Positions 1-64,000 of a DNA stretch of 64,000 bases are shown piece by piece (positions within the stretch are counted from its first letter, which is position 1; every line of letters starts with the position of its first letter). The notes beneath the pieces were generated by a model. That model had not been told where the DNA came from. It made no database searches and worked only from the letters and a program-made list of their open reading frames with translations. The stretch lies in NCBI RefSeq assembly GCF_003991155.1, contig NZ_CP031297.1. The stretch is one strand, 5' to 3'. The stretch is from Escherichia coli (GTDB lineage: Bacteria; Pseudomonadota; Gammaproteobacteria; Enterobacterales; Enterobacteriaceae). A program made the translations under genes and the position numbers.

Positions 1-1101
1 ATGGACCACCAGCTAGAAAGTATCGACGGAACAATCATGAGCAAGAGAACCAAAGACAAAGACCTGGAGAAACTCGACGTAATCAAAGACTCACCGCAAA
101 TGAGCCTGTTTGAGATCATTGAATCTCCGGCCAAGAAAGACGACTACTCCAACACCATCGAGATCTACGATGCGCTGCCGAAGTACATTTGGGACCAAAA
201 GCGTGAGCATGAAGATTTATCCAACGCTGTAGTGACACGACAATGCACCATCAGAGGCCAGCATTTCACGGTGAAGGTGAAGCCAGCCATCATCGAGAAG
301 GATGACGGAAGAACCGTGCTGATCTACGCGGGACAGCGAGAGGAAATCCTTGAGGATGCTCTACGCAAGCTCGCAGTGAACGGGAAAGGCCATATCATCG
401 AGGGCAAGGCTGGAGTCATGTTCACTCTGTACGAACTCCAGAAAGAGCTCTCGAAGATGGGTCACGGTTACAACCTGAACGAAATCAAGGAAGCAATCCA
501 GGTTTGTCGTGGCGCAACACTCGAATGTATCAGTGATGACGGCGAAGCCTTCATCAGCTCCAGCTTCTTCCCGATGGTGGGACTTACCACCAGAGGTGAG
601 TTTCGCAAGAAAGGCGGGAACGCCAGGTGCTATGTGCAGTTCAACCCGCTGGTAAACGAATCGATCATGAATCTGTCGTTTCGTCAGTACAACTACAAAA
701 TCGGAATGCAAATCCGCTCCCCTCTTGCACGGTACATCTACAAGCGAATGAGCCACTACTGGACTCAAGCATCGCCAGATTCGCCGTACACGCCATCGCT
801 TATCAGCTTCCTGACACAGAGCCCTCGTGAATTGAGCCCACGGATGCCGGAGAACGTCAGAGCTATGAAGCTCGCTCTGGAGGCCCTCATCAAACAAGAG
901 GTCATAAGCGACTACGACGCGAACCAGATCAAGGATGGCCGCAGAGTCATCGACGTGCGGTACGTCATAAGGCCTCATGAGAACTTCGTGAAGCAGGTGA
1001 TGGCGTCCAACAAGCGTAAGCAGCAGACAGAGCTACGGGCCATCAAGCAAGGCATGATCGACCACGACATCATTGATGAACCCCAGCGTAAGGGGAGGTA
1101 G
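1..1101 (+). CDS. putative plasmid replication initiator (Rep); possibly 5'-truncated at window edge
   Basis: 366-aa ORF ending ~120 bp upstream of an iteron array with DnaA boxes and an AT-rich segment; assignment is contextual, no catalytic motif recognised. Confidence 0.4.
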   Translation: MDHQLESIDGTIMSKRTKDKDLEKLDVIKDSPQMSLFEIIESPAKKDDYSNTIEIYDALPKYIWDQKREHEDLSNAVVTRQCTIRGQHFTVKVKPAIIEKDDGRTVLIYAGQREEILEDALRKLAVNGKGHIIEGKAGVMFTLYELQKELSKMGHGYNLNEIKEAIQVCRGATLECISDDGEAFISSSFFPMVGLTTRGEFRKKGGNARCYVQFNPLVNESIMNLSFRQYNYKIGMQIRSPLARYIYKRMSHYWTQASPDSPYTPSLISFLTQSPRELSPRMPENVRAMKLALEALIKQEVISDYDANQIKDGRRVIDVRYVIRPHENFVKQVMASNKRKQQTELRAIKQGMIDHDIIDEPQRKGR

Positions 1102-1140
1102 CCACCAGAAGCTCCCAATACCCCAGGGAAAAGAAAGATA

Positions 1141-1161
1141 GGCGCGTCAGCGCCTTTTTTT
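1141..1161 (+). terminator. rho-independent terminator-like hairpin after Rep ORF
   Basis: GGCGC-GTCA-GCGCC stem-loop followed by T7 run. Confidence 0.55.
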
Positions 1162-1629
1162 ATGCCAGAAGAAAGCGCACAAGGTACGCCCACAAGGAAA
1201 GACCGGAAACGGAATGCCTCCGCATATGGGGGAGCTGCACGGATAGAGCGAACGTGACCCCAGATGCTTCGTGGGCTGAGGCTCGATATATGGGAACGTT
1301 GCACGGTAGTTGCAAGCCGAGTCTCAGTATCGTGCAAGCGTAAGCCACGACGAAGGATAAGTGCCATGCTGCTCCAGTGGTTCCCGTAGAGTGGTTCCCG
1401 TAAGGTATTGATAGTTAAAGGGTGAGGATGTGGGGGACCTGCACGTTATGAGATTTGATATGTGGGTACGTTGCACGAAAGCAGGTTCTGAACCTCTCGA
1501 TATATGGGAACTCTGCACGATTGACGAAGCAGAACAAAGATTGACAGATCAGGACAAACCTAAAAAGGCAGTCAAAATGACTCCAATAGTCCATAAAGTG
1601 ATCGTGCTCACATAAAAAGAGGCCAAAAG

Positions 1630-1638
1630 TTATCCACA
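1630..1638 (+). promoter_or_regulatory. DnaA box TTATCCACA
   Basis: Exact match to consensus DnaA box inside iteron region. Confidence 0.6.
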
Positions 1639-1888
1639 TTTCCTGTGCATAAACGGGGTTTTGGTATGTGGGAGCGCTGCACGATCACATGTGGGTACGC
1701 TGCACGGAGCAAAAAACGACCAAAATTGATATATGGGAACGTTGCACGTTAAGAAGAGAATATATGGGCTGACTGCACGTATAACCTTAGACATGTGGGA
1801 ACACTGCACGAACACCAGTTCTGATATGTGGGAACGCTGCACGAAAGCTCTGTTTTGTAAGGATTTTGTGGAAAAAAAAGGGGTTCCG

Positions 1889-1907
1889 TGTGGATAACAG
1901 TGGATAA
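1889..1907 (-). promoter_or_regulatory. two adjacent DnaA-box-like sites (TGTGGATAA, GTGGATAA)
   Basis: Reverse-complement matches to TTATCCACA, 11 bp apart, within iteron region. Confidence 0.55.
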
Positions 1908-2040
1908 GATCCAAGGGTATGTGGGGGCGTTGCACGGCAACCTATGGGTTCGCTGCACGGCAACCTATGGGTTCGTTGCACGGAATAAATATGAAAATGC
2001 CAGCAATATCAATGCGTTGAATGACAACTCAGAGCGCCTA

Positions 2041-2150
2041 ACCTGTTTTTAACCGCTTTTAATCCTTTATACAAAGATCTAAAGATCTTTATATTTATCC
2101 TTTTGATCGCTGAGCAAAAAATAATCAACACTGTTTTTTAGAGAAAAGTC
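2041..2150. other. AT-rich segment flanking iterons (candidate DNA-unwinding element)
   Basis: Visibly AT-rich with AAAGATCTAAAGATCTTT palindrome containing two GATC sites. Confidence 0.45.
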
Positions 2151-2593
2151 TCGTATGCAAGGCCGAACAGGACGAGTATCACTAACAAGATAAGCATCGA
2201 CAGCACAAAGTAACCAGACTCGTACACCACAGCTTTGATCACAGAAACGACGCTGATCGATCTTCCAGAGATCCTCCCGATGATCCAGTGAAACGCAACG
2301 AACGAACCAAGCCCACAGATCAGCACCACCGCTACGGAGACAAGTGCATGTTCCCTCAGGACAGACTCACTAAGGAAACCATACTGCATCCCCATCAATA
2401 CAAGCCTGCCAATGCCAAACCCCAGACCCAATGCAACAGCTCCACGAACCAGCACAACCTTCAACGACTGGAGCCATGTCAGTTCAAGATCCATCCCCTT
2501 ACGGGAAGACCGACGCACCAGCACCATAGATATGCCCAGCCCCAAAAACACCAAAAAAACAAAATCCAACATTACCACCTCTGCACAAATCAA
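2138..2593 (-). CDS. polytopic inner-membrane protein, unknown function
   Basis: 151-aa ORF with ~4 hydrophobic segments; 4-bp overlap with upstream PAPS-reductase-like gene (operon). Confidence 0.5.
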   Translation of the reverse strand: MICAEVVMLDFVFLVFLGLGISMVLVRRSSRKGMDLELTWLQSLKVVLVRGAVALGLGFGIGRLVLMGMQYGFLSESVLREHALVSVAVVLICGLGSFVAFHWIIGRISGRSISVVSVIKAVVYESGYFVLSMLILLVILVLFGLAYETFL

Positions 2594-3705
2594 TCAGAAC
2601 CACAGGCCTCTCGGCCAAATGCGCCACCAGGGAGAACCCACTTCTGCCCCTCCGGCACAAAAATCGGGAGCGTGTAATCCTCTCTGGATACCTGCTCCAA
2701 TGCCTCAACATCACTAATCTGTATCGGCGCAACAGCAGAACCTAAATCTATTACGTCGATTTTTTTTCTTGATACCGTCACACCAAAGGTTTGTTCATAC
2801 TGAGCAATCTTCCCAGCTCGTTCAGGCCAGTAGTGACGGATAGTGGACCAGATACGCTGTGAGTTGTAGATGCAGGTCATACACGAAGACCGGCTCCAAC
2901 CAAGGCGATAAGGGACTGGGGCCAGAATGCGGTGACGCTCGATTACTTCCCATACCTCTTCCTCAGTCCAATGAAGAACGGGCCTCCAGGCATCAACTAA
3001 CCGTGCAGTCTTCCCATATCTTCTGTCACAGGCATGAGCCTCAAGCTGGTTGTACTTGGATCTGTTTGCACTTTCCTCCCGGCGCTCACCAGTGATGAAA
3101 AGGATCTTCTTCCCCTTGAAGCGCTCCTGGTTATTAAGAGCTCTGCGGCCAACATCGATCTTCAAGGCTGATGAACACCACCTTGTTTGGAGTGATGGCG
3201 ATTGCTGAGGGAAACGAAGGCGTGTACCAGGCTTAGAGCGCTTATGGTCTCTAGGCAGCACCAGAAGCCCCTCAGGCGTCTCTACACGATGGGGGTGGCT
3301 ATAGGCATTGTCTTTGAGCATTTCGCCCTCAAAGCCGCCCTCAAGCCACGAGAAGTACATTGGGACACCCAGTTCTTCCCCGAGCTGACGACAGTAATCA
3401 CGCATGAAGGCCCAATCCATCAACGAACTACCTTCCTGACCATCAACATCATGGTGCCAGAACTCCACCTTTGACTTATCAACACCCATGTCCACCAGCC
3501 GCAAGTACGCAGCAATCGAGTCCTTGCCTCCAGACAGGCAAACAATGATGTGGTCGTACAAACTCAAGTCCACATCCGGCGCTGAGAAGTACGTTGTTCT
3601 ATCGTCACAACGCTGACTGGAAGATATACCGGTAAGAACCGACTCCAGTGATGGCAACACCACCTGGTCATCGAACAAATCTCCTTGGTTTTCTCGTCTC
3701 AACAT
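2590..3705 (-). CDS. PAPS reductase-family / PP-loop ATP pyrophosphatase-like protein
   Basis: 371 aa; PP-loop motif SGGKDS near N-terminus, ~120-aa C-terminal extension. Confidence 0.75.
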   Translation of the reverse strand: MLRRENQGDLFDDQVVLPSLESVLTGISSSQRCDDRTTYFSAPDVDLSLYDHIIVCLSGGKDSIAAYLRLVDMGVDKSKVEFWHHDVDGQEGSSLMDWAFMRDYCRQLGEELGVPMYFSWLEGGFEGEMLKDNAYSHPHRVETPEGLLVLPRDHKRSKPGTRLRFPQQSPSLQTRWCSSALKIDVGRRALNNQERFKGKKILFITGERREESANRSKYNQLEAHACDRRYGKTARLVDAWRPVLHWTEEEVWEVIERHRILAPVPYRLGWSRSSCMTCIYNSQRIWSTIRHYWPERAGKIAQYEQTFGVTVSRKKIDVIDLGSAVAPIQISDVEALEQVSREDYTLPIFVPEGQKWVLPGGAFGREACGSD

Positions 3706-3742
3706 AAGTCGCTCTTTTTTCTTTACTGGGTTGTTTTTATGA

Positions 3743-3772
3743 TTTACAGTATTATAAAATGATGCTGTGAAA
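3743..3772. promoter_or_regulatory. 28-bp palindrome family copy (TTTACAGTATTATAAAATGATGCTGTGAAA)
   Basis: Imperfect inverted repeat in divergent intergenic region; family recurs ~9x. Confidence 0.5.
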
Positions 3773-3935
3773 AGTAAAGTTTTCAGAACGACCAGTCACT
3801 CAGGAGAACTTGATAAGCACCAGAAAGCAATCTAAAGGTGGTTTTTCGGTGAGGTTAGTTCAGGGGCAACCTGTCTTGCTGATTGAAAATCATCAAGAAG
3901 TGGTTTTTTGGTGTGGTTACGGTTTGAGGGGGTGA

Positions 3936-3955
3936 GTATGTGGGAACGTTGCACG
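3936..3955. repeat. isolated iteron copy (TATGTGGGAACGTTGCACGG)
   Basis: Exact iteron consensus ~2 kb from main array, 18 bp upstream of ORF start 3973. Confidence 0.6.
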
Positions 3956-3972
3956 GTTAAAGGGGGCCGCAC

Positions 3973-4581
3973 ATGAAAACGATAAAGCGGTTCATCGTAT
4001 GGGTGAATTACGGTCTTGAGGGTTGGAGCATTTTCGGATCGAGCGATGACTGGGATGAAGCGGTATCCATCCGTTCGGAAGCGATAGACGAATGCAATAT
4101 TGATGAGGAAGACATCATCTTGGCAGAAAACAAAAACGAGCTGGTGGTAAAACCTGCGGCCAAGCAAATGACGGAGTGGCACCGGGAACTGGAAGCCGTC
4201 CTTATGACCTTGGATGACTGCCAGATGGAATGTGACGGCATGACATGGGCAGTAAGCCACCTACTCAATGACGCGGGTGTACCTCATGACTGCATGTATG
4301 GTTTTGTGCGAAACGAACAGACCAAGGACATCGTGACACCGCATTTCTGGGTTGTCCTGGATGATGGGTGGTTGGTGGATCTGAGGCTACGCATGTGGCT
4401 TGGCGATCACGACAACATTCCTCACGGGGTATTCCATCCCGATAACGAGCCAGGATTTTTCTACAAGGGAGACCCCGTTCAAAACCATAAAGGGATGAGA
4501 CTGGGCAAAGCCGTCCTGGACATCATGACCGACGGAAAAATTTCACATGTGAAAGTTCCTGAACGACAAGACGGAGAGTAA
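3973..4581 (+). CDS. hypothetical protein
   Basis: 202-aa ORF with RBS; no recognisable motif. Confidence 0.5.
   Translation: MKTIKRFIVWVNYGLEGWSIFGSSDDWDEAVSIRSEAIDECNIDEEDIILAENKNELVVKPAAKQMTEWHRELEAVLMTLDDCQMECDGMTWAVSHLLNDAGVPHDCMYGFVRNEQTKDIVTPHFWVVLDDGWLVDLRLRMWLGDHDNIPHGVFHPDNEPGFFYKGDPVQNHKGMRLGKAVLDIMTDGKISHVKVPERQDGE
4540..4555. promoter_or_regulatory. parS-like palindrome TTTCACATGTGAAA (family copy, imperfect flanks)
   Basis: Core palindrome inside 3' end of ORF 3973..4581. Confidence 0.5.
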
Positions 4582-4585
4582 TAGC

Positions 4586-5107
4586 GTGGAATTTGATTAC
4601 GACAAGTCAGTATCAAACGCACATCTTGAGGCCGCAGGCTGGGGTATGGATGCCTTTAATCACTCCAACCCATTTGAGAGCCATGTCATCTATGTGCGTG
4701 ACTACCGCAACGATCACATCCGCCTGTTCACCATCAAGAAGGCTGACTTCGACACGATAAAGCTGCCGCTTCACCTTACCTCCGACATGCTGGCTTCGGT
4801 GATCGCTGAGTTCGTATCGAAGGCAGCAAAAGGGAAGTTGAATACGAAGGAGTCCGATACGCTGGCTCCTGCCTTGGTTGGCTATGCCAAATCAACAGAA
4901 ACCTACCGGAGCTGGCGGAGAGTGTCTGGAACAACAGAGCGATTGCATATGGTCATCAATATCTACGCGGGTTCTGGATTGCTGAGACCTTTCATCGCTC
5001 GGGCTCCTGAGACCGTCCTGACGACCCAAGAGCTACTGGTCTTCTCATCACAGGTTAAGAACATGGATGTATCCAATCATCCAGAGTGGTTTAGGGGCCT
5101 GAGGTAG
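4586..5107 (+). CDS. hypothetical protein (GTG start)
   Basis: 173-aa ORF. Confidence 0.45.
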   Translation: MEFDYDKSVSNAHLEAAGWGMDAFNHSNPFESHVIYVRDYRNDHIRLFTIKKADFDTIKLPLHLTSDMLASVIAEFVSKAAKGKLNTKESDTLAPALVGYAKSTETYRSWRRVSGTTERLHMVINIYAGSGLLRPFIARAPETVLTTQELLVFSSQVKNMDVSNHPEWFRGLR

Positions 5108-5109
5108 TC

Positions 5110-5631
5110 ATGAAGGCAGTTCTCTGGATATTCGTCCTTATCATTGCACCTTTCGTCATTGCGAAAGTGGACCAGTGGCGCAAACGCGGCATTGGAGACA
5201 CCTGGGCGTGGTGGAAATCAGAGAACATGCCTTATGAGCTGCGCTCGGCCACTCTGTTTTTATCCGAACAGGACATATCAACCACACAGCCGGTGCCCAT
5301 GCACGGCAGGGTTGATCAGGTGTACAAAGCCAAGAATGGGGTTCTCATTCCCTTGGACACCAAGCTGCGCCAGGTAAACCACATCTATGAGTCGGACATT
5401 ATCCAGCTCTCGGTTTACCGGGTAATTCTGTCACACAAGTACAAGGCACCCGTTGCCAAGTACGGCTATGTCCGAACCGTTGTTGAGACAGCGGACGGGG
5501 ATAGAGTCCGTTACATCAAGACAAACCTTCTCAGCGAAAAAGAAGTGGTCAAGTTGTGGCACCGCTATCAATCCATCCGTTCTGGTCAGGTAAAAACCTC
5601 CTGTTCCTGTGGCGGAAAGTTTCACATGTGA
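5110..5631 (+). CDS. hypothetical protein with N-terminal TM helix
   Basis: 173-aa ORF, RBS GAGG upstream. Confidence 0.5.
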   Translation: MKAVLWIFVLIIAPFVIAKVDQWRKRGIGDTWAWWKSENMPYELRSATLFLSEQDISTTQPVPMHGRVDQVYKAKNGVLIPLDTKLRQVNHIYESDIIQLSVYRVILSHKYKAPVAKYGYVRTVVETADGDRVRYIKTNLLSEKEVVKLWHRYQSIRSGQVKTSCSCGGKFHM

Positions 5632-5635
5632 AAGT
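5618..5635. promoter_or_regulatory. parS-like 18-bp palindrome AGTTTCACATGTGAAAGT
   Basis: Overlaps stop codon of ORF 5110..5631. Confidence 0.5.
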
Positions 5636-5727
5636 TCTGGATTGAATTAGGGTTGCCCGAATTGGGCAGCTAGGCGGGGTTGCATTTTTGAAAAGTCCTG
5701 TACGCTGGTTGGTATAGGAGGTGAATA

Positions 5728-6201
5728 GTGGCCCAGCTTAAACATAACCGCTTCGTCATGTTGGGGTCCTTGGTAGCGACGGTCGTAGCTGCTGCGAATG
5801 GCTTGAGTTTTCTCACCCTTATGGCTGGTGGAATGACCCTTATCCAGTTCATGGCTTGGAAGCAACAAGATGCTGTCCGTAGCCGGTTTAAAGCTGCGAA
5901 GGATGCGTTTGAAGCGTTGAACGTTATTGCGTTCGACAAGCACTGGGTAGGTTCAACCGCGACGGTCGCCAAAGTGTCGAACATGATCACTCCGCCCGAA
6001 CGACTGGATAAGCCCTGGGCGGTGCAAGTTCTGGCCGTAACCAAAGGTGGGACGTGGTTCGCAGTGGATCTGCAAGTGACCGGCACTGACAAGGTTCAGA
6101 TGCTTAGCCTCCACCAGCTTAGTGAAAAGGCGGCAAAGACCATGCTGGCCTTCGACCTCGAAGTGTATGAAAAATTTTTCGGAAAACCTGATGTTGCATG
6201 A
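5728..6201 (+). CDS. hypothetical membrane protein (GTG start)
   Basis: 157 aa, hydrophobic N-terminal segments, RBS AGGAGG. Confidence 0.45.
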   Translation: MAQLKHNRFVMLGSLVATVVAAANGLSFLTLMAGGMTLIQFMAWKQQDAVRSRFKAAKDAFEALNVIAFDKHWVGSTATVAKVSNMITPPERLDKPWAVQVLAVTKGGTWFAVDLQVTGTDKVQMLSLHQLSEKAAKTMLAFDLEVYEKFFGKPDVA

Positions 6202-6505
6202 GGACAATGTGATGGAAAAAGTCAAAAGCGTAGATGCCGTGGAGTTCACGGCAGCAGATAAGAAGGCGATGACCCATGCGGCATACGCCCAGTGTTTCTT
6301 CATTCTGGCCCAAGTGATGGCATTCCCTTCCCTAGGGGTGGCTGGCGCTATGGTTGCTGCTCTGTGCGGCATGATGCCGTGGTTGACCAAGTTCGCCAAA
6401 GAGGCTCCATCGAAAGCCTTTGGCATGGTGATGGCTTCACTCTGCCTTGCTCCTGTGTACGGGAAACTCTGTGAGCTGGTGGTCCACGCGATTCAGGGAG
6501 CTTGA
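6191..6505 (+). CDS. hypothetical membrane protein
   Basis: ~104 aa from internal ATG of ORF 6122..6505; hydrophobic. Confidence 0.35.
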   Translation: MLHEDNVMEKVKSVDAVEFTAADKKAMTHAAYAQCFFILAQVMAFPSLGVAGAMVAALCGMMPWLTKFAKEAPSKAFGMVMASLCLAPVYGKLCELVVHAIQGA

Positions 6506-6509
6506 GCTT

Positions 6510-7364
6510 ATGGGGGTAGTACGAGTTCCCTACCTCTTGGCTGAGCTGAAAGAACGCGGATGTGCTGATGAATCTGCTCTGGCGCAGGTTATGCAGCCTG
6601 GATGCCGAATTGGAGAGGAAGACCTACGGAAGTTGGCCGCAAATTTAGGGCTTGAAGTTTCTGAGCTGGCACCAGCGCCAGAGAACGCGGCCAACACCCG
6701 GTTCAAAGCAAAGCTGAGAGGAGGTTTGGCCTCCTTTCTTTTTGAGTACGACGGCTGTTTCCGACATGCCGAAGGCTCCAGCCATGCAGAAATGTTGGGT
6801 ATCGAGCAAGAAGACGATATTGGTCTTCCGAGTCGAGCTGCTGACGCCATGCTCCTGGAAAAGATGCTTTACCAGGTAATCGCTCGGGCTAAGTACATGC
6901 TCGGCAAAATCGACAGCAAGTTTGTCAGGTCAGAACAAGCAATCGAGTTCCGTGAGCAACTTGCTCCTGGGATCTTCAGGCCAGGGTACAGAGGTTTCCG
7001 ATTCAAGGAGGCTGCCGCTGGTGATTTGCCTACAGTCATGATTGACGGTCGGAAGTTCAATTGCGTTGCCAGTATAGCCAGAGCGCATGGACTTGATCCG
7101 GTAACGGTGCGTAGGCGCATTGCGGACACAAGGAAGGCCGCAGACAAACTCTCCAATGATGAGTGGAAACTCATCCTCGCCAAGAAAAAAGGTAAAGGGA
7201 AACCCTTCACCTATCTGGACAGGACCTACAGCAACATTGCCCAGTTCTGTCGTGAGCATCAGCTCAACACCAACCTTGTTTACCAGAAAGTCAAAGACCG
7301 GGCTGATAGCGCTGATGAAGAGTTCTGGGGACAGATAATCGAAACATGCAAAAGGAAAGACTAA
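6510..7364 (+). CDS. hypothetical protein
   Basis: ~284 aa from ATG 6510 of ORF 6447..7364. Confidence 0.45.
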   Translation: MGVVRVPYLLAELKERGCADESALAQVMQPGCRIGEEDLRKLAANLGLEVSELAPAPENAANTRFKAKLRGGLASFLFEYDGCFRHAEGSSHAEMLGIEQEDDIGLPSRAADAMLLEKMLYQVIARAKYMLGKIDSKFVRSEQAIEFREQLAPGIFRPGYRGFRFKEAAAGDLPTVMIDGRKFNCVASIARAHGLDPVTVRRRIADTRKAADKLSNDEWKLILAKKKGKGKPFTYLDRTYSNIAQFCREHQLNTNLVYQKVKDRADSADEEFWGQIIETCKRKD

Positions 7365-8323
7365 TGGCAGAAAACAAAGAGATCCCCTGGGAGAAAGAGC
7401 TCATTGAGAAGTACATGTTCACCCTGCATAAAGAGCAGGTGAAAGACCGGCGCTGGCGGACCATGTTGCGTGTGCTTCGCGCATCAGGTTTCGTGCTTCT
7501 CATGATCGGCTTCATCATTTTGGCATCTAATCCGGGTGGGATGCCGTGGCAAAGCGCCAAGGCTGGAGCCCCTCACACCGCGTATATCAACATCCGTGGT
7601 GAAATTGCTGCTGGCACACTGGCCGATGCTGATCACCTTATCCCGTCCATCCAAGCAGCATTCGACAACCCGAATTCACAAGCTGTCGTGCTTCGCATAA
7701 ACAGCCCTGGCGGTAGCCCGGTTCAAGCAGGACGGATTTATGAAGAAGTGAAGGCGCAGCGAGCCCTTCATCCGGAGAAAAAGGTCTACGCCATCATTGA
7801 TGACATCGGTGCCTCTGGCGGTTATTACATCGCCTCTGCTGCGGATGAAATCTATGCTGACCGCGCCAGTCTTGTCGGTTCTATCGGCGTCATTAGCTCA
7901 GGGTTTGGATTCACCGGCTTGATGGACAGGCTCGGCATCGAGCGCCGGGCAATCACTTCCGGAGAGCACAAAGCGCTTCTCGACCCATTCTCCCCTCTTA
8001 CCTCTGATATGAAGAAATTCTGGGAGGGCGTTCTATCGAAAACCCACCAGCAGTTCATCGAACGAGTGAAGGCTGGGCGGGGTGATCGACTGAAAGACGC
8101 CCCAGAGGTGTTTTCTGGATTGCTCTGGAACGGGGAGCAGGCCAAAGAAATTGGGCTGATTGATGGCCTGGGGAGTTTGAACTCCGTGGCGCGAGACGTC
8201 ATCCACCAGAGCAACTTGGTGGACTACACACCAACCGAAGACATCATCCGGCGACTGACCCAACGAGCGAAGCTCGAAGCCAGTTCCTTCGTGCAAGAAC
8301 TCAGCGCTGTGAAAGTTTACTGA
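7346..8323 (+). CDS. S49-family peptidase (SppA-like, signal peptide peptidase)
   Basis: 325 aa; TM anchor then IDDIGASGGYYIASAAD serine-nucleophile region typical of SppA/ClpP-fold S49. Confidence 0.8.
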   Translation: MQKERLMAENKEIPWEKELIEKYMFTLHKEQVKDRRWRTMLRVLRASGFVLLMIGFIILASNPGGMPWQSAKAGAPHTAYINIRGEIAAGTLADADHLIPSIQAAFDNPNSQAVVLRINSPGGSPVQAGRIYEEVKAQRALHPEKKVYAIIDDIGASGGYYIASAADEIYADRASLVGSIGVISSGFGFTGLMDRLGIERRAITSGEHKALLDPFSPLTSDMKKFWEGVLSKTHQQFIERVKAGRGDRLKDAPEVFSGLLWNGEQAKEIGLIDGLGSLNSVARDVIHQSNLVDYTPTEDIIRRLTQRAKLEASSFVQELSAVKVY

Positions 8324-8338
8324 TAGGAGCAGTTTGAC

Positions 8339-9199
8339 ATGACAGAACAAAGTACCAAATCACTACGTCTCGGGGTTTTTGCCGCCATTATTTTGGGGCT
8401 CGTAGGAACCGGGTTCGGAATCTACCAGCTCGTGAAAGAGAAGGATCTGGCGCAAGAGATCGCCAACGTGAAGTCCACGGTCAACCAGGTGAAAGATGCC
8501 GAAGGCGTCACCTTCAAAAGCAAGGCAGAGTTTGAGGCTGCTGTGGCCGAAAGCATCAATAAGTTTGTCGCGCAGAAACAACAAGCCGACATCGATCAGA
8601 AGTATGCCCAGTTCGAGGCGGCACCTGAAAAGGTCGAAGACGGCAAACACATCTATGGGGACCTTGGTGCCCGATTCACGCTGGTGGAGTTCTCTGATAT
8701 GGAGTGCCCCTTCTGTAAGCAATTCCACGACACGCCCAAGCAAATTGTGGATGCCAGTAAAGGCAATGTGAATTGGCAGTGGAAGCACATGCCTCTCGAC
8801 TTCCATAACCCGGCAGCTCACAAGGAAGCGTTGGCCGCTGAATGTATTGCTGAACAGAAGGGCAACCGTGGCTTCTGGGTCTTCGTGAATGAGATTTTCC
8901 ATCACAGCAAAGGCAACGGTGCCGGTGTTTCTGACTTGGCCTCTGTTGTCACGGGTGTTGGTGCTGATCTGGATGCTTTCCGTGAGTGTCTCAGCTCTGG
9001 CAAGCACGAAGATAAAGTTCAAGCTGACATCCAGAAAGCCAAGAGTTACGGCGTTAATGGTACTCCAGCAACCTTTGTTGTAGACAACCAGACAGGCAAG
9101 AGTCAGCTACTCGGTGGTGCTCAACCGGCACAAGCCATCATGGCGGTGATGCGAAAAATGATGATTGAGTCGCAACAAGACGACTCAGCGAACCAATAA
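8339..9199 (+). CDS. DsbA-like thiol:disulfide oxidoreductase, membrane-anchored
   Basis: 286 aa; N-terminal TM, CPFC active-site motif in thioredoxin-like domain. Confidence 0.75.
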   Translation: MTEQSTKSLRLGVFAAIILGLVGTGFGIYQLVKEKDLAQEIANVKSTVNQVKDAEGVTFKSKAEFEAAVAESINKFVAQKQQADIDQKYAQFEAAPEKVEDGKHIYGDLGARFTLVEFSDMECPFCKQFHDTPKQIVDASKGNVNWQWKHMPLDFHNPAAHKEALAAECIAEQKGNRGFWVFVNEIFHHSKGNGAGVSDLASVVTGVGADLDAFRECLSSGKHEDKVQADIQKAKSYGVNGTPATFVVDNQTGKSQLLGGAQPAQAIMAVMRKMMIESQQDDSANQ

Positions 9200-9201
9200 A
9201 A

Positions 9202-9219
9202 ACTTTCACATGTGAAAGT
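9202..9219. promoter_or_regulatory. parS-like 18-bp perfect palindrome ACTTTCACATGTGAAAGT
   Basis: Exact; 14 bp upstream of ORF 9233. Confidence 0.6.
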
Positions 9220-9232
9220 GGAGTGAGAACTG

Positions 9233-9661
9233 ATGATCAAGATTACAACTAAATTGGGGTGCCTTCTGGCGGGGCTGCTTGTCCTGTCGGCTTGCTCAAG
9301 CGTCCCTCAGACAAGCAACGAATACACGAAAGCCCTGGATGATACCAAACAGGTATGTGCTGCCTGTGCTCTGGTTGGTAATGACCTGCTGGTTGCCCTC
9401 AACAAGTCATGCGACAAACCCATAACCCCGGAGACTCTAACCAGCGTCATGAACAGTAACTCGATGTTTGCCGCCATGATGGCAATTAACTCCATTGGTG
9501 GAACCGACCTTTATCAGGTTTACCGTGATGCGGCTATCGACACCCTGCGATGCAATGAGATGGACACTTGGCCTGAACGGACCAAGGTGCGTTTCCAGCA
9601 GCCCGACATGCAAAAGGCGCTGGCCTTGAGGGTTTCTGTCAGACAGCAGAATGCAAATTAA
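9233..9661 (+). CDS. putative lipoprotein
   Basis: 142 aa; signal peptide with lipobox LSAC. Confidence 0.55.
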   Translation: MIKITTKLGCLLAGLLVLSACSSVPQTSNEYTKALDDTKQVCAACALVGNDLLVALNKSCDKPITPETLTSVMNSNSMFAAMMAINSIGGTDLYQVYRDAAIDTLRCNEMDTWPERTKVRFQQPDMQKALALRVSVRQQNAN

Positions 9662-9678
9662 CTTTCACATGTGAAAGT
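9661..9678. promoter_or_regulatory. parS-like 18-bp perfect palindrome ACTTTCACATGTGAAAGT
   Basis: Exact; overlaps stop of ORF 9233..9661, upstream of 9719. Confidence 0.6.
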
Positions 9679-9718
9679 CAGGTCCCTCAGGGGCCTGATT
9701 TCACTATGAGGTGTACCA

Positions 9719-10078
9719 ATGGAGTTACAAGAAGCAAAAAATGCTCTCGATAGCCTTCACCCCCACAAGGCCTCAGCCCCTTTGAGGCTTGTCATCCACC
9801 AGCCTGGAGGGATTGGTGGAACCCCTACCGTAGGGGTGAAAGCAATTCATGCTGGGTTTGATTGGGACAGCAACACCATCCTGATCTACCCGGAAGAGCA
9901 GCTCACCCGGTTGACGCCGGATGAGGTCGCCGCCATCACGAAGTCAGTATCGAAGGGACAGTCCTGGCATTCATATCAGCAGTTCAAGAAGTATCGGGAG
10001 CAGTTGGCCGAAGCCACGGAGGAAATTAATAGGCTCAGGGCTGAGCTGGGCAGGTATCAGAATAACGGGAGGGGGTAA
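9719..10078 (+). CDS. hypothetical protein
   Basis: 119-aa ORF. Confidence 0.45.
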
Positions 10079-10524
10079 TGCTAAAACGCGGAATTATCAA
10101 TCTCGCTGCTAGTTACATCATTGTTGATGCCCTACTCCGGAATGCAGCAATTTGGATCTTTGGCTTGTCCTTCTCCATTGGTGGCACTTACGTCGCTGGC
10201 GAGGCCAGTACATGGGGCGTTTACCTAGCCACTTCTGGTGCAATGACACTCTGTTCTGTCGTAACAGCCTACCTGCTCGTGACCTATCACCGCTGGGGGC
10301 TGATGACGGCCAGGGTCTGGCTGCTATTGAGTGCCTGCCTAAACGGCTATGCCGTCTATTTGAGCAGCCACAACATCCAGTTGGTGGTGGCACTGCTTTC
10401 CAGCCTGTTTATTGCTTTGTGGATGCTCAAGACCCTTGAGCAACCAGCAGTGAAGGGGACGTACAAGGTAATCGCTGATCTTCACCGTCAGCTATGGGGA
10501 ATGTTGAAGGGACAAACACAATGA
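10078..10524 (+). CDS. hypothetical membrane protein
   Basis: 148 aa, ~4 hydrophobic segments. Confidence 0.5.
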
Positions 10525-11039
10525 CGACGAATACTCAAAACGCGAACGCCAACCAGGTTCGGTCTTTACGCGACATGCTTGTCCCCGCCCTGTTGTTCTA
10601 TGTGGTGATGACGGCCATGTTTGTGGGTCTTGACGCATTCATGGATAAACCCACCAGCATGAACCTGCCATTTATGCCGTTCCTTGTCTCGATGGTGAGT
10701 TTTACCAGTGACGCACGTCGAGCGTGGGACTGGCGGAACGGGACCAAGGTTGTGGCCGTATTGACTGCGGTAGCCATGCTGTTGGCATTCATCTATCAAC
10801 TCGCGGTCGGAGAGGTAAATCTCTTAGGGGTTGGTATATACCCGGCCACAGCCATCCTTCTGTTGGCAATCACCTGGGTGATTCGCGCTATCGGAAAGAC
10901 GGCTCCTTTCCAGTTCCTGGGGAGACACCTGGCGCGGTTTGGTGCATCGAAGTGGGTCCAGCGTACCGCCGCAGTCATTGTGCTCGCGGGTGGCCTTGCC
11001 ATCACTGTCTATGCCTACTGGCTTAACCACGGGAGCTGA
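10494..11039 (+). CDS. hypothetical membrane protein
   Basis: 181 aa, multiple hydrophobic segments. Confidence 0.5.
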
Positions 11040-11269
11040 TGATGATCATTGCAACGAAGAGCGGCTTGCTGGTGGCCGCAGAACTAATCAAGGAAGAGGC
11101 CGGGTACTGGCTACTACAGCCTCGTGACCAAAAGACGCCGGTCAGAGTGAATAAGCAAGATGACAATAAACGCGCTTTCACGCATATGGGAGACGCCCTT
11201 CGCTGGGCAGGTGATCCTGAGCTTGCAAAGCAGTTCGATGCCGAGGGGGAAGAACATGCAAATTCGTGA
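11039..11269 (+). CDS. small hypothetical protein
   Basis: 76-aa ORF, start overlaps previous stop. Confidence 0.3.
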   Translation: MMIIATKSGLLVAAELIKEEAGYWLLQPRDQKTPVRVNKQDDNKRAFTHMGDALRWAGDPELAKQFDAEGEEHANS

Positions 11270-12113
11270 CTACATGACAAAGTTGTTTGAAGCATTTGGT
11301 GATGTAGAAGAAGTCACCCGAGAAATGCTTCTGGAGCAGGCGGAGCTCATTCATACGATCAGCGATAAGTGTCAGAGCACAGGCCTGTTTCTGGATAGTC
11401 AGGTTCGTTTCAACCAGTTCGTTCAAGAGATTGAGGCTGACGACAATGTAGAGGATCGGTTGCTTCATGCTTGGTGCTGGGTAATGGACCGAATAGTGAA
11501 GGCACCAACATCCTTTCACATGGATGGGGCTGTGATTTTGACAATGCCTCTGGTCGCCAGATACCTGCCACCAGTTGAACGGGAGCCGGAAACCATCGTG
11601 GTGAATCTCGATGAGGACTACAAGGCTCCTGTAGGCAACCAAACACTCTGCGAGCTCATTATGGAACGGAGGCATTGGCCGCAAGGTGCAACGTGCGCGA
11701 CCCAAGAAGCGGATGGTGAAATCCTCTACTGGGACGCCCCGGTTCAGGTAGTAGAGGAAGGCAGAAAGGCCGCTGGCAAGCATGGCATGATGGCTGAAAT
11801 AGGATTAAAGCATCAAGTAGACTTTTGGTTTTCTGACATGGCCGAAACTCGGCTCGCAACCGATTGGAACACCGCCGTCATCACACCTCACTGCTTGCTA
11901 CTTTCCTATCTTGATGTGCTCCAAAAGAACAAAGTGCCGTTTGATGAGGGGGTGCGGCTCGCTGCCGAATGGGTAACGCAACTTGGTGGGGAGTCTCGTA
12001 AAGATACCGAGGAAGAGCCGGAAGCTGATGCTACGGTGCTTTCCCTTGGGCGAGCCACAGCTCATTGCTTTAAACCTTATCCGGACACACAAAATTTCTA
12101 TTACGAGGCCTAA
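11256..12113 (+). CDS. hypothetical protein
   Basis: ~286 aa from ATG 11256 (RBS GAGGGGGAA) within ORF 11160..12113. Confidence 0.45.
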   Translation: MQIRDYMTKLFEAFGDVEEVTREMLLEQAELIHTISDKCQSTGLFLDSQVRFNQFVQEIEADDNVEDRLLHAWCWVMDRIVKAPTSFHMDGAVILTMPLVARYLPPVEREPETIVVNLDEDYKAPVGNQTLCELIMERRHWPQGATCATQEADGEILYWDAPVQVVEEGRKAAGKHGMMAEIGLKHQVDFWFSDMAETRLATDWNTAVITPHCLLLSYLDVLQKNKVPFDEGVRLAAEWVTQLGGESRKDTEEEPEADATVLSLGRATAHCFKPYPDTQNFYYEA

Positions 12114-12138
12114 GCCTCACCCAAACAGGAGGATCAAC

Positions 12139-12330
12139 ATGCGATACCAGGTATTTAAAACGAAGGAAGGGGGCCTGCCGGTGTTTACTGCACCGTGGTA
12201 CTGGTTGGCCTCTGCCATTGCTCACTGGTCATCTCTTAACTGGGATGCCTGTCGAATCGTAGACAGCAAGGCGGATAAAACAATGCTCTGCTGGGCCAAG
12301 GCTCTACCGGCTGCAAAAAAGATGGAGTGA
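12139..12330 (+). CDS. small hypothetical protein
   Basis: 63 aa, RBS AGGAGG. Confidence 0.3.
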   Translation: MRYQVFKTKEGGLPVFTAPWYWLASAIAHWSSLNWDACRIVDSKADKTMLCWAKALPAAKKME

Positions 12331-12332
12331 TT

Positions 12333-12860
12333 ATGAGGTTCGGTTTTGCAAAAAAGACGGGGATTTCAGCGTTCCTATCAGCAATGCTGGTGCTGGCTCC
12401 TCATGTGTGGGCAGAGACCTTCACTGCAAAGGTTGTGGGGGTGTCTGATGGTGATACGGTCAAAGTGCTAACGGAACAAAGCTGCGATACCGGAAAAGAC
12501 TGCCGGAGTGGCAAGATCCAGTACCGAGTAAGGCTCGCGGAGATCGATACTCCAGAGAAAAAGCAGCCATACGGCTCAAAGGCGAAGCAGGCCTTATCAG
12601 ATCTGGTGTTTGGTCGAATGATCAAAGTGGAGCAAATCGACAAAGACCGTTATGGCCGCCTGGTTGCCAATCTCTATGTCGATGGCAAATGGGTCAATGC
12701 CGAAATGGTCCGTTCTGGGAGTGCGTGGGTGTACCGGCAGTACGCCAAAACACCGGAGCTGTTCAAGCTGGAGACCGAGGCCAAAGCCGATAAGCGAGGT
12801 CTCTGGGCATTACCGGAATCGGAGAGAACTCCCCCTTGGGAGTGGCGAAGAAAGCACTAA
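12333..12860 (+). CDS. secreted thermonuclease (staphylococcal nuclease-like, SNase fold)
   Basis: Signal peptide; AKVVGVSDGDTVKV ... RLAEIDTPE ... GRLVANLYVDG pattern typical of SNase homologues. Confidence 0.8.
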   Translation: MRFGFAKKTGISAFLSAMLVLAPHVWAETFTAKVVGVSDGDTVKVLTEQSCDTGKDCRSGKIQYRVRLAEIDTPEKKQPYGSKAKQALSDLVFGRMIKVEQIDKDRYGRLVANLYVDGKWVNAEMVRSGSAWVYRQYAKTPELFKLETEAKADKRGLWALPESERTPPWEWRRKH

Positions 12861-12917
12861 CCACACCCCAGAGTATGCAGGTGTAAACAGTAACCAAGAA
12901 AACAAACAGGAATAACG

Positions 12918-13190
12918 ATGAACAAAAGCGAACTGATTATGAAAGTGGCCGAAGACGCTGATATTAGCAAAGCAAAGGCCGAAGCTGCGGTAAATGCGCT
13001 GATCAACTCAGTGAAAGAGGTGCTTAAAGCGGGTGGGACAGTAGCGCTTACTGGGTTTGGTACTTTCCACGTTAAGGAACGCGCAGCGCGAACCGGACGG
13101 AATCCCCAGACTGGAGAGAACATCCAGATCGCGGCGGCCAACATTCCTGGGTTCAAAGCTGGTAAGGGGTTGAAAGACTCCGTGAACTAG
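12918..13190 (+). CDS. HU-family histone-like DNA-binding protein
   Basis: 90 aa; MNKSELI...GFGTF...R.ARTGRNP.TGE.I.I motif characteristic of HU/IHF. Confidence 0.85.
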
Positions 13191-13207
13191 ATCTTAATCA
13201 TGTGACA

Positions 13208-13255
13208 CATGAATAAGGTTTACATAAGGCTCCTTTCGTGGGAGCCTTATTCATA
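13208..13255 (+). terminator. hairpin/terminator-like structure after HU gene
   Basis: AAGGCTCC-TTTCGT-GGGAGCCTT stem-loop flanked by CATGAATAAGG direct repeat; weak T-run. Confidence 0.35.
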
Positions 13256-13278
13256 TCAGACATGAATAAGGGGGCGGA

Positions 13279-13572
13279 ATGAGGTTGTCGTCAACTCAAA
13301 AGGACGTTTTGTTCATTCTATACGCAATTGAGGCCGGTGGAAAAGCCGAGCCTGTACCAGGTGTAAAAATACTGGAGATGATCAACTCAGCTCGCCAGAG
13401 CGGTATTCATGGAACGAACTTCCGAACGTCATGCCACACGCTGGTGGAGAATGGCCTGTTGAACAAGTACCGGAATGCTTCTCTAAAGCTGGCCTTTAGG
13501 CTGACCGACGATGGCAGGGAACGTGCAGGAGAGATATACCGCAAACGGCTGGAGGAAGTGCAAGATAAGTAA
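13279..13572 (+). CDS. hypothetical protein
   Basis: 97-aa ORF. Confidence 0.4.
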   Translation: MRLSSTQKDVLFILYAIEAGGKAEPVPGVKILEMINSARQSGIHGTNFRTSCHTLVENGLLNKYRNASLKLAFRLTDDGRERAGEIYRKRLEEVQDK

Positions 13573-13598
13573 TACGCCCCATAACGGGGCGTATCGAG

Positions 13599-13901
13599 TT
13601 AAACGGCAAAGCCGTAGTGGGTGCCGTCCGGAAGTTCAACATCGAGGCGTAGCTTGCCACCGGAGGCCTCAACGTACCGCTTAATGGACGACAGCTTGAG
13701 ATCTCGTCCAGGTTTTTCCATCTCGGAGACTGTCGGCTGTCTCACACCCAGAGATGCAGCAATTTCCCCCTGGGTAAGGTTCATGCGATCACGAAGCTCT
13801 GCCAAGTGGATGTTCAGTAACATCTCAGTGGCCGCTTTCTGTGCTTTGGCAACAACCTCAGGCTTTTCTGTTGCCAGCATTTGGTCAAGAGTTCTTGCCA
13901 T
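13599..13901 (-). CDS. HTH XRE-family antitoxin (HigA-like)
   Basis: 100 aa; HTH MNLTQGEIAASLGVRQPTVSEME; 5-bp gap to upstream toxin gene. Confidence 0.75.
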   Translation of the reverse strand: MARTLDQMLATEKPEVVAKAQKAATEMLLNIHLAELRDRMNLTQGEIAASLGVRQPTVSEMEKPGRDLKLSSIKRYVEASGGKLRLDVELPDGTHYGFAV

Positions 13902-13905
13902 AACG

Positions 13906-14256
13906 TCACTCCTTCTTCAATTTATCCAAGTGCGCCGCAAACTCGCGGTCTGCAATTGGGATCATTACTTCATAAAACCTTTTCTCGTCCCCGGTCTTGT
14001 TACCGGCGCAGAGAAGAATCCCCTTACGCTTTGGATCGAACGCAAAGAATGCCCTGATAGGATCTCCTTTGCTTTGGACCCGCAGCTCTTTCATGTTGCT
14101 GTAGGATGAACCGTTAACAGTATCCGCGTATGGTCTCGACAGCATGGGACCTCTATCTCGCAGCACCATCATCGAAGCCAGCACGTTGGCTCTATCGGTA
14201 TCATCCAGTGCATCGAACCACTCATCAAAGGTGTCAGTTGTCTCGATGACCCACAT
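13906..14256 (-). CDS. RelE/ParE-superfamily toxin (HigB-like)
   Basis: 116 aa; toxin-first gene order with XRE antitoxin. Confidence 0.7.
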   Translation of the reverse strand: MWVIETTDTFDEWFDALDDTDRANVLASMMVLRDRGPMLSRPYADTVNGSSYSNMKELRVQSKGDPIRAFFAFDPKRKGILLCAGNKTGDEKRFYEVMIPIADREFAAHLDKLKKE

Positions 14257-14418
14257 GGTTTCTCCTTACTTAATATAGGTGCAATCCTATATAGATTCAA
14301 ACCTATAATCAAGAAAAATCGGCGGCTATGGGGGACGAAATGCCGGTAAGTAGTCATGTGACTAAAATAGGGGGTAGAATAGGCCTCAATATAGTCATGT
14401 GACTAAAAGGTGTACTGA

Positions 14419-14967
14419 ATGAACAACCTGCCCCTACTGCTCGACGCAAGAGAAGCCATTGACTACTACCACCAGCATCCAGACATGACTGATGCAGAAA
14501 AGGCCTATGTGGTCGCGTTCCTAAGCGGAGAGGGGCGCTCAAACAGTCAGATCAGAGAGGAACTGGGGATTGAGAAGGTATACACGGTTACACACCTGAA
14601 ACGCGCCGGTACGCTGTCGGAGGAAGAGCTCACACTCTGGCTCAGAAATCCACGCAAGATCACCCTGGGACATGTGAGAGCCGTGGCTAAGTTACCTATC
14701 AGCAAGAGAGAAAAGCTCCTGAGGGATCTCCTGCATACCAGGACACCGGTTCATACATATGAGGCGATAGCGAAGGGCAAAGAAGTGGATAGGGATGCTG
14801 ACATTAAGCGTCTGGAAACCCTGATGAGCGATGCGACGGGTAGGCCCATCAAAATTCGCTATAACCCCGCGAAGCGCTCCGGGGAGCTGACGCTGGGATT
14901 CTTCACGCTCGATGACCTGGATGACGTGTGCAAGGCTCTGGGGTTTGATCCAAGCGAGCAGATGTAA
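14419..14967 (+). CDS. hypothetical protein, possible HTH
   Basis: 182 aa; ITLGHVRAVAKLP segment reminiscent of ParB-type HTH (weak). Confidence 0.4.
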   Translation: MNNLPLLLDAREAIDYYHQHPDMTDAEKAYVVAFLSGEGRSNSQIREELGIEKVYTVTHLKRAGTLSEEELTLWLRNPRKITLGHVRAVAKLPISKREKLLRDLLHTRTPVHTYEAIAKGKEVDRDADIKRLETLMSDATGRPIKIRYNPAKRSGELTLGFFTLDDLDDVCKALGFDPSEQM

Positions 14968-14975
14968 ACCAGAAA

Positions 14976-14993
14976 ACTTTCACATGTGAAAGT
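14976..14993. promoter_or_regulatory. parS-like 18-bp perfect palindrome ACTTTCACATGTGAAAGT
   Basis: Exact; 9 bp after stop of ORF 14419..14967. Confidence 0.6.
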
Positions 14994-15015
14994 CTTGCAA
15001 GGTGTCTTTTTATTG

Positions 15016-15043
15016 TTTACAGTATCATAAAATGAATCTGTAA
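15016..15043. promoter_or_regulatory. 28-bp palindrome family copy (TTTACAGTATCATAAAATGAATCTGTAAA)
   Basis: Adjacent to parS-like site, upstream of ORF 15057. Confidence 0.5.
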
Positions 15044-15056
15044 AGGTGCGCGATGA

Positions 15057-15308
15057 ATGTGCTTCCAACGAAAAGCTGGCCTTGGGCGTTATAACTCAAC
15101 CAGACCTGAGTGGCTGGCGGCGTACCGAAACGCAAGATGTATGAGAAGCTCAGGTAAAGAACCTGATGCTTCTCTTTCCGGGATAGCTTGGAAGGCGCAA
15201 CTCATTGTTGCCCATGAAAGAGGCAGAATTGACAGCCTGGCTGTCCCTTTGGATGCCAGATTGATAGCAAAGAACCTCATCGACGAGATCCTTGCTGAGG
15301 AGAACTGA
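15057..15308 (+). CDS. hypothetical protein
   Basis: 83-aa ORF. Confidence 0.35.
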   Translation: MCFQRKAGLGRYNSTRPEWLAAYRNARCMRSSGKEPDASLSGIAWKAQLIVAHERGRIDSLAVPLDARLIAKNLIDEILAEEN

Positions 15309-15502
15309 TGGACGAAAAAATTACCTACGAAGAAATGCTTGAACAACTCGACCAGAAAGGCATCCGCGTCACCAACGGGGCGAGACGGCTTTATGTCGCG
15401 TTGAACAACGGAGTCAAAGCTGAGGTGCTGGGTAACTGCGGTCCCGCCACAATCAGCTTGGTTGACGGGATGATTGTTGTGGAAGAGCAGACTCTCCACT
15501 AA
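15308..15502 (+). CDS. hypothetical protein
   Basis: 64-aa ORF, start overlaps previous stop. Confidence 0.35.
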   Translation: MDEKITYEEMLEQLDQKGIRVTNGARRLYVALNNGVKAEVLGNCGPATISLVDGMIVVEEQTLH

Positions 15503-15512
15503 GGGCAGCAGC

Positions 15513-15884
15513 ATGGGCAAAAAAGTACACATCATTTGTGGAAAGTGCGGCAGTGACGAGATGAACTTTGTCATCAATGGACACTGTCCAGACGATCCCC
15601 AGAATGTTGCCAGTATGTCCTGCTCAAATTGTTGCGAACTGACAGGCATAGCCGAGTGGTCGGAATTTAATGGACGTGAGCTGAAAGGTGAAGCCGTCGC
15701 CCTATCAACACCGGCAAACGTGAATGCTCTTCTAGGATTGCTTCGCCAGGCGATGGACAGCGTTGAGTATCGCCTCTATGGCGGGGGCATGTCATTGAGC
15801 GGTAATGATGCTGCCGAACTCATAGACCTCCAGGAGCGAGCTGAGAAGGTCTTGTCTGTTCTTCGGAGTGATCAGCATGAGTGA
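15513..15884 (+). CDS. hypothetical protein with N-terminal CxxC zinc-ribbon-like motif
   Basis: ~123 aa from ATG 15513; ICGKCGSDEM. Confidence 0.4.
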   Translation: MGKKVHIICGKCGSDEMNFVINGHCPDDPQNVASMSCSNCCELTGIAEWSEFNGRELKGEAVALSTPANVNALLGLLRQAMDSVEYRLYGGGMSLSGNDAAELIDLQERAEKVLSVLRSDQHE

Positions 15885-16347
15885 TTTATACGAACCGCTT
15901 GAGTTTGTGTTCTGCGGCTTTAGGAAAGGGGACGCTGGGCTCTTTATCTCGGTAGCCACTTTGCGCGATGGTGTTTTAGGCCGTGAGATGTATTTCTCAA
16001 AGGGAAAAAGCAAAAGGCGCTGGGTTGTCGGTGGCATTTACTCAGGGGCCTCGTTTTCGGACAACGGAGCAAAAGGTCTGGATGATGCTCATTACGTTAA
16101 AGCATGGGAAGTGCAAGGCGACAAGATAGAGTGGCAAGCAAAAAGCGAGCAAGCCGAAGCCTTGGCGCGAAGCGAGAAACTTGAAGCCGACGATAGGAAG
16201 CGCAATGAACTCGAAGAGCTGATGCTACCCATCAGGAAGCAATATGGGGCATTAACAAAGCGACGTGATAGGGCAGGGGCCGCAGCTCTTGAAGAAGCTG
16301 TCCTGAGAGCGCTGAGAGCGCCCATCAGGAAGGCTGAGGAGAAATAA
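15868..16347 (+). CDS. hypothetical protein
   Basis: 159-aa ORF. Confidence 0.4.
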   Translation: MISMSDLYEPLEFVFCGFRKGDAGLFISVATLRDGVLGREMYFSKGKSKRRWVVGGIYSGASFSDNGAKGLDDAHYVKAWEVQGDKIEWQAKSEQAEALARSEKLEADDRKRNELEELMLPIRKQYGALTKRRDRAGAAALEEAVLRALRAPIRKAEEK

Positions 16348-16361
16348 CCGTGGAGCCAGTC

Positions 16362-16703
16362 TTAGCTAAAGCATTCGCCGGTTTTAAAGTCGTAGCTGTA
16401 AGTGCCCATCAGATTGGCTTTTCGGCTTTTTTTGCCATTGGTGTTTGCTGGCGCTTTAGGGGTCGCAAGTACGCCATAGAACAGGATACCAACAAGTGCC
16501 GCTTGCCACGCGAAAACAGCAACCAGAATCCAAAAAGCAGCAGCCAGAACCGGCAGTTTGTGCAGAAGGTTGAGCACCGGCTTGGCCCAAATCACTGCCG
16601 GGATAGCCAGCACTGCGTAACCCCAGTTGGTTGCCTCAAGCATAGCCAGGCCAAGAACAACAACAGCCATCAGCGCGATATTCAGTACATGTTTCATGGT
16701 CAT
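16362..16703 (-). CDS. small membrane protein
   Basis: 113 aa, 3-4 hydrophobic segments; convergent with upstream gene. Confidence 0.4.
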   Translation of the reverse strand: MTMKHVLNIALMAVVVLGLAMLEATNWGYAVLAIPAVIWAKPVLNLLHKLPVLAAAFWILVAVFAWQAALVGILFYGVLATPKAPANTNGKKSRKANLMGTYSYDFKTGECFS

Positions 16704-16793
16704 CTCTCCTTTTCAACTTACACTTTTATCCTATCACAGCATTAAAAAATGCAACTGTGAAAGGGCGTTTTTCATTCAAAAAGAGGTGACACT

Positions 16794-17282
16794 TTGAGTG
16801 CAATTATCAGCAAGTGCGGCATGTACAGATACCGTCTGGAAAGGGATGTGCAACCCGAAGGCCTTGTGTTCGGTTATTTTGGTGTAAACGGCTCTACGGC
16901 CACGGCCACCGAGGACGATCACACGGTCAGAAAGTGGATAGGGTTTACCAAGGTCAACGGAGGGAGGCGATTCATAGTCGGTAATGCTTTTGCTTTTCGG
17001 GCGACCGACGTTCGAGAGCTGGCTACGGCGGTTGATCCTGTCGGGCCTGAAAATGAAATCCACTTGGAAAGGATTATTCGGGATGCTGATGTCTTGGTGC
17101 CCTGCTGGGGGAGCCGAACTAAGCTGCCTAAGTCTTTGCATGTTCATTTGGACAGGCTTTTAGAGCAGCTCGTTGCATCTGGGAAGCCGGTATTGGCATT
17201 TGGCGTGACTGGTTCGGGGGACCCGAAGCACCCACTAATGCTTGGATATTCGACAAAACTTGTGCCCTGGGGAGGAAAATAA
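16794..17282 (+). CDS. DUF1643-like protein
   Basis: 162 aa; N-terminal CGMYRYRLER motif that I recall as the DUF1643 signature. Confidence 0.5.
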   Translation: MSAIISKCGMYRYRLERDVQPEGLVFGYFGVNGSTATATEDDHTVRKWIGFTKVNGGRRFIVGNAFAFRATDVRELATAVDPVGPENEIHLERIIRDADVLVPCWGSRTKLPKSLHVHLDRLLEQLVASGKPVLAFGVTGSGDPKHPLMLGYSTKLVPWGGK

Positions 17283-17284
17283 TT

Positions 17285-17782
17285 ATGTCGATGCTTGAAG
17301 CACGTTACTTCGTGGCAAAGATAAGCGATGCACAGGCCGTGCTCTGCGATGAGGAGCTGGCGACACTGGAAAGGCTGATCCGGAAGGTTGATGATGGCCG
17401 CAGAGCAAATGGCAAGAGCTCGCTTACTTGCGTTGTTGTCGAAGAAGATTGGCCGAACTGGCAGCAAACGGTTGACTCTGTACTTTCACTTGCTGACGGG
17501 AAAGACAACGATTGGACCAATGCCACACCAGAACAAATCAAGGCCTTTTGGGTCGATGACTCAGTTTGGAAAACTCTGGATGGCCGGGATAAATGGATTG
17601 AAGATCTCGACCTGCTGGTGGACGGTTCCCCGGTGGCTTCTGAGTGGGAACCTTTTGGCTTGGAATCAGGGCAGTCTGTCGTCATACGAGGCGGATGGAT
17701 AGAAGGGAATGCCTTGAGTGATGATGGCGTACCGCTAGTGCAGGCATTCGTCGCTTGGAAACAGGGCCAAGACAACCACTAA
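17285..17782 (+). CDS. hypothetical protein
   Basis: 165-aa ORF. Confidence 0.45.
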   Translation: MSMLEARYFVAKISDAQAVLCDEELATLERLIRKVDDGRRANGKSSLTCVVVEEDWPNWQQTVDSVLSLADGKDNDWTNATPEQIKAFWVDDSVWKTLDGRDKWIEDLDLLVDGSPVASEWEPFGLESGQSVVIRGGWIEGNALSDDGVPLVQAFVAWKQGQDNH

Positions 17783-17828
17783 AGGAAAATTACTTCGGAA
17801 GGGCGGCTATGGCCGCTTTCTTTTTAAT

Positions 17829-17856
17829 ATTTACAGTATCACATAATGATACTATG
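17829..17856. promoter_or_regulatory. 28-bp palindrome family copy (TTTACAGTATCACATAATGATACTATGA)
   Basis: Upstream of ORF 17886. Confidence 0.45.
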
Positions 17857-17885
17857 ATGTTGTTAATTTACTTGGGGAGGCGCTT

Positions 17886-18149
17886 ATGCTCACTGCTAAA
17901 TGTATAGGGTGCGGATGCACCGATGATCACGCTTGTGTTGAAAACGGTCAACCGTGTCACTGGCTTCGCGTGAATAGAGTGGAAGGTATCGGGGTCTGCT
18001 CTTCGTGCCCGGATGCTCTCAATCAATTCGCATCGACCAGCCAGGAACAAGCAACTGGACAGGATGACTACCGGAACAGTCCAGAATGGAAGGATTTTTC
18101 ATCACGCATTGGTAATGCACTATGCGGGGGCCGGAGCAAAGCAAAGTAA
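17886..18149 (+). CDS. Cys-rich small protein
   Basis: 87 aa; CIGCGC ... CSSC. Confidence 0.4.
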   Translation: MLTAKCIGCGCTDDHACVENGQPCHWLRVNRVEGIGVCSSCPDALNQFASTSQEQATGQDDYRNSPEWKDFSSRIGNALCGGRSKAK

Positions 18150-18154
18150 GGTAA

Positions 18155-18176
18155 AAACGGCTATGCCGTTTTTTAT
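18155..18176 (+). terminator. rho-independent terminator
   Basis: AACGGC-TAT-GCCGTT hairpin followed by T-run. Confidence 0.5.
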
Positions 18177-18183
18177 TTGTCTA

Positions 18184-18226
18184 TTACGGCATCACATTAT
18201 AAGCCTGTAAATGCTGAATCTGTAAT
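18184..18226. promoter_or_regulatory. degenerate 28-bp palindrome family copy
   Basis: TTACGGCATCACATTATAAGCCTGTAAATGCTGAATCTGTAA. Confidence 0.35.
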
Positions 18227-18241
18227 TGCCCAAAATGGGCG
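18227..18241. promoter_or_regulatory. TGCCCAAAATGGGCG motif (third cis-element family)
   Basis: GCCC-N5-GGGC inverted repeat. Confidence 0.4.
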
Positions 18242-18311
18242 TGAGCAGGGGCGGGGTGTGAGGTCGTTCTAAGGCAAAATACTTTGTACTGGCAGAACAA
18301 AGAAAGAATGA

Positions 18312-18329
18312 ACTTTCACATGTGAAAGT
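18312..18329. promoter_or_regulatory. parS-like 18-bp perfect palindrome ACTTTCACATGTGAAAGT
   Basis: Exact; 2 bp upstream of ORF 18332. Confidence 0.6.
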
Positions 18330-18331
18330 TT

Positions 18332-19276
18332 TTGGGGTACGGGATGGAACAAGCAATTCAAAGTTACTTGGCTGACGACCGGCAATATCAAGACAGGATT
18401 ACCGCAGCTCTCAGCCAGGTTGAAGAGAAAGGTGCAGAGTACGAAGCTCTTTGCCAACAGCGTGCTCAGTTGGGGATCTGGCAAAAAATTATAACGTTCT
18501 GGCAGTTTCGTCGAGACATCGCCGTTATACGTTCAGCACTAAAAGGCCATAACAGCGATTTGCGGTATTTGCGCCGTGGGAGAGACCAGCTCAAAGAGGG
18601 ATTGGTTTCTCGGGCCGTGAAGCAAGCGATTGACGGTAGCCAGATTCTGGAACGAATCACCCAAGCTCAAGATAGGCTTGACGCCGCATCTCGACTCCAC
18701 GAGAGCAACAAGCGACTGGTGGACATGGGGCAAAAAGCCTTACGTGAAATCAGTGAGGCCTCTTCCAGTATTTCATCAGCACAAACAATGGAGGTTCTCG
18801 ACCTTGTGACTGACAACAAGGGCATTTCCGTCATGTCGTCGATGTCAAACTCCTCGGCCAGCAGTGAAATAGACGATGCGAAGAGAGCTGTGAAAGCCTT
18901 CGCAAATGCGCTGGGGGATCATCGTGACATTGTGGGCTCACTGCACCACTCAATGGCAACTGAGTTTATCGATCTGGGTATGGACTTTGCCGGTTTGAAT
19001 GATGGTTTCGACTTTGGGAGCGTCTTCTCGCTGTTCAGCTTGTCGTCTGCCAGTTCCTCTCTGGACAAAGTAGAGTCTCGCGTTGAATCTCTGATGCCAG
19101 ATCTAAGACGAGCCGCCTCCAATTCGGCAGCAGAGTATGCCCGTGTTAACGAAGAGTTCTTTGGCCTAAAACAACAGGCCTGTTGCCAAGTGCATGAGTT
19201 GCTGGTGACAAATGGTATAGACGTGTCAGTCAAGCGCGTTGAGTCCGCCGTGAACAGCTACAGAGTTGGAAGGTGA
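18332..19276 (+). CDS. hypothetical protein (coiled-coil-rich)
   Basis: 314-aa ORF. Confidence 0.45.
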   Translation: MGYGMEQAIQSYLADDRQYQDRITAALSQVEEKGAEYEALCQQRAQLGIWQKIITFWQFRRDIAVIRSALKGHNSDLRYLRRGRDQLKEGLVSRAVKQAIDGSQILERITQAQDRLDAASRLHESNKRLVDMGQKALREISEASSSISSAQTMEVLDLVTDNKGISVMSSMSNSSASSEIDDAKRAVKAFANALGDHRDIVGSLHHSMATEFIDLGMDFAGLNDGFDFGSVFSLFSLSSASSSLDKVESRVESLMPDLRRAASNSAAEYARVNEEFFGLKQQACCQVHELLVTNGIDVSVKRVESAVNSYRVGR

Positions 19277-19277
19277 T

Positions 19278-19307
19278 ATTTACAGCATCATAAAATGAAC
19301 TTATGAT
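19278..19307. promoter_or_regulatory. 28-bp palindrome family copy (TTTACAGCATCATAAAATGAACTTATGATG)
   Basis: Upstream of AAA+ ATPase gene. Confidence 0.5.
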
Positions 19308-19349
19308 GTGAGGTGATCAACAAGTCGAAATTTATTTAAAGGATAAGCG

Positions 19350-20813
19350 ATGAGCGATATTACACAGCAAATGGACAAACTTGAGATTCCAATCAAGTTG
19401 TCCTTTCCAGTCATCAACGTTAGCACTTTTGAGCTGGGCCGTGCAGAGAGCGTTTTCTCTGACATTGCAAAGAAAGTCGGCAAGCACTTTATTGTGATGC
19501 CATTCAAGAAGCTGCCCGATCCAGGCACGATGAAGGCAATGGTGGACGAGTCCAAGAAGTCCTCCAAAAACGGTGTTGTCGTGTTCGACACTTTCTTTTT
19601 CGACCGACAACGTGCAAACCCGGAAACACTCCCAGCCCTCAAGTCATCACTGACCTATCTGGAGAATGAGGGGATCAACTACATCATCGCTGGCAAAGAC
19701 GTCTTCAATGAAGAGTTCGTTTATCACATCGATCTCCCGGCTATGAGCAATCAGGAAATCCTGAAACTGCTCCAGACCTGTGAAGATAACGTGAAAGATG
19801 GTGGAGTCTTCGAGAGCAACGAACGTGCTGTCATCGCAAACCACGCCCTGGGCTTGTCACACACCCAGATGAAGAACGTCTTCACCTATTCCGCTTACTT
19901 GAAATTCAAGGGTGAAGAATACCTGGGCGAGATCCGAAAAGAAAAAGCTCACATCTTGCGTGATGTCGGCCTCGATGTGCTTGAGGCCATTGATATTGGG
20001 AATGTCGGTGGGCTCGAAAACCTCAAGGAGTTTCTCCAGATACGTAAAGCCGGTTGGGACAAAGACCTTCCGGTAAAAGGTGTCCTTCTGGCCGGTGTAC
20101 CTGGTGGTGGTAAATCGCTGACGGCAAAAGCCGCTGCCGGTGTACTTGGCACTACCTTGGTTCGCCTGGATATGGGCCGTTTCTATAGTAAGTATCTCGG
20201 TGAAACCGAGCGCCAGTTCAATCGTGCATTGCAGACCATTGAGCAGATCGCACCCGTTGTTGTGTTGATTGACGAGATGGAGAAGTTTTTTGGTAATGCC
20301 GATGGCGAACACGAAGTATCCAAGCGCCTGCTGGGCTCTTTCCTCTACTGGCTTCAAGAGCGCAAGAAGAAGATCTTCATTGTGGCGACGGCCAACCGGG
20401 TTCAGTCGCTGCCTCCTGAATTGATGCGAGCTGGCCGCTGGGACCGAGCATTCTTCATTGATCTGCCAAGTGTGGCTGAGCGCCAGAAGATTTTCGAGAT
20501 CCACCTCGCCAAGCAGAAGGCCAACATCGCCGCGTTCGATATGCCTACGCTACTGCGTACCACCGAGGGATACACCGGGGCAGAGATTGAACAGGCCGTC
20601 ATTGACGCGATGTATCTGGCGAACGCTCAGGACAAAGAGCTCAACAATGAAGCGCTGGTGGATGCGGTCACTCGCATTACCCCGACCAGTGAAACTCGCC
20701 GAGAAGACATCAACCAGATTCGCAGTTTGCGGGATCAAGGCTTCTATCCGGCCAATAACTTCGATGTTCAAGAGCAGAATGGCTCTGGACGAAAACTCGC
20801 CATCGAGGACTAA
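19350..20813 (+). CDS. AAA+ ATPase, classic clade (Ycf46-like)
   Basis: 487 aa; Walker A GVPGGGKS, Walker B VVLIDEMEK, SRH ATANRVQSLPPELMRAGRWDRAFFIDLP; ~230-aa unassigned N-domain. Confidence 0.8.
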   Translation: MSDITQQMDKLEIPIKLSFPVINVSTFELGRAESVFSDIAKKVGKHFIVMPFKKLPDPGTMKAMVDESKKSSKNGVVVFDTFFFDRQRANPETLPALKSSLTYLENEGINYIIAGKDVFNEEFVYHIDLPAMSNQEILKLLQTCEDNVKDGGVFESNERAVIANHALGLSHTQMKNVFTYSAYLKFKGEEYLGEIRKEKAHILRDVGLDVLEAIDIGNVGGLENLKEFLQIRKAGWDKDLPVKGVLLAGVPGGGKSLTAKAAAGVLGTTLVRLDMGRFYSKYLGETERQFNRALQTIEQIAPVVVLIDEMEKFFGNADGEHEVSKRLLGSFLYWLQERKKKIFIVATANRVQSLPPELMRAGRWDRAFFIDLPSVAERQKIFEIHLAKQKANIAAFDMPTLLRTTEGYTGAEIEQAVIDAMYLANAQDKELNNEALVDAVTRITPTSETRREDINQIRSLRDQGFYPANNFDVQEQNGSGRKLAIED

Positions 20814-20874
20814 GCGATTAACTTTGTCATGCCGGAACACGGCATGACCCCCGAAACAACTCAGGAGTGATGAG

Positions 20875-21267
20875 ATGAGCCATATCGTAAAAGGCAAGGT
20901 GCAGGTCGCCTACAAAGACAAAGAGCTGCTGTTGAAGGCTCTGGAGGGAGTTGGCGTCGTTGTTGAAAACGAAAAGCTATACCGCGTGGGCGCTGGCTAC
21001 ACCTTCGAGAAATACCCGATTGTTCTGATCGACCAGAACAACAAGGAGCACCGGATTGGCTACAAGGAAAAAAACGGTGTTTGGGAGCAGTACCAGGAAA
21101 ACTACGGCTCTTATGGCCGCTGGACGCAGCAGGCAAGCAGCAAGGTGCAGGATCGCTACATTGCCTTCCACTACGAGCAGCAGTTGAAAGAGGAAGGTTT
21201 CAGCGTGACGGTGAAGCAGCATCACGATGGCACTTTGGAACTGGAAGCTGAGGAAGCTGTTTGGTAA
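20875..21267 (+). CDS. small conserved protein, DUF1257-like
   Basis: 130 aa; N-terminus MSHIVKGKV..LLLKALEGVG resembles DUF1257 as I recall it; own RBS. Confidence 0.5.
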   Translation: MSHIVKGKVQVAYKDKELLLKALEGVGVVVENEKLYRVGAGYTFEKYPIVLIDQNNKEHRIGYKEKNGVWEQYQENYGSYGRWTQQASSKVQDRYIAFHYEQQLKEEGFSVTVKQHHDGTLELEAEEAVW

Positions 21268-21315
21268 TAGCGCCAAGGCAATCAGATTAGTTGAACTTAA
21301 CGACGAGGTGACAAA

Positions 21316-21510
21316 GTGAAAAAGGTAAACATCAAGATCAAGGGCGGCAAGATTGCTGCCGATTTCACGGGGTTTCAGGGTAAGACCTGTGAAGCGCTGG
21401 AGCAGCGTATTCGCCCGGAAGAGCTCGAAGTCGAAGAAAAAGAGCTGAAACCCGAGTACCACTTCAATGCTGGTCAAACCCAGCACGAAACGGAACAGAA
21501 CGAATGGTGA
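21316..21510 (+). CDS. small conserved protein, DUF2997-like (GTG start)
   Basis: 64 aa; MKKVNIKIKGGKIAADFTGFQGKTC; RBS GAGGTG. Confidence 0.45.
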   Translation: MKKVNIKIKGGKIAADFTGFQGKTCEALEQRIRPEELEVEEKELKPEYHFNAGQTQHETEQNEW

Positions 21511-22688
21511 TGAGAAGGACAGGGCGCGTCCCCCTTCTTTTGCTGGTTGGTCTCATGGTCGCAGCTCCTGCGGCCTTTGCCAGTGACTTTGTGACTGGCG
21601 TAATGGTGGGGCAAATGCTCTCAGATGACTCAGGCAGCAAGAAGGTAGAGGACACTGGCCCGGAGAGCAAAACGGTCATTGATTACCATGACGGTCAGCC
21701 AGTTGTGACCAAAGTGGAGGCCTTCAAAAGCAATAAATGGCGCAAACTGGATGGCCCTCAGGGCGGCTATTTTGTTTGCCCAGGTGAATACCGTAGCTAT
21801 TCGGGAAGGCTGCGTTGTCGCGTCCATGATGACGGGCTCAATGGCTTTATGGGCGGTATGACTGATGCTCAGGAGCTACCGCTCCAAGAAGCTCTGACCA
21901 AGTTGGAAGGTAAACCCATCTCCCTGCAAACCATTGAAGTCCACGGGAACAACCTGGCAGTCAAATACCAGTTAGCACCACCAGCACAAACGCACGTCAA
22001 AACTCAGGACCTGGGGGTGGTTAAGCAAGATGGTGAAATGCAGAAGGTTGCCAGCCAACCACCAGCGCTATCCATAGAGACTGCACCAAAGAGTGAACCT
22101 CCCAAGCAGATTGGTGCTGCACAAGACACCGACCGCAATACCAGTGCGTTTCAAAGTCCGTTCGAGGAGGTAAGTGACTCCATGATCGGTCTAATGGATA
22201 GCTCTTTCGTCAAAGTCATAGCGGGGTTGATGCTGGTGTTTGGGGTTGCTAGTGGAATTATGAGGCAGAGCCCATCAGGAATTGTGATGGGGATAATGCC
22301 TGCAATTATGATCATGACCGCGCCAACGGTTATTCGTACCATGTTCGATACAGGCGCGGCCAGTACCAAGCCAGTGGAAGATAGCGGAAGCTCATTTCCT
22401 TTCTTCTTGGTGGCAATAGTGCCGGTGCTGATTTTCTTTGCCTATAGAGCTTTTATGAACAACCGGAGCGACTCCGAAATTGATGAGTTGTTAAGAGAAG
22501 CCCGACGTGCTGAAAGGGCTGAACGACCAAGCAATGAGCCTCCCTCAGTGGATGAACTCCGTGAGCGCCAGCAACAAAACCCAGAAAGAGAACCGGTGGT
22601 TGTCAGCTCATCAGCTCCGGCACCAAAGGTGCAAAAGGAAGAGCCAATCGAAGTACAGCCAGGCAAGCGCAAAATTATTTTGGATTAG
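21504..22688 (+). CDS. membrane protein with periplasmic N-domain and cytoplasmic tail ending PIEVQPGKRKIILD
   Basis: 394 aa; signal peptide, ~200-aa periplasmic region, hydrophobic segments, charged tail. Confidence 0.55.
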   Translation: MVMRRTGRVPLLLLVGLMVAAPAAFASDFVTGVMVGQMLSDDSGSKKVEDTGPESKTVIDYHDGQPVVTKVEAFKSNKWRKLDGPQGGYFVCPGEYRSYSGRLRCRVHDDGLNGFMGGMTDAQELPLQEALTKLEGKPISLQTIEVHGNNLAVKYQLAPPAQTHVKTQDLGVVKQDGEMQKVASQPPALSIETAPKSEPPKQIGAAQDTDRNTSAFQSPFEEVSDSMIGLMDSSFVKVIAGLMLVFGVASGIMRQSPSGIVMGIMPAIMIMTAPTVIRTMFDTGAASTKPVEDSGSSFPFFLVAIVPVLIFFAYRAFMNNRSDSEIDELLREARRAERAERPSNEPPSVDELRERQQQNPEREPVVVSSSAPAPKVQKEEPIEVQPGKRKIILD

Positions 22689-22699
22689 TGGGGTAGGTT

Positions 22700-23047
22700 A
22701 TGAGCAAAAAGCGCATCGTAATCAAAAATGGTGAGGTCTGCGGGTTTGCCGATGAGGTTTCCTTCAAAGGCCTTGAAGTGCAGGAATACAGTAAAACAAG
22801 GGTTTCGCGCATCGTGCCGACGAGCGGCATTCTAATGATTGCGTTCTATGTTATTCGCGGACTTTGTTCAGACGAGTCAAAGATTGCGGCATGGACTCGT
22901 GTTTGGCGTTGCCAGTGGAAGGTGCTGATCGACGGTAAAAGCTATGGACCATTCAGCAGTCGTGCGGATGCTATCTCGTTCGAGAAGGACGAGATCTACA
23001 AACAAGGCAAATTCTTTGCCGATGCCACTCACGAGGCGGCAGTATGA
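22700..23047 (+). CDS. hypothetical protein
   Basis: 115-aa ORF. Confidence 0.4.
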   Translation: MSKKRIVIKNGEVCGFADEVSFKGLEVQEYSKTRVSRIVPTSGILMIAFYVIRGLCSDESKIAAWTRVWRCQWKVLIDGKSYGPFSSRADAISFEKDEIYKQGKFFADATHEAAV

Positions 23048-23472
23048 TGACACGGGCGGCTATGGCCGCGCTGTTATCCGCGTTGGTAATAGGCCTTGTG
23101 TCTGATTTGTCCGCACAAGAGCTGGTGGTAAGCCAGGTGGCTATAGACAAGTCCACTGAGGTGGAGAAAGAAGCTACCTTCCACAACCGCAAGTGGGTGT
23201 TAAGGACGGGGCAGGTTAGTGGATTCTTCATCTGCCAAGGAGATAACAAAGACATTTACTACCGGCATGACAGGGTGGGCGCTCACTGCCAGAAGACATC
23301 GACTGGGTGGCGCAATGTACTGGGTCTCAGGGACGATGTTCCGGAAGTTGAGCTGAGCGTGTACCTGGGGACCGTTGAAGGTGTCCCCGTGAAAGTCCTT
23401 CATCAGGAAGTGGATGGTTACGATCTGAAAGTGCAGTACAAGGTTGCACGTAAAGGGTCAGCAAATGAGTGA
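23044..23472 (+). CDS. secreted hypothetical protein
   Basis: 142 aa; signal peptide MMTRAAMAALLSALVIGLVSDLSAQ. Confidence 0.45.
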   Translation: MMTRAAMAALLSALVIGLVSDLSAQELVVSQVAIDKSTEVEKEATFHNRKWVLRTGQVSGFFICQGDNKDIYYRHDRVGAHCQKTSTGWRNVLGLRDDVPEVELSVYLGTVEGVPVKVLHQEVDGYDLKVQYKVARKGSANE

Positions 23473-24028
23473 GAGTGTGCGTCGGTCAACGCCGATGGTA
23501 AAGATTAAAATCCTGCCGAGTTTCGTAGGGGTTCCCTTCCCGTCGGTGCTACTTATCGTTGCGGGGCTCCTTAATGGCCCTTTGTGGGGCTTTGCCGCAT
23601 TCGTCTTTCATATCGTCATCAAGCGGTACATCTACAGAGAATACCGGAGGTTGCCATATCCGATGCCAACCGGCTCAAGGCCTATGGATGAGTTGAGCGA
23701 GCTCCTTGTAAAGGGGATACCGGAGGAATTTTTCCGGCGGCTTGACGCAGCTTGCAGCTCTGATGCGTCAGTACAAATAACCTGCCCAAAGAAATACCGG
23801 CTGCTCAAAATGTCGTTGAATCGCTATGCCAACCGCGCTGGTTGTTACCCGCAGTTCCGGGAGGGGGATGAAATAGCGATTGAGGTAACAGAGCAGAGAC
23901 CAAGAAAAGCAGGAGCAGGGAAGGGCTTTCCAAGTATTCAAGTTCTGAAAGCGTCAGAGGGTGTTCTGAGTGAACCGGAGCAGCCTATCGAAATTCAGAA
24001 AGATAAGCGCAAGATTATCTTGGATTGA
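23465..24028 (+). CDS. membrane protein with C-terminal tail PIEIQKDKRKIILD
   Basis: ~187 aa from ATG 23465; N-terminal TM helices; tail paralogous to 21504..22688. Confidence 0.5.
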   Translation: MSESVRRSTPMVKIKILPSFVGVPFPSVLLIVAGLLNGPLWGFAAFVFHIVIKRYIYREYRRLPYPMPTGSRPMDELSELLVKGIPEEFFRRLDAACSSDASVQITCPKKYRLLKMSLNRYANRAGCYPQFREGDEIAIEVTEQRPRKAGAGKGFPSIQVLKASEGVLSEPEQPIEIQKDKRKIILD

Positions 24029-24039
24029 GGTGGGTTGGA

Positions 24040-24609
24040 ATGCGGTCATTTTTATACAGAATATTGCTTCTTTGCTTCGTCATTATCGTCCAGATAGGGC
24101 TAATCGCCATTGATGCGAGCCCGTTGGTTGTTGCTATGTTCCTCTCGCTAACAGCTTTAGTCGCTGGGGTCTGGATGGCGTACCTTCATTCCCGATTTTT
24201 GATGGCGGTGACTCCAGTAGTTATCTCTGTGCTAATGGCGACCCTCGCCATGAAAATGTTTGAGCCGAGACTCTTTGTTTCTGCCAGCGAAAAAGGCTGG
24301 TTCCCTTTGTCATTGTTCGTCTCGATACCGTTTTACTTCTACTTGAGTTACTTGCTTGAGATAGAGGAGAAGAGACGTACATTCCGGGCCAATGTGATTG
24401 GGTTTTTGCGTGGAGTTTCGGAAGAGATCCGTCGTTCAACCAGAGAGCATAGAGATCAAGGTGAGATAAGACACGGTGGAACAGAGCTGGGGAGTATTGA
24501 CGAACTACAAAGGGGCGAGGCCAAAGAGCCAGAAGTCATCAGCTCTACATCGGACCAGAAAGAACAAGGCACTCCCAAGCGAGACAAGAGAAAAATCATT
24601 CTGGACTGA
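24040..24609 (+). CDS. membrane protein with C-terminal tail KRDKRKIILD
   Basis: ~189 aa from ATG 24040 (RBS GAGGTG); several TM helices; same terminal motif. Confidence 0.5.
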   Translation: MRSFLYRILLLCFVIIVQIGLIAIDASPLVVAMFLSLTALVAGVWMAYLHSRFLMAVTPVVISVLMATLAMKMFEPRLFVSASEKGWFPLSLFVSIPFYFYLSYLLEIEEKRRTFRANVIGFLRGVSEEIRRSTREHRDQGEIRHGGTELGSIDELQRGEAKEPEVISSTSDQKEQGTPKRDKRKIILD

Positions 24610-24611
24610 AC

Positions 24612-25157
24612 ATGGAACAAATCAGAAAAGGCTTAACCCTCGAATACGCAAAAGAGAAGCGTGAGAAGCTCTTGGCGGAGCTCAAATCAGATGAACACTA
24701 CAGCCAGACTGAAACAGTAGCCTATGGGCACCACGACCCGCTCAGCGTTCCTGTGGCAGCCTGCGATAGTTGTCATGGCCGGGCGCAAATGCAGAAGGTT
24801 ATAGGTCCTCCTGTGCGCTGGAATATGGTCTGCCTGGGTTGTGGGAAGGCGATCCAACAAATCCAGAAACGACCGTGGCAAGCAGCAATGGCGTGGAACC
24901 AAATTAACTTGGGAACACAGGACTACAGACAACTGCCCCTCTTTGGACTTGGGAGTCTGTCTCCTGAATCAGCAAGACAGAGAATGGTGGGAATACGCAG
25001 GAACCTGGAGCTGAGAAAGAGCCTCGCCGGTATCGAGAGGACGATAGCCCACAAGGAAGGTCAACGCCCACCAGGGAAAGAGTACCAGCAACGACTGGAA
25101 GCATATCTGCAATGGGCCATGCTGGCGCTGAGGTTGCTCAAAGTCAAAGCAAGTTAG
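24612..25157 (+). CDS. hypothetical protein with Cys4 zinc-ribbon-like motif
   Basis: 181 aa; CDSCHG ... CLGCG. Confidence 0.45.
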   Translation: MEQIRKGLTLEYAKEKREKLLAELKSDEHYSQTETVAYGHHDPLSVPVAACDSCHGRAQMQKVIGPPVRWNMVCLGCGKAIQQIQKRPWQAAMAWNQINLGTQDYRQLPLFGLGSLSPESARQRMVGIRRNLELRKSLAGIERTIAHKEGQRPPGKEYQQRLEAYLQWAMLALRLLKVKAS

Positions 25158-25176
25158 TGGTGAGAAGGAAGAGAGA

Positions 25177-25206
25177 ACCCGGTACTGTAAAGCGCCGGGT
25201 TTTTTA
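25177..25206 (+). terminator. rho-independent terminator
   Basis: ACCCGG...CCGGGT stem followed by T6. Confidence 0.5.
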
Positions 25207-25216
25207 TGCCGCCCTG

Positions 25217-25244
25217 TTTACAGTATCAAAAAGTGATGCTATAA
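25217..25244. promoter_or_regulatory. 28-bp palindrome family copy (TTTACAGTATCAAAAAGTGATGCTATAAA)
   Basis: Upstream of ParB-like gene 25274. Confidence 0.5.
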
Positions 25245-25273
25245 AGTGAGCAAGTCACAAGGAGAACCAACGA

Positions 25274-26212
25274 ATGGCTGTTATCAACTCACTCCGCGCT
25301 CTCAAAGGCGTAACCGCCCCCGAAGAACTGAAAAAAGGGGATGGATTCACTATCTCTCCTCAGCTTCTGCTGGAGGAAGAAGGGTTTAACACCCGTGGCG
25401 CTTTCTGCGAGGACTACTACGAGCGCCCGGACATCAAAGCTGGTATTCGAGTGCTGGCCGATGCTTACAAGCGTGGCGACTATGTTCCGCCGATCATCGT
25501 CAAAGTTATCGACGGAAAGGTGTATGTCCGTGAAGGTCATCGCCGTCGCCGCGCCATCCTGCTTGCTATAGAGGAAGGTGCCGACATCCAGTTCGTGCAG
25601 GTCGTAGAGCACAAGGGCGATGAAGCCGAACAGAGCCTTCTGATCGCCACCAGCAACGATGGGCTCCCTCTTTCTCCACTTGAGCGAGCCGTGATCTACG
25701 CTCGGCTTGCAAACTGGGGGTGGAGCGACCAGATGATTGCCCAACGTGTTGGCCGCTCGGCTGAGCACGTTCGTATCGCCCGTGCCCTTTTGGAGATGCC
25801 TCTGGAACTGAAACGGATGATTCAGGAAGGCTCTGTGGCTGCCACCTACGCTCAGGAGCTCTACAACGAGCACGGCACCAACGCTGTTGAGATCCTGAAA
25901 AAGGCGCAGGAAGAACAGGCCAGTGGCAATGACGGCAAGAAGGCCCCGAAAAAACTGACCAAAAAGTCTGTCGAGAAAGGTCCCCGCCTGGGCAAAAAGG
26001 TGGTTGAAGCCATGCACCGAGGCGTGAGCTCTATTACCAGTCGTCTGGACAACATCAAGCCGAACGATGACGGTGAAACGTTCACCCTTACCCTGAGCCG
26101 GGAAGATGTTGATGCGTTTCAGGAGCTGAAAGCCAAGCTGGCGGAGCTGGAGCCCAAAACTGACGAGTCCAATGAAGACCAGCAAGAGCTGGATTTGGCG
26201 GGTAATCAGTAA
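25274..26212 (+). CDS. ParB/Srx-domain protein (second, orphan ParB-like; KorB-like candidate)
   Basis: 312 aa; ParB N-domain motif VREGHRRRRAIL, HTH region, Lys-rich C-terminus; no adjacent ParA. Confidence 0.7.
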   Translation: MAVINSLRALKGVTAPEELKKGDGFTISPQLLLEEEGFNTRGAFCEDYYERPDIKAGIRVLADAYKRGDYVPPIIVKVIDGKVYVREGHRRRRAILLAIEEGADIQFVQVVEHKGDEAEQSLLIATSNDGLPLSPLERAVIYARLANWGWSDQMIAQRVGRSAEHVRIARALLEMPLELKRMIQEGSVAATYAQELYNEHGTNAVEILKKAQEEQASGNDGKKAPKKLTKKSVEKGPRLGKKVVEAMHRGVSSITSRLDNIKPNDDGETFTLTLSREDVDAFQELKAKLAELEPKTDESNEDQQELDLAGNQ

Positions 26213-26368
26213 TGGGGCGCTGTACTGTTGAGGATGCCATCCAGTTGCTGGAAGGGGGAACCATTGTTGCGGTCGTACCGGCGTCATCCGGACCAGATAC
26301 GCTGGTGGTTTCCTCTATCAGGCTTGAATCCGGACTGACAGTACAGTTTTCCCCTCCAGCGGCAGCCA

Positions 26369-26647
26369 GTGTCAGTGTTCAGCTCGCGGAGCTCGATGAT
26401 GAACAGTGACAAGAAATCGTCTGAACTAGCCAGACTGAGGCGTCAGCATCAGCTAGTTTGCTCTGTCATCGCAGCCTTGCTCATCTGTGCAGGTATATAT
26501 GGGACCGTTGCACGTTTGGGCTTCATCCTGATGGCGCCATTGTTTGTTATCGCCTTAGGTGTGTTAGTCGATGCGTTCCTGCCAAGGGTAAGTTGGTTCT
26601 TCTGTGTGCGGGACGTGAGAGACATATTTGGGTGGAGAAAACGATAG
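26369..26647 (+). CDS. small membrane protein
   Basis: 92 aa, hydrophobic; contains an isolated iteron copy. Confidence 0.3.
   Translation: MSVFSSRSSMMNSDKKSSELARLRRQHQLVCSVIAALLICAGIYGTVARLGFILMAPLFVIALGVLVDAFLPRVSWFFCVRDVRDIFGWRKR
26495..26514. repeat. isolated iteron copy (ATATATGGGACCGTTGCACG)
   Basis: Near-consensus iteron ~24.5 kb from main array. Confidence 0.5.
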
Positions 26648-26889
26648 TGGCGAAGTTGAAGGTTTATGGCGGGATCACTTATGGGGCCGAGGGGCAGTTC
26701 AGAACTGTCGTTGCGGCCACAAGTAAGAGCAAGGCTGCTTCAATTCTGAATATCACGATTTACCAGATGAATAGCTGGTGGACGGAGACTTTTAACAAGT
26801 ACGAGGTCGAGGCGGCGATGTCTGAGCCGGGGGCTATTTTTTCAAAGCCTCTCGATGGCAGAGACCCATTTGTAAAGCAGGAAGGATAA
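26647..26889 (+). CDS. hypothetical protein (GTG start)
   Basis: ~80 aa; GTG overlaps previous stop. Confidence 0.3.
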   Translation: MAKLKVYGGITYGAEGQFRTVVAATSKSKAASILNITIYQMNSWWTETFNKYEVEAAMSEPGAIFSKPLDGRDPFVKQEG

Positions 26890-26891
26890 TT

Positions 26892-27254
26892 GTGAGAAGT
26901 GTTTTTGTATGGTTGAAGGCCGGGGCAATACTGGCTTTCCTATTCTTCGGTATTGCTGGTGCTGTCAACCGGGTCTATTGGGTTAACAGCCAAGGTTTGA
27001 GCCAGGGGTCGATGTCATCCACATTGGTTAAAGAAAAGTTTGGCCTAGACCTTGGTGCAATGTGCCGTTATGACAAACCCCAGCATGTCGAGTTCAAAGT
27101 CCTTCCTGATCAGACAATCCAGTTCCGCTGCTCATGGTTTGAAGGTGGCGGATTAACCTGGTGGCCTTTCTACACCGAGCATGATGTAAAGAGCGCCGAG
27201 GCGACCTCTGTGCTCAATGACATATTCCAGGGTACGGAGGGGCATGATGAGTAG
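26892..27254 (+). CDS. hypothetical membrane/secreted protein
   Basis: 120 aa with N-terminal hydrophobic segment. Confidence 0.4.
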   Translation: MRSVFVWLKAGAILAFLFFGIAGAVNRVYWVNSQGLSQGSMSSTLVKEKFGLDLGAMCRYDKPQHVEFKVLPDQTIQFRCSWFEGGGLTWWPFYTEHDVKSAEATSVLNDIFQGTEGHDE

Positions 27255-28491
27255 CCAGCTAGAACTCTTTCATGTCCAAGAGGCGTATGCCAAGGCCGAT
27301 AAGCCGTTATCGAATGAGGAGCTCTACGATTCGGTGGCAGAGCTCGCTGGAATCCCGAAAAGCGCTCTGAATGAACAAAGTGAAATTGGCAAGGCAAAGG
27401 TCAAGCGGAGCAAGCTGAAAAGACAGATACGCTGGTATCAGCAAACCCTCAAGTCGATGAACCTTCTCCAGAAGGTGGACGGCGAGCGGGGTGTCTGGGA
27501 GCTCTCAAGCAAAACCAAGAAGGGCCTGCATGAAGCGCTAGGTGGCGTTCGACTGGTCGCTTATTCAACAAATCTTGGGCTGGCGGTGTGGTCAAACAAC
27601 AAGAGCTTTTTCTCTGACCTCGATGAGCCGGTGCATCTGTGTGTGACATCTCCGCCGTTCCCGCTCCGTATACAGCGTGGCTATGGAAACGTTGATGAAG
27701 CCAAATGGGTGGATTTCATTACTCAGGCACTCGAACCGATAGTCAAGAACCTGGTGCCAGGAGGAAGCGTTGTCCTGAATGTCAGCAATGACATATTCGA
27801 GGCCAAGAGCCCCTCCAGATCTCTCTACGTTGAGCGAATGGTGCTGGCGCTCCATGATCGGCTTGGGCTCTCTCTCATGGATAGATGGCCGTGGATCAAC
27901 CTGTCAAAACCACCAAGTCCGACCCACTGGGCTTGTGTGAACCGTTACCAGTTGTGTGCCGGGTGGGAGCCTGTTTATTGGTTCACCAACGACCCTGACA
28001 GGGTGCGTTCTGACAACAGAAGGGTCCTGATCCCTCATACAGAGAAACATCAGAAGCTGATGGCCCAAGGCGGTGATAACAGAGTGGTCAGTTATGGTGA
28101 CGGGGCATATCGACTGAGAGGGAACGCATTCTCTAACGTCACGGAAGGACGGATACCGAAAAACGTTATCCAGCGCGGCCACCGTTGTGCGGATACTCTG
28201 GAGCTTCGGAGAATCGCTAGAGAACTGGGGTTGCCACCGCACCCGGCAATGTTCCCAACAGACATACCTGAAATGGCTATCCGCTTTCTGACGGAAGAGG
28301 GCGACCTTGTTGTTGATCCGTTCAGTGGGTCGAATAAGAGCGGGTTGGCCGCAGAAAGGAATAACCGGCGCTGGATCGCCTGTGACATCATTCTTGAGTA
28401 CATTCGCACCCAGGCGGAAATGTTCACCGGCTTTGATGGATTTTGGATGAACCCGGCCATAGCAGCAGTGGGCGGGGGAGCGTTGAATTAA
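27244..28491 (+). CDS. DNA methyltransferase, beta-class N6-adenine or N4-cytosine (orphan)
   Basis: Motif IV TSPPF precedes motif I VVDPFSGSNKSG; RBS GGAGG before ATG 27244; no adjacent endonuclease. Confidence 0.8.
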   Translation: MMSSQLELFHVQEAYAKADKPLSNEELYDSVAELAGIPKSALNEQSEIGKAKVKRSKLKRQIRWYQQTLKSMNLLQKVDGERGVWELSSKTKKGLHEALGGVRLVAYSTNLGLAVWSNNKSFFSDLDEPVHLCVTSPPFPLRIQRGYGNVDEAKWVDFITQALEPIVKNLVPGGSVVLNVSNDIFEAKSPSRSLYVERMVLALHDRLGLSLMDRWPWINLSKPPSPTHWACVNRYQLCAGWEPVYWFTNDPDRVRSDNRRVLIPHTEKHQKLMAQGGDNRVVSYGDGAYRLRGNAFSNVTEGRIPKNVIQRGHRCADTLELRRIARELGLPPHPAMFPTDIPEMAIRFLTEEGDLVVDPFSGSNKSGLAAERNNRRWIACDIILEYIRTQAEMFTGFDGFWMNPAIAAVGGGALN

Positions 28492-28498
28492 GAGAACA

Positions 28499-28954
28499 AT
28501 GCCCATGAATTTAAGTATTATCGCAAGAGTCTTGCGCCAATTGGCAATTATTTTTGTCCTCTCCGTGCTTCTTGTGGCCGGATATATCTACTATGCCGGT
28601 AAACAACATCAGCAGGCAGCAATCAACTTTTGGGGTGAGCAATACCAGCCTGATGCCATCTCGACGCAAATTGATTGGGGGTTTATCGGTAATTGGGTTA
28701 TTCCTCGCGGGGGGCCAATTATTTCTCCGGGCATTGCTGGAGTGTGTCCCAATACACCACTTCCCGTTGTGCCTCTTAAAACTGGTCCTGATGGCCGGGG
28801 TTATGTTCTCTGTGGCATTGGAAGTGAGGCTGTCGCTACCAGCTTTGATGTCAATGACATCCAGGATGAAGAGATACGAAACACATTAAAAACGATGTTT
28901 GAGGAAGAATTTGAAAAAACTGTTAAGGGGGATAAATGGACACTCAAGAACTGA
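28499..28954 (+). CDS. hypothetical membrane protein
   Basis: 151 aa, N-terminal TM helix. Confidence 0.4.
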   Translation: MPMNLSIIARVLRQLAIIFVLSVLLVAGYIYYAGKQHQQAAINFWGEQYQPDAISTQIDWGFIGNWVIPRGGPIISPGIAGVCPNTPLPVVPLKTGPDGRGYVLCGIGSEAVATSFDVNDIQDEEIRNTLKTMFEEEFEKTVKGDKWTLKN

Positions 28955-29247
28955 ACCACATGATAGCTGAGGCCTACAGCCGGGATTTGCAAAAGCCTGA
29001 GCTGGTATCGTTCAAAGAGGTGAGTCGCTGGGGGCGTAAGTACGGTTTCCCCGTCGTATGCACTCTGGCCGATGAAAGTGAAGAAAAGCAGATTCACTGG
29101 GCTGCCAGTTTGCTCATTCAAGTAGCCGGTACTTGGCCGCGAGAAGATATGCCGGAATTGCTCACACCGGAACGGGGCTCCGCGCTGTTCAACGATGCGA
29201 TGCAGTTATTGGCGAATGGGCTTGGAGCAGCAAATCAATTGCGCTGA
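28936..29247 (+). CDS. hypothetical protein
   Basis: 103-aa ORF. Confidence 0.4.
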   Translation: MDTQELNHMIAEAYSRDLQKPELVSFKEVSRWGRKYGFPVVCTLADESEEKQIHWAASLLIQVAGTWPREDMPELLTPERGSALFNDAMQLLANGLGAANQLR

Positions 29248-29267
29248 CAGCACAAACCTTGTCAATA

Positions 29268-29292
29268 AGCGGCCTTCATGGCCGTTTTTTTG
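29268..29292 (+). terminator. rho-independent terminator
   Basis: GCGGCC-TTCAT-GGCCG hairpin followed by T8. Confidence 0.6.
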
Positions 29293-29326
29293 TTTAAAGT
29301 TTGTTTTAACAGAACCATAATTAGAT

Positions 29327-29354
29327 ATTGCAGTATCATTTTATGATCGCTACA
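29327..29354. promoter_or_regulatory. 28-bp palindrome family copy (ATTGCAGTATCATTTTATGATCGCTACAA)
   Basis: Upstream of parA, abutting parS-like site. Confidence 0.5.
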
Positions 29355-29355
29355 A

Positions 29356-29373
29356 TCTTTCACATGTGAAAGT
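29356..29373. promoter_or_regulatory. parS-like palindrome TCTTTCACATGTGAAAGT
   Basis: 17/18 match; 42 bp upstream of parA start. Confidence 0.6.
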
Positions 29374-29414
29374 TTGGGGGTGGTCTTGATCACCTGCGAG
29401 AAACCAAAATAGAG

Positions 29415-30206
29415 GTGGGTATGGCAAAAGTAATCAGCTTCGCCAACCAGAAAGGCGGAGTGGGTAAGAGTACCCTCTGTATCCAGCAGGCCTTTTATCT
29501 GGCGTTACAGAAGAAAAAGAAAGTGCTGGTCTTGGATATGGATGGTCAGGGGAACACGTCCTCTCGACTGGCCCCCAGACGAGAGCTTGAGGATGGTGAC
29601 TACGAGCCCATCCTCACTGGAACCAAAACCGCAGAGCTGTTCGCTTACGAGCTGGACGGCATTGAGGTCATGCACTGCCCTTGCGGTGCAGACCTCATTC
29701 ATACGCCGAAGAATGACCCGGATCTGTTTGAGATGGAGGCTGTGCCTCTTGACCAAGCCATGAATCCGGCTCGCCATTTGGCTGAGCTGTTTGAGAACTA
29801 CGACTACGTGCTGATTGATTGTCCGCCTAGCCTCGGCAGAAAGCTGGTGGCAGCGTTGGTGATGTCTACCCATGTGGCATGTCCGGTAAAGCTCTCTGGC
29901 TTCGCTGTGGACGGCGTAGAAGGTCTCCTGAACACGATTATTGGTGTGCGCGAGGCATACAACCAAAATTTGGAGATCCTGGGCATCGTGATCAACGACA
30001 TGGACCGCTCTGTCAATCACGACAAAGCCCTCAAGTCGCTGGAGAACACAGTTCCGGATCTGCTGTTTGAGAACAAAATTATGCACCGGCCTCCGCTCGA
30101 TACGGCGACGACTGATGGCATCCCTGTCTGGGAGCTTCGCTATGGACATGTCGCGGCCAAAGAGGTTGAGGCGGTGTTGGAAGAACTATTAGAGAAGGTG
30201 GGCTAA
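29415..30206 (+). CDS. parA: ParA partition ATPase (Soj/MinD superfamily)
   Basis: 263 aa; deviant Walker A FANQKGGVGKSTL. Confidence 0.9.
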   Translation: MGMAKVISFANQKGGVGKSTLCIQQAFYLALQKKKKVLVLDMDGQGNTSSRLAPRRELEDGDYEPILTGTKTAELFAYELDGIEVMHCPCGADLIHTPKNDPDLFEMEAVPLDQAMNPARHLAELFENYDYVLIDCPPSLGRKLVAALVMSTHVACPVKLSGFAVDGVEGLLNTIIGVREAYNQNLEILGIVINDMDRSVNHDKALKSLENTVPDLLFENKIMHRPPLDTATTDGIPVWELRYGHVAAKEVEAVLEELLEKVG

Positions 30207-30209
30207 GCG

Positions 30210-31391
30210 ATGGCATTGAACAATTTAAAAGGCCTGTCCGAACTTGCTAAAGCCGCCAAAGGCAAGAAAGGCAAAGAGGTTCTTACCGTACCTGTTGACG
30301 ACGTTGTATCCAAGGTCCAGGTTCGTAAGCGCTTCCGTAACATTGAAGAGCTGGCGGCAACCTTGCTGACCGAAGGGCAGCAATCTCCGATCATCGTGTT
30401 CCCGAAGAATGAAGAAGGCAAGTTCGTCATCCAAAAAGGGGAGCGGCGTTGGAGAGCGTGTAAACACGCTGGTATCGAGACCATTGACCTGGTGGTGAAT
30501 GATAAGGTCCAGAACAATTTGGACGAGACTGCTGGTGAGCTGATCGAAAACATCCAGCGGGATGACTTGACTCCGGTAGAGATTGCCGAGGCGTTAAACC
30601 TGTTTATTGAAGAAGGTTGGAAGCAAAAGGATATTGCTGATCGGCTCGGTAAGAATATCACTTTCGTATCTACGCATCTGTCGTTGCTCAAGCTACCTGA
30701 CTGTGTGCGTGAGTTATACGATAATGAAGTATGTTCTGATACAGAGACCTTGAATAACCTTCGTCTCTTGTTCGATCTGAATGAAGAAAGATGTCGCGCC
30801 GTCTGCGCGGTGGCTATGTCTGACGGGATTACTCGTAAACAAAGCCGTGAGCTGCTGAATGATGCCAAACGTATCAAAGACGAAATGGAAAAAGGCCCAC
30901 TGACTGGCTCCCACCAGAATGATGAGCTTGGCGCTGGCAACACCGACGAGCAATCCCTCAACTCGGGTGGGGATGGTACGTCGGAACAAACCGGGAATGA
31001 CGACCTGAACCTTGCCCAGGAGGAACTGGAAGGGGGTAAAAATTCCAATGGTCAGGACGATGATGACGAAGACCCTTTGCGTGATGAAGAGGGTGAGCAC
31101 AAAGATCCTGTCAAGCAGCCAGATAACAGCGGCAAGGACAAAGATGAAGAAGGCGGTGATGCTCTTCCTCCTCTGCCGAAGGACAAGGAATGGAAGAACG
31201 TCCGGGCTGACAGTTTGATTTTTGCTGTCAACGTTAACCTGGATGGCGAGACCAAACGTGGAGTCATCATGACCGACCGTGTTGCTCTGGTTCCGTCTAC
31301 TGTCTGGGTTAAAACGCTCGATGGCGAAGGCAAGGAAAAGCATGTTCATGTGCCTGTGTCAGACATTGAACTCCTGAGTGTCGAAGGCTAA
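30210..31391 (+). CDS. parB: ParB partition protein with acidic C-terminal extension
   Basis: 393 aa; ParB motif KGERRWRA, HTH; immediately downstream of parA. Confidence 0.85.
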   Translation: MALNNLKGLSELAKAAKGKKGKEVLTVPVDDVVSKVQVRKRFRNIEELAATLLTEGQQSPIIVFPKNEEGKFVIQKGERRWRACKHAGIETIDLVVNDKVQNNLDETAGELIENIQRDDLTPVEIAEALNLFIEEGWKQKDIADRLGKNITFVSTHLSLLKLPDCVRELYDNEVCSDTETLNNLRLLFDLNEERCRAVCAVAMSDGITRKQSRELLNDAKRIKDEMEKGPLTGSHQNDELGAGNTDEQSLNSGGDGTSEQTGNDDLNLAQEELEGGKNSNGQDDDDEDPLRDEEGEHKDPVKQPDNSGKDKDEEGGDALPPLPKDKEWKNVRADSLIFAVNVNLDGETKRGVIMTDRVALVPSTVWVKTLDGEGKEKHVHVPVSDIELLSVEG

Positions 31392-31433
31392 TAAAGGAGG
31401 CCCAGCCAAAGAGGTTGGGCCTGTCAAGAACAG

Positions 31434-31712
31434 GTGAATATGAAGATCTCACAGGACATGAAAAGAAAATTTGCTTTGGTGAATGCCCTGTCTAAAACGG
31501 AGAAGCCAAGTCTCCAAGACCTTCACAAGGCAACAAATATTCCTGAATCAACGATCAAGAGACAGTTGTCTGCCCTGCGTGATGAGTTCGGAATGAATAT
31601 CTTGTTCGTCAGGGAGTCTACCGGCGAACGAGGTGCCACCGGCTACTACATGCTGACAGACTGGGGGATCTTAGACAGGTCTTCGTTCTTGAACCGGTAC
31701 GGAAAACTGTAA
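31434..31712 (+). CDS. small protein, possible winged-helix regulator
   Basis: 92 aa; PSLQDLHKATNIPESTIKRQLSALRD. Confidence 0.4.
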   Translation: MNMKISQDMKRKFALVNALSKTEKPSLQDLHKATNIPESTIKRQLSALRDEFGMNILFVRESTGERGATGYYMLTDWGILDRSSFLNRYGKL

Positions 31713-31740
31713 GGTGCCATAGAGCAGCGCATTGAATGCA

Positions 31741-31767
31741 AAACCCGCCAATCGGCGGGTTTTTTTA
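31741..31767. terminator. bidirectional rho-independent terminator
   Basis: CCCGCC-AATC-GGCGGG hairpin with A-run upstream and T7 downstream, between convergent genes. Confidence 0.65.
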
Positions 31768-32433
31768 TGCTGCCACGGTAGCGGCGGTTGCTGGAGGTTT
31801 TTCGGCGTAGTAGGCGATGTTCTTGGTTCGTCTGCTAAGGGTGTCTATGCCGACGATACTCAGCGTTTTGGGAGTGGTATTGCGGGACTCGAAATAATGG
31901 AATAGCTGGATCATGCAGCACTTCACCATCAACGGATCGATGTCTTCCAGGTAGATTGAGGCTTCTCTCAATGCTTCGGGACCGTGGTTCTCGATCAGGT
32001 TTTCCATCCAGTGAATGGCGTTGATGCCAGAACCACAGCAGGGCTCATAAAAGTCTGCCGAAGACTGTGAGCCAACAATGAGTGACATCAAGCGGCCAAT
32101 CTCTGGAGGAGTGGGGAAGTAATTGGTGCCCTTCTTGTGGAAGCCAGACATGCTTAGGACGTAACCCAAAACATCGCTGGTGGGGTCGCGCTTAATGGCG
32201 GCAGACAGGACGTGAGAGAGCTCGAAGGCGACCGGCTGAAGTTCTTCCGGGATCTCCTCCTTGGCTGGGTATAGGCCAGTCTGCAAGTATGCCCACTGGT
32301 CAATAAAGGCCTCAACAAACCGAGATGTGCCCATTCTGTATCGGGACTGCTCGATGAGAGATAAAGCCTTGGATGTAAGTTGCTGTGTTTCTGGTGACAT
32401 AAGCGCTCCAGTTTGTTCTGACGAAACATTCAA
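31765..32433 (-). CDS. N6-methyltransferase-like protein lacking catalytic motif IV (possibly truncated)
   Basis: 222 aa; motif X NYFPTPPEI and motif I FYEPCCGSG present, no (N/D/S)PP(Y/F/W) motif. Confidence 0.4.
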   Translation of the reverse strand: MNVSSEQTGALMSPETQQLTSKALSLIEQSRYRMGTSRFVEAFIDQWAYLQTGLYPAKEEIPEELQPVAFELSHVLSAAIKRDPTSDVLGYVLSMSGFHKKGTNYFPTPPEIGRLMSLIVGSQSSADFYEPCCGSGINAIHWMENLIENHGPEALREASIYLEDIDPLMVKCCMIQLFHYFESRNTTPKTLSIVGIDTLSRRTKNIAYYAEKPPATAATVAA

Positions 32434-32704
32434 GAGGTAGAAACGAAGAACCCCGCCGAAGCGAGGTTCTTTGCTTTCCTGCCTGATCGCCTTAATGCCG
32501 AAGCAAAGACGTCTTGATAAAGTCGGGGCAACCGGACATTTCCCGGTCGATGAAGTCCTGACGTTTCGCCAGCGGCCATTTCATGAACGCCGCGAGCGGG
32601 ATGCGCTTATTCGTGTTAGTATTGCCTTGCAGCATAACAAAGCTCCTTAATTGCTTGATTGTGTTGTAAGGGCTGCAACGAAGGTCGAAGAGCGATGCGG
32701 CCCT

Positions 32705-32740
32705 TATTTATGATTATTACAGCATCATAAAATAATATCA
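32705..32740. promoter_or_regulatory. 28-bp palindrome family copy (TTACAGCATCATAAAATAAT core)
   Basis: Divergent intergenic region 32434..32952. Confidence 0.45.
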
Positions 32741-32770
32741 AGAGACAATAAAACGATACCAAGAAACAAA

Positions 32771-32788
32771 ACTTTCACATGTGAAAGT
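32771..32788. promoter_or_regulatory. parS-like 18-bp perfect palindrome ACTTTCACATGTGAAAGT
   Basis: Exact; divergent intergenic region. Confidence 0.6.
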
Positions 32789-32847
32789 CTCCCCGCTGTC
32801 CACCTCGCACACTCCAAACGCCCAAACGCCCAAATAACTTGTCTATC

Positions 32848-32862
32848 TGCCCAAAATGGGCG
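32848..32862. promoter_or_regulatory. TGCCCAAAATGGGCG motif
   Basis: Identical to copy at 18227. Confidence 0.4.
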
Positions 32863-32921
32863 CGTAAGCGTCCGATAGAAAGTAATTGTTAGTGAGATAT
32901 TGACTACACGGAATATGGCTA

Positions 32922-32952
32922 TATCATAGAATCATAAAATGATGCTGTAAAA
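32922..32952. promoter_or_regulatory. 28-bp palindrome family copy (ATCATAGAATCATAAAATGATGCTGTAAAAG)
   Basis: Immediately upstream of ORF 32953. Confidence 0.5.
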
Positions 32953-33339
32953 GTGATATGTATGCCAAAGCAAGCAAATCATCTCCGTTTGAAGAAACCT
33001 TGCGCCAACTGTCCATTCCGGAAGGAGGGCGCTATCGAGCTGGCCCCTGGGCGATTAGAAGGCATCATCAACGACATCGTTGAAAACGACATGACGACGT
33101 TTCATTGCCACAAGACCGTGCACTCAAAGTCAGGTGGTGAATGGGATGAAGAGGGTAACTATGCACCTTCGGGACAAGAGTCGATGTGTGCCGGTGCTGC
33201 GGCTTACTTGATGAAAATAGGCAGGCCGACAGTGGCTATGCGAATTGCCTTTGCGTTTGGTGATGCAAAGGTGTCCGACTGGGACGAAGCTCAAGAGCTG
33301 GTTGTCGAGCCTTTGGTACAAGGGGACCGAAATGAGTAA
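32953..33339 (+). CDS. Cys-rich hypothetical protein
   Basis: 128 aa; CANCPF ... CH. Confidence 0.4.
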   Translation: MICMPKQANHLRLKKPCANCPFRKEGAIELAPGRLEGIINDIVENDMTTFHCHKTVHSKSGGEWDEEGNYAPSGQESMCAGAAAYLMKIGRPTVAMRIAFAFGDAKVSDWDEAQELVVEPLVQGDRNE

Positions 33340-33613
33340 GCGATATGCGGTAGTGCCGCATCCGAAACTGAAACGAGAGTACAAAGGTCGGCTGGTCAGA
33401 ACTACTCGGGTACTAAAAAACGGCTGGGGGTTGATCCCTCTAGGGGCTGTGGCAACGGTCACGCATCAGTCTCCCAAGGGATCAGAACTGACCTTTGAAC
33501 CATGCGACTGCTGCGGCCTGAAAGCCATTATCAGTCATGTAAGCATGGACTCCATTGAATTTATCGAACCGATTACTGAGGAAGAAGATGGACGAGAACA
33601 AGCTCAACATTGA
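33332..33613 (+). CDS. hypothetical protein
   Basis: ~93 aa from ATG 33332; contains CDCCG. Confidence 0.35.
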   Translation: MSKRYAVVPHPKLKREYKGRLVRTTRVLKNGWGLIPLGAVATVTHQSPKGSELTFEPCDCCGLKAIISHVSMDSIEFIEPITEEEDGREQAQH

Positions 33614-34262
33614 AACGGTCGATGGGCACAACGAGCTGGTAGTCAGCTTTTTGTCCAGAATGGTAAGCCTGAGTGACGAGGAAAAGCAGACAGTATTGTC
33701 CTGCCTTCCGGACACCGGCAAACAAACAATCACCCAGCTCTATGAGGCGCTGCGTTCTCAAGGGCACCAGGATCTTGCAGAGAAAGTCGAACCATACCTC
33801 CAGCAGGGGGTGTTTGGGCCGATCTTCGATAACGCCAAGTCCAAGGTGTTCGTTCGGGACGAAGCGCCTTTTTTCCTCATGGATGAAAATCCTTTGAACT
33901 GGGATGACGCTAAAGCATTCAATCGCCTACGTATGAGTACGACCTGTGTTCTTGGCCGTGGCGGCTGGACTATCGGTGAGCGCTTTGATGACCGCTTTGA
34001 TACCGAGGTGGGCGGAACACAGCTTATCGTCACTCAGTCACTCAACGAAAAAGGTGAGATTGAAGGAGGACTTCCTACCTCGATGTCGCTGAATGACTTT
34101 GCTGAGTTCCCTAAACAGCCAAGGCCTCCTCAAATAGTCGATTACCAGGAAGACAAGCGATACACGCTTGAGGAAGCGGAAGCTATCCCTGAGCTCGCAC
34201 CAGTGGTTCAGCGTCTGAAAGAGCGCATCGAAGAGTATGAGGAGAGAAGAGCCCATGATTGA
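33588..34262 (+). CDS. hypothetical protein
   Basis: ~224 aa from ATG 33588. Confidence 0.4.
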   Translation: MDENKLNIETVDGHNELVVSFLSRMVSLSDEEKQTVLSCLPDTGKQTITQLYEALRSQGHQDLAEKVEPYLQQGVFGPIFDNAKSKVFVRDEAPFFLMDENPLNWDDAKAFNRLRMSTTCVLGRGGWTIGERFDDRFDTEVGGTQLIVTQSLNEKGEIEGGLPTSMSLNDFAEFPKQPRPPQIVDYQEDKRYTLEEAEAIPELAPVVQRLKERIEEYEERRAHD

Positions 34263-34761
34263 CCTGACATGCCGCCTTTGTGCTGGTTCCGGTGTTTATG
34301 ACTTTTCCCCTTCCAAAGAAACCTGCGGTATGTGCCAAGGGCATGGGAAATTTGTTGACGCCAAAGCAATGCTGGTGGCTGCCATCGAGCTGGCAAAGAA
34401 GCAACGCGAGCCTGTCATTGAAGTGGTAATGGGGTTGGTGCTCCAGGGTGTGGATGTTAGAGGGAAGGAGCCTGGAGAGCGGTTCAAGGCTGCTCAGGCC
34501 TTTAACGCCCCAGGGCACAACCTATTACGATACGGGTGGGATGCTTGGGAGCTCTATGCCCTCCATGAGGGTGTAAGTCCAGAACTTGCATCGCTTGGCC
34601 GAAGTGTGATGCGCGAGTGGCATAGCCATTCATGGGGCCGGTTCAGTGGAGAGGTAGGCTTTAACGCCGCCGAGATCATGATCAAACAGGCCAAAGACAA
34701 CCCAGAAAAAGCAGAAGAGCGCTGGGCGTTCCTGCTTAGTGAAGAATGGATGGTGGAGTAA
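34255..34761 (+). CDS. hypothetical protein with two CxxCxGxG (DnaJ-type) zinc-finger motifs
   Basis: CRLCAGSG and CGMCQGHG near N-terminus. Confidence 0.4.
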   Translation: MIDLTCRLCAGSGVYDFSPSKETCGMCQGHGKFVDAKAMLVAAIELAKKQREPVIEVVMGLVLQGVDVRGKEPGERFKAAQAFNAPGHNLLRYGWDAWELYALHEGVSPELASLGRSVMREWHSHSWGRFSGEVGFNAAEIMIKQAKDNPEKAEERWAFLLSEEWMVE

Positions 34762-35078
34762 TTGTCGTGACAGAACAAACCAATAAGAAATTGATGCTGG
34801 ATGAGTCTCCAGATATGCCCCTGCAATTCAAGTGGAGAAAGTTTGGTGGTGCGATTTTTACTGCCACGCAAACAATGGAGCACGTCAAGGAAGGACGTAA
34901 GCTCGGGCCGACTCCAGCAGGGATGCTACCTCAAGAAGTGTGGCTGAACCGCCTGATCGCTATGGAAGAAACCCTGCCACGAGGGAAGTTTTTTGACAGA
35001 TTCCGCCGCCGCGACAAAAACGAGCAGTATGACTTGGCCGCCGATCATCTCCGTCTTGTCGGACAGAAAAAGCGATAG
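34746..35078 (+). CDS. hypothetical protein
   Basis: 110-aa ORF. Confidence 0.4.
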   Translation: MDGGVIVVTEQTNKKLMLDESPDMPLQFKWRKFGGAIFTATQTMEHVKEGRKLGPTPAGMLPQEVWLNRLIAMEETLPRGKFFDRFRRRDKNEQYDLAADHLRLVGQKKR

Positions 35079-35086
35079 GGGGATAG

Positions 35087-35587
35087 ATGAAAGCCCAGGC
35101 ATACCCACCATCAGTCATTCGTAAAGGCGCTGTGTTGTACGCAGCCCTTTATTACATCTCTGATGATGATAAAGCAAAGGTCGAGGTTACAGAGTGGATA
35201 GTTCGCTCTATTCAGAAACGACGCAACTCAACCAGCGATCAACGCTATGTCAATCTTGCCCAAAAGTTAGATGGGATTACGTGGGGGAAAAGGTCACGGA
35301 AGAATGGGGACTTTGGTTGGTTGCCATCTATACCGAGCTGGTGCTTGAAGCAGTTCCGGGAAGGTGGCGAATTGCCTTTTGGCGTTTATACGACGCGACT
35401 GGCCGCTCTCAAGTTTGCGAAAGTCAGCTTGCAGGAAGAGGTCCAATATTGCGAGGCCGAGCTGAAAAAGGCTCAGACAGAAGAGGATACTCAGGAACTC
35501 CAAGAGGAGCTGGCGGAGAACCAGAGACTTCTGAAAGCTGCTGGAGCAATGGTGAAGCGCGAGCAAAACAAGAAGAAAAGAGGTTGA
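35087..35587 (+). CDS. hypothetical protein with coiled-coil C-terminus
   Basis: 166-aa ORF. Confidence 0.4.
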   Translation: MKAQAYPPSVIRKGAVLYAALYYISDDDKAKVEVTEWIVRSIQKRRNSTSDQRYVNLAQKLDGITWGKRSRKNGDFGWLPSIPSWCLKQFREGGELPFGVYTTRLAALKFAKVSLQEEVQYCEAELKKAQTEEDTQELQEELAENQRLLKAAGAMVKREQNKKKRG

Positions 35588-35590
35588 CCA

Positions 35591-37018
35591 ATGTTACCGA
35601 TCGTCTCCCCCTCCGTAGTAACCAAACAACTTGCGTTCAATCGAGTAGGCGATAAACGCAAGGTTAGGGTTTCGTCCAACTTTTTGGATGTTATGGGGTT
35701 CAAGCCAGGTATGGGCATCGCCGTTGAGCCAGGGGAGGGGATGGGCGGTTTTTCGGTGATCCCAGCGACCGATGAACTACAGACACACCAGGTTTATCAG
35801 CGCCGGTATCAACCAAAGAGTCGCTCCAACAACCCGCTGGAAACCGTTATTGAGTTTTCTGGACAAGGGCTCATAGATAAGTGCTTCCCTCGCTATACAG
35901 AGCGTTTCCACGTCGAAATGCGAAAAGGTCGAGTAGTCTTCACTCCCGTCGCAAACAGAGCCTTTGCCATTGCTGATCGGTTCAGAAAAACCAGCCCTTT
36001 CCGTGCCTTTGTGGCATTGACTGGCGGGGTAGACATTCATGTTATGGAATCGCTTGGCTGGAAGGCTGAGATTGTTTTGGAACATCGTCCAGTTGAAGCC
36101 AGAGACAGAGCATCCGGGCGGAACCTGAGTGAAGTACATGCGCTCAATACGCTGGTGAACAGCTCCCCGCGTATCCTGCTGAATGAAGACATTCATCACC
36201 TGGAGCTGGATCGCCTTGGAGCCTTGCTGGCGGAGTGCCCACCAATTGGTTTGGCCCATTACTCGTTGGGGTGTGATGACCACTCAAACGCCAAAAGTCC
36301 AAGGGACAAAGAGCGTTCTCTTGAAGATCTCTCCACCATGCTCGACATGGTTTACCCGGCACTAAAACAGATCGAGGTCGTGAACCCTGCCGTCGTGCTG
36401 GTGGAAAACGTCCCGAACTTCAAAGCATCCGGAGCCGGGGCGATGATGGGAACGACACTGCGGCGGATGGGGTACTTCCTCACTGAGATGGTCTTGAACG
36501 GTCTGGATTTCGGCGCGTACCAGGGGCGAGAACGCTATTACATGGTGGCGTCGGTCTTCCCTGGGTTCGTTCCACCGAAACCTGAGCAGAGAGCTGGTGG
36601 ACGATTGTGGCCGGTGATCGAGAAGCACCTCGGGGATTGTGCAGACGTCACAGCGTTGAAGTCAATTCAGGCCAGAGAGTCAACTTCTCGCAGGATGCCT
36701 GCGTTCTTGACGAGAGAAAGCACCAGTTGCCCGACCATCCTCAAGTCTCAGGATCGTGGGGTAAAGGATGCAGTGTACATCCAAGACGGTGGCCGCATTT
36801 ACAAGCCATCGGTCGATCTGGTTCAGGAGTTGATGTCGATACCTGATAGCTTTGATATTTCGTGGATGGCAAAAGAACAAGCGACAGAAACACTTGGGCA
36901 GAGTGTGGATTACAGATTGCATTCAGCGGTCATGGCCGCAGTTCGGGATCACCTGAATGTGAATTGCGGTCGCCATACCGTGGTGCAGCACGGTATCAGA
37001 AGTAAGGAAGGTAAATAA
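35591..37018 (+). CDS. DNA cytosine-5 methyltransferase-like protein with N-terminal AbrB/SpoVT-like domain
   Basis: 475 aa; C5-MTase-like ENV motif (VLVENVPNF) and QxRxR motif (QGRERYYMVAS); candidate motif I EFSGQG; atypical Cys context SLGCDD; N-terminus resembles swapped-hairpin DNA-binding domain. Confidence 0.5.
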   Translation: MLPIVSPSVVTKQLAFNRVGDKRKVRVSSNFLDVMGFKPGMGIAVEPGEGMGGFSVIPATDELQTHQVYQRRYQPKSRSNNPLETVIEFSGQGLIDKCFPRYTERFHVEMRKGRVVFTPVANRAFAIADRFRKTSPFRAFVALTGGVDIHVMESLGWKAEIVLEHRPVEARDRASGRNLSEVHALNTLVNSSPRILLNEDIHHLELDRLGALLAECPPIGLAHYSLGCDDHSNAKSPRDKERSLEDLSTMLDMVYPALKQIEVVNPAVVLVENVPNFKASGAGAMMGTTLRRMGYFLTEMVLNGLDFGAYQGRERYYMVASVFPGFVPPKPEQRAGGRLWPVIEKHLGDCADVTALKSIQARESTSRRMPAFLTRESTSCPTILKSQDRGVKDAVYIQDGGRIYKPSVDLVQELMSIPDSFDISWMAKEQATETLGQSVDYRLHSAVMAAVRDHLNVNCGRHTVVQHGIRSKEGK

Positions 37019-37674
37019 TGGCAGTCATTTACTACGGCGAGGGAACCCATGACGCCGGTTTCGTCGGGTTCCGTGTCGCACGAACAGTTGGGGTGGCGGA
37101 TGATTACCGGCAGGAATACTTCTCCTTGAGAGAGTATTCCTACGCAACAGCTCACCGGCTGGCCTACAGCTTGGACCGAAAGTGGGAAGCTGAGGCAGAA
37201 GAGGTGAAGCGTCAGAATAAGACTTGTAAGCGGCGACGCAACTCCGGGCCAAATATCATTGCTGAGGGGCTGAGGGCTTATATCAGTATCGAGAACCGGA
37301 GCCGGATGGGGGTGAAGAGAACCTACTTCGCACCTTGTTTTCTCGTCACAAAGCCAGGCTACGGCAATGGGGATATTGTTTTCAGGATTTCCACTCATGG
37401 CTACGCAGAAGCCTACGAAAAGGCGGTGGAAAAATATTGTGAGATCCATGATTTGACGGATGAGCAGTATGTTGAGTTGCTTGACCGTATGCCGAGTACA
37501 GAGGTGTTCACTGGATACCTGCTGAATGCTCTTTTAATACGCGGTCATCGCGCCACAAAAGCTGAAATACTGAGTAAGCTGGGGGCTGCGAAGAATGAAG
37601 ATGACATCACCAATAGCAAAGGGAAAAGCGGCCACAACAGAGTGCGTTGCCCAGAGTATCGGTGGGCGCAATAA
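37018..37674 (+). CDS. hypothetical protein
   Basis: 218-aa ORF, start overlaps previous stop. Confidence 0.4.
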   Translation: MAVIYYGEGTHDAGFVGFRVARTVGVADDYRQEYFSLREYSYATAHRLAYSLDRKWEAEAEEVKRQNKTCKRRRNSGPNIIAEGLRAYISIENRSRMGVKRTYFAPCFLVTKPGYGNGDIVFRISTHGYAEAYEKAVEKYCEIHDLTDEQYVELLDRMPSTEVFTGYLLNALLIRGHRATKAEILSKLGAAKNEDDITNSKGKSGHNRVRCPEYRWAQ

Positions 37675-37729
37675 CAGCGCCAGATGTTCAAACCATGTTT
37701 TATAGCAACACCTCTTTGGGGGCGGAATT

Positions 37730-38347
37730 ATGTTTTTTGATAACAAAGTAGAATCTCACTCGCTCGTAATGGGAGCCAGCGGGAAGGGCAAATCGGTCTT
37801 GTCCGAACAAGTGCGGAAAAACGCGAGGCTGCGCGGTGATCTGCTGGTGGATACTGAGATGTACCGTGAAGGTCGAGGGTTGAAACCATACGAGCATGAG
37901 TACGCTCGTCGCTTAGTTCTGGGGCTAAGTGGACCGTTGCCGCGTGAACTGCGTGGGAAGCCGGTGACGGTTATCTCTGATGTGTCCAGACCAAAAAAGG
38001 TAAAGCGTCAGCCAAAGCAATTTGTTAAGACCGTAAATGGCGTCACCCTTGAACGCCAATTGGTGGCAGATGCAAGAGACCAGTTGGAAATGCAAACAGG
38101 CGTCTGGCTCAAACAACCTCAGCTCATCGAGCTGATGGAAGAGTCGGGCATAGACGAAACTCTAGCCGATTTTGGTGAGGCTGAAACACAGATCCGAGAA
38201 ATGCTGGCGGATGCGTTGGCGATGAAACTGGTAGGGCGCTCATGGCCCAAGTGTGGAGCCCTCTATAACGCGGCAGAAAAGTCCGACGTTAACTTTTCCT
38301 CCGAGCTTGATGCTGCGGCAAAAGAAGCTGGATACATGGTTCGCTGA
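37730..38347 (+). CDS. hypothetical protein
   Basis: 205-aa ORF. Confidence 0.4.
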   Translation: MFFDNKVESHSLVMGASGKGKSVLSEQVRKNARLRGDLLVDTEMYREGRGLKPYEHEYARRLVLGLSGPLPRELRGKPVTVISDVSRPKKVKRQPKQFVKTVNGVTLERQLVADARDQLEMQTGVWLKQPQLIELMEESGIDETLADFGEAETQIREMLADALAMKLVGRSWPKCGALYNAAEKSDVNFSSELDAAAKEAGYMVR

Positions 38348-38554
38348 ATGGGATTTGGTGTGGACAAGATAGATCGGCAAAGTTGGCTCGTTAAATTCAG
38401 GCGAGCGAAGTGTCAGGACACTTTAGACACGATGCGGGATGCGGCCATTCGCAACTATGAAGGGAATATTCGTGTTATCGCGGATATTGTATTGGCCCAT
38501 GAGGCGAGAGAGACAGAAATTGAAAAAGGGATGTTTTGTCTAATAGTTAGATAG
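38348..38554 (+). CDS. small hypothetical protein
   Basis: 68-aa ORF contiguous with previous stop. Confidence 0.3.
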   Translation: MGFGVDKIDRQSWLVKFRRAKCQDTLDTMRDAAIRNYEGNIRVIADIVLAHEARETEIEKGMFCLIVR

Positions 38555-38558
38555 TCTG

Positions 38559-38858
38559 ATGAGCTATCAGGTGGTGATTATGAAAAAGAGAATACTTCAT
38601 CTGCCCGTAAAAAAGATTTACTTCGATCAGATCAAATCTGGAGAAAAACCAGATGAATATCGCCTCGTCACAGACTACTGGATAAAAAGACTAGAGGGGC
38701 GCGAGTATGATGAAGTCCATGTTAAGTGTGGCTACCCAAAGGCTGGAGATATGTCCAGGATAGAGATTCGTCCTTGGCGTGGCTTCTCAAGGAACGTCAT
38801 AACGCACCCGCACTTTGGAGATTATCCGGTTGAAGTATTCGCCATCCATGTGAATTGA
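38559..38858 (+). CDS. ASCH-domain-like protein
   Basis: 99 aa; GxKxxExR-type motif (SGEKPDEYR); AT-rich relative to surroundings. Confidence 0.45.
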   Translation: MSYQVVIMKKRILHLPVKKIYFDQIKSGEKPDEYRLVTDYWIKRLEGREYDEVHVKCGYPKAGDMSRIEIRPWRGFSRNVITHPHFGDYPVEVFAIHVN

Positions 38859-38921
38859 TTTTGGTATTCTGATTTAAAACTATTGTAGCTCAGGTATCAA
38901 AAGAACTTGGGTAATTAAAGA

Positions 38922-38950
38922 TAAGGGGCCGACGGCCCCTTAATTGTTTT
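38922..38950. terminator. bidirectional terminator-like hairpin
   Basis: AGGGGCC-GAC-GGCCCCT stem-loop between convergent genes. Confidence 0.5.
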
Positions 38951-39437
38951 AGTTTGTGAATATTGAACAATCGAGGTGGGATAGCGCTTGTTCGTAGCTA
39001 CCTTTGTTGTTCGTCTTACGCAGTGCCACCAGCTCAACAATCAATTGGCTTAAAGCCAGTGATTGAGGCTCCCAGACGCGCTTGCATTTGTCAGCCATGT
39101 TGGCATTTACGTCTGTAATGACGTAGAGGAAATCAGGGACGTCTTTCAAGGTCCCCAGGCCTTTTGCCATATCAACAGCCTCAGGGTTTTGATAGCTTCG
39201 AGTGGCGCTCAGGTCATCGTGGGAAATATAGCTGGCAGATGTCTCAGCGAAACCTAACACCATGCCTTTTCCTGCGCTTTTTGCAATGGCCGAGCCGATA
39301 GCTAGAGTTGGCATGATGGCCTGACCTATTTGGCGGGTAGATGCAGTTGCCAAGCCTGAGGCGATGTTCTTCCCGGCATCTTCGGCAGTGGCAGAGCTGG
39401 TTGTGAGCATCGCAGTTAAAATGATTTTTCCAAACAT
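38949..39437 (-). CDS. secreted hypothetical protein
   Basis: ~162 aa from ATG 39437 (RBS AGAGGA); signal peptide MFGKIILTAMLTTSSATA. Confidence 0.45.
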   Translation of the reverse strand: MFGKIILTAMLTTSSATAEDAGKNIASGLATASTRQIGQAIMPTLAIGSAIAKSAGKGMVLGFAETSASYISHDDLSATRSYQNPEAVDMAKGLGTLKDVPDFLYVITDVNANMADKCKRVWEPQSLALSQLIVELVALRKTNNKGSYEQALSHLDCSIFTN

Positions 39438-39451
39438 ACTTAATTCCTCTA

Positions 39452-41644
39452 TCAATCCATAAAGTCCGACTTTTTGAAGGGCATAGTGCCTTTGCAATCG
39501 GGATACGCTGTGCAGCCCCAGAACTTAGAGGCTCGTTTCTTGCCAGGGGCTTTTCCTTTCCTGAGACGCATCGGGCTACCGCAATCTGGGCAGTCTGGAC
39601 AATCCTCCGCCGCGATACGTTTCTCGGGTTTCCCTCGGTTGTCTGGGAACGTCTTCTTGCAAGCCTCGTTCTGGCAGCCCCAGAAAAAACCGTTCTTCCC
39701 TTTGATCCGGTGCATCTCTCCACCGCAGTTGAAGCATTCGTGTGAAGGAGGCTTCGCGCCCTCGAAGGCTTTAGCCATCGCGCCACCTTCTTTGGTCAGA
39801 ACCGGTGCGGCCACTTTGAGCTGCTCAACCATTTGGCAGATCCAGGTGGAAATCTGCTTCATGAAGACAGACATGTTCCCGGAGCCGGAGGCAACTTTCT
39901 CAAGCTCCTGCTCCCAAGCCGCAGTCATGCCGGGTGATTTGATGGCTGGTGGAAGCACTGCTATAAGCGCATGAGCCTTATCAGTTGCAAGCAGTACCTT
40001 TTTCTGACGCTTGAAGTAGCCTTTATCAACAGCGCCCTGGATGATGCTTGCGCGTGTTGCTGGAGTGCCTAAACCGGCTGTGTCTTTGAGGATTTGTTTG
40101 AACTTCTCCTCAGTCACGAACCGGGCAATGTTCTCCATCGCGGCAAGCAATGTGGCTTCGGTGAAGTGCGGTGCTGGCCGCGTCATTTTGTTTGCCAGCT
40201 CGGCCCCATTCAGCAAGGCAGGTTCGCCCTGGCTAACCCTGGGGAGCTTCTCTTGTTCAACCGGCGCGTCGGTGTCTTCCCCCTCGTCCTTGGGACTGCT
40301 TTCACTATCAGAAGCAAACAAAACCTTCCAGCCTTGTTTGGTAGGTGTCTTACCAGCGGACGCAAAGAGGTGACGCCCACACTGCACCTCGATGGAGGTT
40401 TTGGTGAACTCGAACTCGCTGTAGAACTGCGCGATGTAGAAACGACGGATGGCGTCGTAAAGATTGAACTCGATCTCAGACATGGCACTGATGTCTGTTC
40501 TGGCCGGTGTTGGAATGATCGCGTGGTGCGCGGTCACTTTGGCGTCATTGAATACCCTGGCCTTGCGATGAGGATCTGCGCCAGCCACCAGCCCAGAGAC
40601 GTTCTGATCGGACAAAATGAGCGCCTGGAGAATGTCCGGAATGTCTTCCTTTTGGCTCTCGGGTAGATAACGACTGTCAGTACGAGGGTAGGTGGTCGCT
40701 TTGTGCGTCTCGTACAGAGCTTGAGCTGCATCCAGTACCTGCTGAGCTGTGTATCCCCATCGTTTGCTCGCGTATTGTTGCAGCGACGTTAGATCGAAGG
40801 GGAGGGGGGCTGACTCTTTACCTGGTTTGGTTTCTGCTTTGCTGATAACAGCATTGGCACCATTGACCTGGGAGGCTACCTGCTCGGCATAGGCCTTATT
40901 GACGCACCGGCCTTGCTCGTCACTGCACTCTTCTGGTGGTATCCATTGGGCGGCAAACTGTCCATTCTGTACGGACACGTTCACACCCAGAGTCCAGTAT
41001 GGTGAGGGGGTGAAACCGGCGATCTCTCGGTCCCGTTGACAAACAAGAGCGACGGTTGGGGTGATAACCCTGCCAACGTGAAGAGTGTGGTTGAAGCCGA
41101 CATCTCGGGCCAGCACTGTGTAGAGGCGGCTCACGTTCATGCCTACCAACCAGTCAGCGCGTTGCCGTGCCAATGCGGCGTAGTAGAGTGAGACCGTATC
41201 CTTGCCATCCTTTACGTTGTTCAGCGCTTTCTTGATGCTTGACTCATCGAGAGCCGTCAAACAAACTCGGCGAATAGGGCCAGAGTAGCGGAATCGATCC
41301 AGAAGCGAACGGGCGATAGCCTCACCTTCTCGGTCGTAGTCCGTTGAGATGTAGATGGTGCTCGCCTTTTTGACCAGTCCCTCAACAATTTTGTACTGTT
41401 TGAACGCACTCTTGCGAACGTTGTACCGCCATGACTCTGGTGCAATAGGGAGGGTCTCCAGTGACCATGACTTGTAGCGTTCGTCATAATCGTCTGGCAT
41501 ATACAATTCCAGCAGGTGGCCGAACGCCCACGTAATAACGCGGTTTCCTCCATCATGGAGAAATCCATCACCTCGTTGGGAGGCCTTCATTACGCCAGCC
41601 AAATCTTTTGCCTGAGAAGGCTTCTCGCAGATATAAAGGTCCAT
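39452..41644 (-). CDS. topB: DNA topoisomerase III
   Basis: 730 aa; TOPRIM N-terminus MDLYICEKPSQAKD, type IA topoisomerase core, C-terminal Cys4 zinc ribbons. Confidence 0.9.
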   Translation of the reverse strand: MDLYICEKPSQAKDLAGVMKASQRGDGFLHDGGNRVITWAFGHLLELYMPDDYDERYKSWSLETLPIAPESWRYNVRKSAFKQYKIVEGLVKKASTIYISTDYDREGEAIARSLLDRFRYSGPIRRVCLTALDESSIKKALNNVKDGKDTVSLYYAALARQRADWLVGMNVSRLYTVLARDVGFNHTLHVGRVITPTVALVCQRDREIAGFTPSPYWTLGVNVSVQNGQFAAQWIPPEECSDEQGRCVNKAYAEQVASQVNGANAVISKAETKPGKESAPLPFDLTSLQQYASKRWGYTAQQVLDAAQALYETHKATTYPRTDSRYLPESQKEDIPDILQALILSDQNVSGLVAGADPHRKARVFNDAKVTAHHAIIPTPARTDISAMSEIEFNLYDAIRRFYIAQFYSEFEFTKTSIEVQCGRHLFASAGKTPTKQGWKVLFASDSESSPKDEGEDTDAPVEQEKLPRVSQGEPALLNGAELANKMTRPAPHFTEATLLAAMENIARFVTEEKFKQILKDTAGLGTPATRASIIQGAVDKGYFKRQKKVLLATDKAHALIAVLPPAIKSPGMTAAWEQELEKVASGSGNMSVFMKQISTWICQMVEQLKVAAPVLTKEGGAMAKAFEGAKPPSHECFNCGGEMHRIKGKNGFFWGCQNEACKKTFPDNRGKPEKRIAAEDCPDCPDCGSPMRLRKGKAPGKKRASKFWGCTAYPDCKGTMPFKKSDFMD

Positions 41645-41877
41645 TAAGCAGCTCCTCTCATCTTTGATTCCAGATTCGCCAGCTCAGTCCAGCTTTGAGC
41701 CAGACCTTTGACTTCGGGGTAGTCTCTGGAGAGGTTTTCGAGGACTCCAGAAATGACATAGGCCGCTTCGCTGGAATTACCCCTCGAACCGGCCTCCTGG
41801 AGCATGATTAATAAAGCGTCGAAGAGCTCAGCCTTACGGCCTAGCTCTGTCTGGTTTCTTATTTCAGAGCTTTGCAT
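41644..41877 (-). CDS. small hypothetical protein
   Basis: 77-aa ORF overlapping topB start codon. Confidence 0.3.
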   Translation of the reverse strand: MQSSEIRNQTELGRKAELFDALLIMLQEAGSRGNSSEAAYVISGVLENLSRDYPEVKGLAQSWTELANLESKMRGAA

Positions 41878-42476
41878 GGGTTCACCACTGAATAGGGACG
41901 CACGGACTCGCGCACAATGCGGCGATCTGCGTCAGTTACAGCCTGACTGGTGCAAAAGTGCGTCCAGGCATTCAGATAATCTTTATAGGTGTGGGTAGGT
42001 GGTATGCAGCCGGTTACAACGTCCTTGGGGATGTTTGTGGTTCCCTCGGCTTCCACAAAGCGCCAATCGTGCTCGTCCATACCTTTGCCACCATCGCAAT
42101 AGCGTTCCCAGCGTGACAACTCGTACAGCGAGTAGCCTTTGCCTTTATTCATGGACTTGAAGGTATTGATGGCTTCGTTGACATCCCCGTGCTGTTTGAT
42201 CCCTGCTGGAGTTTTATCTGAACCAGCGGAGTCATCTTTGACCTTGTTCATCGTTGCGCTGACATTACCGTCGCCCAGCACATGGATATAACCAGGTTGA
42301 CGTAATGCAGCACCACCGCGCCCCATGTTGTCCCATGCCATCGACAGTTCCCGGCTAACTCGGGCAGGTTTGTCATTTTCGGCAGGGGCAGTCTGGGGCT
42401 GAGGCTTTTGCTCGGGGGCGTTAGAGGCACACCCGGCCAGAATTGCCACTCCCAGAATTGCTATCAGTTGTCTCAT
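41859..42476 (-). CDS. putative lipoprotein
   Basis: ~206 aa from ATG 42476 (RBS GAGGA); lipobox LAGC. Confidence 0.5.
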   Translation of the reverse strand: MRQLIAILGVAILAGCASNAPEQKPQPQTAPAENDKPARVSRELSMAWDNMGRGGAALRQPGYIHVLGDGNVSATMNKVKDDSAGSDKTPAGIKQHGDVNEAINTFKSMNKGKGYSLYELSRWERYCDGGKGMDEHDWRFVEAEGTTNIPKDVVTGCIPPTHTYKDYLNAWTHFCTSQAVTDADRRIVRESVRPYSVVNPCKALK

Positions 42477-42550
42477 CGTGTCGTTCCTCATAAAAAATTG
42501 TCGATGAGCCCATTCTAAAAGGGGGGGGATGGAAAGCTGGTTTCTCAAAC

Positions 42551-42564
42551 TGCCCAAATTGGAC
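42551..42564. promoter_or_regulatory. TGCCCAAATTGGAC motif (third family variant) in traI upstream region
   Basis: Divergent region between lipoprotein gene and traI. Confidence 0.35.
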
Positions 42565-42643
42565 AGATAGGCGTGTGTGCGATCTAAAGGTGTTTTGAGA
42601 GCATGTAGCGACGAGAAATACGATAGGAATATGGTCAACCTAC

Positions 42644-45616
42644 ATGCTGAAAGCCCTTAACAAGTTATTTGGTGGGCGAAGTGGAGTGATCGAGACCGCG
42701 CCGAGCGTCAGAGTGTTGCCGCTTAAAGACGTGGAAGATGAAGAAATCCCTCGATACCCACCTTTTGCCAAGGGCCTGCCAGTGGCCCCACTAGACAAGA
42801 TACTGGCAACCCAAGCTGAACTGATTGAGAAAGTGCGGAACTCTCTCGGTTTCACTGTGGACGACTTCAACCGGCTTGTTTTGCCGGTGATCCAGCGGTA
42901 TGCCGCGTTTGTTCACCTGTTGCCAGCTTCCGAATCACACCACCACCGTGGCGCTGGTGGTCTGTTCCGACATGGGCTTGAAGTGGCCTTCTGGGCAGCT
43001 CAGGCATCTGAGTCAGTTATCTTTTCCATCGAGGGGACGCCTCGTGAACGCCGTGACAATGAGCCGCGTTGGAGACTGGCGAGCTGTTTCTCCGGGCTGC
43101 TGCATGATGTGGGTAAACCGCTCTCGGATGTGTCCATTACGGACAAAGACGGGTCAATCACATGGAACCCGTATTCGGAGTCACTTCATGACTGGGCACA
43201 CCGTCACGAAATCGACCGTTACTTTATCCGGTGGCGCGACAAGCGACACAAAAGACATGAGCAATTCTCGCTGCTGGCGGTGGATCGAATTATTCCGGCT
43301 GAGACTCGGGAGTTTCTGTCCAAGTCTGGCCCGTCCATCATGGAAGCGATGCTGGAAGCTATCTCAGGAACCAGCGTCAATCAGCCTGTGACCAAGCTGA
43401 TGCTTCGCGCTGACCAAGAGAGCGTCTCACGGGACCTTCGCCAGAGTCGTCTCGATGTGGACGAGTTCTCCTATGGTGTGCCTGTCGAGCGGTACGTGTT
43501 CGATGCCATCCGCCGCCTGGTTAAAACCGGAAAATGGAAGGTCAATGAGCCAGGCGCGAAAGTCTGGCACCTCAACCAAGGTGTATTCATTGCCTGGAAA
43601 CAGCTTGGGGACCTTTATGACTTGATCAGCCACGACAAGATCCCCGGTATTCCACGAGACCCTGACACACTGGCCGACATTCTCATCGAACGTGGTTTTG
43701 CTGTACCAAACACGGTGCAGGAGAAGGGTGAACGTGCGTACTACCGCTACTGGGAAGTTTTGCCTGAGATGCTCCAGGAGGCGGCGGGATCGGTGAAGAT
43801 CTTGATGCTCCGACTCGAATCAAACGACCTGGTGTTTACGACTGAGCCTCCTGCGGCTGTTGCTGCGGAAGTTGTTGGTGATGTTGAGGACGCTGAGATT
43901 GAGTTCGTTGATCCTGAGGAAGTCGATGACGACCAAGAGGAAGATGTGTCAGCTCTGAACGATGACATGTTGGCCGCAGAGCAGGAAGCAGAGAAAGCTC
44001 TAGCTGGTCTTGGCTTTGGTGATGCGATGGAGATGCTGAAAAGCACCTCAGATGCTGTCGAGGAGAAACCAGAGCAAAAAGATGCTGGATCAACGGAATC
44101 ATCTAAGCCTGACGCTGGCAAGAAGGGTAAGCCGCAGAGCAAACCGGGCAAAGCAAAACCGAAGAGTGATACAGAGAAACAACCCCACAAACCAGAGGCA
44201 AAAGAGGATTTGTCCCCTCAGGACATTGCCAAAAACGCACCACCTTTGGCAAACGACAATCCGTTACAAGCACTCAAGGATGTTGGGGGTGGACTGGGGG
44301 ACATCGACTTTCCGTTTGACGCATTCAGCGCATCGGCAGAGACAGCCAGCACTGACGCAACAAACTCAGAAATCCCAGATGTGGCAATGCCCGGAAAGCA
44401 AGAGAAGCAGCCAAAACAGGACTTCGTTCCACAAGAACAAAACTCCCTGCAGGGCGATGACTTTCCAATGTTCGGTAGTTCTGATGAACCGCCATCATGG
44501 GCGATTGAGCCGCTCCCTATGCTGACTGACGCACCAGAACAAACAACACCAGCGCCAGCAATGCCACCTACGGACAAACCTAATCTGCATGAGAAAGACG
44601 CAAAGACCTTACTCGTTGAGATGTTAGCCGGGTACGGAGAAGCATCGGCGTTGCTTGAACAAGCGATCATGCCTGTTTTGGAAGGTAAAACGACGCTGGG
44701 CGAAGTCCTATGCCTGATGAAGGGTCAAGCCGTCATTTTGTACCCGGATGGCGCTCGGTCGCTGGGTGCGCCGTCAGAGGTTCTCTCGAAGCTGTCCCAC
44801 GCCAACGCGATTGTTCCAGACCCGATTATGCCAGGTCGCAAAGTTCGTGATTTCAGCGGAGTGAAGGCAATTGTACTGGCGGAGCAGCTTTCAGATGCAG
44901 TCGTAGCGGCCATTAAGGATGCCGAGGCGTCAATGGGGGGATACCAGGATGCCTTTGAGCTCGTCTCTCCCCCTGGCTTGGATGCAAGCAAGAATAAGTC
45001 TGCACCGAAACAACAAAGCCGAAAAAAGGCGCAGCAGCAGAAGCCTGAGGTTAACGCCGGTAAACCCTCGCCTGAACAAAAGGCGAAAGGTAAGGACTCC
45101 CAGCCACAGCAGAAGGAGAAGAAGGTCGATGTTACTTCTCCGGTTGAAGAGCCGCAGCGCCAGCCGGTCCAAGAAAAACAGAACGTGGCTCGCCTTCCTA
45201 AGCGGGAGGTTCAACCAGTGGCTCCTGAGCCCAAAGTTGAGCGTGAGAAGGAATTGGGACACGTCGAGGTGCGAGAAAGGGAAGAGCCAGAGGTTAGGGA
45301 GTTTGAGCCGCCTAAGGCGAAAACAAACCCGAAAGACATCAACGCGGAAGATTTCTTGCCGTCTGGTGTTACGCCTCAGAAAGCACTCCAGATGCTCAAG
45401 GACATGATCCAAAAACGCTCGGGCAGATGGCTCGTGACACCTGTCCTGGAAGAGGATGGCTGCTTAGTAACCAGTGACAAAGCCTTCGACATGATTGCCG
45501 GTGAAAACATCGGCATCAGCAAACACATCCTCTGCGGGATGCTGAGCCGGGCACAGAGACGGCCTTTGCTCAAGAAACGTCAGGGAAAACTGTATTTAGA
45601 GGTAAATGAAACATGA
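42644..45616 (+). CDS. traI: MOB_H-family conjugative relaxase (TraI, HD-domain type)
   Basis: 990 aa; HD-type metal motif HHHRGAGGLFRHGLEV near N-terminus; long acidic/Lys-rich linker; stop overlaps traD start. Confidence 0.8.
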   Translation: MLKALNKLFGGRSGVIETAPSVRVLPLKDVEDEEIPRYPPFAKGLPVAPLDKILATQAELIEKVRNSLGFTVDDFNRLVLPVIQRYAAFVHLLPASESHHHRGAGGLFRHGLEVAFWAAQASESVIFSIEGTPRERRDNEPRWRLASCFSGLLHDVGKPLSDVSITDKDGSITWNPYSESLHDWAHRHEIDRYFIRWRDKRHKRHEQFSLLAVDRIIPAETREFLSKSGPSIMEAMLEAISGTSVNQPVTKLMLRADQESVSRDLRQSRLDVDEFSYGVPVERYVFDAIRRLVKTGKWKVNEPGAKVWHLNQGVFIAWKQLGDLYDLISHDKIPGIPRDPDTLADILIERGFAVPNTVQEKGERAYYRYWEVLPEMLQEAAGSVKILMLRLESNDLVFTTEPPAAVAAEVVGDVEDAEIEFVDPEEVDDDQEEDVSALNDDMLAAEQEAEKALAGLGFGDAMEMLKSTSDAVEEKPEQKDAGSTESSKPDAGKKGKPQSKPGKAKPKSDTEKQPHKPEAKEDLSPQDIAKNAPPLANDNPLQALKDVGGGLGDIDFPFDAFSASAETASTDATNSEIPDVAMPGKQEKQPKQDFVPQEQNSLQGDDFPMFGSSDEPPSWAIEPLPMLTDAPEQTTPAPAMPPTDKPNLHEKDAKTLLVEMLAGYGEASALLEQAIMPVLEGKTTLGEVLCLMKGQAVILYPDGARSLGAPSEVLSKLSHANAIVPDPIMPGRKVRDFSGVKAIVLAEQLSDAVVAAIKDAEASMGGYQDAFELVSPPGLDASKNKSAPKQQSRKKAQQQKPEVNAGKPSPEQKAKGKDSQPQQKEKKVDVTSPVEEPQRQPVQEKQNVARLPKREVQPVAPEPKVEREKELGHVEVREREEPEVREFEPPKAKTNPKDINAEDFLPSGVTPQKALQMLKDMIQKRSGRWLVTPVLEEDGCLVTSDKAFDMIAGENIGISKHILCGMLSRAQRRPLLKKRQGKLYLEVNET

Positions 45617-47478
45617 CAATGAGTTATGACCCGCTCGCCTACGAGATGCCGTGGCGGCCCAACTATGAAAAAAATGCTGTAGCAGGCTGGCTTGCCGCCT
45701 CCGGCGCGGCTTTGGCCGTAGAGCAAGTCAGCACGATGCCTCCGGAGCCCTTCTATTGGATGACGGGGATCTGTGGCGTGATGGCGATGGCTCGTTTGCC
45801 AAAGGCTATCAAACTTCACCTGCTCCAAAAGCATTTGAAGGGGCGTGATCTGGAGTTTATTTCTATTGCGGAGCTCCAAAAGTACATCAAGGACACGCCG
45901 GACGATATGTGGCTTGGTAGTGGGTTCCTGTGGGAAAACCGCCATGCCCAGCGCGTGTTTGAGATCCTGAAACGCGACTGGACTTCCATCGTAGGGAGAG
46001 AGTCCACGGTCAAAAAGGTTGTCCGGAAGATACAGGGTAAGAAAAAGGAGCTGCCAATCGGCCAGCCCTGGATTCACGGGGTAGAACCCAAAGAAGAGAA
46101 GCTGATGCAGCCACTCAAGCACACTGAGGGGCATTCGCTGATCGTTGGGACCACCGGCTCGGGCAAGACCCGTATGTTCGACATCCTGATTTCACAGGCC
46201 ATTCTGCGTGGGGAAGCCGTGATCATCATAGACCCGAAAGGGGATAAGGAGATGCGGGACAATGCACGACGTGCCTGTGAAGCTATGGGGCAGCCGGAAA
46301 GATTCGTCTCATTTCATCCAGCATTCCCGGAAGAGTCGGTGCGTATCGACCCTCTGCGTAACTTCACCCGCGTGACTGAAATTGCAAGTCGTTTGGCAGC
46401 GTTGATCCCGTCCGAAGCAGGGGCCGACCCGTTCAAATCATTTGGATGGCAGGCACTGAACAACATCGCTCAGGGCTTGGTCATCACTCATGATCGTCCC
46501 AACCTGACAAAGCTCCGCCGATTCCTTGAAGGTGGCGCTGCTGGCTTGGTCATCAAGGCCGTTCAGGCTTACTCAGAGCGAGTTATGCCCGACTGGGAGG
46601 CAGAAGCAGCGGCTTATTTGGAGAAAGTCAAAAACGGTTCGCGTGAGAAGATCGCTTTCGCGTTGATGAAGTTCTACTACGACATCATCCAACCTGAGCA
46701 CCCAAACTCTGATCTGGAAGGCTTGCTGTCGATGTTCCAGCACGACCAAACCCACTTCTCCAAGATGGTGGCGAACCTCCTGCCGATCATGAATATGCTG
46801 ACGTCCGGGGAGCTAGGCCCTCTGCTGTCTCCAGACTCATCTGATCTGAGCGACGAACGCCAGATCACTGATTCCGCAAAAATCATCAACAACGCTCAAG
46901 TTGCTTATCTGGGGCTCGACTCCCTGACCGACAACATGGTTGGTAGTGCTATGGGGTCCATCTTCCTGTCAGACCTGACAGCGGTTGCCGGTGACAGATA
47001 CAACTACGGCGTCAACAACAGACCCGTAAATATCTTTGTTGATGAGGCTGCTGAGGTGATCAACGACCCGTTCATCCAGCTCCTGAACAAAGGTCGCGGT
47101 GCGAAACTTCGTCTTTTCGTTGCAACTCAGACTTTTGCTGACTTCGCAGCTCGACTGGGTAGCAAAGACAAAGCGCTCCAAGTGTTGGGGAACATCAACA
47201 ACACGTTTGCTCTGCGTATCGTCGATGGTGAAACACAGGAGTATATCGCAGATAACTTGCCGAAGACCCGGCTCAAGTACGTCATGCGGACTCAAGGCCA
47301 GAACTCGGATGGCAAGGAGCCCATTATGCACGGAGGCAACCAAGGCGAGCGTTTGATGGAGGAGGAAGCTGATCTGTTCCCAGCCCAGTTATTGGGAATG
47401 CTTCCGAACCTGGAATACATAGCCAAAATTTCAGGCGGAACAATCGTAAAAGGCCGTCTGCCCATATTGACCCAGTAA
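45613..47478 (+). CDS. traD: type IV coupling protein (TraD/VirD4-like)
   Basis: 621 aa; two N-terminal TM helices, Walker A GTTGSGKTR, Walker B IFVDEAAE. Confidence 0.85.
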   Translation: MTMSYDPLAYEMPWRPNYEKNAVAGWLAASGAALAVEQVSTMPPEPFYWMTGICGVMAMARLPKAIKLHLLQKHLKGRDLEFISIAELQKYIKDTPDDMWLGSGFLWENRHAQRVFEILKRDWTSIVGRESTVKKVVRKIQGKKKELPIGQPWIHGVEPKEEKLMQPLKHTEGHSLIVGTTGSGKTRMFDILISQAILRGEAVIIIDPKGDKEMRDNARRACEAMGQPERFVSFHPAFPEESVRIDPLRNFTRVTEIASRLAALIPSEAGADPFKSFGWQALNNIAQGLVITHDRPNLTKLRRFLEGGAAGLVIKAVQAYSERVMPDWEAEAAAYLEKVKNGSREKIAFALMKFYYDIIQPEHPNSDLEGLLSMFQHDQTHFSKMVANLLPIMNMLTSGELGPLLSPDSSDLSDERQITDSAKIINNAQVAYLGLDSLTDNMVGSAMGSIFLSDLTAVAGDRYNYGVNNRPVNIFVDEAAEVINDPFIQLLNKGRGAKLRLFVATQTFADFAARLGSKDKALQVLGNINNTFALRIVDGETQEYIADNLPKTRLKYVMRTQGQNSDGKEPIMHGGNQGERLMEEEADLFPAQLLGMLPNLEYIAKISGGTIVKGRLPILTQ

Positions 47479-47488
47479 GAGCAGAGCT

Positions 47489-48073
47489 ATGTGTGACAAG
47501 AAGTATAGAAATTACGAGGTAGCCATCATGGTCGATGTGAACCCTTTCGACAGGGTTATGAATGAATTGAAAAGTCGTGGCCGCAAGAACGCTCACATCC
47601 TGAGCATCCTCCAATTCGACTGGCCTGCATCGGAGGCCATCATCGAGAAGCTGAGCTGCTACATCACAGACGGGATTAAGGCTAATCAGGAGCCTGTGAT
47701 TTACCCGATCATTGAAGAAGCTCTGCATCGCTACAGCCAGCTCGTGTTTCATGAGCAGAGAGAGAAATATGAAGACCCGGCCAGAATTGGGGCATTTCTG
47801 GAAACCCTGATCACCGAAACCTGCCGGGCGTTGGAAGTGCAAATTGTCGATAGTGGCGGTGATTCATGGTCTGTCGATTCAGGAGAGTCGTTCTCACTGT
47901 GGCTTTCTTCCCATCCAGGAGAACTATCCATTAACCCGCAGCCCCATGAGGATGAGACCTCTTTGCGTGGCTTGCTGTATGAGCTCATCACCTGTGAGAG
48001 CGTGAAAACTGTTTTAAGGAGAACCGACTATGAAGAAGCCGTGGTTGCTGGTCGCATGGCTGCTGGTTATTGA
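47489..48073 (+). CDS. hypothetical protein in transfer region
   Basis: 194-aa ORF. Confidence 0.4.
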   Translation: MCDKKYRNYEVAIMVDVNPFDRVMNELKSRGRKNAHILSILQFDWPASEAIIEKLSCYITDGIKANQEPVIYPIIEEALHRYSQLVFHEQREKYEDPARIGAFLETLITETCRALEVQIVDSGGDSWSVDSGESFSLWLSSHPGELSINPQPHEDETSLRGLLYELITCESVKTVLRRTDYEEAVVAGRMAAGY

Positions 48074-48659
48074 GTTGCTGGCAATATTGCTGCTGATCCC
48101 TGGCGACTGGACAGACAGAGCCATCAAAAGGGAATCCGAGCTGGTGGAACAGAGTCTTGGTGTCGAAGCAAGAGACTGGATACAGAACAAAGCATCTACC
48201 TGGTTCAGGTCGAGCGTTATTGATTCAGGATTCTATGAGGGGATGTACCAAACGCTGATCCCATCAGAAGAGGAGCGCCAGAAGTCCAAGGGGATGCAGG
48301 ACATGGGCAAGGGCTGGTTTGTGTGGGTCAAAGGCCGCATGGAAGCCTTTGTCAACGTCATTTACCAGTTCTACACAAGGTTGGCACTGTTAGCCGCGTG
48401 GGCTCCCTATATGCTGATCCTGTTCGTACCTGCGGTATATGACGGGATGATGACATGGCGAATTAAGCGGACCAACTTCGATTATGCGAGTCCGGTTCTC
48501 CATCGTTACAGCGTTCGCGGAACGATGTACCTGATGGCCGGATTGTTCATCGCGTTCTTCATCCCCATAGCGCTCGATCCGGTTGTCATCCCGATGACAA
48601 TGATGACGTGCTGTGTCCTGGTTGGCCTGACGTTCGGCAACCTCCAGAAACGGGTATAG
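48030..48659 (+). CDS. T4SS-associated inner-membrane protein
   Basis: 209 aa, multiple TM helices, RBS GGAG. Confidence 0.45.
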   Translation: MKKPWLLVAWLLVIELLAILLLIPGDWTDRAIKRESELVEQSLGVEARDWIQNKASTWFRSSVIDSGFYEGMYQTLIPSEEERQKSKGMQDMGKGWFVWVKGRMEAFVNVIYQFYTRLALLAAWAPYMLILFVPAVYDGMMTWRIKRTNFDYASPVLHRYSVRGTMYLMAGLFIAFFIPIALDPVVIPMTMMTCCVLVGLTFGNLQKRV

Positions 48660-48668
48660 GGAGGGAGG

Positions 48669-49115
48669 ATGAGCTACTCCGTTATAAATCAAGATGGGGT
48701 GCATCTGTGCGACATCCCATTGAACGTCTACCAGGTGATACGTCGCCAATCCTTGTCTGCGTTGTGGCTTTACTGGGCGCAGAGCTTGAATTTGGTGAAG
48801 GTGCTCATTGCTTGCGTCGGAAAGATGATCTTTGTGATGCCGGTAATGTGGTTCTGGGTGCTGGTGGTGTGCCGCTTGGTTGAACCAGAACGTATCTCAG
48901 ACGTGTCAGGACTTATCTCTCCGGACGTGATCGGGTGGGCCGCTGGTGCGGCCATCACCCTCATTATCTTTTCCGTATTTACACGCCCAGCGTTGTACGG
49001 ATACCACAACTTTTTCAAGCAGCATATTTGCTCAAGAGTAAAGCAAGTAACGCCGGAACTCAGAACAGTCACTGGGCCACTGTTCTTTTACCGAAACGAA
49101 ATTGGAACGATATAG
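48669..49115 (+). CDS. T4SS-associated membrane protein
   Basis: 148 aa, hydrophobic. Confidence 0.45.
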   Translation: MSYSVINQDGVHLCDIPLNVYQVIRRQSLSALWLYWAQSLNLVKVLIACVGKMIFVMPVMWFWVLVVCRLVEPERISDVSGLISPDVIGWAAGAAITLIIFSVFTRPALYGYHNFFKQHICSRVKQVTPELRTVTGPLFFYRNEIGTI

Positions 49116-49124
49116 AGAGGAACC

Positions 49125-49502
49125 ATGAAAGTAACTAATAGACTCCAACTGCTGGCACTGGGGCTGTGTATAGCCGGTACTGCCATCGCGGCTCCTGATG
49201 TGCTCAATGACGACGCAAAGCTCAAGAACCTTGAGAAGGTGTGTCCCGACTGTCAGATGGTGGCAAAAGATGTACTCAATCTGCGGGTTGAAAACTGCCA
49301 GCTCAAAGACACTTCCAGTGCAATGATGATTGGCACCATGCAAAATGACCCTATGTTTTCGTTTATGCTGGCTGTACACACAGCGGCAGGCTCGGAGGCA
49401 TACAAAACGGTAGTTGGTGCCGCTGGCAACCATGTTGACTGTGAAAACCCGTTGAACTGGATCAAGCTGACCCAGCAAGCGATTAAAGGTGGCAAAGTCT
49501 AA
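49125..49502 (+). CDS. secreted Cys-containing protein in transfer region
   Basis: 125 aa; signal peptide MKVTNRLQLLALGLCIAGTAIA. Confidence 0.45.
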   Translation: MKVTNRLQLLALGLCIAGTAIAAPDVLNDDAKLKNLEKVCPDCQMVAKDVLNLRVENCQLKDTSSAMMIGTMQNDPMFSFMLAVHTAAGSEAYKTVVGAAGNHVDCENPLNWIKLTQQAIKGGKV

Positions 49503-50164
49503 TGCGTAAGAGAGATTTCTTTTTTGGAGAGGTGTATGAGGGGAGTGGAGGAGCCACTCTACGACTGAGTGATATGGAACCATTGGCAAGAAAAGTGTCG
49601 GCAGAGTTCTTCACTGCACAACTGAACCGTATACTGAAAGAGCATGACGGTCAGTTGACGCTCAGCGATGGAACGTCGTACCCCAGCTTTTGGAGCTTCA
49701 TCGACAAGGTTGATCCAGAGCAGGTTGGTTTCGTGGAGATCTACGCTCGGCAGGATGTTAACGATAATGTTGAAGCGACACTGGCGTGTGACATCGTTTT
49801 GGTAAATGGTGTGATCACCGTTAAACCTCACTGGTGTGCTTACAAAGACATCAGGGCTGACGAAGTGATTTCCACCTTACTGGTGCCTTTGCATTTGAAG
49901 GCTCTCCAGGGTAAGGCTTACATTCGCTGGGATGATGGTGAAACCGAACCTCTGTTACAAAACGACGACTATCAGGCTGAACTTGAAAATGTGTTTAGTG
50001 TTTCCAAGTACCCATCAGCCATGAGCTGGGGCGATACAGCAGACCAGAAGGTTAAGCAGTACAAGATGGACCTTGAGTGCGCCACAGATGTTGGTCGTCG
50101 AGGTGTCTCATCAGAGCAAGCATGGGATGCTTATCGAGAACTCCGTTACAATAGAACAGTGTGA
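49502..50164 (+). CDS. hypothetical protein
   Basis: 220-aa ORF. Confidence 0.4.
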   Translation: MRKRDFFFGEVYEGSGGATLRLSDMEPLARKVSAEFFTAQLNRILKEHDGQLTLSDGTSYPSFWSFIDKVDPEQVGFVEIYARQDVNDNVEATLACDIVLVNGVITVKPHWCAYKDIRADEVISTLLVPLHLKALQGKAYIRWDDGETEPLLQNDDYQAELENVFSVSKYPSAMSWGDTADQKVKQYKMDLECATDVGRRGVSSEQAWDAYRELRYNRTV

Positions 50165-50189
50165 AACAAGCGGCCATCGGCCGCTTTGA

Positions 50190-50207
50190 ACTTTCACATG
50201 TGAAAGT
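50190..50207. promoter_or_regulatory. parS-like 18-bp perfect palindrome ACTTTCACATGTGAAAGT
   Basis: Exact; intergenic ahead of T4SS operon. Confidence 0.6.
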
Positions 50208-50254
50208 TTTTCGCCTCCCGCTCTTATCATCTCCTCGAATAAACCTCCATAAAG

Positions 50255-50269
50255 TGCCCAAAATGGGCC
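50255..50269. promoter_or_regulatory. TGCCCAAAATGGGCC motif
   Basis: Third family copy upstream of T4SS genes. Confidence 0.4.
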
Positions 50270-50499
50270 GTAACAGCACTGTTCCTAGATTGATCAATTA
50301 AGAGACGATTACTCCGTGATGACGACAAGTTATTTGGAGGGTCTATGTCCGCACAAGCTCACGTCAGAGAAAGCGAAAGCTCATCTGGTTCATTCATCTC
50401 CTGGCAGTTCCTTGTCTGGCAGGTGATGTTCGTTATAGGTGTTGTTGCAGGGATGAACCTGGAACACGCATTCAATTTTCTAGGTTAATGGGAGGAAGT

Positions 50500-50865
50500 G
50501 TGAACCTTAATAAACAATTTTTCTGGTTTTTGATGAACGCGGTGCTGATGTGCATCTTCATCGTTCCAGTGGCCGTCGCGTTTTGGCTGTCTGCTTTTGC
50601 GGCAGGTTTTGACTGGAGTCAGTGGGTTAAGTTGGCTGCTGATACGGCCAACAGAGCTGCAAGTGACCCGGCCAAGGCTCTGGGCACGGTTCAGACCTAC
50701 TGGGGCATTCTCAGCTTCTTCCTGCTGGCGGCGTACAGTCTGATGTTCAAGTTTAAAGCCAATGCTAACAAGGAAGTGAAAACTCTGGAGGTGGCCCGAC
50801 CAGCCAATGAAGTTAGCGTTGCGGCTTCGGAAAAACATTCGGAAGCGGTTCCTCAAAATCAATAA
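50500..50865 (+). CDS. membrane protein (GTG start)
   Basis: ~121 aa; RBS GGAGG; 2-3 TM helices. Confidence 0.4.
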   Translation: MNLNKQFFWFLMNAVLMCIFIVPVAVAFWLSAFAAGFDWSQWVKLAADTANRAASDPAKALGTVQTYWGILSFFLLAAYSLMFKFKANANKEVKTLEVARPANEVSVAASEKHSEAVPQNQ

Positions 50866-50881
50866 CCGATCCAGTAAACGC

Positions 50882-50911
50882 AAAAAAGGCGGCTTAGGCC
50901 GCCTTTTTTTA
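50882..50911 (+). terminator. rho-independent terminator
   Basis: GGCGGC-TTAG-GCCGCC hairpin followed by T7. Confidence 0.65.
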
Positions 50912-50924
50912 TTTGTCGCTGGAA

Positions 50925-50940
50925 GTGCCCGAAAAGGGCG
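50925..50940. promoter_or_regulatory. GTGCCCGAAAAGGGCG motif (third family variant)
   Basis: Upstream of ORF 51010. Confidence 0.35.
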
Positions 50941-51009
50941 CGAAGCCGTGGCAGAAAATCAGTGACCCTGAATGAGAATACAGGCCACTAGGAAAAGAAG
51001 AGGGTTGCT

Positions 51010-51291
51010 ATGAAGCCTGTAAAGATACCGCGCCGGGTCGATGAGCCCCCGCATCTGCTGTTGTGGAGCGCAGATGAGTTGGCCCCGATGCTTTTGGGGC
51101 TAACGATAGGGGTCATCATCGGTAAGGCTCTGATCTGCTTTCTGGGGGGGTTACTTGTAACCAACCTTTATCGCCGATTCAGGGATAACCATCCGGATGG
51201 ATACCTGCTCCACATGATCTACTGGGCCGGGTTCATCATGACCAAGGCCAAATCTCTCAAGAACCCGTTTGTCCGGAGGTATTTGCCTTGA
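51010..51291 (+). CDS. small T4SS membrane protein (GI-type T4SS component)
   Basis: 93 aa; conserved position at head of MPF_G gene block. Confidence 0.5.
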   Translation: MKPVKIPRRVDEPPHLLLWSADELAPMLLGLTIGVIIGKALICFLGGLLVTNLYRRFRDNHPDGYLLHMIYWAGFIMTKAKSLKNPFVRRYLP

Positions 51292-51914
51292 ACCTGAAAA
51301 AGTATCTCAAGACCTGGGAAGGGACCCAAACAGAAAATAAGTGGGGGCGAATCTTCCAGGGTGGTCTTATTGCTATCGTTTTCCTGCTGGTGGTCCAAGT
51401 ATTCAGCAAGGAAACCATCGTCACTATCCAGCCTTTCACGCTCACGGAAGAAGCCTGGGTGACGAAAAGTAACGCCTCTCAGTCCTATAAAGAGGCTTGG
51501 GGTTTCGCTTTTGCTCAGCTCCTTGGCAATGTGACGCCAGGAACCGTTGACTTTGTGAAAGAACGGATCACCCCGCTTCTCTCCCCGAGCATCTATCAGG
51601 ACGTGATTGATGCCATCGAAATTCAAGCTCAACAGATCAAGAACGACCGCGTAACCATGCGGTTTGAGCCGCGTTTTGTTGAGTACGAGCCCAAGAGCGA
51701 CAAGGTGTTTGTCTACGGATATTCCTACGTCAAAGGGGCTTCTTCTAACGAAGAGCGTAGCGAACGCTCCTACGAGTTCGCCATCAAGATTTCAAACTAC
51801 GCGCCCGTGCTGGACTACATCGACACCTATGTAGGAAAGCCACGCACCAAAACTGTTTTGGAGCAACTCCAGCGCAAAGAAGAAAACCGGAGAAAGCATG
51901 AAGAACAACGCTAA
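51288..51914 (+). CDS. T4SS protein with N-terminal TM anchor (VirB8-position)
   Basis: 208 aa; translationally coupled. Confidence 0.5.
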   Translation: MNLKKYLKTWEGTQTENKWGRIFQGGLIAIVFLLVVQVFSKETIVTIQPFTLTEEAWVTKSNASQSYKEAWGFAFAQLLGNVTPGTVDFVKERITPLLSPSIYQDVIDAIEIQAQQIKNDRVTMRFEPRFVEYEPKSDKVFVYGYSYVKGASSNEERSERSYEFAIKISNYAPVLDYIDTYVGKPRTKTVLEQLQRKEENRRKHEEQR

Positions 51915-52815
51915 ACTTTCGCTCCTGGCGCTGTCCTTGGCGCTTGGAACTTCAATGGCCTATGCCTCGGATGACATTCCTGTTGTCCCGGCCAGTGTTA
52001 TGAAAAAGGATGTTCCTGCCCCTGTGACGTCAGGACAAAGCTCCCATGAGGTTGTGGGCAGCATGAATGAAAACCCCTTACTGACGATGAAGCCGGGGGT
52101 TAACCAGATCATCCCGATAGCCGTTGGTCATCCGAACCGAATCGTCACGCCTTTCAGCAATCCTGAGATCGTTTCAACATCTCTGACCGGGGCGACGGAT
52201 AACGGCCAGTGTGGTGAGGTCTGCATCAAAGAGAATGTGGTCTATGTCGCCACGGATAAGCAGTATCCGGTGACTATGTTCATTACTGAAAAAGGCTCGG
52301 AAGCCCAAGCTCTCAGCCTGACGATGGTTCCCCGTCGTATTCCGCCCAGAGAAGTCTTTCTCAAGCTCGATGGTGGTGTAGGTATCACTGGTGCTTTTGC
52401 CAATACCAAGGCTGAGACCTGGGAACAGAGCCAGCCTTATGTCGAAACCATCCGGTCGGTATTCCGCAAGATTGCTCTTGGTGAAGTCCCTCAAGGTTAC
52501 ACGTTGAACCGCATCCCTGCTGGTGCTGCGGTGCCGAGCTGCGCTCATCCTGGGGTAAAGGTGGATTTCAGCAAGGGGCAATACATGATGGGCCACCACC
52601 TTAACGTGTTCATCGGTGTCGCCCTGAACGTCTCTGATCAGCCTATTGAGTTCAAAGAGGCGTTGTGTGGGAGCTGGGATGTGGCTGCGGTGACTACGTG
52701 GCCGCTTAACGTGCTTGAGCCCGGCCAGAAGACGGAGATCTATGTGGCGAAGAAGCAGAAGCGTGGTCTCGCACCAACGTCTAAGCGTCCATCGCTGCTG
52801 GGAGGTGCCCAATGA
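51898..52815 (+). CDS. T4SS periplasmic protein with signal peptide (VirB9/TraK-position)
   Basis: 305 aa; signal peptide MKNNAKLSLLALSLALGTSMAYA. Confidence 0.5.
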   Translation: MKNNAKLSLLALSLALGTSMAYASDDIPVVPASVMKKDVPAPVTSGQSSHEVVGSMNENPLLTMKPGVNQIIPIAVGHPNRIVTPFSNPEIVSTSLTGATDNGQCGEVCIKENVVYVATDKQYPVTMFITEKGSEAQALSLTMVPRRIPPREVFLKLDGGVGITGAFANTKAETWEQSQPYVETIRSVFRKIALGEVPQGYTLNRIPAGAAVPSCAHPGVKVDFSKGQYMMGHHLNVFIGVALNVSDQPIEFKEALCGSWDVAAVTTWPLNVLEPGQKTEIYVAKKQKRGLAPTSKRPSLLGGAQ

Positions 52816-61642: not shown

Positions 61643-64000
61643 TCGTAACCATCAAAAAGAAACTCGAAGAAACGTTGATCCCGGAGCACTTGCGAGCTGC
61701 CGGGATTATTCCTGTCCTGGCCTATGACGAAGACGATCATGTCTTCCTTATGGATGATCACAGTGCAGGCTTTGGTTTCATGTGTGAGCCCCTGTGTGGT
61801 GCCGATGAAAAAGTTCAGGAGCGAATGAACGGTTTCCTGAATCAGGAGTTCCCGTCGAAGACTACGCTCCAGTTTGTCCTGTTCCGCTCCCCGGACATCA
61901 ATCAGGAGATGTACCGGATGATGGGTTTGCGTGATGGCTTCCGTCACGAGCTGCTGACATCTGTTATCAAGGAACGGATTAACTTCCTCCAGCACCACAC
62001 GACAGATCGCATATTTGCCAAGACCAACAAAGGTATCTACGACAATGGCTTGATCCAAGACCTCAAGCTGTTCGTTACGTGCAAAGTCCCCATCAAGAAC
62101 AATAACCCGACTGAAAGCGAACTCCAGCAGCTCGCACAGCTTCGCACGAAGGTCGAATCATCGCTTCAAACCGTTGGTCTGCGTCCTCGCACAATGACGG
62201 CGGTGAACTACATCCGGATCATGAGCACCATCCTGAATTGGGGGCCAGATGCTTCATGGCGACATGACTCTGTGGATTGGGAGATGGATAAGCCCATCTG
62301 CGAGCAAATCTTCGATTACGGCACCGACGTGGAAGTCAGCAAGAATGGCATCAGGCTGGGTGACTACCACGCGAAAGTCATGTCAGCGAAAAAGCTGCCT
62401 GACGTTTTCTACTTTGGTGATGCGTTGACCTATGCCGGGGATCTCAGCGGCGGCAATTCCAGCATCAAAGAAAACTACATGGTCGTGACCAATGTTTTTT
62501 TCCCTGAGGCAGAAAGCACGAAAAACACTCTGGAGCGCAAACGCCAGTTCACTGTAAACCAAGCCTACGGGCCGATGCTCAAATTCGTGCCGGTGCTGGC
62601 GGACAAGAAGGAGAGCTTCGACACTCTCTATGAGTCCATGAAAGAGGGGGCTAAGCCAGTCAAGATCACCTACTCGGTGGTTTTATTTGCTCCAACCAAA
62701 GAACGTGTTGAAGCGGCGGCGATGGCCGCACGAAACATCTGGCGTGAATCTCGGTTCGAGCTGATGGAGGACAAGTTCGTTGCTCTGCCGATGTTCCTCA
62801 ACTGCCTGCCATTCTGTACCGACCGGGATGCAGTGCGAGACCTATTCCGCTACAAGACCATGACAACCGAGCAGGCTGCTGTGGTCCTGCCGGTGTTTGG
62901 GGAATGGAAGGGGACCGGGACCTATCATGCAGCGCTGATTTCCCGCAACGGCCAGCTCATGAGTCTGTCTCTTCACGACAGTAATACCAACAAGAACCTG
63001 GTGATCGCAGCCGAATCCGGCTCGGGTAAATCGTTCCTTACCAACGAACTGATTTTTTCCTACTTGTCCGAGGGGGCTCAGGTCTGGGTTATTGATGCCG
63101 GTAAGTCCTACCAGAAGTTGTCGGAAATGCTCAATGGCGACTTCGTTCACTTTGAAGAAGGAACGCACGTCTGCCTCAACCCGTTTGAGCTCATACAGAA
63201 CTACGAGGACGAAGAAGACGCGATAGTCAGCCTCGTTTGTGCGATGGCTTCGGCTAAGGGCTTGCTGGATGAATGGCAAATCTCTGCGTTGAAACAGGTC
63301 CTTTCTCGCCTGTGGGAAGAGAAAGGTAAAGAGATGAAGGTTGACGACATCGCTGAGCGCTGCCTGGAAGAAGAAAATGACCAGCGCCTCAAGGATATTG
63401 GTCAGCAGCTCTACGCCTTTACGTCGCAGGGCAGCTACGGGAAATACTTCTCTCGCAAGAACAACGTCAGCTTCCAGAACCAGTTCACTGTACTGGAGCT
63501 CGATGAACTGCAAGGGCGTAAGCACTTGCGTCAGGTTGTACTACTCCAGCTTATTTACCAGATCCAGCAAGAAGTATTCCTGGGTGAACGTAACCGCAAG
63601 AAAGTCGTCATCGTGGATGAGGCCTGGGACCTGCTCAAAGAGGGCGAGGTCTCGGTCTTCATGGAACATGCCTACCGCAAATTCCGTAAGTACGGTGGCT
63701 CCGTTGTCATTGCAACGCAGTCCATCAACGACCTCTATGAGAACGCAGTGGGCCGCGCCATCGCGGAGAACTCGGCCAGCATGTACTTGCTCGGCCAAAC
63801 CGAAGAAACCGTGGAATCTGTTAAACGTAGCGGTCGTCTGACCCTTTCAGAGGGCGGGTTCCACACCCTCAAAACGGTACACACCATCCAAGGCGTGTAC
63901 TCAGAAATCTTTATCAAATCGAAGAGCGGTATGGGCGTCGGTCGCTTGATAGTGGGCGACTTCCAGAAGCTACTTTATTCGACCGATCCGGTGGACGTTA
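61639..64000 (+). CDS. conjugative transfer ATPase (TraC/VirB4-like), 3'-partial
   Basis: No stop before window end (absent from ORF track); my translation shows Walker A AAESGSGKS and Walker B VVIVDEAWD. Confidence 0.85.
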   Translation, partial: MIVTIKKKLEETLIPEHLRAAGIIPVLAYDEDDHVFLMDDHSAGFGFMCEPLCGADEKVQERMNGFLNQEFPSKTTLQFVLFRSPDINQEMYRMMGLRDGFRHELLTSVIKERINFLQHHTTDRIFAKTNKGIYDNGLIQDLKLFVTCKVPIKNNNPTESELQQLAQLRTKVESSLQTVGLRPRTMTAVNYIRIMSTILNWGPDASWRHDSVDWEMDKPICEQIFDYGTDVEVSKNGIRLGDYHAKVMSAKKLPDVFYFGDALTYAGDLSGGNSSIKENYMVVTNVFFPEAESTKNTLERKRQFTVNQAYGPMLKFVPVLADKKESFDTLYESMKEGAKPVKITYSVVLFAPTKERVEAAAMAARNIWRESRFELMEDKFVALPMFLNCLPFCTDRDAVRDLFRYKTMTTEQAAVVLPVFGEWKGTGTYHAALISRNGQLMSLSLHDSNTNKNLVIAAESGSGKSFLTNELIFSYLSEGAQVWVIDAGKSYQKLSEMLNGDFVHFEEGTHVCLNPFELIQNYEDEEDAIVSLVCAMASAKGLLDEWQISALKQVLSRLWEEKGKEMKVDDIAERCLEEENDQRLKDIGQQLYAFTSQGSYGKYFSRKNNVSFQNQFTVLELDELQGRKHLRQVVLLQLIYQIQQEVFLGERNRKKVVIVDEAWDLLKEGEVSVFMEHAYRKFRKYGGSVVIATQSINDLYENAVGRAIAENSASMYLLGQTEETVESVKRSGRLTLSEGGFHTLKTVHTIQGVYSEIFIKSKSGMGVGRLIVGDFQKLLYSTDPVDV

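Follow-up and report, generated by a model that had tools for sequence, protein, structure and literature searches.

Why does one 18-bp palindrome recur, copy after dispersed copy, along the backbone of an IncC plasmid? The 64,000-nucleotide stretch analysed here (the window) is bases 1-64000 of the plasmid pR148 (NC_019380.1; replicon type IncC). A scan for ACTTTCACATGTGAAAGT allowing up to 3 mismatches gave nine matches in the window, starting at 4539, 5618, 9202, 9661, 14976, 18312, 29356, 32771, and 50190. All were at the positions originally predicted, with the first, given as about 4540, starting precisely at 4539. Six of the nine are exact. The remaining three have one mismatch each, confined to the first two bases (AA.., AG.., TC..), and all nine have the 14-bp core TTTCACATGTGAAA unaltered. 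No further copy of the core was found in the window until 3 mismatches were allowed. Shuffled sequences contained a mean of 0.06 copies of ACTTTCACATGTGAAAGT (largest 1) and none of 100 shuffles reached nine. A scan of the full replicon had also been proposed; pR148 as a whole has 14 cores, all within the backbone, with none in the 100-138 kb resistance island.

These counts bear on whether the motif lacks any plasmid-specific function, being a generic REP- or MITE-like repeat or a palindrome that arose by chance. Repetition alone would fit such an origin, as would isolated exact copies in unrelated contexts. The exact matches in Heimdallarchaeota are of this unrelated kind, all lying in one orthologous intron-containing tRNA gene that ARAGORN did not call. 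Against a generic repeat are the chance expectation, the absence of the motif from the accessory resistance region of pR148, and the flanks of the copies, in which no common repeat structure was found. Only 144 of the 5426 complete E. coli genomes contain the motif, about 97% being without it, and 2898 of its 3016 places in E. coli (96%) are on plasmids. The median motif-bearing E. coli genome has 24 places, equal to 12 sites because the palindrome matches both strands. The original prediction had named equal frequency in host chromosomes as the mark of a generic repeat; the motif is instead rare and almost always plasmid-borne. A generic host repeat (REP, ERIC, or MITE) is refuted by the expected count, the backbone-only location in pR148, and the few E. 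coli genomes with the motif, and we regard a motif of this kind as exceedingly improbable.

The nine palindromes are parS, the centromere of IncC plasmids, already described in 2024 by Muranyi, Szabo, Acsai, and Kiss, who identified the same motif (NAR 2024, PMC10954446). Plasmid R55 carries 14 parS copies, and the pR148 sites map one-to-one onto the neighbouring genes given for R55 (PMC10954446). The parS of R55 and the IncA and IncC plasmids has the same 14-bp core TTTCACATGTGAAA in a 22-bp inverted repeat. Also shared are the copy number of 14 per plasmid, the neighbouring genes, a copy overlapping the -10 box of PparA, and a right-hand GT flank that is the better conserved one. There is no substantive difference, pR148 being another IncC plasmid, and the parS finding adds nothing to the 2024 description (PMC10954446). 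It does show that a real centromere/operator system is recoverable by a sequence-only reading. Three further observations are new: a third gene related to ParB, a second palindrome shared by promoters, and the occurrence of the motif in marine genomic islands. The parS copies in the window are:

4537-4558, 22-bp inverted repeat AAAATTTCACATGTGAAAGTTC, within the 3' end of CDS 3973-4581
5616-5637, across the stop codon of CDS 5110-5631, with an AcaCD box 12 bp downstream
9200-9221, between a dsbA-like CDS (end 9199) and CDS 9233-9661
9659-9680, beginning on the stop codon of CDS 9233-9661, with CDS 9719 40 nt further
14974-14995, the 18-bp motif 9 bp past the stop of a short ParB-related ORF
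18310-18331, with CDS 18344-19276 beginning 14 nt downstream
29354-29375, within the promoter of parA (AATCTTTCACATGTGAAAGTTT), its leading bases belonging to the -10 box
32769-32790, with the AcaCD box of the vcrx035/036 divergent promoter 48 bp downstream
50188-50209, ahead of the traL transfer genes, with the AcaCD box of a vcrx068-type promoter 41 bp downstream

Most copies had been described as intergenic, and the motif centre is indeed intergenic in 7 of the 9, with 92% of the window coding (binomial P = 7e-7). The further claim, that they lie immediately upstream of operon starts, holds in part and fails for the copies at 9202, 9661, and 18312, which occupy gaps of only 13-40 nt between the genes of long co-directional arrays. 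Promoter scans revealed no recognisable promoter near these three or the copy at 4539. When 4-19 kb was scanned generically for sigma-70 promoters and terminators, promoter-like matches were fewer than in shuffles and left the sites unexplained. With a relaxed promoter scan only PparA was convincing, with weaker matches at 14974 and 160254; a promoter-like site, TTGCAA-17-TACAGT, directly adjoins the copy at 14974-14995. Relatives with a protein only 46-53% identical to that of CDS 3973-4581 retain an unchanged core at the position orthologous to the copy at 4537-4558, with diverged flanks.

The genes and promoter that bear on what binds these sites are all on the + strand:

29328-29356, + strand, PparA, TTGCAG, 17-nt spacer, TACAAT
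29421-30206, + strand, parA, Walker-type partition ATPase (NCBIfam ParA_partition, E 8e-26)
30210-31391, + strand, parB, KorB-type ParB (Pfam KorB 4e-38, ParB_N 1e-12, HTH_ParB 2e-10)
31440-31712, + strand, ORF 053, small winged-helix-like protein, third operon gene (weak match to PDB 3KE2)
25274-26212, + strand, second ParB homologue of 312 aa, candidate DNA-binding protein (Pfam HTH_ParB 4e-8 only)
14419-14967, + strand, third ParB-related ORF of 182 aa (Pfam ParB_C 2e-8, HTH_ParB 0.026)

Domain searches confirmed both of the ParB homologues that had been predicted (25274-26212 and 30210-31391). The one beside parA also has an NCBIfam parB_part match. Its KorB domain (Pfam PF08535, E 4e-38) agrees with its nearest solved relative, RK2 KorB (8QA8, E 9e-21), and 1R71 is also among the best PDB matches. 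Two stretches of this ParB, KGERRWRACK and ENIQRDDLTP, align with the nucleotide-binding motifs of KorB, Noc, and Spo0J, and GERRxR and ENxQRxxL are invariant among gammaproteobacterial homologues. The same 18-mer co-occurs with ParB homologues of 51-84% identity, in which the HTH/KorB domain is the best conserved region (76-98%).

The palindromes thus very probably constitute the parS centromere of pR148, bound by the KorB-type ParB, segregated by ParA, and coupled to autorepression of parAB, a reading made for pR148 from its sequence identity with other IncC plasmids. ParB dimers (30210-31391) would recognise the 22-bp inverted repeat AAACTTTCACATGTGAAAGTTT, taken as the invariant 14-bp core plus flanking bases. 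The ParA ATPase (29421-30206) would then move the ParB-DNA complexes, segregating plasmid copies at cell division. As GERRxR and ENxQRxxL are conserved, ParB may load as a CTP-dependent sliding clamp. In R55, which has the same motif, the predicted parS-like, ParB-bound centromere was borne out experimentally (PMC10954446). In EMSA, ParB of the parAB053 operon shifted probes with the 22-bp inverted repeat; a 4-bp central insertion abolished binding and the 14-bp core alone was not bound (PMC10954446). A replicon with parS, an SGI1 minireplicon, was stabilised by ParA and ParB together, ORF 053 was dispensable for this, and additional cloned parS copies caused incompatibility (PMC10954446). Among the main vehicles of carbapenemase and other resistance genes are the IncC plasmids, whose stable inheritance and incompatibility with SGI1-type islands are both determined by parS.

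The -10 box of PparA (TTGCAG-17-TACAAT) runs into the parS copy at 29354-29375, from which it follows that ParB probably also represses its own operon through this copy. The mapped PparA agrees with PMC10954446, in which the parA promoter was predicted 64 bp before the gene. A distance of 42 bp to parA had been given earlier, which is true for the GTG at 29415; the RefSeq ATG at 29421 leaves a gap of 47 nt. The proposal that this copy acts as an operator fits both the overlap here and published repression of PparA, which whole IncC plasmids repress 8-11-fold (PMC10954446). For the R55 counterpart of this copy, both an EMSA shift and repression of a reporter have been published (PMC10954446). 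Repression by ParAB053 alone was weak, and the authors inferred an extra backbone repressor for full repression (PMC10954446). Such autoregulation is not universal in the wider family, since the parA promoter of the distant relative in Paraglaciecola is without the motif; its other copies are kept.

The additional factor leaves room for a different main binder in vivo, either the 312-aa protein (25274-26212) or the 182-aa protein (14419-14967), with the partition ParB secondary. Both proteins have a ParB-type HTH. The 312-aa homologue matches PDB Spo0J (1e-7) and has a GHRRRRA patch, and its homologue is preceded by a site some 200 bp upstream in two relatives (L019 and L113). The 182-aa ORF, which ends 9 bp before a site, codes for a ParB C-terminal dimerisation domain and a weak ParB HTH and is without the N-terminal CTP-binding domain. 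However, the HTH regions of both proteins are only distantly related to that of ParB, the parAB053 ParB binds specifically in EMSA, and ParA and ParB suffice for stabilisation (PMC10954446), making either protein an improbable main binder. The 182-aa ORF was missed by the original prediction and is probably the "R55_24/parB-like regulator" named in PMC10954446.

The IncC site can be compared with known ParB systems. The half-sites TTTCAC/GTGAAA had been called canonical with a different centre, and this is correct: they are shared with the chromosomal parS TGTTNCACGTGAAACA of Spo0J/ParB, whereas the IncC centre is 2 bp longer (CAC-AT-GTG versus CAC-GTG). The outer bases also differ, AC/GT in IncC parS versus TG/CA in the canonical site. 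Common to both systems are the GERRxR motif, an HTH domain, and multiple dispersed copies. The canonical 16-bp TGTTNCACGTGAAACA itself was not above chance in the window, with 3 matches at 3 mismatches versus 2.0 expected. Both CACATGTG and CACGCGTG centres are used in a distant system from Cupriavidus. PMC10954446 does not comment on the relation to the canonical half-site, the CTP motifs, or the second palindrome in the PparA spacer.

KorB of RK2/RP4 (IncP) is similar in its DNA-binding domain, in a gene downstream of a parA-type gene, and in autoregulation. RK2 likewise disperses about a dozen palindromes over its backbone, its 12 OB operators, some at promoters and some far from them. OB is the 13-bp TTTAGCSGCTAAA, as against a site of 18-22 bp on pR148, and the pR148 sequence, ACTTTCACATGTGAAAGT, departs from that operator consensus. 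RK2 also has a KorA partner with an OA-type operator, for which no IncC equivalent was identified. Several IncC sites lie beside boxes for AcaCD, an FlhDC-type activator without an RK2 counterpart.

To map AcaCD boxes, we derived a position weight matrix from the SGI1 and MGIVmi1 sites in the literature. Three weight-matrix matches in the window adjoin parS copies:

5650-5677, + strand, AcaCD activator box of a vcrx012-type promoter (first gene 5728-6201)
32839-32866, - strand, near-palindromic AcaCD box serving the vcrx036-type operon that starts at 32962
50251-50278, + strand, AcaCD box of a vcrx068-type promoter

The vcrx012-type promoter is given in Table S3 of PMC4207636. These boxes are 12-48 bp downstream of the three parS copies. 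Across the whole plasmid, four parS sites (three of them in the window) are 10-48 bp upstream of AcaCD boxes, or about 85-130 bp upstream of transcription starts inferred from published offsets. In other genomes, 31 of 174 parS sites have an AcaCD-like box within about 120 bp, versus 3.7% of background windows, and parS is promoter-distal to the box in 28 of those 31. Copies just upstream of AcaCD boxes may modulate transfer-gene promoters in a KorB-like manner.

Carried further, the copies could be mainly operators of a KorB-like global regulon, with a single site or a small number sufficing for partition. Loaded ParB would silence or tune the promoters near each copy, those of the AcaCD-activated transfer operons among them. 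The spacing to AcaCD boxes here and in other genomes is consistent with this, as are the KorB domain of ParB with RK2 KorB as its nearest solved relative, the resemblance of the dispersal to the 12 KorB operators of RK2 noted in PMC10954446, and the published repression of PparA. A parS mutation in SGI1 DR1 also changed replication control (PMC10954446). However, the four sites lacking a recognisable promoter (4539, 9202, 9661, 18312) and the weak repression of PparA by ParAB053 alone speak against operators as the main role. We consider a predominantly regulatory role plausible but somewhat doubtful; it overlaps with the centromere reading and the two are not mutually exclusive. Operator function at the other 13 sites was hypothesised by the authors of PMC10954446, and our literature search turned up nothing later on a global regulatory role of ParB in IncC plasmids.

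Besides the parS centromere, about twelve backbone promoters have in common a 23-bp palindrome, ACAGYATCATAAAATGATRCTGT, in the -35/-10 spacer. Among them are the promoters of parA and of the 312-aa ParB homologue, together with the region upstream of acr1-acaDC. In three cases the palindrome is 6-32 bp from parS, one of these being in the PparA spacer. A repressor binding ACAGYATCATAAAATGATRCTGT may be the extra factor needed for full PparA repression in PMC10954446. IncC ParB might then be one half of a KorB/KorA-like two-operator circuit, in which a backbone repressor at ACAGYATCATAAAATGATRCTGT cooperates with parS-loaded ParB, a proposal we hold tentatively and think rather unlikely. If true, the circuit would tie together partition, maintenance genes, and AcaCD-driven transfer. 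Among the small ORFs downstream of the ACAGYATCATAAAATGATRCTGT promoters, including an unannotated ORF at 17886-18149, none received a DNA-binding assignment from PHROGs, NCBIfam, or Pfam, and a literature search for the palindrome returned unrelated papers only.

Sites of the IncC type are also found outside IncC plasmids. The direct-repeat parS mimics of SGI1 have the same 22-bp repeat, are bound by IncC ParB, and lie 10-25 bp upstream of AcaCD boxes. These mimics are on a parasitic island without parAB, whereas the pR148 copies are the plasmid's own sites. Many marine genomic islands also contain the motif. MobI-type and trmE-integrated islands in marine Gammaproteobacteria have it at up to 7 copies in 4.4 kb, and mimicry of IncC parS appears to be much wider than SGI1.

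The window matches, base for base, positions 1-64000 of plasmid pR148 of Aeromonas hydrophila (NC_019380.1, 165,906 bp), which types as replicon IncC, relaxase MOBH and MPF_F. In a plasmid collection search, 1105 records matched the 10-kb stretch around the par genes, mostly at ≥99% identity, and all are conjugative plasmids from Enterobacterales, Vibrio, and Aeromonas. Nearly all window genes are encoded by the + strand, with positive GC skew across the whole window.

All nine copies of the 18-bp palindrome listed in the original prediction are present at the positions given there (six are perfect and three differ at one base), against 0.06 expected from dinucleotide-preserving shuffles of the window. 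The three mismatches fall within the two left-most bases, and a 14-bp core, TTTCACATGTGAAA, is exact in 9/9 copies. No degenerate copies appeared in the window until three mismatches were permitted. The proposed exact scan beyond the window found 14 cores in the complete plasmid, and the region of transposons and integrons at 100-138 kb has none. Five lie outside the window:
pR148 71251, parS core
pR148 86647, parS core
pR148 147441, parS core
pR148 153530, parS core
pR148 160258, parS core

Of the 14 pR148 copies, 13 keep the right flank (…AAAGT) whole and only nine the left (ACTTT…). Most copies were indeed intergenic (7/9 motif centres in a window that is 92% coding, P = 7e-7). One lies within the 3' end of the CDS at 3973-4581, another runs across a stop codon and a third just reaches one.

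These palindromes are a feature already described, the IncC parS. A full-text search with the core sequence returned only one paper (Muranyi, Szabo, Acsai and Kiss, Nucleic Acids Research 2024, PMC10954446), which found the same motif, as a 22-bp inverted repeat, within the direct repeats of Salmonella genomic island 1 (SGI1). The IncC plasmid R55 carries the repeat in the parA promoter (PparA) and 13 further backbone places, and IncC plasmids mostly have 12-14 copies (PMC10954446). The genes published as neighbours of the R55 sites correspond one-to-one to the 14 pR148 sites. Purified ParB, encoded by the second gene of the parAB053 operon, specifically shifted three probes with the repeat; a 4-bp insertion at its centre abolished binding and the 14-bp core alone was not bound, so the AAAC/GTTT flanks matter. 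Stabilisation of a parS-bearing minireplicon needed ParA and ParB, both supplied, and extra parS copies destabilised the plasmid (PMC10954446). The R55 probe shifts and stabilisation support the earlier reading of parS-like sites bound by the plasmid ParB.

A generic repeat, as frequent in unrelated host chromosomes, is rejected. Using a 30-nt query centred on the consensus, we found the motif in only 144 of 5426 complete E. coli genomes, with 2898 of the 3016 places on plasmids. The median of 24 places per positive genome corresponds to 12 sites, as the palindrome matches both strands.

The TTTCAC/GTGAAA half-sites are, as predicted, common to the IncC site and canonical chromosomal parS, TGTTNCACGTGAAACA, from which the IncC site differs in a 2-bp longer centre and different outer bases. 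The canonical 16-mer is not above chance in the window. The IncC parS sequence is also unrelated to the 13-bp KorB operator.

Two ParB homologues had been proposed; one is the partition ParB, and the other shows no more than a ParB-type HTH plus an arginine patch. A further ParB-related ORF was not in that list:
29421-30206, ParA, a small Walker partition ATPase
30210-31391, + strand, ParB, 393 aa, with ParB_N, HTH_ParB and a strong KorB domain (E 4e-38)
25274-26212, 312-aa ParB homologue
14419-14967, + strand, 182-aa ORF; Pfam matches to the ParB C-terminal dimerisation domain (E 2e-8) and, weakly, to the ParB HTH

In Pfam searches the 182-aa ORF lacks the ParB N-terminal domain; it stops 9 bp before the parS copy at 14976. 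The best solved relative of ParB is RK2 KorB (8QA8, E 9e-21), then Noc and Spo0J. ParB likely acts as a CTP-dependent clamp, since its nucleotide-binding motifs GERRWR and ENIQRDDL align with those of the solved relatives. ParB homologues of 84%, 65%, and 51% identity co-occur with the identical 18-mer, and the HTH/KorB domain is their most conserved part (98%, 86%, and 76%, respectively). The linker between the KorB and C-terminal domains (30950-31200) is a long acidic low-complexity stretch, shortened or replaced in Xenorhabdus, Photorhabdus, and Paraglaciecola homologues; the last ~70 residues are conserved.

A promoter scan placed PparA beside its parS copy:
29328-29356, PparA, TTGCAG-17-TACAAT

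The parS repeat begins with the last bases of the -10 box, which accounts for the A-to-T 'mismatch' in this copy. The overlap fits the published autorepression; whole IncC plasmids repress PparA 8-11-fold (PMC10954446). With a weight matrix made from published AcaCD-binding sites, boxes for this FlhDC-type activator of transfer genes were located 12, 48, and 41 bp downstream of the parS copies at 5616, 32769, and 50188, respectively, and 10-15 bp downstream of that at pR148 153526. These are the vcrx012, vcrx036, vcrx068, and traF promoters (Carraro et al. 2014, PMC4207636). Transferring the box-to-start offsets of that study puts the parS centres ~85-130 bp upstream of the four transcription starts. 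Promoter scans found no recognisable promoter beside the copies at 4539, 9202, 9661, and 18312. Among the matches listed from other genomes, 174 parS sites were screened, and 31 have an AcaCD-like box within ~120 bp, versus 3.7% of background windows; parS is promoter-distal to the box in 28 of the 31. A global regulatory role for ParB was raised in PMC10954446 as a hypothesis only, under investigation, and we found no later paper on it.

The parS at 18310 has another AcaCD-like box 64 bp upstream (18218-18245, - strand, matrix score 18.7), for which the published pVCR94 AcaCD table has no equivalent. Judging from box coordinates, pVCR94 appears to be without ~13 kb between the vcrx012 and vcrx036 promoters.

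A second palindrome, ACAGYATCATAAAATGATRCTGT (inner dyad ATCAT-N3-ATGAT), fills the -35/-10 spacer of similar promoters (TTTACA ... TATGAT/TGTAAA). It has nine matches in the window versus 0.28 expected, and about twelve in the plasmid:
3746-3768
15019-15041, beside the parS at 14974
16736-16758
17833-17855
19282-19304
25220-25242, in the promoter of the 312-aa ParB homologue
29330-29352, inside PparA, 6 bp from parS
32719-32741, beside the parS at 32769
32926-32948
pR148 71706
pR148 160164
pR148 160716, upstream of acr1

The three copies near parS are 6-32 bp from it. The palindrome is kept upstream of a ParB-like gene in Alcanivorax and a Rhodospirillaceae MAG. A Paraglaciecola relative likewise keeps the palindrome upstream of parA, without the parS copy. 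In this plasmid-like MAG contig (L015; ParA 81% and ParB 51% identical to the IncC proteins) the parA promoter lies upstream of 9054 and has no recognisable parS; two exact copies occur elsewhere on the locus. We found no description of the second palindrome in the literature. One candidate role is as operator for the additional PparA repressor inferred in PMC10954446. Profile searches of small ORFs gave no DNA-binding assignment for a cognate protein. An ORF missing from the record's gene table (17886-18149, + strand; 87 aa, cysteine-rich), with no Pfam or PHROG match, follows TTTACA-17-TATGAT (17830-17858), the region's strongest promoter-like site.

One genome per prokaryotic species (298 Gb, chance expectation about four matches) was scanned for the exact 18-mer, giving at least 120 loci, overwhelmingly from Gammaproteobacteria among the matches listed. 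Many listed matches are IncC-like backbones (protein identity 40-100%) from Vibrio, Shewanella, Photorhabdus, Xenorhabdus, and a Paraglaciecola MAG. The core of the 4539 copy stays invariant at its orthologous position, where the DNA around it is almost unalignable and the host protein 46-53% identical. Eight listed exact matches from Heimdallarchaeota MAGs (L018, L040, L041, L042, L057, L067, L115, L120) are an unrelated coincidence: the 18-mer lies within one orthologous, intron-containing 106-nt tRNA gene (Rfam tRNA, 48 bits), apparently as the hairpin of the intron at the anticodon arm.

Chromosomal islands of Aliidiomarina, Marinobacter, Alcanivorax, Halomonas, Idiomarina, and other genera have a single exact IncC-type parS ~100-700 bp from a distant mobI homologue (25-32% identity; L006, L012, L021, L038, L047, L052, L055, L066, L073, L094, L095, L121). 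They carry restriction-modification cargo, and in L021 a type I restriction-modification system and a resolvase flank the site. The islands point to parS mimicry by MobI-type mobilizable elements in addition to the published SGI1 case. In Marinobacter vinifirmus (L088, NZ_NEFY01000003.1, 2499-11938), an island integrated beside trmE/mnmE with an integrase (int) and excisionase (xis) has seven parS cores in 4.4 kb, whereas SGI1 has two, plus a high-scoring AcaCD-like box.

The betaproteobacterium Cupriavidus pampae (L116-L117, NZ_CAJZAG010000021.1) encodes a ParA and ParB that share just 27% and 33% identity with their IncC counterparts. Three exact 18-mers precede its parA-parB, with ACTTTCACGCGTGAAAGT, a variant with a GC centre, immediately ahead of parA. 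A far broader ParB clade thus uses the half-site with a 2-bp centre, and the centre itself is variable.

Follow-up and report, generated by a model that had tools for sequence, protein, structure and literature searches.

Plasmid-encoded S49 peptidase, DsbA and DsbC homologues under AcaCD control in an IncC plasmid: a putative helper set for conjugation

The window analyzed here, a stretch of 64,000 nucleotides, corresponds by database comparison to the opening 64 kb of a conjugative plasmid of the IncC (A/C2) group. This group, which mobilises SGI1-type islands, is a major vehicle for carbapenemase and multidrug resistance genes. Encoded on the plus strand are three putative envelope enzymes: an S49 peptidase (sppA, vcrx015; 7364..8323), a DsbA-like oxidoreductase (dsbA, vcrx016; 8339..9199) and a DsbC-like disulfide isomerase (dsbC or dsbP, vcrx077; 60935..61642). 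A preliminary description of the window had named SppA-like, DsbA-like and DsbC-like ORFs, and these exist as claimed, with family matches far above chance. It had also assigned sppA and dsbA to a cargo block, a label contradicted by several observations. All three genes are named in the literature as core IncA/IncC backbone genes, the sppA-dsbA region is found in 1078 PLSDB plasmids, the two genes lie in an AcaCD-activated operon, and GC content is flat (0.50–0.55) across the region, with no foreign-island signature. The genes are long-annotated backbone genes of IncC (A/C) resistance plasmids, and much of what follows is largely known biology.

The sppA-dsbA operon is located a few kb from repA, with oriT beside mobI, just upstream of repA. 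Three ORFs precede sppA on the same strand: vcrx012 (5728-6201), with an N-terminal hydrophobic segment; vcrx013 (6212-6505), a small membrane protein; and vcrx014 (6510-7364), with no hydrophobic segment. Homologues of these three genes sit 5′ of the S49-DsbA pair in related plasmids. None belongs to a Pfam family, and a Pfam search of the ORFs neighbouring sppA-dsbA matched none either. A literature search on vcrx014-017 likewise returned no matches. Terminator-like and promoter-like sites that might split the operon occur at or below the shuffle expectation, and an Rfam search of the interval 3.5–14.5 kb matched no structured RNA. A 219-aa antisense ORF (8363..9022) lies wholly inside dsbA and was set aside as lacking support. 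Anti-phage defence was also considered as a role for the operon and dropped, with 0 PADLOC matches for 10 proteins.

Upstream of vcrx012 lies a binding box for AcaCD, the master activator of plasmid transfer (5649..5677, plus strand; core TGCCCGAATTGGGCA at 5654-5668), at the promoter that reads through vcrx012 to sppA and dsbA. Conversion of the published pVCR94 transcription start site (6529-6531) places the start of this operon at about 5712-5714 in the window; the offset of 817 used for the conversion derives from gene coordinates, and the published box is at pVCR94 6466-6494. A second box core, TGTCCAAATTGGGCT (60845..60859, plus strand), was found by pattern match upstream of dsbC. It is preceded by a terminator-like GC hairpin with a T-run, aaagcccggttcagaccgggctttttttt (60805..60830, plus strand), which was read from the sequence, lies 3′ of an Ig-like ORF and separates that ORF from the dsbC promoter. 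Overall, the pattern search gave 11 matches, versus 2.4 expected. In pVCR94, ChIP-exo peaks, motifs and start sites mapped by 5′-RACE are documented upstream of both vcrx012 and dsbC, and RNA-seq values rise upon AcaCD induction from 0 to 270 for vcrx015, from 0 to 1262 for vcrx016 and from 0 to 653 for dsbC. Hence, a box about 60 bp 5′ of the start site and AcaCD-dependent mRNA, the hallmarks of the AcaCD regulon, are both found, with the transcript data coming from the orthologous pVCR94 sites. The boxes are observed in the window itself and transcription is known from pVCR94; together they place sppA, dsbA and dsbC under AcaCD-activated promoters. Under this shared control, the three products are made at the same time as the F-type (MPF-F) type IV secretion system (T4SS).

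The S49 peptidase gene had been given a start at 7346. The gene is there, but a start at 7364 is likelier: this ATG overlaps the stop codon of the upstream ORF (TAATG), AAGGAAAG is found just 5′ of it, and public annotation agrees. The predicted product of 319 aa matches the Peptidase_S49 profile (Pfam PF01343) with E=2e-35. Its match to the SppA_dom model (NCBIfam TIGR00706) is marginal (155.6 bits; cutoff 155.45), and its scores with the equivalog models for full-length SppA and SohB are far under their cutoffs. The structure of Bacillus subtilis SppA (BsSppA; 3RST) aligns with E=4.5e-31 and 30% identity over 181 residues. Ser151 and Lys203, spaced by 52 residues, align with Ser147 and position 199 of BsSppA, and neither residue varies among 8 homologues (28–72% identity), those of IncHI plasmids included. 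The protein contains no Cys. A single N-terminal hydrophobic segment (residues ~40-58) follows a basic stretch, in agreement with the earlier proposal of a membrane-anchored peptidase; the protease domain would be extracytoplasmic behind this anchor, its orientation being a prediction. With BsSppA (3RST/4KWB), E. coli SppA and SohB, the IncC protein has in common a single S49 domain, a Ser-Lys dyad and an N-terminal anchor. Unlike them, it is plasmid-encoded and co-regulated with conjugation. The pilin-processing peptidases of T4SSs (RP4 TraF, TrhF/TrhP) are likewise plasmid-encoded membrane enzymes of the Ser-Lys type tied to conjugation, but they belong to family S26. Since TrhF is already encoded in the IncC dsbC-traU operon, the S49 enzyme represents an additional protease.

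The dsbA product, of 286 aa, is a membrane-anchored oxidoreductase of the alpha-DsbA/PaDsbA2 class. It comprises a transmembrane segment (residues 8-32), a helical stalk (~34-90), a CPFC motif (123-126), a second Cys pair (169/217) and a cis-Pro loop (T242-P243). Profile matches are to Pfam Thioredoxin_4 (1.5e-17) and DSBA (8e-17), and the best sequence match is PaDsbA2 (4N30; E=1e-28). An AlphaFold2 model has an overall pLDDT of 85, rising above 95 for residues 90-280 and falling to 48-81 in the stalk. [quoted passage not shown] Across 41 sequences, neither the CPFC cysteines (C123 and C126) nor T242-P243 vary, and C169 and C217 are likewise invariant; the latter pair lines up with the cysteines of LVEC/LEKC in PaDsbA2 (a four-Cys signature). 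Judged by their catalytic residues, the two IncC proteins appear to be an active S49 peptidase with its dyad intact and a DsbA-class oxidoreductase. The IncC enzyme has a CPFC/CXXC motif, a Thr-cisPro loop and a second, structural disulfide in the helical domain, all of which it shares with PaDsbA2 and with the alpha-DsbA class (Wolbachia alpha-DsbA1). What sets the IncC enzyme apart from PaDsbA2 is its N-terminal anchor, a helical stalk of ~60 residues, its location on a plasmid and its regulation by AcaCD. Conceptually similar cases, in which one machine has its own extra DsbA-family enzyme, are Legionella DsbA2 (Dot/Icm T4SS), Salmonella BcfH (fimbrial operon) and ScsC. The match of the IncC model to BcfH and ScsC covers both the N-terminal helix and the catalytic domain; all three enzymes are soluble dimers or trimers, whereas IncC DsbA is membrane-anchored.

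E. coli DsbB reportedly fails to reoxidise PaDsbA2, the nearest relative with a solved structure. No plasmid-borne DsbB-like partner was found among the neighbours of sppA and dsbA in the operon. The small membrane protein vcrx013 (97 aa, 4 Cys) was considered as a DsbB/VKOR-like reoxidase and rejected, its Cys residues not being conserved in homologues. The same is true of the Cys residues of the lipoprotein vcrx017 (CAAC motif), which is moreover not a constant neighbour, while vcrx019 and vcrx020 are without periplasmic Cys pairs.

The third gene, dsbC, stands at the head of a T4SS operon (dsbC-traC-trhF-traW-traU) that is driven by an AcaCD promoter of its own, which bears out the gene's earlier placement within that operon. 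The dsbC product, of 235 aa, has an N-terminal hydrophobic signal peptide ending in AHA and a CAVC motif at residues 124-127, and is a periplasmic dimeric disulfide isomerase. Profile matches include DsbC_N (4.6e-12) and Thioredoxin_2 (2.4e-9). Residues 20-235 are 100% identical to chain A of PDB 4ML1 (216 residues, E=5.6e-144). PDB entries 4ML1, 4ML6 and 4MLY represent DsbP of IncA/C plasmids (Premkumar et al. 2014 J Biol Chem 289:2563). The window gene thus encodes DsbP, with the same CAVC motif, the same place upstream of traC and no sequence difference. DsbP is said to form a domain-swapped, inverted V-shaped dimer, to be more reducing than EcDsbC and to have DsbG-like properties. It has already been proposed as a conjugation-specific folding enzyme.

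Other F-like T4SSs have comparable accessories. TrbB/TraF of F, HtdT/DsbC of R27, s054 of SXT and Orf206 of Rts1 are periplasmic CXXC proteins encoded, like DsbP, within or beside tra operons, and their presumed clients are the Cys-rich proteins TraN, TraU and TraH. TrbB differs from DsbP in being monomeric and lacking the DsbC_N domain. Transfer of F, R27, SXT and Rts1 relies to differing degrees on thioredoxin-like genes. F trbB and R27 dsbC are needed only in dsbC-null hosts, which makes redundancy with host Dsb enzymes likely. Deletion of SXT s054 (dsbC) abolishes transfer independently of the host; attempts at complementing this phenotype failed, which leaves room for a polar effect on traC. 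The requirement for Rts1 Orf206 is also host-independent. It is accepted for F-like T4SSs that mating-pair proteins rich in Cys are the clients of a plasmid-borne disulfide isomerase. TraN, TraU and TraH of F are presumed clients of TrbB, and the matching IncC proteins TraN and TraU contain 34 and 12 Cys, respectively. A role for DsbP in maturing Cys-rich T4SS proteins, by analogy with these systems, is well grounded; for the DsbA-like enzyme such a role is plausible, and for the S49 peptidase it is speculative. In the literature found, no link of the IncC S49 peptidase to T4SS or adhesin maturation has been demonstrated. The preliminary description had envisaged dedicated maturation of Cys-containing T4SS or adhesin components. 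Its T4SS part fits DsbP; as for its adhesin part, the Ig-like putative adhesin contains only 8 Cys in 1828 residues.

How widely is this arrangement retained? An S49 gene followed by a DsbA gene is seen in 6 of the 7 divergent A/C-like lineages sampled; one Aeromonas A/C-like lineage retains dsbA and lacks the S49 gene. A/C-like plasmids of marine, Comamonas and enteric origin keep the pair in synteny with an AcaCD-type promoter, at ~45–55% DsbA identity, and the AcaCD box together with TTGCAT is kept in divergent plasmids at a DsbA identity of ~52–55%. The two genes also occur in resistance-free environmental relatives. Beyond the A/C-like group, the relaxase/T4CP operon of R27, IncHI1B and IncHI2 contains an S49 peptidase gene immediately 3′ of traJ. 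In R27 this gene spans record positions 98869-100050, and DsbA- and DsbC-family genes are found beside Tra1. Rts1-like plasmids encode a homologous membrane DsbA adjoining mobH, a gene that the text of the Rts1 deletion study does not mention. The synteny of the S49-DsbA pair, the conservation of its promoter and the parallel IncHI sets, as they emerge from sequence comparison, are the new addition here. The value of these findings is comparative: they indicate that one and the same trio turns up repeatedly in plasmids of the MOBH type. The T4SS of SXT/R391 elements is the closest related one and its TraN and TraU homologues are equally Cys-rich, and sppA and dsbA are absent from the core genes common to SXT/R391 ICEs and IncA/IncC plasmids.

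On balance, we lean towards a model in which the three products form a helper set, co-expressed under AcaCD, that supports assembly of the F-type T4SS. The PaDsbA2-like DsbA, at the inner membrane, would introduce disulfides into exported Cys-rich mating-pair proteins, chiefly TraN and TraU. The soluble periplasmic DsbP dimer would reshuffle wrong disulfides, as do TrbB in F and HtdT/DsbC in R27. The tethered, one-domain S49 protease would most likely clear cleaved leader peptides or misassembled exported proteins, debris that may build up upon the sudden overproduction of pilin and ~15 exported Tra proteins. We infer the substrates, the division of labour and the contribution of sppA and dsbA to transfer. 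A literature search returned neither mutant phenotypes nor biochemical work on sppA or dsbA of IncC plasmids, and two TraDIS papers from the Burrus lab do not mention these genes. Also weighing against the model are the likely redundancy with host Dsb enzymes and the failure to find a DsbB-like partner among the operon neighbours. An essential role is disfavoured by the SXT/R391 elements, which do without sppA and dsbA, by the Aeromonas lineage without the S49 gene, and by an IS1 insertion in the dsbA gene of one IncC plasmid, which came from a clinical E. coli. The set makes most sense as a helper or robustness module of a broad-host-range plasmid, rather than as an essential part of the T4SS.

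Known S49 enzymes, SppA and SohB, are housekeeping envelope proteases, and sppA and dsbA, with the small membrane proteins encoded beside them, might accordingly make up a general envelope-stress or fitness module without specificity for T4SS parts, which buffers the host envelope during the secretion burst or acts in the new transconjugant during establishment. Consistent with this idea, a hydrophobic segment or a lipobox is predicted in 6 of the 10 products encoded from vcrx012 to vcrx021, no tra-like family is represented among the 10, and the operon adjoins repA/mobI rather than the tra clusters. AcaCD also switches on many genes unrelated to the mating pore, the relevance of which, in the words of a 2015 review, “remains to be determined”. 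The position of the IncHI S49 gene in the relaxase/T4CP operon and that of the Rts1-like DsbA gene beside mobH point instead to a tie with the transfer apparatus, and we regard the envelope explanation as a doubtful possibility. It would be much more surprising if the enzymes were cargo of benefit to the host, folding beta-lactamases, virulence factors or other host and resistance proteins instead of transfer proteins. Many exported proteins of this kind do, as a rule, require DsbA-type enzymes, but the three genes are backbone rather than accessory, uniform in GC, present in resistance-free environmental relatives and, in the pVCR94 data, silent without AcaCD and induced together with the tra genes; this possibility we consider very remote.

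A further idea is that sppA and dsbA are dispensable hitch-hikers, kept by linkage to replication and partition functions and with no measurable effect on transfer or maintenance, host DsbA, DsbC and SppA sufficing in enterobacteria. The exclusion of both genes from the set common with SXT/R391, the loss of the S49 gene in Aeromonas, the IS1 insertion in dsbA and the redundancy of the F and R27 thioredoxin genes with host dsbC would all fit. However, the catalytic residues are invariant down to 28–35% identity, gene order and the AcaCD-type promoter persist in marine, Comamonas and enteric plasmids with proteins only about half identical, and parallel sets exist in IncHI plasmids. Such conservation indicates purifying selection for function, and we think hitch-hiking improbable.

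Returning to the helper-set model, it is worth asking whether the S49 enzyme has a more specific task. One tentative extension, which we hold to be unlikely, is that it is an unrecognised component of MOBH/MPF-F (“H-type”) conjugation, performing a proteolytic step and paired with a tethered, highly oxidising alpha-DsbA. The step could be the clearance of the long pilin leader, residues 1 to about 39 of TraA, or the processing or quality control of membrane Tra proteins. This would explain the AcaCD-controlled S49-DsbA pair, the S49 gene after traJ in IncHI plasmids and the DsbA gene beside mobH in Rts1-like plasmids. Should the S49 peptidase and the PaDsbA2-like oxidase prove necessary for TraN/TraU assembly, they would offer conjugation inhibitors plasmid-specific targets that can be reached in the periplasm, and their presence would explain the independence of a broad-host-range plasmid from the Dsb machinery of its host.

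All three genes singled out in the preliminary description, for an S49 peptidase, a DsbA-like protein and a DsbC-like protein, are real, as family matches confirm. The S49 ORF (sppA, 7364–8323, plus strand) matches Peptidase_S49 (E=2e-35) and the B. subtilis SppA structure (E=4.5e-31), and barely passes the SppA_dom cutoff (155.6 versus 155.45 bits). Its product has a single hydrophobic segment (residues 40–58) and zero cysteines. Ser151 and Lys203 align to the BsSppA dyad, Ser147/Lys199, and are unchanged in 8 of 8 homologues with identities as low as 28%. The ORF stands as first described, but for its start we prefer 7364 to 7346, because the ATG there overlaps the stop codon of the preceding ORF (TAATG) and is preceded by AAGGAAAG just 5′.

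The dsbA product (8339–9199, plus strand) comprises an N-terminal transmembrane segment, two long helices and a thioredoxin/DsbA domain, in which C123 and C126 (CPFC), the Thr-cisPro loop and a second Cys pair (169/217) are invariant in 41 homologues. Its nearest solved relative, both by sequence (E=1e-28) and by fold (TM 0.86, using a predicted model), is P. aeruginosa DsbA2. That enzyme belongs to the class of four-cysteine α-DsbAs. At −67 mV it is extremely oxidising, and E. coli DsbB reportedly does not reoxidise it. A search among the plasmid neighbours for a dedicated DsbB-like partner found none: vcrx013 was ruled out on the basis of cysteines not conserved among homologues, and the lipoprotein vcrx017 on that of a CXXC not conserved. 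The latter ORF (9233–9661) encodes a predicted lipoprotein of 142 aa, with lipobox LSAC (Cys21), a CAAC motif and two more Cys. It weakly matches the EexN entry-exclusion lipoprotein family (0.003; N-terminal residues 9–46 only) and is not conserved as a dsbA neighbour in divergent relatives.

The third protein (60935–61642, plus strand) combines DsbC_N with a thioredoxin domain containing CAVC, and is 100% identical to PDB entries 4ML1, 4ML6 and 4MLY, named DsbP. Premkumar and colleagues crystallised it in 2014 as a disulfide isomerase of IncA/C plasmids. Both the genes and the idea about DsbC are already in the literature.

A search of PLSDB matched 7000–9700 of the window in 1078 plasmids, with at least 80% query coverage in 1045. 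Records with the best matches share the coordinates of the window, open with repA and carry the types IncC, MOBH and MPF-F, which identifies the window as the initial 64 kb of a conjugative IncC (A/C2) plasmid. The gene order is repA, a long same-strand array, parAB, traI-traD, traLEKBVA, an Ig-like gene, dsbC and the start of traC. The Ig-like gene (55264/55288–60786, between traA and dsbC) encodes a Big-domain protein of ~1828–1832 aa with 8 Cys, and a terminator-like hairpin at 60805–60830 belongs to it; for its pKAZ3 homologue, a published study reports a promoting effect on IncA/C conjugation at 25 °C. GC content is flat across the sppA-dsbA region, and a defence-system search of the region returned zero matches. 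These features and the backbone status of the genes show that sppA and dsbA were mislabelled as "cargo". Host-benefit cargo is likewise contradicted by backbone status and by control through AcaCD, the plasmid's master transfer activator.

Evidence for this control comes from Carraro et al. (2014), whose pVCR94 dataset positions equal window positions + 817, so that sppA is vcrx015, dsbA vcrx016 and dsbC vcrx077. On the 5′ side of vcrx012 they mapped an AcaCD peak by ChIP-exo, a motif, and a transcription start by 5′-RACE, and they found another such set 5′ of dsbC. Their RNA-seq values rise from 0 in ΔacaCD to 270 (sppA), 1262 (dsbA) and 653 (dsbC) upon AcaCD induction. The boxes lie at 5654–5668 (TGCCCGAATTGGGCA) for the vcrx012-sppA-dsbA operon and at 60845–60859 (TGTCCAAATTGGGCT) for dsbC. 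In the window, the box pattern has 11 matches versus 2.4 expected, some near the traI and traL starts; within 5.7–12 kb, no terminators or promoters were found above chance. Together, the boxes, the published expression and the uninterrupted 5.7–12 kb stretch indicate that AcaCD co-induces the trio with the T4SS. A transfer-related role draws its strongest support from this co-induction, although a 2015 review states of such AcaCD-regulated genes of unassigned function that their relevance "remains to be determined".

On the most likely reading, the plasmid produces its own oxidative-folding pair upon AcaCD activation. The tethered α-DsbA, probably very oxidising, would form disulfides, and the soluble dimeric isomerase DsbP would correct them, above all in TraN and TraU; the tethered SppA-type protease would, while secretion surges, clear away leader peptides or exported proteins that have misassembled. 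Gene identities, motifs and regulation are shown; the clients and any need for the three enzymes are inferred. We consider the part assigned to DsbP likely, that of DsbA tentative, and that of the S49 peptidase rather unlikely. Among the IncC tra-region products, translated from a near-identical plasmid, TraN has 34 Cys and TraU 12 (3.6% of residues each), the Ig-like protein 8 in 1828 residues, TraK and TraH 4 each, TraV 3, and TraF 0. The TraN/TraU pattern mirrors that of the F plasmid, where TraN, TraU and TraH (22, 11 and 6 Cys) are presumed TrbB clients. The proposal that the trio matures Cys-containing T4SS or adhesin components is partly supported; the adhesin link is weak. Genetic precedent for plasmid thioredoxin-like genes is mixed: F trbB and R27 dsbC make a difference only in dsbC-null hosts, Rts1 orf206 and SXT s054 in dsbC+ hosts as well, but complementation of the s054 mutant failed.

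The trio might instead form a general envelope or establishment module, or its members might be dispensable hitch-hikers. Several observations speak against an essential role, among them the failure to find a DsbB-like partner. SXT/R391 ICEs have the T4SS most closely related to that of IncC, yet sppA and dsbA are outside the core gene set common to these ICEs and IncA/IncC plasmids. An Aeromonas lineage retains vcrx012-013 and dsbA but has lost the S49 gene. One IncC plasmid of a clinical E. coli (NZ_CP020049.1, locus ~2000–2780) is intact apart from an IS1 insertion inside dsbA, a natural knock-out usable for transfer tests. Our literature search, which lay outside the IncC conjugation TraDIS study, found no mutant data for IncC sppA or dsbA.

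On the other side stands conservation. Full-length DsbA-like homologues (44–94% identity) are abundant. Of seven divergent A/C-like lineages sampled, six have an S49 gene directly 5′ of dsbA (the pair occurs in Photobacterium, Comamonas, Marinobacterium, Marinomonas, TARA/JGI marine contigs and one Logan (SRA) contig). The backbone genes at these loci include ParA and ParB(KorB), in several cases also MobI, HU or TraI_2, and an AcaCD-type box with TTGCAT is kept 5′ of the vcrx012 homologue. In R27, IncHI1B and IncHI2 plasmids, a gene for an S49 peptidase that preserves the dyad stands directly 3′ of traJ (DUF4400), in the mobI-mobH-traD operon (R27 record, 98869–100050; comparison records L004, 8905–10041, and L005, 8962–10143). 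The IncHI1/IncHI1B/IncHI2 peptidase has an insertion of ~55–60 residues, and a NERD-domain gene follows 3′; we looked for a described function of this peptidase and found none. Next to Tra1, R27 also encodes a DsbA-family and a DsbC-like protein; annotations of other large conjugative plasmids include HtdT-type DsbC homologues, and Rts1-like plasmids have a membrane DsbA-like homologue (35–39% identity), divergently oriented beside mobH. In all, 3069 plasmids have an S49 homologue, 2802 of them typed conjugative; for the DsbC family the corresponding figures are 3495 and 3090. The trio is thus a recurring MOBH/MPF-F accessory, not an oddity of one element.

Finally, the window contains nine exact copies of a perfect 14-bp palindrome, TTTCACATGTGAAA (starting at 4541, 5620, 9204, 9663, 14978, 18314, 29358, 32773 and 50192), versus 0.34 expected even with two mismatches allowed. 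Most are intergenic; two overlap ORF 3′ ends. One copy precedes the sppA-dsbA operon's AcaCD box by 34 bp, two closely follow the stop codons of dsbA and vcrx017, one maps by coordinates ~63 bp 5′ of parA, and two lie 63–75 bp 5′ of other AcaCD-like boxes. An AcaCD-like box at 18227–18241 (3 mismatches), absent from the published pVCR94ΔX peak list, is followed 87 bp further by the copy at 18314–18327, with an ORF start (~18344) just 3′; this could be an extra AcaCD/ParB-controlled promoter or a chance match. Related plasmids conserve the palindrome, and in a Comamonas relative a different one, TTTTCGCATGCGAAAAA, occurs twice. The layout resembles that of the RK2 KorB operator, and ParB of sampled relatives has a KorB domain; the copies may serve as global operators or as parS sites of the ParB/KorB type.

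Follow-up and report, generated by a model that had tools for sequence, protein, structure and literature searches.

The gene pair analysed here is the HigB/HigA module (higBA, also referred to as tad/ata) of the IncC (IncA/C2) plasmid backbone, which is already known and has been tested experimentally by Qi, Kamruzzaman & Iredell (mSphere 2021; PMC8265657); the locus is the type example of this known system, and not merely one of its members. A first-pass annotation of the window (the whole stretch of 64,000 nucleotides that was analysed) had described a HigBA-like, toxin-first type II pair acting as an addiction module, a description that is supported by the match to the published locus. We consider it almost certain that higBA is a type II addiction module, formed by a ribosome-dependent mRNase toxin with a RelE fold and an HTH antitoxin that is probably also a repressor, and nothing was found that contradicts the toxin-antitoxin reading. 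Identity with the published locus, family and fold membership, location on the backbone and conservation of the promoter were demonstrated in this analysis. The candidate operators, a proposed promoter reading and comparative evidence weakening the LexA-box hypothesis are new; the rest was already known.

Identity, organization and backbone context of the locus

Identity with the locus described in PMC8265657 was fixed using the sequence strings quoted in that paper and its Table S2. The toxin and antitoxin ORFs were reported there to be 351 and 303 bp long, respectively (PMC8265657); these lengths, the glycine G64 of the toxin, the promoter hexamers TTGAAT and TATATT, and the putative SOS box GATTGCACCTATATTAAGTA were all found verbatim in the window. 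Moreover, two higB variants have been described, which differ in nine synonymous codons (7, 16, 23, 36, 41, 58, 68, 69, and 104; Table S2, PMC8265657), and the higB gene of the window corresponds to variant 2 at all nine, with, for example, ACT at codon 7 and GCA at codon 16. Because ORF lengths, G64, promoter hexamers, SOS box and variant codons all match, the locus is the module of PMC8265657. Protein accessions are identical for both higB variants. The 1.1 kb around the pair showed 100% identity to pMS6198A and to numerous further IncC plasmids, and the coordinates of the window are those of pMS6198A counted from repA. In a further publication, the pair was named a HigBA-like TA system and part of the conserved IncC backbone (PMC10954446).

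The features of the locus are listed in Table 1. The two ORFs, with the toxin gene first, were confirmed from the sequence at the positions and lengths given in the first-pass annotation, as was their location on the opposite strand: the pair lies on the minus strand and every annotated neighbour on the plus strand. The gap of 5 bp that it had given must be corrected to 4 nt, as the higB-higA junction reads AAG GAG TGA CGTT ATG. The location of the higA Shine-Dalgarno sequence inside the end of higB suggests that translation of the two genes may be coupled. The gene order is that of a HigBA operon, with higB followed by higA on the same strand, a single upstream promoter region, and a hairpin after higA; a G+C-rich hairpin was also observed 3' of higA in the Marinospirillum and Xenorhabdus homologs. 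In RefSeq, the same two ORFs are labelled 'type II toxin-antitoxin system RelE/ParE family toxin' and 'XRE family transcriptional regulator'. On the plus strand, a 162-aa ORF (13621-14109) lies antisense to higBA; it was regarded as a shadow ORF and is absent from the RefSeq annotation.

Table 1. Features of the higBA locus (positions counted from the first nucleotide of the window)
Feature	Position	Strand	Basis
higB toxin gene, 116 aa, ATG start	13906-14256	-	ORF; PF05973; AF2 model; variant-2 codons
higA antitoxin gene, 100 aa, ATG start, XRE-type HTH	13599-13901	-	ORF; HTH_37/HTH_3; HigA2/HigA3 similarity
Intergenic spacer CGTT, 4 nt	13902-13905	-	Direct sequence reading
higB Shine-Dalgarno AAGGAG, 5 nt before ATG	14267-14262	-	Sequence reading
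higA Shine-Dalgarno AAGGAG, within final two higB codons	13914-13909	-	Sequence reading
Terminator-like G+C-rich hairpin GATACGCCCCGTTATGGGGCGTATT, directly 3' of higA stop codon, between higA and convergent 97-aa ORF	13571-13595	-	Terminator scan
Published BPROM promoter: -35 TTGAAT (14300-14295), 17-nt spacer, -10 TATATT (14277-14272)	14272-14300	-	Consensus scan; PMC8265657
Proposed alternative promoter: -35 TTGATT (14312-14307), 17-nt spacer, -10 TAGGAT (14289-14284)	14284-14312	-	Conserved alignment columns
Two overlapping 18-bp palindromes TATAG-N8-CTATA (14290-14307 and 14274-14291)	14274-14307		Repeats; conservation
Putative non-canonical SOS (LexA) box GATTGCACCTATATTAAGTA	14267-14286	-	PMC8265657; located in window

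The pair had initially been placed within a cargo block; instead, it was found to belong to the conserved IncC backbone. It was present in 996 plasmid records, and the surrounding 10 kb (9000-19000) were retained at a coverage of at least 80% in 949. Across IncC plasmids, the locus was conserved and collinear with its flanking genes, and its neighbours are the usual IncC backbone genes located between repA and the ParB-family partition gene. The GC content of the pair (approximately 0.50) is the same as that of the flanks, and this comparison of composition gave no sign of recent foreign origin. In PLSDB, 1048 plasmid records contained the 1.1-kb region; they came mainly from Klebsiella, Salmonella, and Escherichia, and 972 of them were conjugative. 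Among the 132 complete E. coli genomes that carry the locus, 128 copies were located on plasmids and 4 on chromosomes, the latter presumably being integrated IncC segments.

Compared with the IncC plasmid pSH696_135, the higB gene of the window differed at exactly the nine variant codons, always in the third position. The variant-2 type was the rarer one (231 records at an identity of at least 99%, versus 758 at 95-99%). In the same comparison, the flanks differed by 2-5% and higB by its 9 synonymous differences; two stretches showed zero differences, namely 378 bp containing all of higA and the 3' end of higB (13567-13944) and the promoter/operator stretch (14259-14326). Recombination or gene conversion confined to a patch would be the most probable cause. 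Constraint on higA at the nucleotide level, such as an embedded RNA, was considered and rejected, as synonymous divergence of higA in the wider homologs was at least as high as that of higB.

Several observations were made on the neighbouring genes and on their annotation. The 97-aa ORF that follows higA (13279-13572) had no Pfam match and is mislabelled 'chromosome segregation protein ParM' in RefSeq NC_019118.1. Just beyond it lie, on the plus strand, genes encoding a 90-aa HU-family DNA-binding protein (12918-13190; E 3.7e-34) and a 177-aa staphylococcal-nuclease homolog with a hydrophobic, signal-like N-terminus (12327-12860; SNase, E 4.4e-28), both of which belong to the conserved IncC backbone. 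On the other side, the ORF at 14419-14967, divergent from higB, encodes a 182-aa protein with a ParB_C dimerisation domain (E 1.3e-8). Upstream of it we found a 41-nt direct repeat (73% identity; 14327-14408, plus strand) with two exact copies of a near-palindrome, TAGTCATGTGACTA, the first overlapping a promoter-like site (14351-14364) and the second located just before the ORF (14392-14405). This near-palindrome occurs nowhere else in the 64 kb, and 4 matches were obtained on both strands with at most two mismatches, versus 0.30 expected. The product of the ORF looks like an autoregulated DNA-binding protein of the ParB/KorB type. Finally, HigB itself bears the wrong label 'diaminopimelate decarboxylase' in several entries of GenBank, NCBI, and UniRef. 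The propagated misannotations of HigB and of the 97-aa ORF concern, among others, GenBank records CP029718.1 and CP034397.1 and protein clusters P0021 and P0031.

Families and fold of the two proteins

In the Pfam search, HigB matched PF05973 (Gp49/DUF891) with an E-value of 5.8e-23 and a score of 81.2 bits (gathering cut-off 23.9), over profile positions 1-89 of 90; this was the sole Pfam match of the IncC toxin. HigA exceeded the thresholds of HTH_37 (29.3 bits versus 27) and HTH_3 (28 bits versus 23), and is an XRE/Cro-type HTH protein. Both Pfam families anticipated by the first-pass annotation, PF05973 and HTH_3, were consequently recovered above cut-off. In NCBIfam, only sub-threshold matches were obtained, to models of RelE/ParE toxins and of HipB/MqsA-type antitoxins. 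Among these families, TIGR02683 (upstrm_HI1419 RelE/ParE toxin equivalog) has a curated cut-off of 62.85 bits, and HigB scored 21.4 bits; it is related to this equivalog and is not a member of it.

Among solved structures, the nearest relatives of HigA by sequence were HigA2 (7ewc; E 2.7e-6, residues 15-94) and HigA3 (6lty; E 4.5e-5) of Mycobacterium tuberculosis, while the HigA protein of Streptococcus pneumoniae gave a weak match (E 0.57). For HigB, a single-sequence search against the PDB returned no solved relative, and a search with a 95-sequence profile returned one chance match only. Since solved relatives were undetectable by sequence, the comparison was based on fold. The AF2 model of HigB was of high confidence (mean pLDDT 97.3, pTM 0.90) and exhibited a β-α-α-β-β-β-β-α topology. 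When this model was compared with the PDB using Foldseek, the first thirteen matches were all HigB or RelE toxins, the top ones with a probability of 1.00; matches at this probability included 6af4, 5jaa, 2khe, 1wmi, and 4fxe. RelE proteins of Thermus, Pyrococcus, M. tuberculosis, and E. coli, as well as the Helicobacter toxin 4lsy, were among the fold matches. ParE structures matched more weakly (8c24, E 0.28; 7r5a, E 0.6) than HigB and RelE structures (E 2e-4 to 5e-3). As modelled, HigB has the fold of the RelE/ParE superfamily, and the RelE fold expected from the first annotation was borne out, HigB and RelE structures being the best matches.

Conserved residues were examined in an alignment of the toxin family, for which representatives of clusters at 50% identity were searched and 2911 proteins were retained at E ≤ 0.001. 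R59, R68, R77, K87, and Y95 are among the residues shared by at least 90% of its members. In a profile alignment to E. coli RelE using hhalign, which was colinear and not significant (E 0.15), R68 and Y95 were located opposite R61 and Y87, respectively, two RelE residues cited as important in mRNA cleavage (PMC8265657). Residue 64 of HigB has been described as critical, the G64V substitution abolishing both toxicity and transcript depletion (PMC8265657). This residue is a glycine in the window and, in the AF2 model, it is part of a two-residue turn between strands 56-62 and 65-73, a position that fits the loss of function of G64V. The model suggests that the substitution may disturb a tight β-turn adjoining R59 and R68, rather than remove a catalytic group.

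Homologous loci, promoter region and candidate operators

Protein searches revealed that the Gp49-type toxin is very widespread and that distant bacteria carry close relatives on their chromosomes (81-94% identity). We compared six homologous loci, from Xenorhabdus, Legionella, Marinospirillum, Alkalimonas, and two metagenomes. The lengths of the toxin (116 aa) and of the antitoxin (100 aa) were retained in each of the six, the gap was 5-6 nt, and the genes on either side were entirely different. When the flanks were aligned, the shared homology was found to extend from approximately 65 nt 5' of the higB start codon to the higA stop codon; the higBA pair, the promoter of about 65 nt and the palindromes move jointly into unrelated genomic contexts. 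Compared with the Marinospirillum homolog, each gene exhibited 30 synonymous and 7 non-synonymous codon changes, and both higB and higA are under strong purifying selection.

Two of these loci showed particular surroundings. In Xenorhabdus, the module lies between a fragment of 54-88 aa and a 426-aa gene, both matching Cys_Met_Meta_PP, and looks as if it had been inserted near the 5' end of the Cys_Met_Meta_PP gene. In Alkalimonas, the module is flanked on either side by a copy of a CSD/DUF1294 gene, the two copies being 94% identical, and adjoins PhdYeFM/ParE pairs in an array-like, TA-rich region. The possibility that the homologous modules are integron cassettes was rejected: the Alkalimonas array has no attC-like inverted repeats, and homology stops at the higA stop codon.

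TTGAAT, the -35 hexamer published for higBA, varies among the homologous loci. In an alignment of 7 unrelated homologous loci, TTGA and TAG-AT were invariant columns, which points to TTGATT-17-TAGGAT as a better conserved promoter reading than TTGAAT-17-TATATT. Under either reading, the promoter elements are covered by the two TATAG-N8-CTATA palindromes, which are 16 bp apart and have the central CTATATAG in common. These are the only two exact occurrences of this pattern in the 64-kb window, 0.31 being expected by chance with one mismatch allowed. Their half-sites were invariant across the 7 homologous loci, with variable spacers. The same two-site design was observed in a marine homolog with 61% toxin identity, and a single palindrome, ATAGC-N6-GCTAT, in a further homolog. 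In the Acinetobacter baumannii homolog of pAb-G7-2, a different twin palindrome (ATAACCT-AA-AGGTTAT, twice) was found, together with the recognition-helix motif SQAAIS, versus RQPTVS in IncC HigA. As this pattern is the one expected for operators of HTH dimers, we propose that the two TATAG-N8-CTATA palindromes are probably HigA or HigBA operators. Neither a palindrome or operator nor an alternative promoter for higBA is mentioned in PMC8265657, and the proposal may help to dissect the regulation of IncC higBA.

Proposed mode of action and comparison with known systems

[quoted passage not shown] According to earlier work, as quoted in PMC8265657, cells in which the toxin is present and expressed do not survive disruption of the antitoxin. 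When the operon was cloned with its native promoter in pACYC184, retention of this plasmid over 70 generations rose from approximately 88% to 99-100% (PMC8265657). HigB also depletes the lpp and ompA transcripts and the part of ssrA that is translated, whereas the untranslated part of ssrA is depleted much less; the evidence for RNase activity is depletion of transcripts as determined by qRT-PCR, for mRNAs that are A-rich and translated (PMC8265657).

In the mechanism that we propose, a single promoter would give rise to a bicistronic higB-higA transcript. HigB, with its RelE fold, would act as a ribosome-dependent mRNA endonuclease that arrests growth, presumably through direct cleavage on the ribosome, and HigA would bind and neutralise it. 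In addition, HigA would, via its HTH, most likely repress the promoter at the two overlapping palindromes. In a daughter cell that has lost the plasmid, HigA, assumed to be labile, would not be replenished, and free HigB would arrest the cell, favouring plasmid-bearing cells.

Three alternatives to parts of this scheme were weighed, the first concerning regulation. Under it, higBA would be mainly a stress module under SOS control, with LexA bound to GATTGCACCTATATTAAGTA and derepression upon DNA damage. [quoted passage not shown] However, LexA-regulon boxes follow CTG-N10-CAG, and this one reads TTG-N10-AAG, deviating in both critical trimers. These trimer positions are not conserved in the six homologous loci, where the palindrome half-sites are invariant; the box shares sequence with the proximal palindrome and with the published -10 hexamer, and it owes its score to an AT-rich centre made up of the right arm of the conserved palindrome plus that hexamer. 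Weak binding is expected by the authors of PMC8265657 themselves, and stress-induced proteolysis of the antitoxin, which would relieve autorepression, could in our view explain the induction equally well. The box weakly suggests that control of higBA by LexA is possible, and we regard a mainly LexA-controlled module as unlikely. We give an even chance to the proposal that the SOS box is the proximal arm of a two-site HigA operator, that induction by ciprofloxacin occurs via lost autorepression, for example through proteolysis of the antitoxin, and not via LexA cleavage, and that the unit of approximately 0.75 kb is self-contained and has spread to distant chromosomes. If this is true, promoter, operators, higB, higA, and hairpin together form a self-contained module of that size, found at 84-94% protein identity in the chromosomes of Xenorhabdus, Legionella, Marinospirillum, and Alkalimonas without recognisable mobility genes of its own.

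The two other alternatives concern what the module is selected for and what the toxin acts on. Abortive infection, anti-phage defence or conflict between mobile elements, rather than post-segregational killing, might be the selected function: HigB matches NsnC, a PADLOC model, in its C-terminal part (E 4e-8), HigA matches HTH models of defence systems, and very close homologs (84-94% amino-acid identity) are chromosomal, where plasmid addiction is irrelevant. The PADLOC match, however, spans only the shared Gp49-like domain, and stabilisation of a plasmid has been measured (PMC8265657); the two roles are not mutually exclusive, and defence as the selected function appears somewhat less probable still than LexA control. 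As RelE and ParE share one fold, and the RefSeq name is just 'RelE/ParE family toxin', HigB could also be a ParE-like gyrase poison instead of an mRNA endonuclease, which could explain the cell elongation observed upon its expression (PMC8265657). Yet this expression induces neither lexA nor recA and depletes translated mRNAs (PMC8265657), ParE structures are far weaker matches to the model than HigB and RelE structures, and the equivalents of RelE R61 and Y87 are conserved; we consider a gyrase poison very improbable. An mRNA endonuclease within an addiction module remains the preferred reading. IncC plasmids are major carriers of genes for carbapenemases and ESBLs, and their single backbone TA module aids persistence without antibiotic selection, making it a conceivable target for plasmid curing, a point already made and tested in the literature.

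Among known systems, the IncC HigBA of PMC8265657 is the same as the locus of the window, with zero differences. The best structural match to the HigB model was the S. pneumoniae toxin (HigBA; 6af3/6af4), with TM-scores of 0.65-0.73 (0.71-0.73 for 6af4), and that of Vibrio cholerae HigBA2 (5jaa; E 3.8e-4) was also among the best; the aligned identity of these two toxins with IncC HigB is just 13-18%, which was undetectable by sequence or profile search. For the antitoxin, M. tuberculosis HigA2 and HigA3 resemble IncC HigA over residues 15-94, a span that includes the HTH as well as the strand region at the C-terminus, but are chromosomal and distantly related. E. coli RelE has the same fold as the HigB model (4fxe_E, TM 0.76 normalised to the target), without significant sequence similarity; unlike in IncC higBA, the antitoxin gene comes first in relBE. 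The RelB antitoxin of E. coli is not an XRE-HTH protein.

The HigB toxin of Rts1 probably belongs to a different Pfam HigB family than Gp49/PF05973, so that 'HigBA' serves as an operational name for several lineages of the RelE superfamily. The Rts1 archetype (Proteus vulgaris) is similar to IncC HigBA in having the toxin first, an HTH antitoxin, a plasmid-stabilising effect and A-rich mRNA targets (PMC8265657). A. baumannii HigBA2 (pAB120; the homolog on pAb-G7-2 was examined) also has the toxin gene first, encoding a Gp49-type protein of approximately 119 aa, followed by an HTH antitoxin of approximately 99 aa, and both proteins are 51% identical to those of IncC (PMC8265657). The pAb-G7-2 homolog, like the IncC locus, has two tandem palindromes in its promoter, although the operator sequence and the recognition-helix motif are different and its genes overlap by one base, whereas those of IncC are separated by 4 nt. 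According to PMC8265657, the A. baumannii higBA2 operon is believed to be repressed by its antitoxin and by the TA complex.

Follow-up and report, generated by a model that had tools for sequence, protein, structure and literature searches.

A Ycf46-type AAA+ ATPase with DUF1257 and DUF2997 partners in the backbone of an Escherichia coli IncC plasmid

Gene layout and protein families of the trio

The window, that is, the whole 64-kb stretch of DNA analysed here, is an IncC plasmid backbone whose coordinates match those of pR148 exactly. The three open reading frames that the earlier note had placed on the + strand at 19350-20813, 20875-21267 and 21316-21510 were recovered at those positions. 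They encode a 487-aa ATPase, a 130-aa protein and a 64-aa protein, with ATG, ATG and GTG as start codons, respectively. The gaps between them measure 61 and 48 nt and each contains its own Shine-Dalgarno-like sequence, in agreement with the short gaps and separate ribosome-binding sites described before. In RefSeq the genes are annotated as "AAA family ATPase", "hypothetical protein" and "DUF2997 domain-containing protein", respectively. Orphan methyltransferases are found among the plasmid neighbours of the trio. The features of the locus are listed in Table 1.

Table 1. Features of the trio locus and its surroundings (positions in the 64-kb window)
Feature	Position	Strand	Remark
Bidirectional intrinsic-terminator-like hairpin, ends preceding unit	18153..18173	.	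stem of 9 bp; a T run on each strand
AcaCD-type activator box (GTAATTGCCCAAAATGGGCGTGAGCAGGG), predicted conjugation-regulon promoter of operon	18222..18250	+	PWM
310/314-aa hypothetical protein, first gene 3' of AcaCD-like box	18344..19276	+	no family match
Dyad-symmetric sigma70-promoter-like element TTTACA-17-TATGAT, arms CATCATAA/TTATGATG	19279..19308	+	directly 5' of ATPase gene
ATPase residues 1-238, degenerate Walker-less AAA+ fold domain	19350..20063	+	
ATPase residues 239-487, active classic-clade AAA module, lid and C-terminal tail GRKLAIED	20064..20813	+	
GC-rich 9-bp hairpin, ATPase/DUF1257 intergenic gap	20826..20848	+	no U tract
130-aa divergent DUF1257 (Ycf35-like) protein	20875..21267	+	profile, fold comparison
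64-aa DUF2997 protein, GTG start	21316..21510	+	PF11211 match
394-aa envelope protein (377 aa from RefSeq start 21555)	21504..22688	+	
115-aa protein	22700..23047	+	no family match
142-aa secreted paralogue of periplasmic domain of 394-aa protein	23044..23472	+	E 6.5e-11
187-aa membrane protein ending KRKIILD	23465..24028	+	
189-aa membrane paralogue of TM and tail part of 394-aa protein, ending KRKIILD	24040..24609	+	
181-aa hypothetical protein, last gene ahead of terminator	24612..25157	+	
Strong intrinsic-terminator-like hairpin with U run, predicted operon 3' end	25172..25205	+	

The motifs GVPGGGKS, VVLIDEMEK and RAGRWDRAFFIDLP are all present in the ATPase as previously quoted, and the search against Pfam AAA (PF00004) that the earlier note had proposed gave a significant match at 9e-27, accompanied by AAA_lid_3 (PF17862) at 9e-5. 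Across 104 homologues, Walker A G-x-x-G-x-G-K-[ST], Walker B D-E and the sensor-1 N are conserved, as are R360 and R363 in the second region of homology and both the G and the last E of the pore loop K-[Y/L]-[LVI]-G-E-[TS]-E. With every motif of the classic clade present, and invariant or nearly so, the ATPase is a member of that clade. The nearest relatives of its active AAA module are VAT, p97, Cdc48, AFG2, NSF and PAN (E 1e-45 to 1e-38), while the NCBIfam equivalog cutoffs for FtsH, PAN, Cdc48 and CdvC were not reached (67-104 bits against 500-1008, over the AAA module only). The N-terminal domain of ~230 aa, left unassigned in the earlier note, can now be described as a degenerate AAA+ domain, in which the AAA+ fold lacks Walker motifs. 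Ycf46-type proteins of ~500 aa align with the ATPase at ~34% identity and 92-97% coverage, N-domain included, and the N-domains can be aligned down to 23% identity. Their source names point the same way: one is an "AAA domain-containing protein ycf46" (P0109) and others belong to a "SpoVK/Ycf46/Vps4 family". By full-length similarity, together with the association of its gene with DUF1257 and DUF2997 genes, the ATPase is a Ycf46-type AAA+ protein. It shares the pore-loop K-Y-L-G-E, Walker A and B, sensor-1 and both arginines of the second region of homology with p97/Cdc48/VAT, NSF, Pex1/Pex6 and AFG2/Drg1 (tandem, with one inactive ring). Compared with these, however, it is only ~490 aa long, its first AAA domain is devoid of any Walker motif, and a double-psi barrel N domain, a protease domain and a membrane anchor are all missing. 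The p97-type tandem unfoldases likewise rely on small adaptor cofactors, although DUF1257 and DUF2997 are unrelated to UBX, SNAP and Ufd1-Npl4.

For the 130-aa protein, profile methods were required because direct scans gave nothing: a single-sequence Pfam scan returned no PF06868 match even at E<=10, NCBIfam and PADLOC scans were equally empty, PHROGs yielded one weak match (0.049), and none of 44 close relatives carried a Pfam label. By contrast, hhalign comparison of its family with an alignment of Pfam-positive DUF1257 proteins gave a strong match (99.4%, E 3.3e-21, 126 of 130 columns), and a profile of the same family, searched against 1.84 billion representatives, arrives at Pfam-positive DUF1257 proteins. 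Moreover, the AF2 model (pLDDT 80) matches dozens of DUF1257/Ycf35 entries in AFDB50. The N-terminus MSHIV(K/R)G and a C-terminal Trp are invariant in the family, and the initial MSH is common to bona fide DUF1257 proteins. The 130-aa protein is therefore a DUF1257 protein; the earlier proposal of a "DUF1257-like" identity stands on profile-profile comparison, transitive Pfam matches and predicted fold, but not on the PF06868 search by which it was to be checked. The DUF1257 fold is a KA1-like alpha/beta binding fold, and PDB sequence searches returned no solved structure related to DUF1257 or DUF2997. An apparent 544-aa "fusion" (P0206) proved to be a Gram-positive pilin and was discarded as a false positive. 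A separate 331-aa DUF1257 protein (P0188) told us little, as its contigs are too short.

The 64-aa protein is a DUF2997 protein, as had been suggested. It matches PF11211 with an i-E of 6.5e-4 over model positions 8-47 of 47; all 12 family members match at E<=0.1 and 5 of the 12 at E<=0.001, and the RefSeq name agrees. The family has an invariant core A-D-F-x-G-F-x-G-x-x-C-E with one invariant Cys, a conserved K-P-E-Y of which K, E and Y are invariant, and a C-terminal Trp or Tyr, and the 64-aa protein can be aligned with DUF2997 from Asgard, phage and metagenomic sources. HMM, profile and fold evidence together bear out the core of the original reading, a Ycf46-type unit of a classic-clade AAA+ ATPase with DUF1257 and DUF2997 proteins.

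Operon context, transcription signals and a shared C-terminal tail

The terminators at 18153 and 25172 enclose a co-directional gene array, and the trio is predicted from these signals to lie within a 7-kb operon that runs to 25.2 kb and includes pilin-like envelope proteins. The 394-aa protein consists of a signal peptide, a periplasmic domain, a TraA-pilin-like TM segment and a cytoplasmic tail ending KRKIILD. Against the TraA pilin model NF041281, the 377/394-aa protein scored 46.8 bits, below the cutoff of 50, with E 2.2e-12 over profile positions 7-71 of 75. Its weak homologues come after the trio in other gammaproteobacterial loci, and the 115-aa protein accompanies the trio in every gammaproteobacterial locus examined (E 1e-33 to 1e-38). 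The latter has no Pfam match and no detectable relation to the phage 109-aa gene, and the 314-aa protein likewise has none to phage DUF3150. None of the operon neighbours matched PADLOC.

Membership in the AcaCD regulon is defined by a binding motif 5' of the operon and a transcription start that follows it by ~35 nt, of which the motif was scored here. The box at 18222 reached 23.8 bits with a PWM built without it; the best score in 200 random sequences of 64 kb was 19.8. This score exceeds that of every validated site, the core is the same as in the validated vcrx036 box, and the box is kept in an IncA plasmid. The trio is a predicted member of the AcaCD (conjugation) regulon; the published AcaCD ChIP-exo and RNA-seq experiments were done on a plasmid that lacks the trio region. 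The earlier note had credited the trio with its own promoter, and the palindrome reported at ~19278 does exist, with its arms CATCATAA/TTATGATG lying inside TTTACA-17-TATGAT. At least four copies of this dyad occur in the window, where chance alone would give 0, and in the IncA version a compensatory change preserves the symmetry. Nevertheless, the trio also lies 3' of the strong AcaCD-like box and within a longer operon, so that a promoter of its own is only partly supported. As a promoter-like element inside the operon, the dyad could also make expression of the trio independent of AcaCD. Transcription is predicted to start at ~18285 from the AcaCD-type box and at ~19315 from the dyad.

A C-terminal tail, (K/R)RK-Φ-x-I-(L/E)-D, is common to the ATPase and three envelope proteins (394, 187 and 189 aa), and within the window it is confined to these four, no other open reading frame, relaxase included, bearing it. 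In every gammaproteobacterial locus the tail is again found on the ATPase and its neighbours, and 51 of the 68 ATPases with an identity of 45% or more possess it, compared with a background of 0.24%. Paralogy accounts for part of the tail sharing between the membrane proteins. The strict motif is nearly absent from distant Ycf46 proteins (2 of 36), and phage, archaeal and cyanobacterial trios lack pilin-like neighbours; therefore any link to the envelope is lineage-specific. The HbYX tails of PAN/Rpt, which dock in pockets of the 20S alpha-ring, are also short conserved peptides at the extreme C-terminus of a hexameric AAA+ protein. By comparison with these, the present tail might insert into a partner. 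This is purely an analogy; the present tail is basic, Phi-x-Phi and acidic rather than hydrophobic-Tyr-X, and is also carried by co-encoded membrane proteins.

Distribution and loss of the trio

The trio was also found in elements of Pseudomonas, Vibrio and Rheinheimera, in an Asgard archaeon, on metagenomic contigs and in two phage types, so that the three genes occur together in at least six independent contexts. The earlier note had named a lack of family matches and a failure of the genes to co-occur as grounds for abandoning its reading; family matches were obtained and the genes do co-occur. In the Asgard loci (L011/L012), a metagenomic locus (L021) and phage-like loci (L022/L023), precomputed PF06868 and PF11211 labels stand beside a Ycf46-type AAA protein. 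A related-locus search with one alignment (A1) returned 4 loci, all of them genomic and none viral. Phages SM1 and L338C carry the trio according to family HMMs, which matched after pairwise BLASTP of the trio's small proteins against those of the two phages had been insignificant. Carriers include plasmids, with more than 580 among those sequenced, as well as genomic islands and phages of lytic or temperate lifestyle.

The same three families form the cyanobacterial and plastid Ycf46-Ycf35-DUF2997 set (e.g., Synpcc7942_0416-0418 and the Synechocystis DUF2997-ycf35-fed7 cluster; the small cyanobacterial genes are as published). Besides the full-length alignment of the ATPase at ~34% identity, the two sets have in common that DUF1257 begins with MSH and that DUF2997 contains a G-x-G-x-x-C core, and neither the plasmid nor the cyanobacterial set has an assigned biochemical role. 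In this respect the literature agrees with the earlier remark that the trio has no experimentally assigned function. The plasmid version differs in that its DUF1257 has diverged beyond the reach of the Pfam model, and in its extras, namely the C-terminal tail, the tail-bearing envelope proteins, the 115-aa co-traveller and the conjugation-type activator box. Gene order also varies, being AAA-DUF1257-DUF2997 on the plasmid and DUF1257-DUF2997-AAA in the Asgard locus. Moreover, unlike the Ycf46 set, the plasmid module is accessory and often lost. Taken together, the trio is very probably the IncA/C-plasmid version of an ancient Ycf46-type module, a tandem AAA+ protein with a degenerate first and an active second domain whose pore loop is intact, accompanied by DUF1257/Ycf35 and DUF2997.

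A role in plasmid maintenance had been considered plausible. However, a core role in maintenance or conjugation is unlikely because the region is missing from ~45% of IncA/C plasmids (PLSDB), among them the conjugative prototype pVCR94. Furthermore, the predicted-conjugative share is similar among IncA/C plasmids with and without the region (PLSDB). The frequent loss may reflect deletions beside the resistance island rather than low value. The AcaCD-type box with the terminators, the common tail, the repeated dyad and the ~45% absence are newly reported here.

Candidate functions

Tentatively, we favour the module as an accessory AAA+ remodelling machine, co-regulated with conjugation and equipped with two adaptor-like partners, a possible reading whose mechanism is inferred. 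DUF1257 and DUF2997, small and non-enzymatic, would be obligate subunits of it, acting as adaptors or regulators. In IncA/C plasmids the module would be an accessory piece of the AcaCD regulon, co-transcribed with envelope proteins of which one is pilin-like. The tail may act as a docking code on the ATPase and on the cytoplasmic tails of the three membrane proteins, so that all are brought to one shared partner, in the simplest case DUF1257/DUF2997 as adaptor. The motor would then assemble, extract or recycle envelope proteins once transfer functions turn on, while replication, partition and basal conjugation would proceed independently of it. A sharper version is speculative and improbable: that (K/R)(K/R/Q)-Phi-x-Phi-(D/E)-COOH is an address code read by DUF1257/DUF2997, through which an adaptor-guided AAA+ machine of a kind not recognised before extracts or assembles tail-tagged envelope proteins, pilin-like ones included, on conjugative elements. 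If true, it would give the first mechanistic handle on Ycf46/Ycf35, puzzling since the first plastid genomes. Carbapenemases and multidrug resistance are spread to a large extent by IncA/C plasmids, whose backbones consist mostly of genes without a known function. The E. coli plasmid copy offers a tractable system for Ycf46, Ycf35 and DUF2997, with a natural deletion control, candidate clients adjacent and a candidate recognition peptide, and could show whether the trio affects transfer, establishment or cost.

It is rather unlikely that the trio is an anti-defence or establishment factor, in which motor and adaptors would dismantle a host immunity or stress complex after DNA entry or early in phage infection. 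Its presence on plasmids, islands and phages, the orphan methyltransferases nearby and a laboratory dispensability typical of such cargo are consistent with this role; the published TnSeq screen used pVCR94, a plasmid without the trio genes. The known IncC anti-restriction operon vcrx087-093 is likewise driven by AcaCD, and its Vcrx089/Vcrx090 pair (hde locus, MoxR-type AAA_5 with CbbQ_C) also combines an AAA+ protein with a small partner in the same plasmid family. AcaCD activates that pair, which has a demonstrated phenotype and plays an accessory part in transfer to hosts with defences. The trio ATPase, however, belongs to another AAA+ clade (classic, not MoxR/AAA_5), at another locus and with unrelated partners, which rules it out as the published anti-restriction ATPase, and the trio resembles no known anti-defence protein. 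It is, moreover, a core stress-induced operon in cyanobacteria and occurs in plastids and archaea, which a general cellular activity fits better.

Such an activity has been proposed for cyanobacterial Ycf46. Here the module would remodel a housekeeping target and slow growth or aid stress survival, and mobile elements would use it to tune the host or cut carriage cost. Severe oxidative stress, darkness and (p)ppGpp all induce the three-gene ycf46 operon of cyanobacteria, the expression of this operon anti-correlates with that of ribosomal genes, and Ycf46 is reported to interact with KaiC and to affect CO2 utilisation. Retention of the trio across domains of life points in the same direction. 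But the cyanobacterial evidence is correlative, the plasmid subfamily is distant at the ~34% identity given above, and its lineage-specific tail, envelope neighbours and AcaCD-like box suggest a plasmid-specific client, so that we regard this role as unlikely for the plasmid copy.

An anti-phage function, in which the ATPase would act as an AAA+ sensor or effector that aborts infection as in IetAS (Ietswaart), is quite improbable. Like the ATPase, IetA has a classic AAA module and resides on mobile elements, and both the PADLOC IetA model (E 6e-21) and the NCBIfam IteA model match. Defence cargo is common on islands of mobile elements, and the Vibrio trio locus is close to a BrxR-type regulator and to nuclease genes. 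Nevertheless, the matches are confined to the generic AAA module (residues ~243-462), IteA reaching 65.6 bits against a cutoff of 510. The partners differ: neither an IetS serine protease nor an effector domain is encoded at the locus, and the trio partners, like the neighbours, do not match PADLOC. Lytic phages, plastids and cyanobacteria themselves encode the trio.

Finally, some type IV secretion substrates use C-terminal basic signals, and the tail is a basic motif on otherwise unrelated proteins of a predicted AcaCD-activated operon; yet export of the ATPase and the tail-bearing proteins to the recipient during mating is highly improbable, for three of the four are polytopic or membrane-anchored and would be poor substrates, the relaxase lacks the motif, and the tail also occurs in loci without evident conjugation genes close by.

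The three-gene module and its families

The three open reading frames agree exactly in coordinates and size with those of the earlier note. IncC (A/C2) conjugative plasmids match the window at 100% identity, and its coordinates are those of Aeromonas hydrophila pR148 (NC_019380.1). Gaps of 61 nt (ATPase/130-aa) and 48 nt (130-aa/64-aa) separate the genes. A GC-rich 9-bp hairpin without a U tract is located at 20826-20848, between the ATPase and DUF1257 genes, and could possibly be an mRNA stabiliser or an attenuator setting the ATPase:partner ratio.

Features of the trio region, in order of position
Feature	Position	Strand	Remarks
Dyad copy	15016-15045	+	sequence repeat
Dyad copy	17830-17859	+	sequence repeat, near-identical twin
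Bidirectional terminator	18153-18173	both	predicted, upstream boundary
AcaCD-type box	18222-18250	+	predicted by PWM score; core TGCCCAAAATGGGC
Dyad, sigma70-like element	19279-19308	+	TTTACA-17-TATGAT, directly upstream of ATPase gene
ATPase gene	19350-20813	+	487 aa; RefSeq "AAA family ATPase"
ATPase tail	20790-20813	+	...GRKLAIED
DUF1257-like gene	20875-21267	+	130 aa; RefSeq "hypothetical protein"
DUF2997 gene	21316-21510	+	64 aa, GTG start; RefSeq "DUF2997 domain-containing protein"
394-aa protein tail	22665-22688	+	...GKRKIILD
187-aa protein tail	24005-24028	+	...DKRKIILD
189-aa protein tail	24586-24609	+	...DKRKIILD
Strong terminator	25172-25205	+	predicted operon 3' end
Dyad copy, looser	about 25216-25245		sequence repeat
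Dyad copy	32922-32951	-	sequence repeat

The ATPase matches AAA (PF00004, 9e-27) and AAA_lid_3 in Pfam. In NCBIfam and PDB sequence searches, its active module (residues about 200-450) is nearest to VAT, p97, Cdc48, AFG2, NSF, PAN and FtsH, with NCBIfam scores far under the cutoff of every family, and the N-domain is a pseudo-AAA domain. It can be observed in an alignment of 104 homologues that Walker A, Walker B (D-E), the sensor-1 Asn, both SRH arginines (R360 and R363) and the pore loop K-Y/L-[LVI]-G-E are invariant or nearly so, a conservation by which the ATPase can be expected to work as an active AAA+ enzyme that threads its substrate.

The 130-aa protein alone gave no match in Pfam, NCBIfam or PADLOC (defence-system models). 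Its close relatives form only 44 clusters, all of them unlabelled, in which the N-terminus MSHIV(K/R)G and the C-terminal Trp do not vary. Its proposed likeness to DUF1257 nevertheless holds by three other routes. With a family profile, a search of 1.84 billion representatives extended to remoter proteins, and 14 of the 31 aligned and scanned were bona fide PF06868/DUF1257; the plasmid family, compared by hhalign with Pfam-positive DUF1257s, aligned to them over its full length (99.4% probability, E 3.3e-21); and the AF2 model (pLDDT 80) matched dozens of DUF1257/Ycf35 entries in AFDB50, plastid Ycf35 among them. The Met-Ser-His N-terminus is nearly universal across the DUF1257 superfamily. 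In one 331-aa protein (P0188, loci L017/L018), found on ~1.3 kb contigs only, DUF1257 lies at the C-terminus after an unfamiliar N-terminal extension of ~200 aa.

The 64-aa protein has a marginal match to the DUF2997 model PF11211 (6.5e-4), in agreement with its RefSeq name, and all 12 relatives tested matched the model (12/12). The family keeps A-D-F-x-G-F-x-G-x-x-C-E and K-P-E-Y, of which Pro alone is variable, and ends in Trp or Tyr. A PDB sequence search found no related solved structure.

Occurrence and dispensability of the trio

In bacteria, archaea and phages alike, the trio is conserved as a unit. Pseudomonas (L006-8, L015, L016), Vibrio (L009, L010) and Rheinheimera (L014) loci, with ATPases 50-66% identical, share the plasmid's order of AAA, 130-135-aa and 62-67-aa genes. 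A metagenomic contig is arranged as AAA, DUF1257, DUF2997, and an Asgard archaeon as DUF1257, DUF2997, AAA (ATPase 34% identical). Directly after the Asgard trio are Mre11-like (Metallophos) and Rad50-like (SMC_N) genes (L011/L012 7639-11735). Phage-like contigs and Pseudomonas phage SM1 carry a five-gene variant (L022 2790-4107; L004 4380-5948), in which DUF3150 and a ~110-aa gene are inserted between AAA and the DUF1257/DUF2997 pair. DUF2997 proteins of the archaeal, phage and metagenomic trios align with the 64-aa protein, and the small-protein pair was confirmed in Rhizobium phage L338C, independently of HMM training. In mycobacteriophage Corndog and a Streptococcus satellite the ATPase is present and partner genes are absent within 3 kb. 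For cyanobacteria, published work supports the association as well: a DUF2997-ycf35-fed7 cluster is listed (PMC4284462), and in Synechococcus a three-gene ycf46 operon is induced by stress, darkness and (p)ppGpp, Ycf46 being termed KaiC-interacting (bioRxiv 10.1101/2025.07.21.665879).

In the prototype plasmid pVCR94 about 14.5 kb are missing, the trio among them, since its gene table passes from a TA pair via sul2 and vcrx030 to parA (PMC4207636 Dataset S1); the plasmid transfers at about 3.5e-3 despite this absence. A breakpoint near 17945, where the match ends (~17944), is common to ~400 IncC plasmids of the plasmid database PLSDB. Here, a sul2-type resistance island replaces the backbone to about 28.9 kb (~28935), abutting the 312-nt gene before parA, as exemplified by L025 (NZ_CP022063.1) and pVCR94. 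Moreover, PLSDB holds 1051 records with IncA/C repA and 1096 with parAB but only 584 with the trio, and about 92% are predicted conjugative both with and without it. The module is therefore accessory, and a core role in transfer, or in plasmid maintenance as once proposed, is unlikely.

Operon context and regulatory elements

Nine or ten co-directional genes lie 3' of the AcaCD-type box, up to the strong terminator. The core of the box, TGCCCAAAATGGGC, is also the core of the AcaCD box validated for vcrx036 and is perfectly kept in an IncA plasmid (87% identical). A PWM built from 7 published AcaCD sites (PMC4207636 Table S3) mapped onto the window, the new site being left out, gave 23.8 bits, above the leave-one-out score of every validated site and above the maximum of 19.8 bits in 200 random 64-kb sequences. 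The site is missing from the published list because the ChIP-exo plasmid, pVCR94, lacks the region. Judged from sequence, the trio operon would belong to the AcaCD regulon, which would give IncA/C plasmids that keep the segment one more conjugation-regulon operon.

Regarding the promoter palindrome claimed for the trio, the dyad with its sigma70-like match does lie upstream of the ATPase gene; in IncA, however, a compensatory change (TCATA/TATGA to TCACA/TGTGA) keeps the symmetry, and the matches to -35 and -10 are weaker, so the element may serve as a promoter or, just as well, as an operator or RNA/DNA hairpin. Four copies were found in the window against 0 expected by chance, the looser copy apart, and the pattern TTTACAG-ATCA...TGAT-TATGATG fronts several backbone genes, which suggests a small regulon under a plasmid regulator. 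After one copy lies a Cys-rich 87-aa ORF (CxGCGC...C...C...CSSC; 17886-18149, +), unannotated in the pR148 RefSeq record.

Downstream neighbours, the shared tail and possible roles

The 394-aa protein directly after the trio (21504-22688; 377 aa from the RefSeq start) has a signal peptide, a periplasmic domain, a TM segment that resembles TraA pilin (E 2e-12; 46.8 bits, cutoff 50) and a cytoplasmic tail. The 142-aa protein (23044-23472) is paralogous to its periplasmic domain and the 189-aa protein (24040-24609) to its TM and tail region, and together the two genes look like a split paralogue. Beside the trio, gammaproteobacterial loci carry a weakly conserved counterpart of the 377-aa protein and, in every locus, a strongly conserved one of the 115-aa protein (22700-23047; E 1e-33 to 1e-38); the latter is a possible fourth core component in the MGE subfamily. 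It gave no Pfam or NCBIfam match and a marginal PHROGs match.

Four proteins of the operon end in (G/D)(K/R)RK(I/L)(I/A)I(L/E)D, a tail absent from the other 835 ORF-like segments of the window. In the Pseudomonas, Vibrio and Rheinheimera loci (L006, L009, L014-L016) the ATPase has the same kind of tail, and so do one to three of its neighbours. Of 68 ATPases at >=45% identity, 51 have R-[KRQ]-Phi-x-Phi within their final 9 residues (background 0.24%); for more distant ATPases the count is just 2 of 36, and a few of these have looser versions, e.g. Asgard ...ERKLQLEI. Sharing among the membrane proteins is partly paralogy, which cannot explain the ATPase tail.

A tentative picture can be drawn, favoured over its rivals but possible as a whole rather than probable: the ATPase would be a double-ring hexameric remodeller with DUF1257 and DUF2997 as adaptor or regulatory subunits, the operon would be under AcaCD, and the common tail would be a docking code between the motor and co-encoded envelope proteins. 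An anti-defence or establishment role is unlikely. Stress or host-physiology modulation, which comes next and is likewise doubtful, would follow proposals for cyanobacteria. Anti-phage defence is improbable, since an effector is absent, the partners lack PADLOC matches and the trio also occurs in lytic phages and plastids. That the tail is a T4SS export signal is very improbable.

In the literature searched, few papers mention DUF1257 or DUF2997 and no biochemical function was found for these families. Since catalogues already include the three families and the association between them, the module is not categorically new. The plasmid/MGE subfamily stands apart as a variant, differing from the catalogued module in its Pfam-invisible DUF1257, conserved tail, tail-bearing pilin-like candidate clients, 115-aa co-traveller and predicted conjugation-type regulation.

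Follow-up and report, generated by a model that had tools for sequence, protein, structure and literature searches.

The window, by which the whole 64-kb stretch of analysed DNA is meant, was found to be the backbone of an IncC (IncA/C2) multidrug-resistance plasmid. The plus-strand transcription unit described here starts with ORF310 (18344–19276) and ends with ORF181 (24612–25157). A putative AcaCD box, TGCCCAAAATGGGCG, was located 5' of the first gene at positions 18227–18241 of the plus strand, in IncC only. An identical core is found in the published AcaCD site that precedes vcrx036 (window position 32848), and the box was also similar to the AcaCD sites upstream of traI and traL; a counterpart was sought in the loci L005 and L008, and none was found. 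A parS core, TTTCACATGTGAAA (18314–18327, no strand assigned), lay between this box and the start codon of ORF310, and nine perfect copies of it occurred in the window against 0.03 expected. The parS motif, defined in PMC10954446, is bound by the ParB/KorB-like protein of IncC. ORF310 was placed outside the conserved core, was not present at the Aeromonas and L008 loci and gave no match in family profile searches. ORF181 codes for a Cys4 zinc-ribbon protein, whose best family match was a weak Lar-like one (E 0.022); the gene was kept in IncC, IncA and the metagenome locus L008 and not in other lineages.

The second gene codes for an AAA+ ATPase of 487 aa (19350–20813, plus strand). Residues 1–200 form a degenerate AAA-like domain, the fold of which matched FtsH, p97, Vps4 and Msp1, and residues ~240–470 form a second AAA module with intact motifs, predicted to be active. 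The motifs read from the translation were GVPGGGKS (Walker A), VVLIDEME (Walker B) and ANR...RAGRWDR (SRH). Further, a pore loop carrying the threading motif K-Y-L-G-E was found at the expected spacing after Walker A; the corresponding loops of FtsH and PAN are KYVGE and KFIGE. The best PDB matches (phmmer) were VAT/p97 (E 6e-45), partial NCBIfam matches were obtained to PAN, CDC48 and FtsH, phrog_8638 was matched at 3e-81, and the orthologs matched Pfam PF00004. By its sequence, the ATPase belongs to the classical, substrate-threading clade of AAA+ proteins (VAT/p97/Cdc48/FtsH/PAN-like), and an unfoldase activity was predicted for it.

Two small genes follow on the same strand, namely p130 (20875–21267), which was always found 3' of the ATPase gene, and p64 (21316–21510). 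The p64 protein gave a weak, near-full-length match to PF11211 (DUF2997; E 6.5e-4, 20 bits, model positions 8–47 of 47); it is annotated as DUF2997 in RefSeq, and a homolog of it was also weakly flagged as such. The p130 protein is a divergent DUF1257 (Ycf35)-like one and showed no direct Pfam match itself. Its family comprised 27 representative clusters in 1.84e9 proteins, and DUF1257 (PF06868) was matched by one of 18 aligned relatives (E 2.5e-26), a protein that matched p130 at just E 8e-4. Of the AAA+ trio, p64 is thus a DUF2997 protein, and p130 is only a remote relative of DUF1257. The preceding sequence-only reading had correctly placed the trio directly upstream of the genes with a common C-terminal tail.

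A third small partner, ORF115 (22700–23047, plus strand), codes for a conserved cytoplasmic protein of ~110 aa, which was found in each of the systems, invariably as the neighbour of a tail-bearing gene. The alignment of its family contained 28 invariant columns over six lineages, and the family was recorded 581 times on plasmids and 0 times in phages. None of the ten cluster proteins was protease-like in family profile searches.

The three tail-bearing genes, all on the plus strand, are ORF394 (21504–22688), ORF194a (23465–24028; 187 aa from its RefSeq start) and ORF194b (24040–24609; 189 aa), with RefSeq start codons at 21555, 23465 and 24040, respectively. The reading frames ending at 22688, 24028 and 24609 terminate in PIEVQPGKRKIILD, PIEIQKDKRKIILD and GTPKRDKRKIILD. 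Hence, the earlier observation that three proteins end in KRKIILD was real: three adjacent genes of one strand encode this C-terminus, at 22665–22685, 24005–24025 (QKDKRKIILD) and 24586–24606 (KRDKRKIILD). When all six frames of the 64 kb were scanned for [KR]3[ILV]3[DE], these three sites alone were returned, all of them C-terminal. Among the paralogs the seven tail codons varied at synonymous positions only (CGC/AGA, AAA/AAG, ATT/ATC, TTG/CTG and GAT/GAC), and therefore selection acts on the peptide rather than on the DNA.

The proteins that carry the tail differ in their architecture. ORF394 has a signal peptide (residues 9–27), a beta-rich periplasmic domain (residues ~55–158), a TraA-pilin-like TM hairpin (residues 218–280) and a third TM helix (residues ~297–317), as the sequence-only reading had stated for the first two; residues 318–394 were predicted to be a disordered cytoplasmic region with KRKIILD at its end. 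Its tail module, the last 55 residues (22521–22685), consists of an S-V-D-E-L helix, EPVVVSSSA and QPGKRKIILD in this order, and in the AlphaFold model it was of low pLDDT with a single short helix at residues 349–358. ORF194b, with four TM helices and a disordered, predicted cytoplasmic region after them, aligned with residues 228–394 of ORF394 (E 4e-7), its helices being collinear with the TM core of the latter, so that these two proteins share more than the seven residues. ORF194a, previously described as short and polytopic, proved to be a TM hairpin followed by a cytoplasmic domain of ~130 aa; it shared just its last ~10–16 residues with the other tail proteins, and only the last 10 with ORF194b. 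The duplication of the tail as a module, suggested earlier, was supported, and the tail is also portable, since it is found on otherwise unrelated membrane bodies. A cytoplasmic location was predicted for all three tails by helix counting and the positive-inside rule, in agreement with the initial proposal. Across lineages the carriers had one to four TM helices, and 75–87% of the residues in the segment preceding the tag were disorder-promoting; such disorder, together with the low pLDDT, is as expected for an engagement leash. The remaining gene, ORF142 (23044–23472, plus strand), codes for a signal peptide and a paralog of the ORF394 periplasmic domain (BLASTP E 4e-11, 30% identity over 101 aa), with neither a TM helix nor the tail.

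ORF394 was the fastest-evolving protein of the cluster, being 41% identical between IncC and Aeromonas, when the ATPase, p130, p64 and ORF115 were 83%, 86%, 78% and 73% identical, respectively. The window of its last 10 residues was the most conserved segment over 18 homologs (identity 0.98), in contrast to 0.3–0.5 for the TM core and linker. The tail is therefore invariant while the body diverges, and in this respect it matches the highly conserved cytoplasmic neighbours. Absence of the motif from homologues had been named as the finding that would speak against its significance; homologues of ~40% identity retained it exactly.

Further, the surroundings of the tail were compared across lineages. 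Eight loci from five tail-motif clades encoded 1–4 inner-membrane proteins ending in x-R-[KR]-[IVL]-x-[LI]-D-COOH beside the ATPase, p130, p64 and ORF115. The gene set with tail proteins was found in IncC, IncA, Aeromonas, the metagenome L008, Vibrio (L013 and L022), L014, Oleiphilus (L019 and L023) and Pseudomonas (L024), and the co-occurrence held in every sampled lineage that had enough flanking sequence. The relaxed motif was present in 33 of 1628 ORFs across all loci, every one within the clusters, and no tail stood apart from the four genes in any locus examined. A p130 relative in another context (L016, 33% identity) was accompanied by neither an AAA (PF00004) gene nor a tail protein. 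The motif changed jointly within systems, reading KRKIILD, VRKISLD, KRRVNLD, GRRLFID or GRLVLLD, and the last seven residues had an identity of 0.90 when compared inside one system and of 0.54 when compared across clades. Arg at −6, a hydrophobic residue at −4 and Leu or Ile at −2 were found in 16 of 16 tails, and a terminal Asp in 15. The tail of Aeromonas ORF146 was 67% identical to that of its own ORF390 and 31% to that of IncC ORF194b, and one IncA gene was a chimera of an ORF194a body and an ORF194b tail. The co-variation could also come from gene conversion among paralogs instead of co-evolution with a reader.

It was proposed that the KRKIILD-type heptapeptide is a system-private recognition tag that couples membrane proteins to the co-encoded AAA+ complex, a reading to which we gave about an even chance. 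The data suggest a private, hitherto unstudied system of tag and reader. The tag would stand at the end of a disordered cytoplasmic leash of ~45–100 residues on inner-membrane proteins, and the reader would most likely be the co-encoded machine, composed of the AAA+ unfoldase (a pseudo-AAA and an active AAA domain), p130, p64 and ORF115. The earlier idea of a tag for the ATPase was borne out in so far as the tail is tied to the AAA+ module by co-occurrence and within-system co-variation; no docking was seen in modelling. When the AAA N-domain, p130, p64, ORF115 and the tail were fused into a single chain in AlphaFold2, the partners were folded (pLDDT ~70–87) and the tail was unstructured (pLDDT 24–46).

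Two directions of action may be considered for such a system. The membrane proteins might be substrates, threaded from the free C-terminus and extracted or remodelled as FtsH, Msp1 or Cdc48 do, or they might be anchors that keep the soluble ATPase at the membrane; the substrate reading was slightly preferred. The term degron in its strict sense is unsupported, because the cluster lacks a protease gene.

The tail could instead be a degron or recognition signal by which an AAA+ protease of the host (ClpXP, ClpAP or FtsH) gives the plasmid membrane proteins a short life, with the plasmid ATPase acting on another target. The basic-then-hydrophobic end, which resembles the ClpX C-motif-2 degron of MuA, would agree with this, as would the long disordered cytoplasmic segments required for engagement by FtsH or ClpX, the lack of a protease gene and the absence of docking to plasmid proteins in the fusion model. 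However, 15 of 16 tails end in Asp-COOH and not in a non-polar residue, and the motif drifts jointly within systems, next to the same four plasmid genes and never apart from them in the loci examined. IncC plasmids have a broad host range and work in many genera, which favours a plasmid-encoded reader and makes a host-specific one less parsimonious; the host protease was judged improbable. Somewhat less credible still was an association of the tails with each other or with the membrane (as beta-strands or amphipathic segments), by which a hetero-oligomer would assemble independently of the ATPase. Several proteins with identical tails usually share one system, a basic and hydrophobic motif could touch acidic lipids, and concerted evolution of paralog tails would be produced in this way. 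Yet a single tail-bearing protein was found in L008, L014, Oleiphilus and Pseudomonas, therefore hetero-association cannot be the general function; the tail was also without structure in AlphaFold2, and a terminal Asp and a flexible leash of 50–100 residues are unneeded for lipid binding near the membrane. A functionless tail, left neutrally by tandem duplication and gene conversion, was disfavoured as highly improbable. The genes are indeed adjacent paralogs that have recombined, as in the IncA chimera, and one tail can be lost: ORF194b was truncated at aa 146 in ~192 IncC records, about a third, its tail being removed by an insertion. Against neutrality stand the purely synonymous codon differences, the exact conservation of the tail at ~40% overall identity, its occurrence on bodies with no other similarity and the Arg(−6)...L-D-COOH skeleton kept in five clades.

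The likeness of ORF394 to a pilin called for a comparison with conjugation proteins. Over residues 218–280 it aligned at 29% identity with the mature part of TraA from the same plasmid (E 8e-9), and the protein scored 46.8 bits (E 2e-12) against NCBIfam TraA_gammapb (NF041281), under the curated cut-off of 50; P0018 scored 45.3 bits and the real TraA of the plasmid 118.2 bits, and ORF194b and the proteins of distant lineages gave no match to this model. In ORF394 as in TraA, a secretion signal is followed by a hairpin of two helices. Unlike TraA, ORF394 adds a periplasmic domain of ~200 aa, a third TM helix and a cytoplasmic tail of 77 aa, which are incompatible with TraA-like packing into a pilus, and its gene lies outside the tra operons. 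It was rejected as a TraA pilin on its sub-cut-off score and on its form, which is not that of a small propilin of ~120–130 aa, composed of a leader peptide and a two-helix hairpin, with a periplasmic C-terminus. The hairpin and the AcaCD-like box faintly suggest a connection to the conjugative pilus or to the envelope. The tail might then be a signal for the TraD coupling protein or a pilus-assembly ATPase, sending pilin-like proteins to the mating apparatus; in its favour, known signals of T4SS substrates are C-terminal and carry positive charge. However, the gene set and the tail also occur on a Pseudomonas plasmid typed as non-mobilizable and on contigs of Vibrio and Oleiphilus where no T4SS genes lie alongside, the carriers are integral to the inner membrane (1–4 TM helices) rather than soluble substrates, and the TraA signature was not significant in distant lineages. 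In addition, the plasmid used as the standard model of IncC, pVCR94ΔX, lacks the whole cluster and conjugates well; the cluster is therefore dispensable for laboratory transfer, and unstudied. A secretion or T4SS sorting signal, as had been suggested from the sequence alone, was considered very unlikely. The loss of the ORF194b tail and the conjugation of cluster-free pVCR94ΔX also indicate that the tag system is non-essential and partly redundant.

Returning to the private tag with a co-encoded reader, its boldest form was considered doubtful: on IncA/C and related plasmids, a self-contained machine made of a Cdc48-like tandem AAA+ protein with its DUF1257, DUF2997 and ORF115 partners would read an R-K-Φ-x-L-D-COOH tag and pull pilin-like inner-membrane proteins from the cytoplasmic side. 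Such extraction would dismantle or regulate pilin-type assemblies (retraction, pilin pool, exclusion) or drive a new envelope structure. If true, a bacterial plasmid would for the first time be seen to encode a dedicated membrane extractase whose targets are specified by a tag, and the DUF1257/DUF2997/Ycf46-type gene association, which is widespread, would gain a function.

The proposed system was compared with known ones. As in the ssrA and MuA degrons, a short, portable motif stands at the extreme C-terminus after an unstructured segment, beside a pore-loop AAA+ protein. MuA C-motif-2, the degron recognised by ClpX, is ...NRRKKAI-COOH, basic residues followed by a non-polar C-terminus (PMC12723719); the order of basic then hydrophobic residues is common to both, whereas 15 of 16 plasmid tails end in Asp. 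Unlike the ClpX degrons, the plasmid tag has an invariant Arg at −6, integral membrane carriers and no co-encoded peptidase, and its presumed reader is a dedicated, co-encoded ATPase of the Cdc48/FtsH clade. The ATPase shares this clade with FtsH, Msp1/ATAD1 and Cdc48/p97, and membrane substrates would likewise be engaged by a cytoplasmic tail; the tandem of a pseudo-AAA and an active AAA domain recalls the D1/D2 architecture. In contrast to FtsH, it has neither a TM anchor nor a protease domain, a ubiquitin-type adaptor system is lacking, and the private tag with three small partners (DUF1257-like, DUF2997 and ORF115) has no counterpart in the FtsH, Msp1 and Cdc48 systems.

The AAA module also gave partial matches to IetA/IteA (PADLOC 6e-21, NCBIfam 4e-18), of the anti-phage and the ietAS/sgiAT-type toxin-antitoxin pairs in which an ATPase is coupled with a protease. 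An IetAS/IteA anti-phage identity was rejected, since the NCBIfam IteA score of 65.6 bits is far under the cut-off of 510 and no subtilisin-like IetS partner was present; the likeness was attributed to generic AAA similarity. A DUF2997-DUF1257(ycf35)-fed7 gene cluster has been described (PMC4284462). Although the plasmid p130 itself was below Pfam significance for DUF1257, the plasmid combines genes for a DUF2997 protein and for a DUF1257-like one, as in the cyanobacterial and plastid Ycf46 (AAA)/Ycf35/DUF2997 association.

Three plus-strand ORFs, with stop codons at 22688 (ORF394), 24028 (ORF194a) and 24609 (ORF194b), were confirmed to end in QPGKRKIILD, QKDKRKIILD and KRDKRKIILD, respectively, as the sequence-only reading had claimed. 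When all six frames of the window were scanned for [KR]3[ILV]3[DE], these three sites alone were returned, each of them C-terminal. The seven tail codons differed between the paralogs at synonymous positions only, which argued for selection on the peptide and against a nucleotide-level signal as the explanation. A dual coding role, with the tail DNA doubling as a ribosome-binding site or as a signal that couples the following gene, was rejected because of these synonymous DNA differences and because the three junctions downstream of the tails were unlike each other (an 11-nt gap; an overlap or 11-nt gap; a 2-nt gap).

The earlier suggestion of a duplicated module was supported: ORF394 and ORF194b were paralogous over the TM core and the tail (E 4e-7), and in ORF194a the last ~10-16 residues only were common. 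The cytoplasmic location proposed for the tail agreed with the topology check, as the count of hydrophobic helices predicted all three C-termini to be cytoplasmic: a signal peptide and three TM helices were predicted for ORF394, four TM helices for ORF194b and a TM hairpin for ORF194a. PADLOC and PHROGs gave no match for any tail-bearing protein. When the 54-residue tail module by itself was searched against a set of 5.8 billion proteins, two fragments only were retrieved, a result that says little, since the word index gathers too few candidates for such a short query.

Residues 218-280 of ORF394 resembled the conjugative pilin TraA (NCBIfam TraA_gammapb, E 2e-12, 46.8 bits, below the cut-off of 50), and alignment with the plasmid's own TraA gave an E of 8e-9. 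Pfam returned nothing significant for this protein. In the AF2 model of ORF394, the periplasmic domain was beta-rich and confidently modelled (pLDDT 80-87), three TM helices were present, and the tail was unstructured apart from a single short helix at 349-358; no match with E<0.001 was found when the model was compared with the PDB by Foldseek. ORF142 (23044-23472) was recognized as a secreted paralog of the ORF394 periplasmic domain (E 4e-11), with which it shared a conserved Cys pair and the ...VKYQ[LV]A ending; taken as a pair, ORF142 and ORF194a resemble an ORF394 architecture divided between two genes. ORF181 (24612-25157), a Cys4 zinc-ribbon protein with a weak and non-significant Pfam resemblance to Lar restriction alleviation (E 0.022), was conserved in IncC, IncA and one metagenomic plasmid and lay outside the core system. 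A weak tblastn match to the pilin-like region (28.7% identity, E 4e-4), covering ORF394 residues 167-263 in the numbering of the 377-aa form, was also recorded at 166271-166582 of a 398-kb P. aeruginosa plasmid (NZ_CP017294.1).

The tail was retained in homologues, and QPGKRK[IV]ILD was the ending of every ORF394 relative at ~40% identity, on Aeromonas plasmids as well as on a metagenomic one. Among 18 ORF394 homologs, the last 10 residues formed the most conserved window (0.98), with values of 0.3-0.5 for the TM core and linker. Between IncC and Aeromonas plasmids, ORF394 was the fastest-evolving protein of the cluster, with 41% identity compared to 83% for the ATPase, 86% for p130, 78% for p64 and 73% for ORF115. 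The Aeromonas plasmid also encoded a second small TM protein with an unrelated body that carried the 54-residue tail module; this module shared 67% identity with the ORF390 tail of the same plasmid and only 31% with the tail of IncC ORF194b. In IncA plasmids (NZ_CP055326.1, 8889-9464), ORF194a and ORF194b were replaced by one gene in which the body of ORF194a was joined to the tail region of ORF194b, a chimera that pointed to recombination between the two tail-bearing paralogs. One metagenomic plasmid encoded a single tagged protein. The ORF194b tail was lost in ~192 IncC records of the pP99-018 type, where an inserted segment (NC_008612.1, 6428-10370, corresponding to window ~24480) entered the gene at codon ~146. 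This insert, which encoded a partial VirB8-like protein, VirB9, VirB10, a VirB11-type ATPase and a phospholipase D, stripped the tail from ORF194b and took the place of ORF181.

The 487-aa ATPase belonged to the classical VAT/p97/Cdc48/FtsH/PAN clade, and its Walker A, Walker B, K-Y-L-G pore loop and SRH arginines were intact, as read from the translation. When the canonical AAA module was removed from the model, residues 1-200 (window 19350-19950) still matched the ATPase domains of FtsH, p97, Vps4 and Msp1 in Foldseek (prob 1.0), and they adopted a degenerate AAA-like fold without a P-loop. The modelled architecture is thus a pseudo-AAA plus active-AAA tandem and not an N-domain plus AAA. 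Of the partners, p64 was assigned to DUF2997, and p130, for which Pfam returned nothing significant, can at most be called a remote relative of DUF1257. ORF115, a conserved protein of ~110 aa, was found in 581 plasmid records and in 0 phage records. An IetAS-type defence or toxin-antitoxin system was rejected on the score and on the absence of a protease partner.

Further, the lineages were surveyed through divergent p130 members, ORF115 homologs and their contigs. The p130 family was small (27 representative clusters in 1.84 billion proteins), and a search of species-representative genomes with the ORF115 alignment yielded 3 loci only. The anticipated co-occurrence with the AAA+ module was borne out, as tailed membrane proteins stood beside the ATPase gene set in Vibrio, L014, Oleiphilus and Pseudomonas loci. 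Two Vibrio loci (L013 and L022) carried AAA-p130-p64 and ORF115 together with 3 or 4 membrane proteins ending in [VI]RKISLD, one of which ended in S. Some of their genes lay upstream of the ATPase gene in divergent orientation (L013, 4264-5124, minus; L022, 2699-3544 and 3545-4306, both minus) and encoded proteins of 253-286 aa with a signal peptide, 2-3 TM helices and an [IV]RKISLD end, and hence the tagged set extended beyond the operon downstream of the trio of ATPase, p130 and p64. One tagged protein each was present in L014 (GRLVLLD), in the Oleiphilus loci L019 and L023 (KRRVNLD) and on a 345-kb Pseudomonas plasmid typed as non-mobilizable (L024, GRRLFID), the last with a periplasmic domain like that of ORF394 by unscored inspection. 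No significant pilin signature was detected in the tagged proteins of distant lineages, and by inspection their architecture was the same as that of ORF394.

The consensus of 16 tagged proteins was x-R-[KR]-[IVL]-x-[LI]-D-COOH, with Arg at -6 in all 16 and the terminal Asp in 15. A relaxed motif occurred in 33 of the 1628 ORFs across all collected loci, every one of them within a cluster. The identity of the last seven residues was 0.90 within a system and 0.54 between clades, and the 40-55 residues ahead of the tag were 75-87% disorder-promoting. Such co-occurrence and co-variation, as read from the sequences, are the decisive comparative evidence. A p130 relative at 33% identity was found in an unrelated context without a tagged protein, so p130-like proteins are not exclusive to the tag system.

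It was proposed that the tail may be a system-private recognition tag, held on a flexible cytoplasmic leash and read by the co-encoded AAA+ complex. This was the best-supported reading, and we considered the chances for and against it to be about equal. In one version, the membrane proteins would be substrates whose free C-terminus is threaded first, leading to their extraction or remodelling, with an action like that of FtsH, Msp1 or Cdc48 and a tag logic like that of ssrA or MuA for ClpX (PMC12723719). In the other version, the tails would tether the soluble ATPase to the membrane. The one direct test was a single-chain AF2 fusion that joined the tail to the AAA N-domain, p130, p64 and ORF115, with paired rows from nine loci; it gave folded partners and no docking of the tail (pLDDT 24-46), a weak negative given the shallow alignment and the model without a hexamer or PAE. 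Rival explanations were that the tail serves as a degron for a host protease, or that the tails self-associate or bind lipid. A T4SS-related signal and a neutral relic of duplication were also considered, and both were disfavoured by the tested evidence.

Recognition of C-terminal tags by AAA+ machines is already known as a principle. No precedent is known for a set of pilin-like membrane proteins that is encoded on a plasmid, specified by a tag and paired with its own Cdc48/FtsH-clade ATPase and with DUF1257-like, DUF2997 and ORF115 partners. The comparative evidence reduced the system to a compact testable unit with a short C-terminal tag, few candidate readers and the positions Arg -6, Leu -2 and Asp -1 for point mutants. 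If the co-encoded ATPase reads the tag, it would represent a new class of AAA+ recognition signal, a portable tool for membrane-protein targeting and an entry to the function of DUF1257/DUF2997-associated AAA+ proteins, which are present in cyanobacteria and plastids too.

Hundreds of IncC (IncA/C2) conjugative plasmids matched window bases 19300-25200 with 100% identity, and the window coordinates were those of Aeromonas hydrophila pR148 (NC_019380.1). The cluster was found in about 580 of the 72,556 PLSDB plasmid records. The tail genes sat within a long co-directional run of backbone genes labelled in RefSeq as 'AAA family ATPase', 'DUF2997' and hypothetical proteins. IncC and IncA plasmids rank among the foremost vehicles of carbapenemase and ESBL genes, and the cluster sits on a clinically dominant plasmid family.

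No paper on the cluster genes or the tail motif was found in the literature, and PMC11459957 described deletions of the MDR region only. In the laboratory model plasmid pVCR94ΔX, the toxin gene vcrx028 and sul2 were followed directly by homologs of window 28936-29247 and parA (PMC4207636, supplementary gene table, Dataset S1), so window ~14.3-28.9 kb (~14.6 kb) is missing. Besides the AAA/tail cluster, this backbone segment encodes a ParB-like protein and an orphan N6/N4 methyltransferase. The cluster is thus dispensable for laboratory conjugation and maintenance, and the published ChIP-exo, RNA-seq and Tn-seq maps of pVCR94ΔX are silent on the genes of the segment. The deletion in the standard model explains why the cluster has received no functional work.

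Upstream of ORF310, a terminator-like hairpin (18153-18173), a box resembling that of the transfer activator AcaCD (18227-18241) and a perfect core of the ParB site parS (18314-18327) were located, with both motifs taken from PMC4207636 and PMC10954446. These elements suggest that ~18.2 to 25.2 kb may form one transcription unit under AcaCD and/or ParB control. The AcaCD box was absent from both comparison loci examined (L005 and L008), and AcaCD control is accordingly indicated by motif resemblance in IncC alone. Only near-perfect copies of the box were treated as meaningful, as matches with two mismatches showed no excess over chance in the window (39 versus 34.7 expected).

The IncC parS core TTTCACATGTGAAA occurred in nine perfect copies in the window (4541, 5620, 9204, 9663, 14978, 18314, 29358, 32773 and 50192), with 0.03 expected. 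At three promoters known to depend on AcaCD, a copy preceded the AcaCD box by 30-75 bp (5620/5654, 32773/32848 and 50192/50255), and at 18.2 kb the order was inverted, with the AcaCD box preceding parS. This arrangement suggests a recurrent promoter layout of dual ParB/AcaCD control. Finally, in a Shewanella algae plasmid (NZ_CP047421.1, 123155-132110), an otherwise identical IncC plasmid, an ISEcp1-blaCTX-M-15 unit was inserted inside the cluster, and the match was split into two pieces spanning 8.9 kb compared to the usual 5.9 kb.
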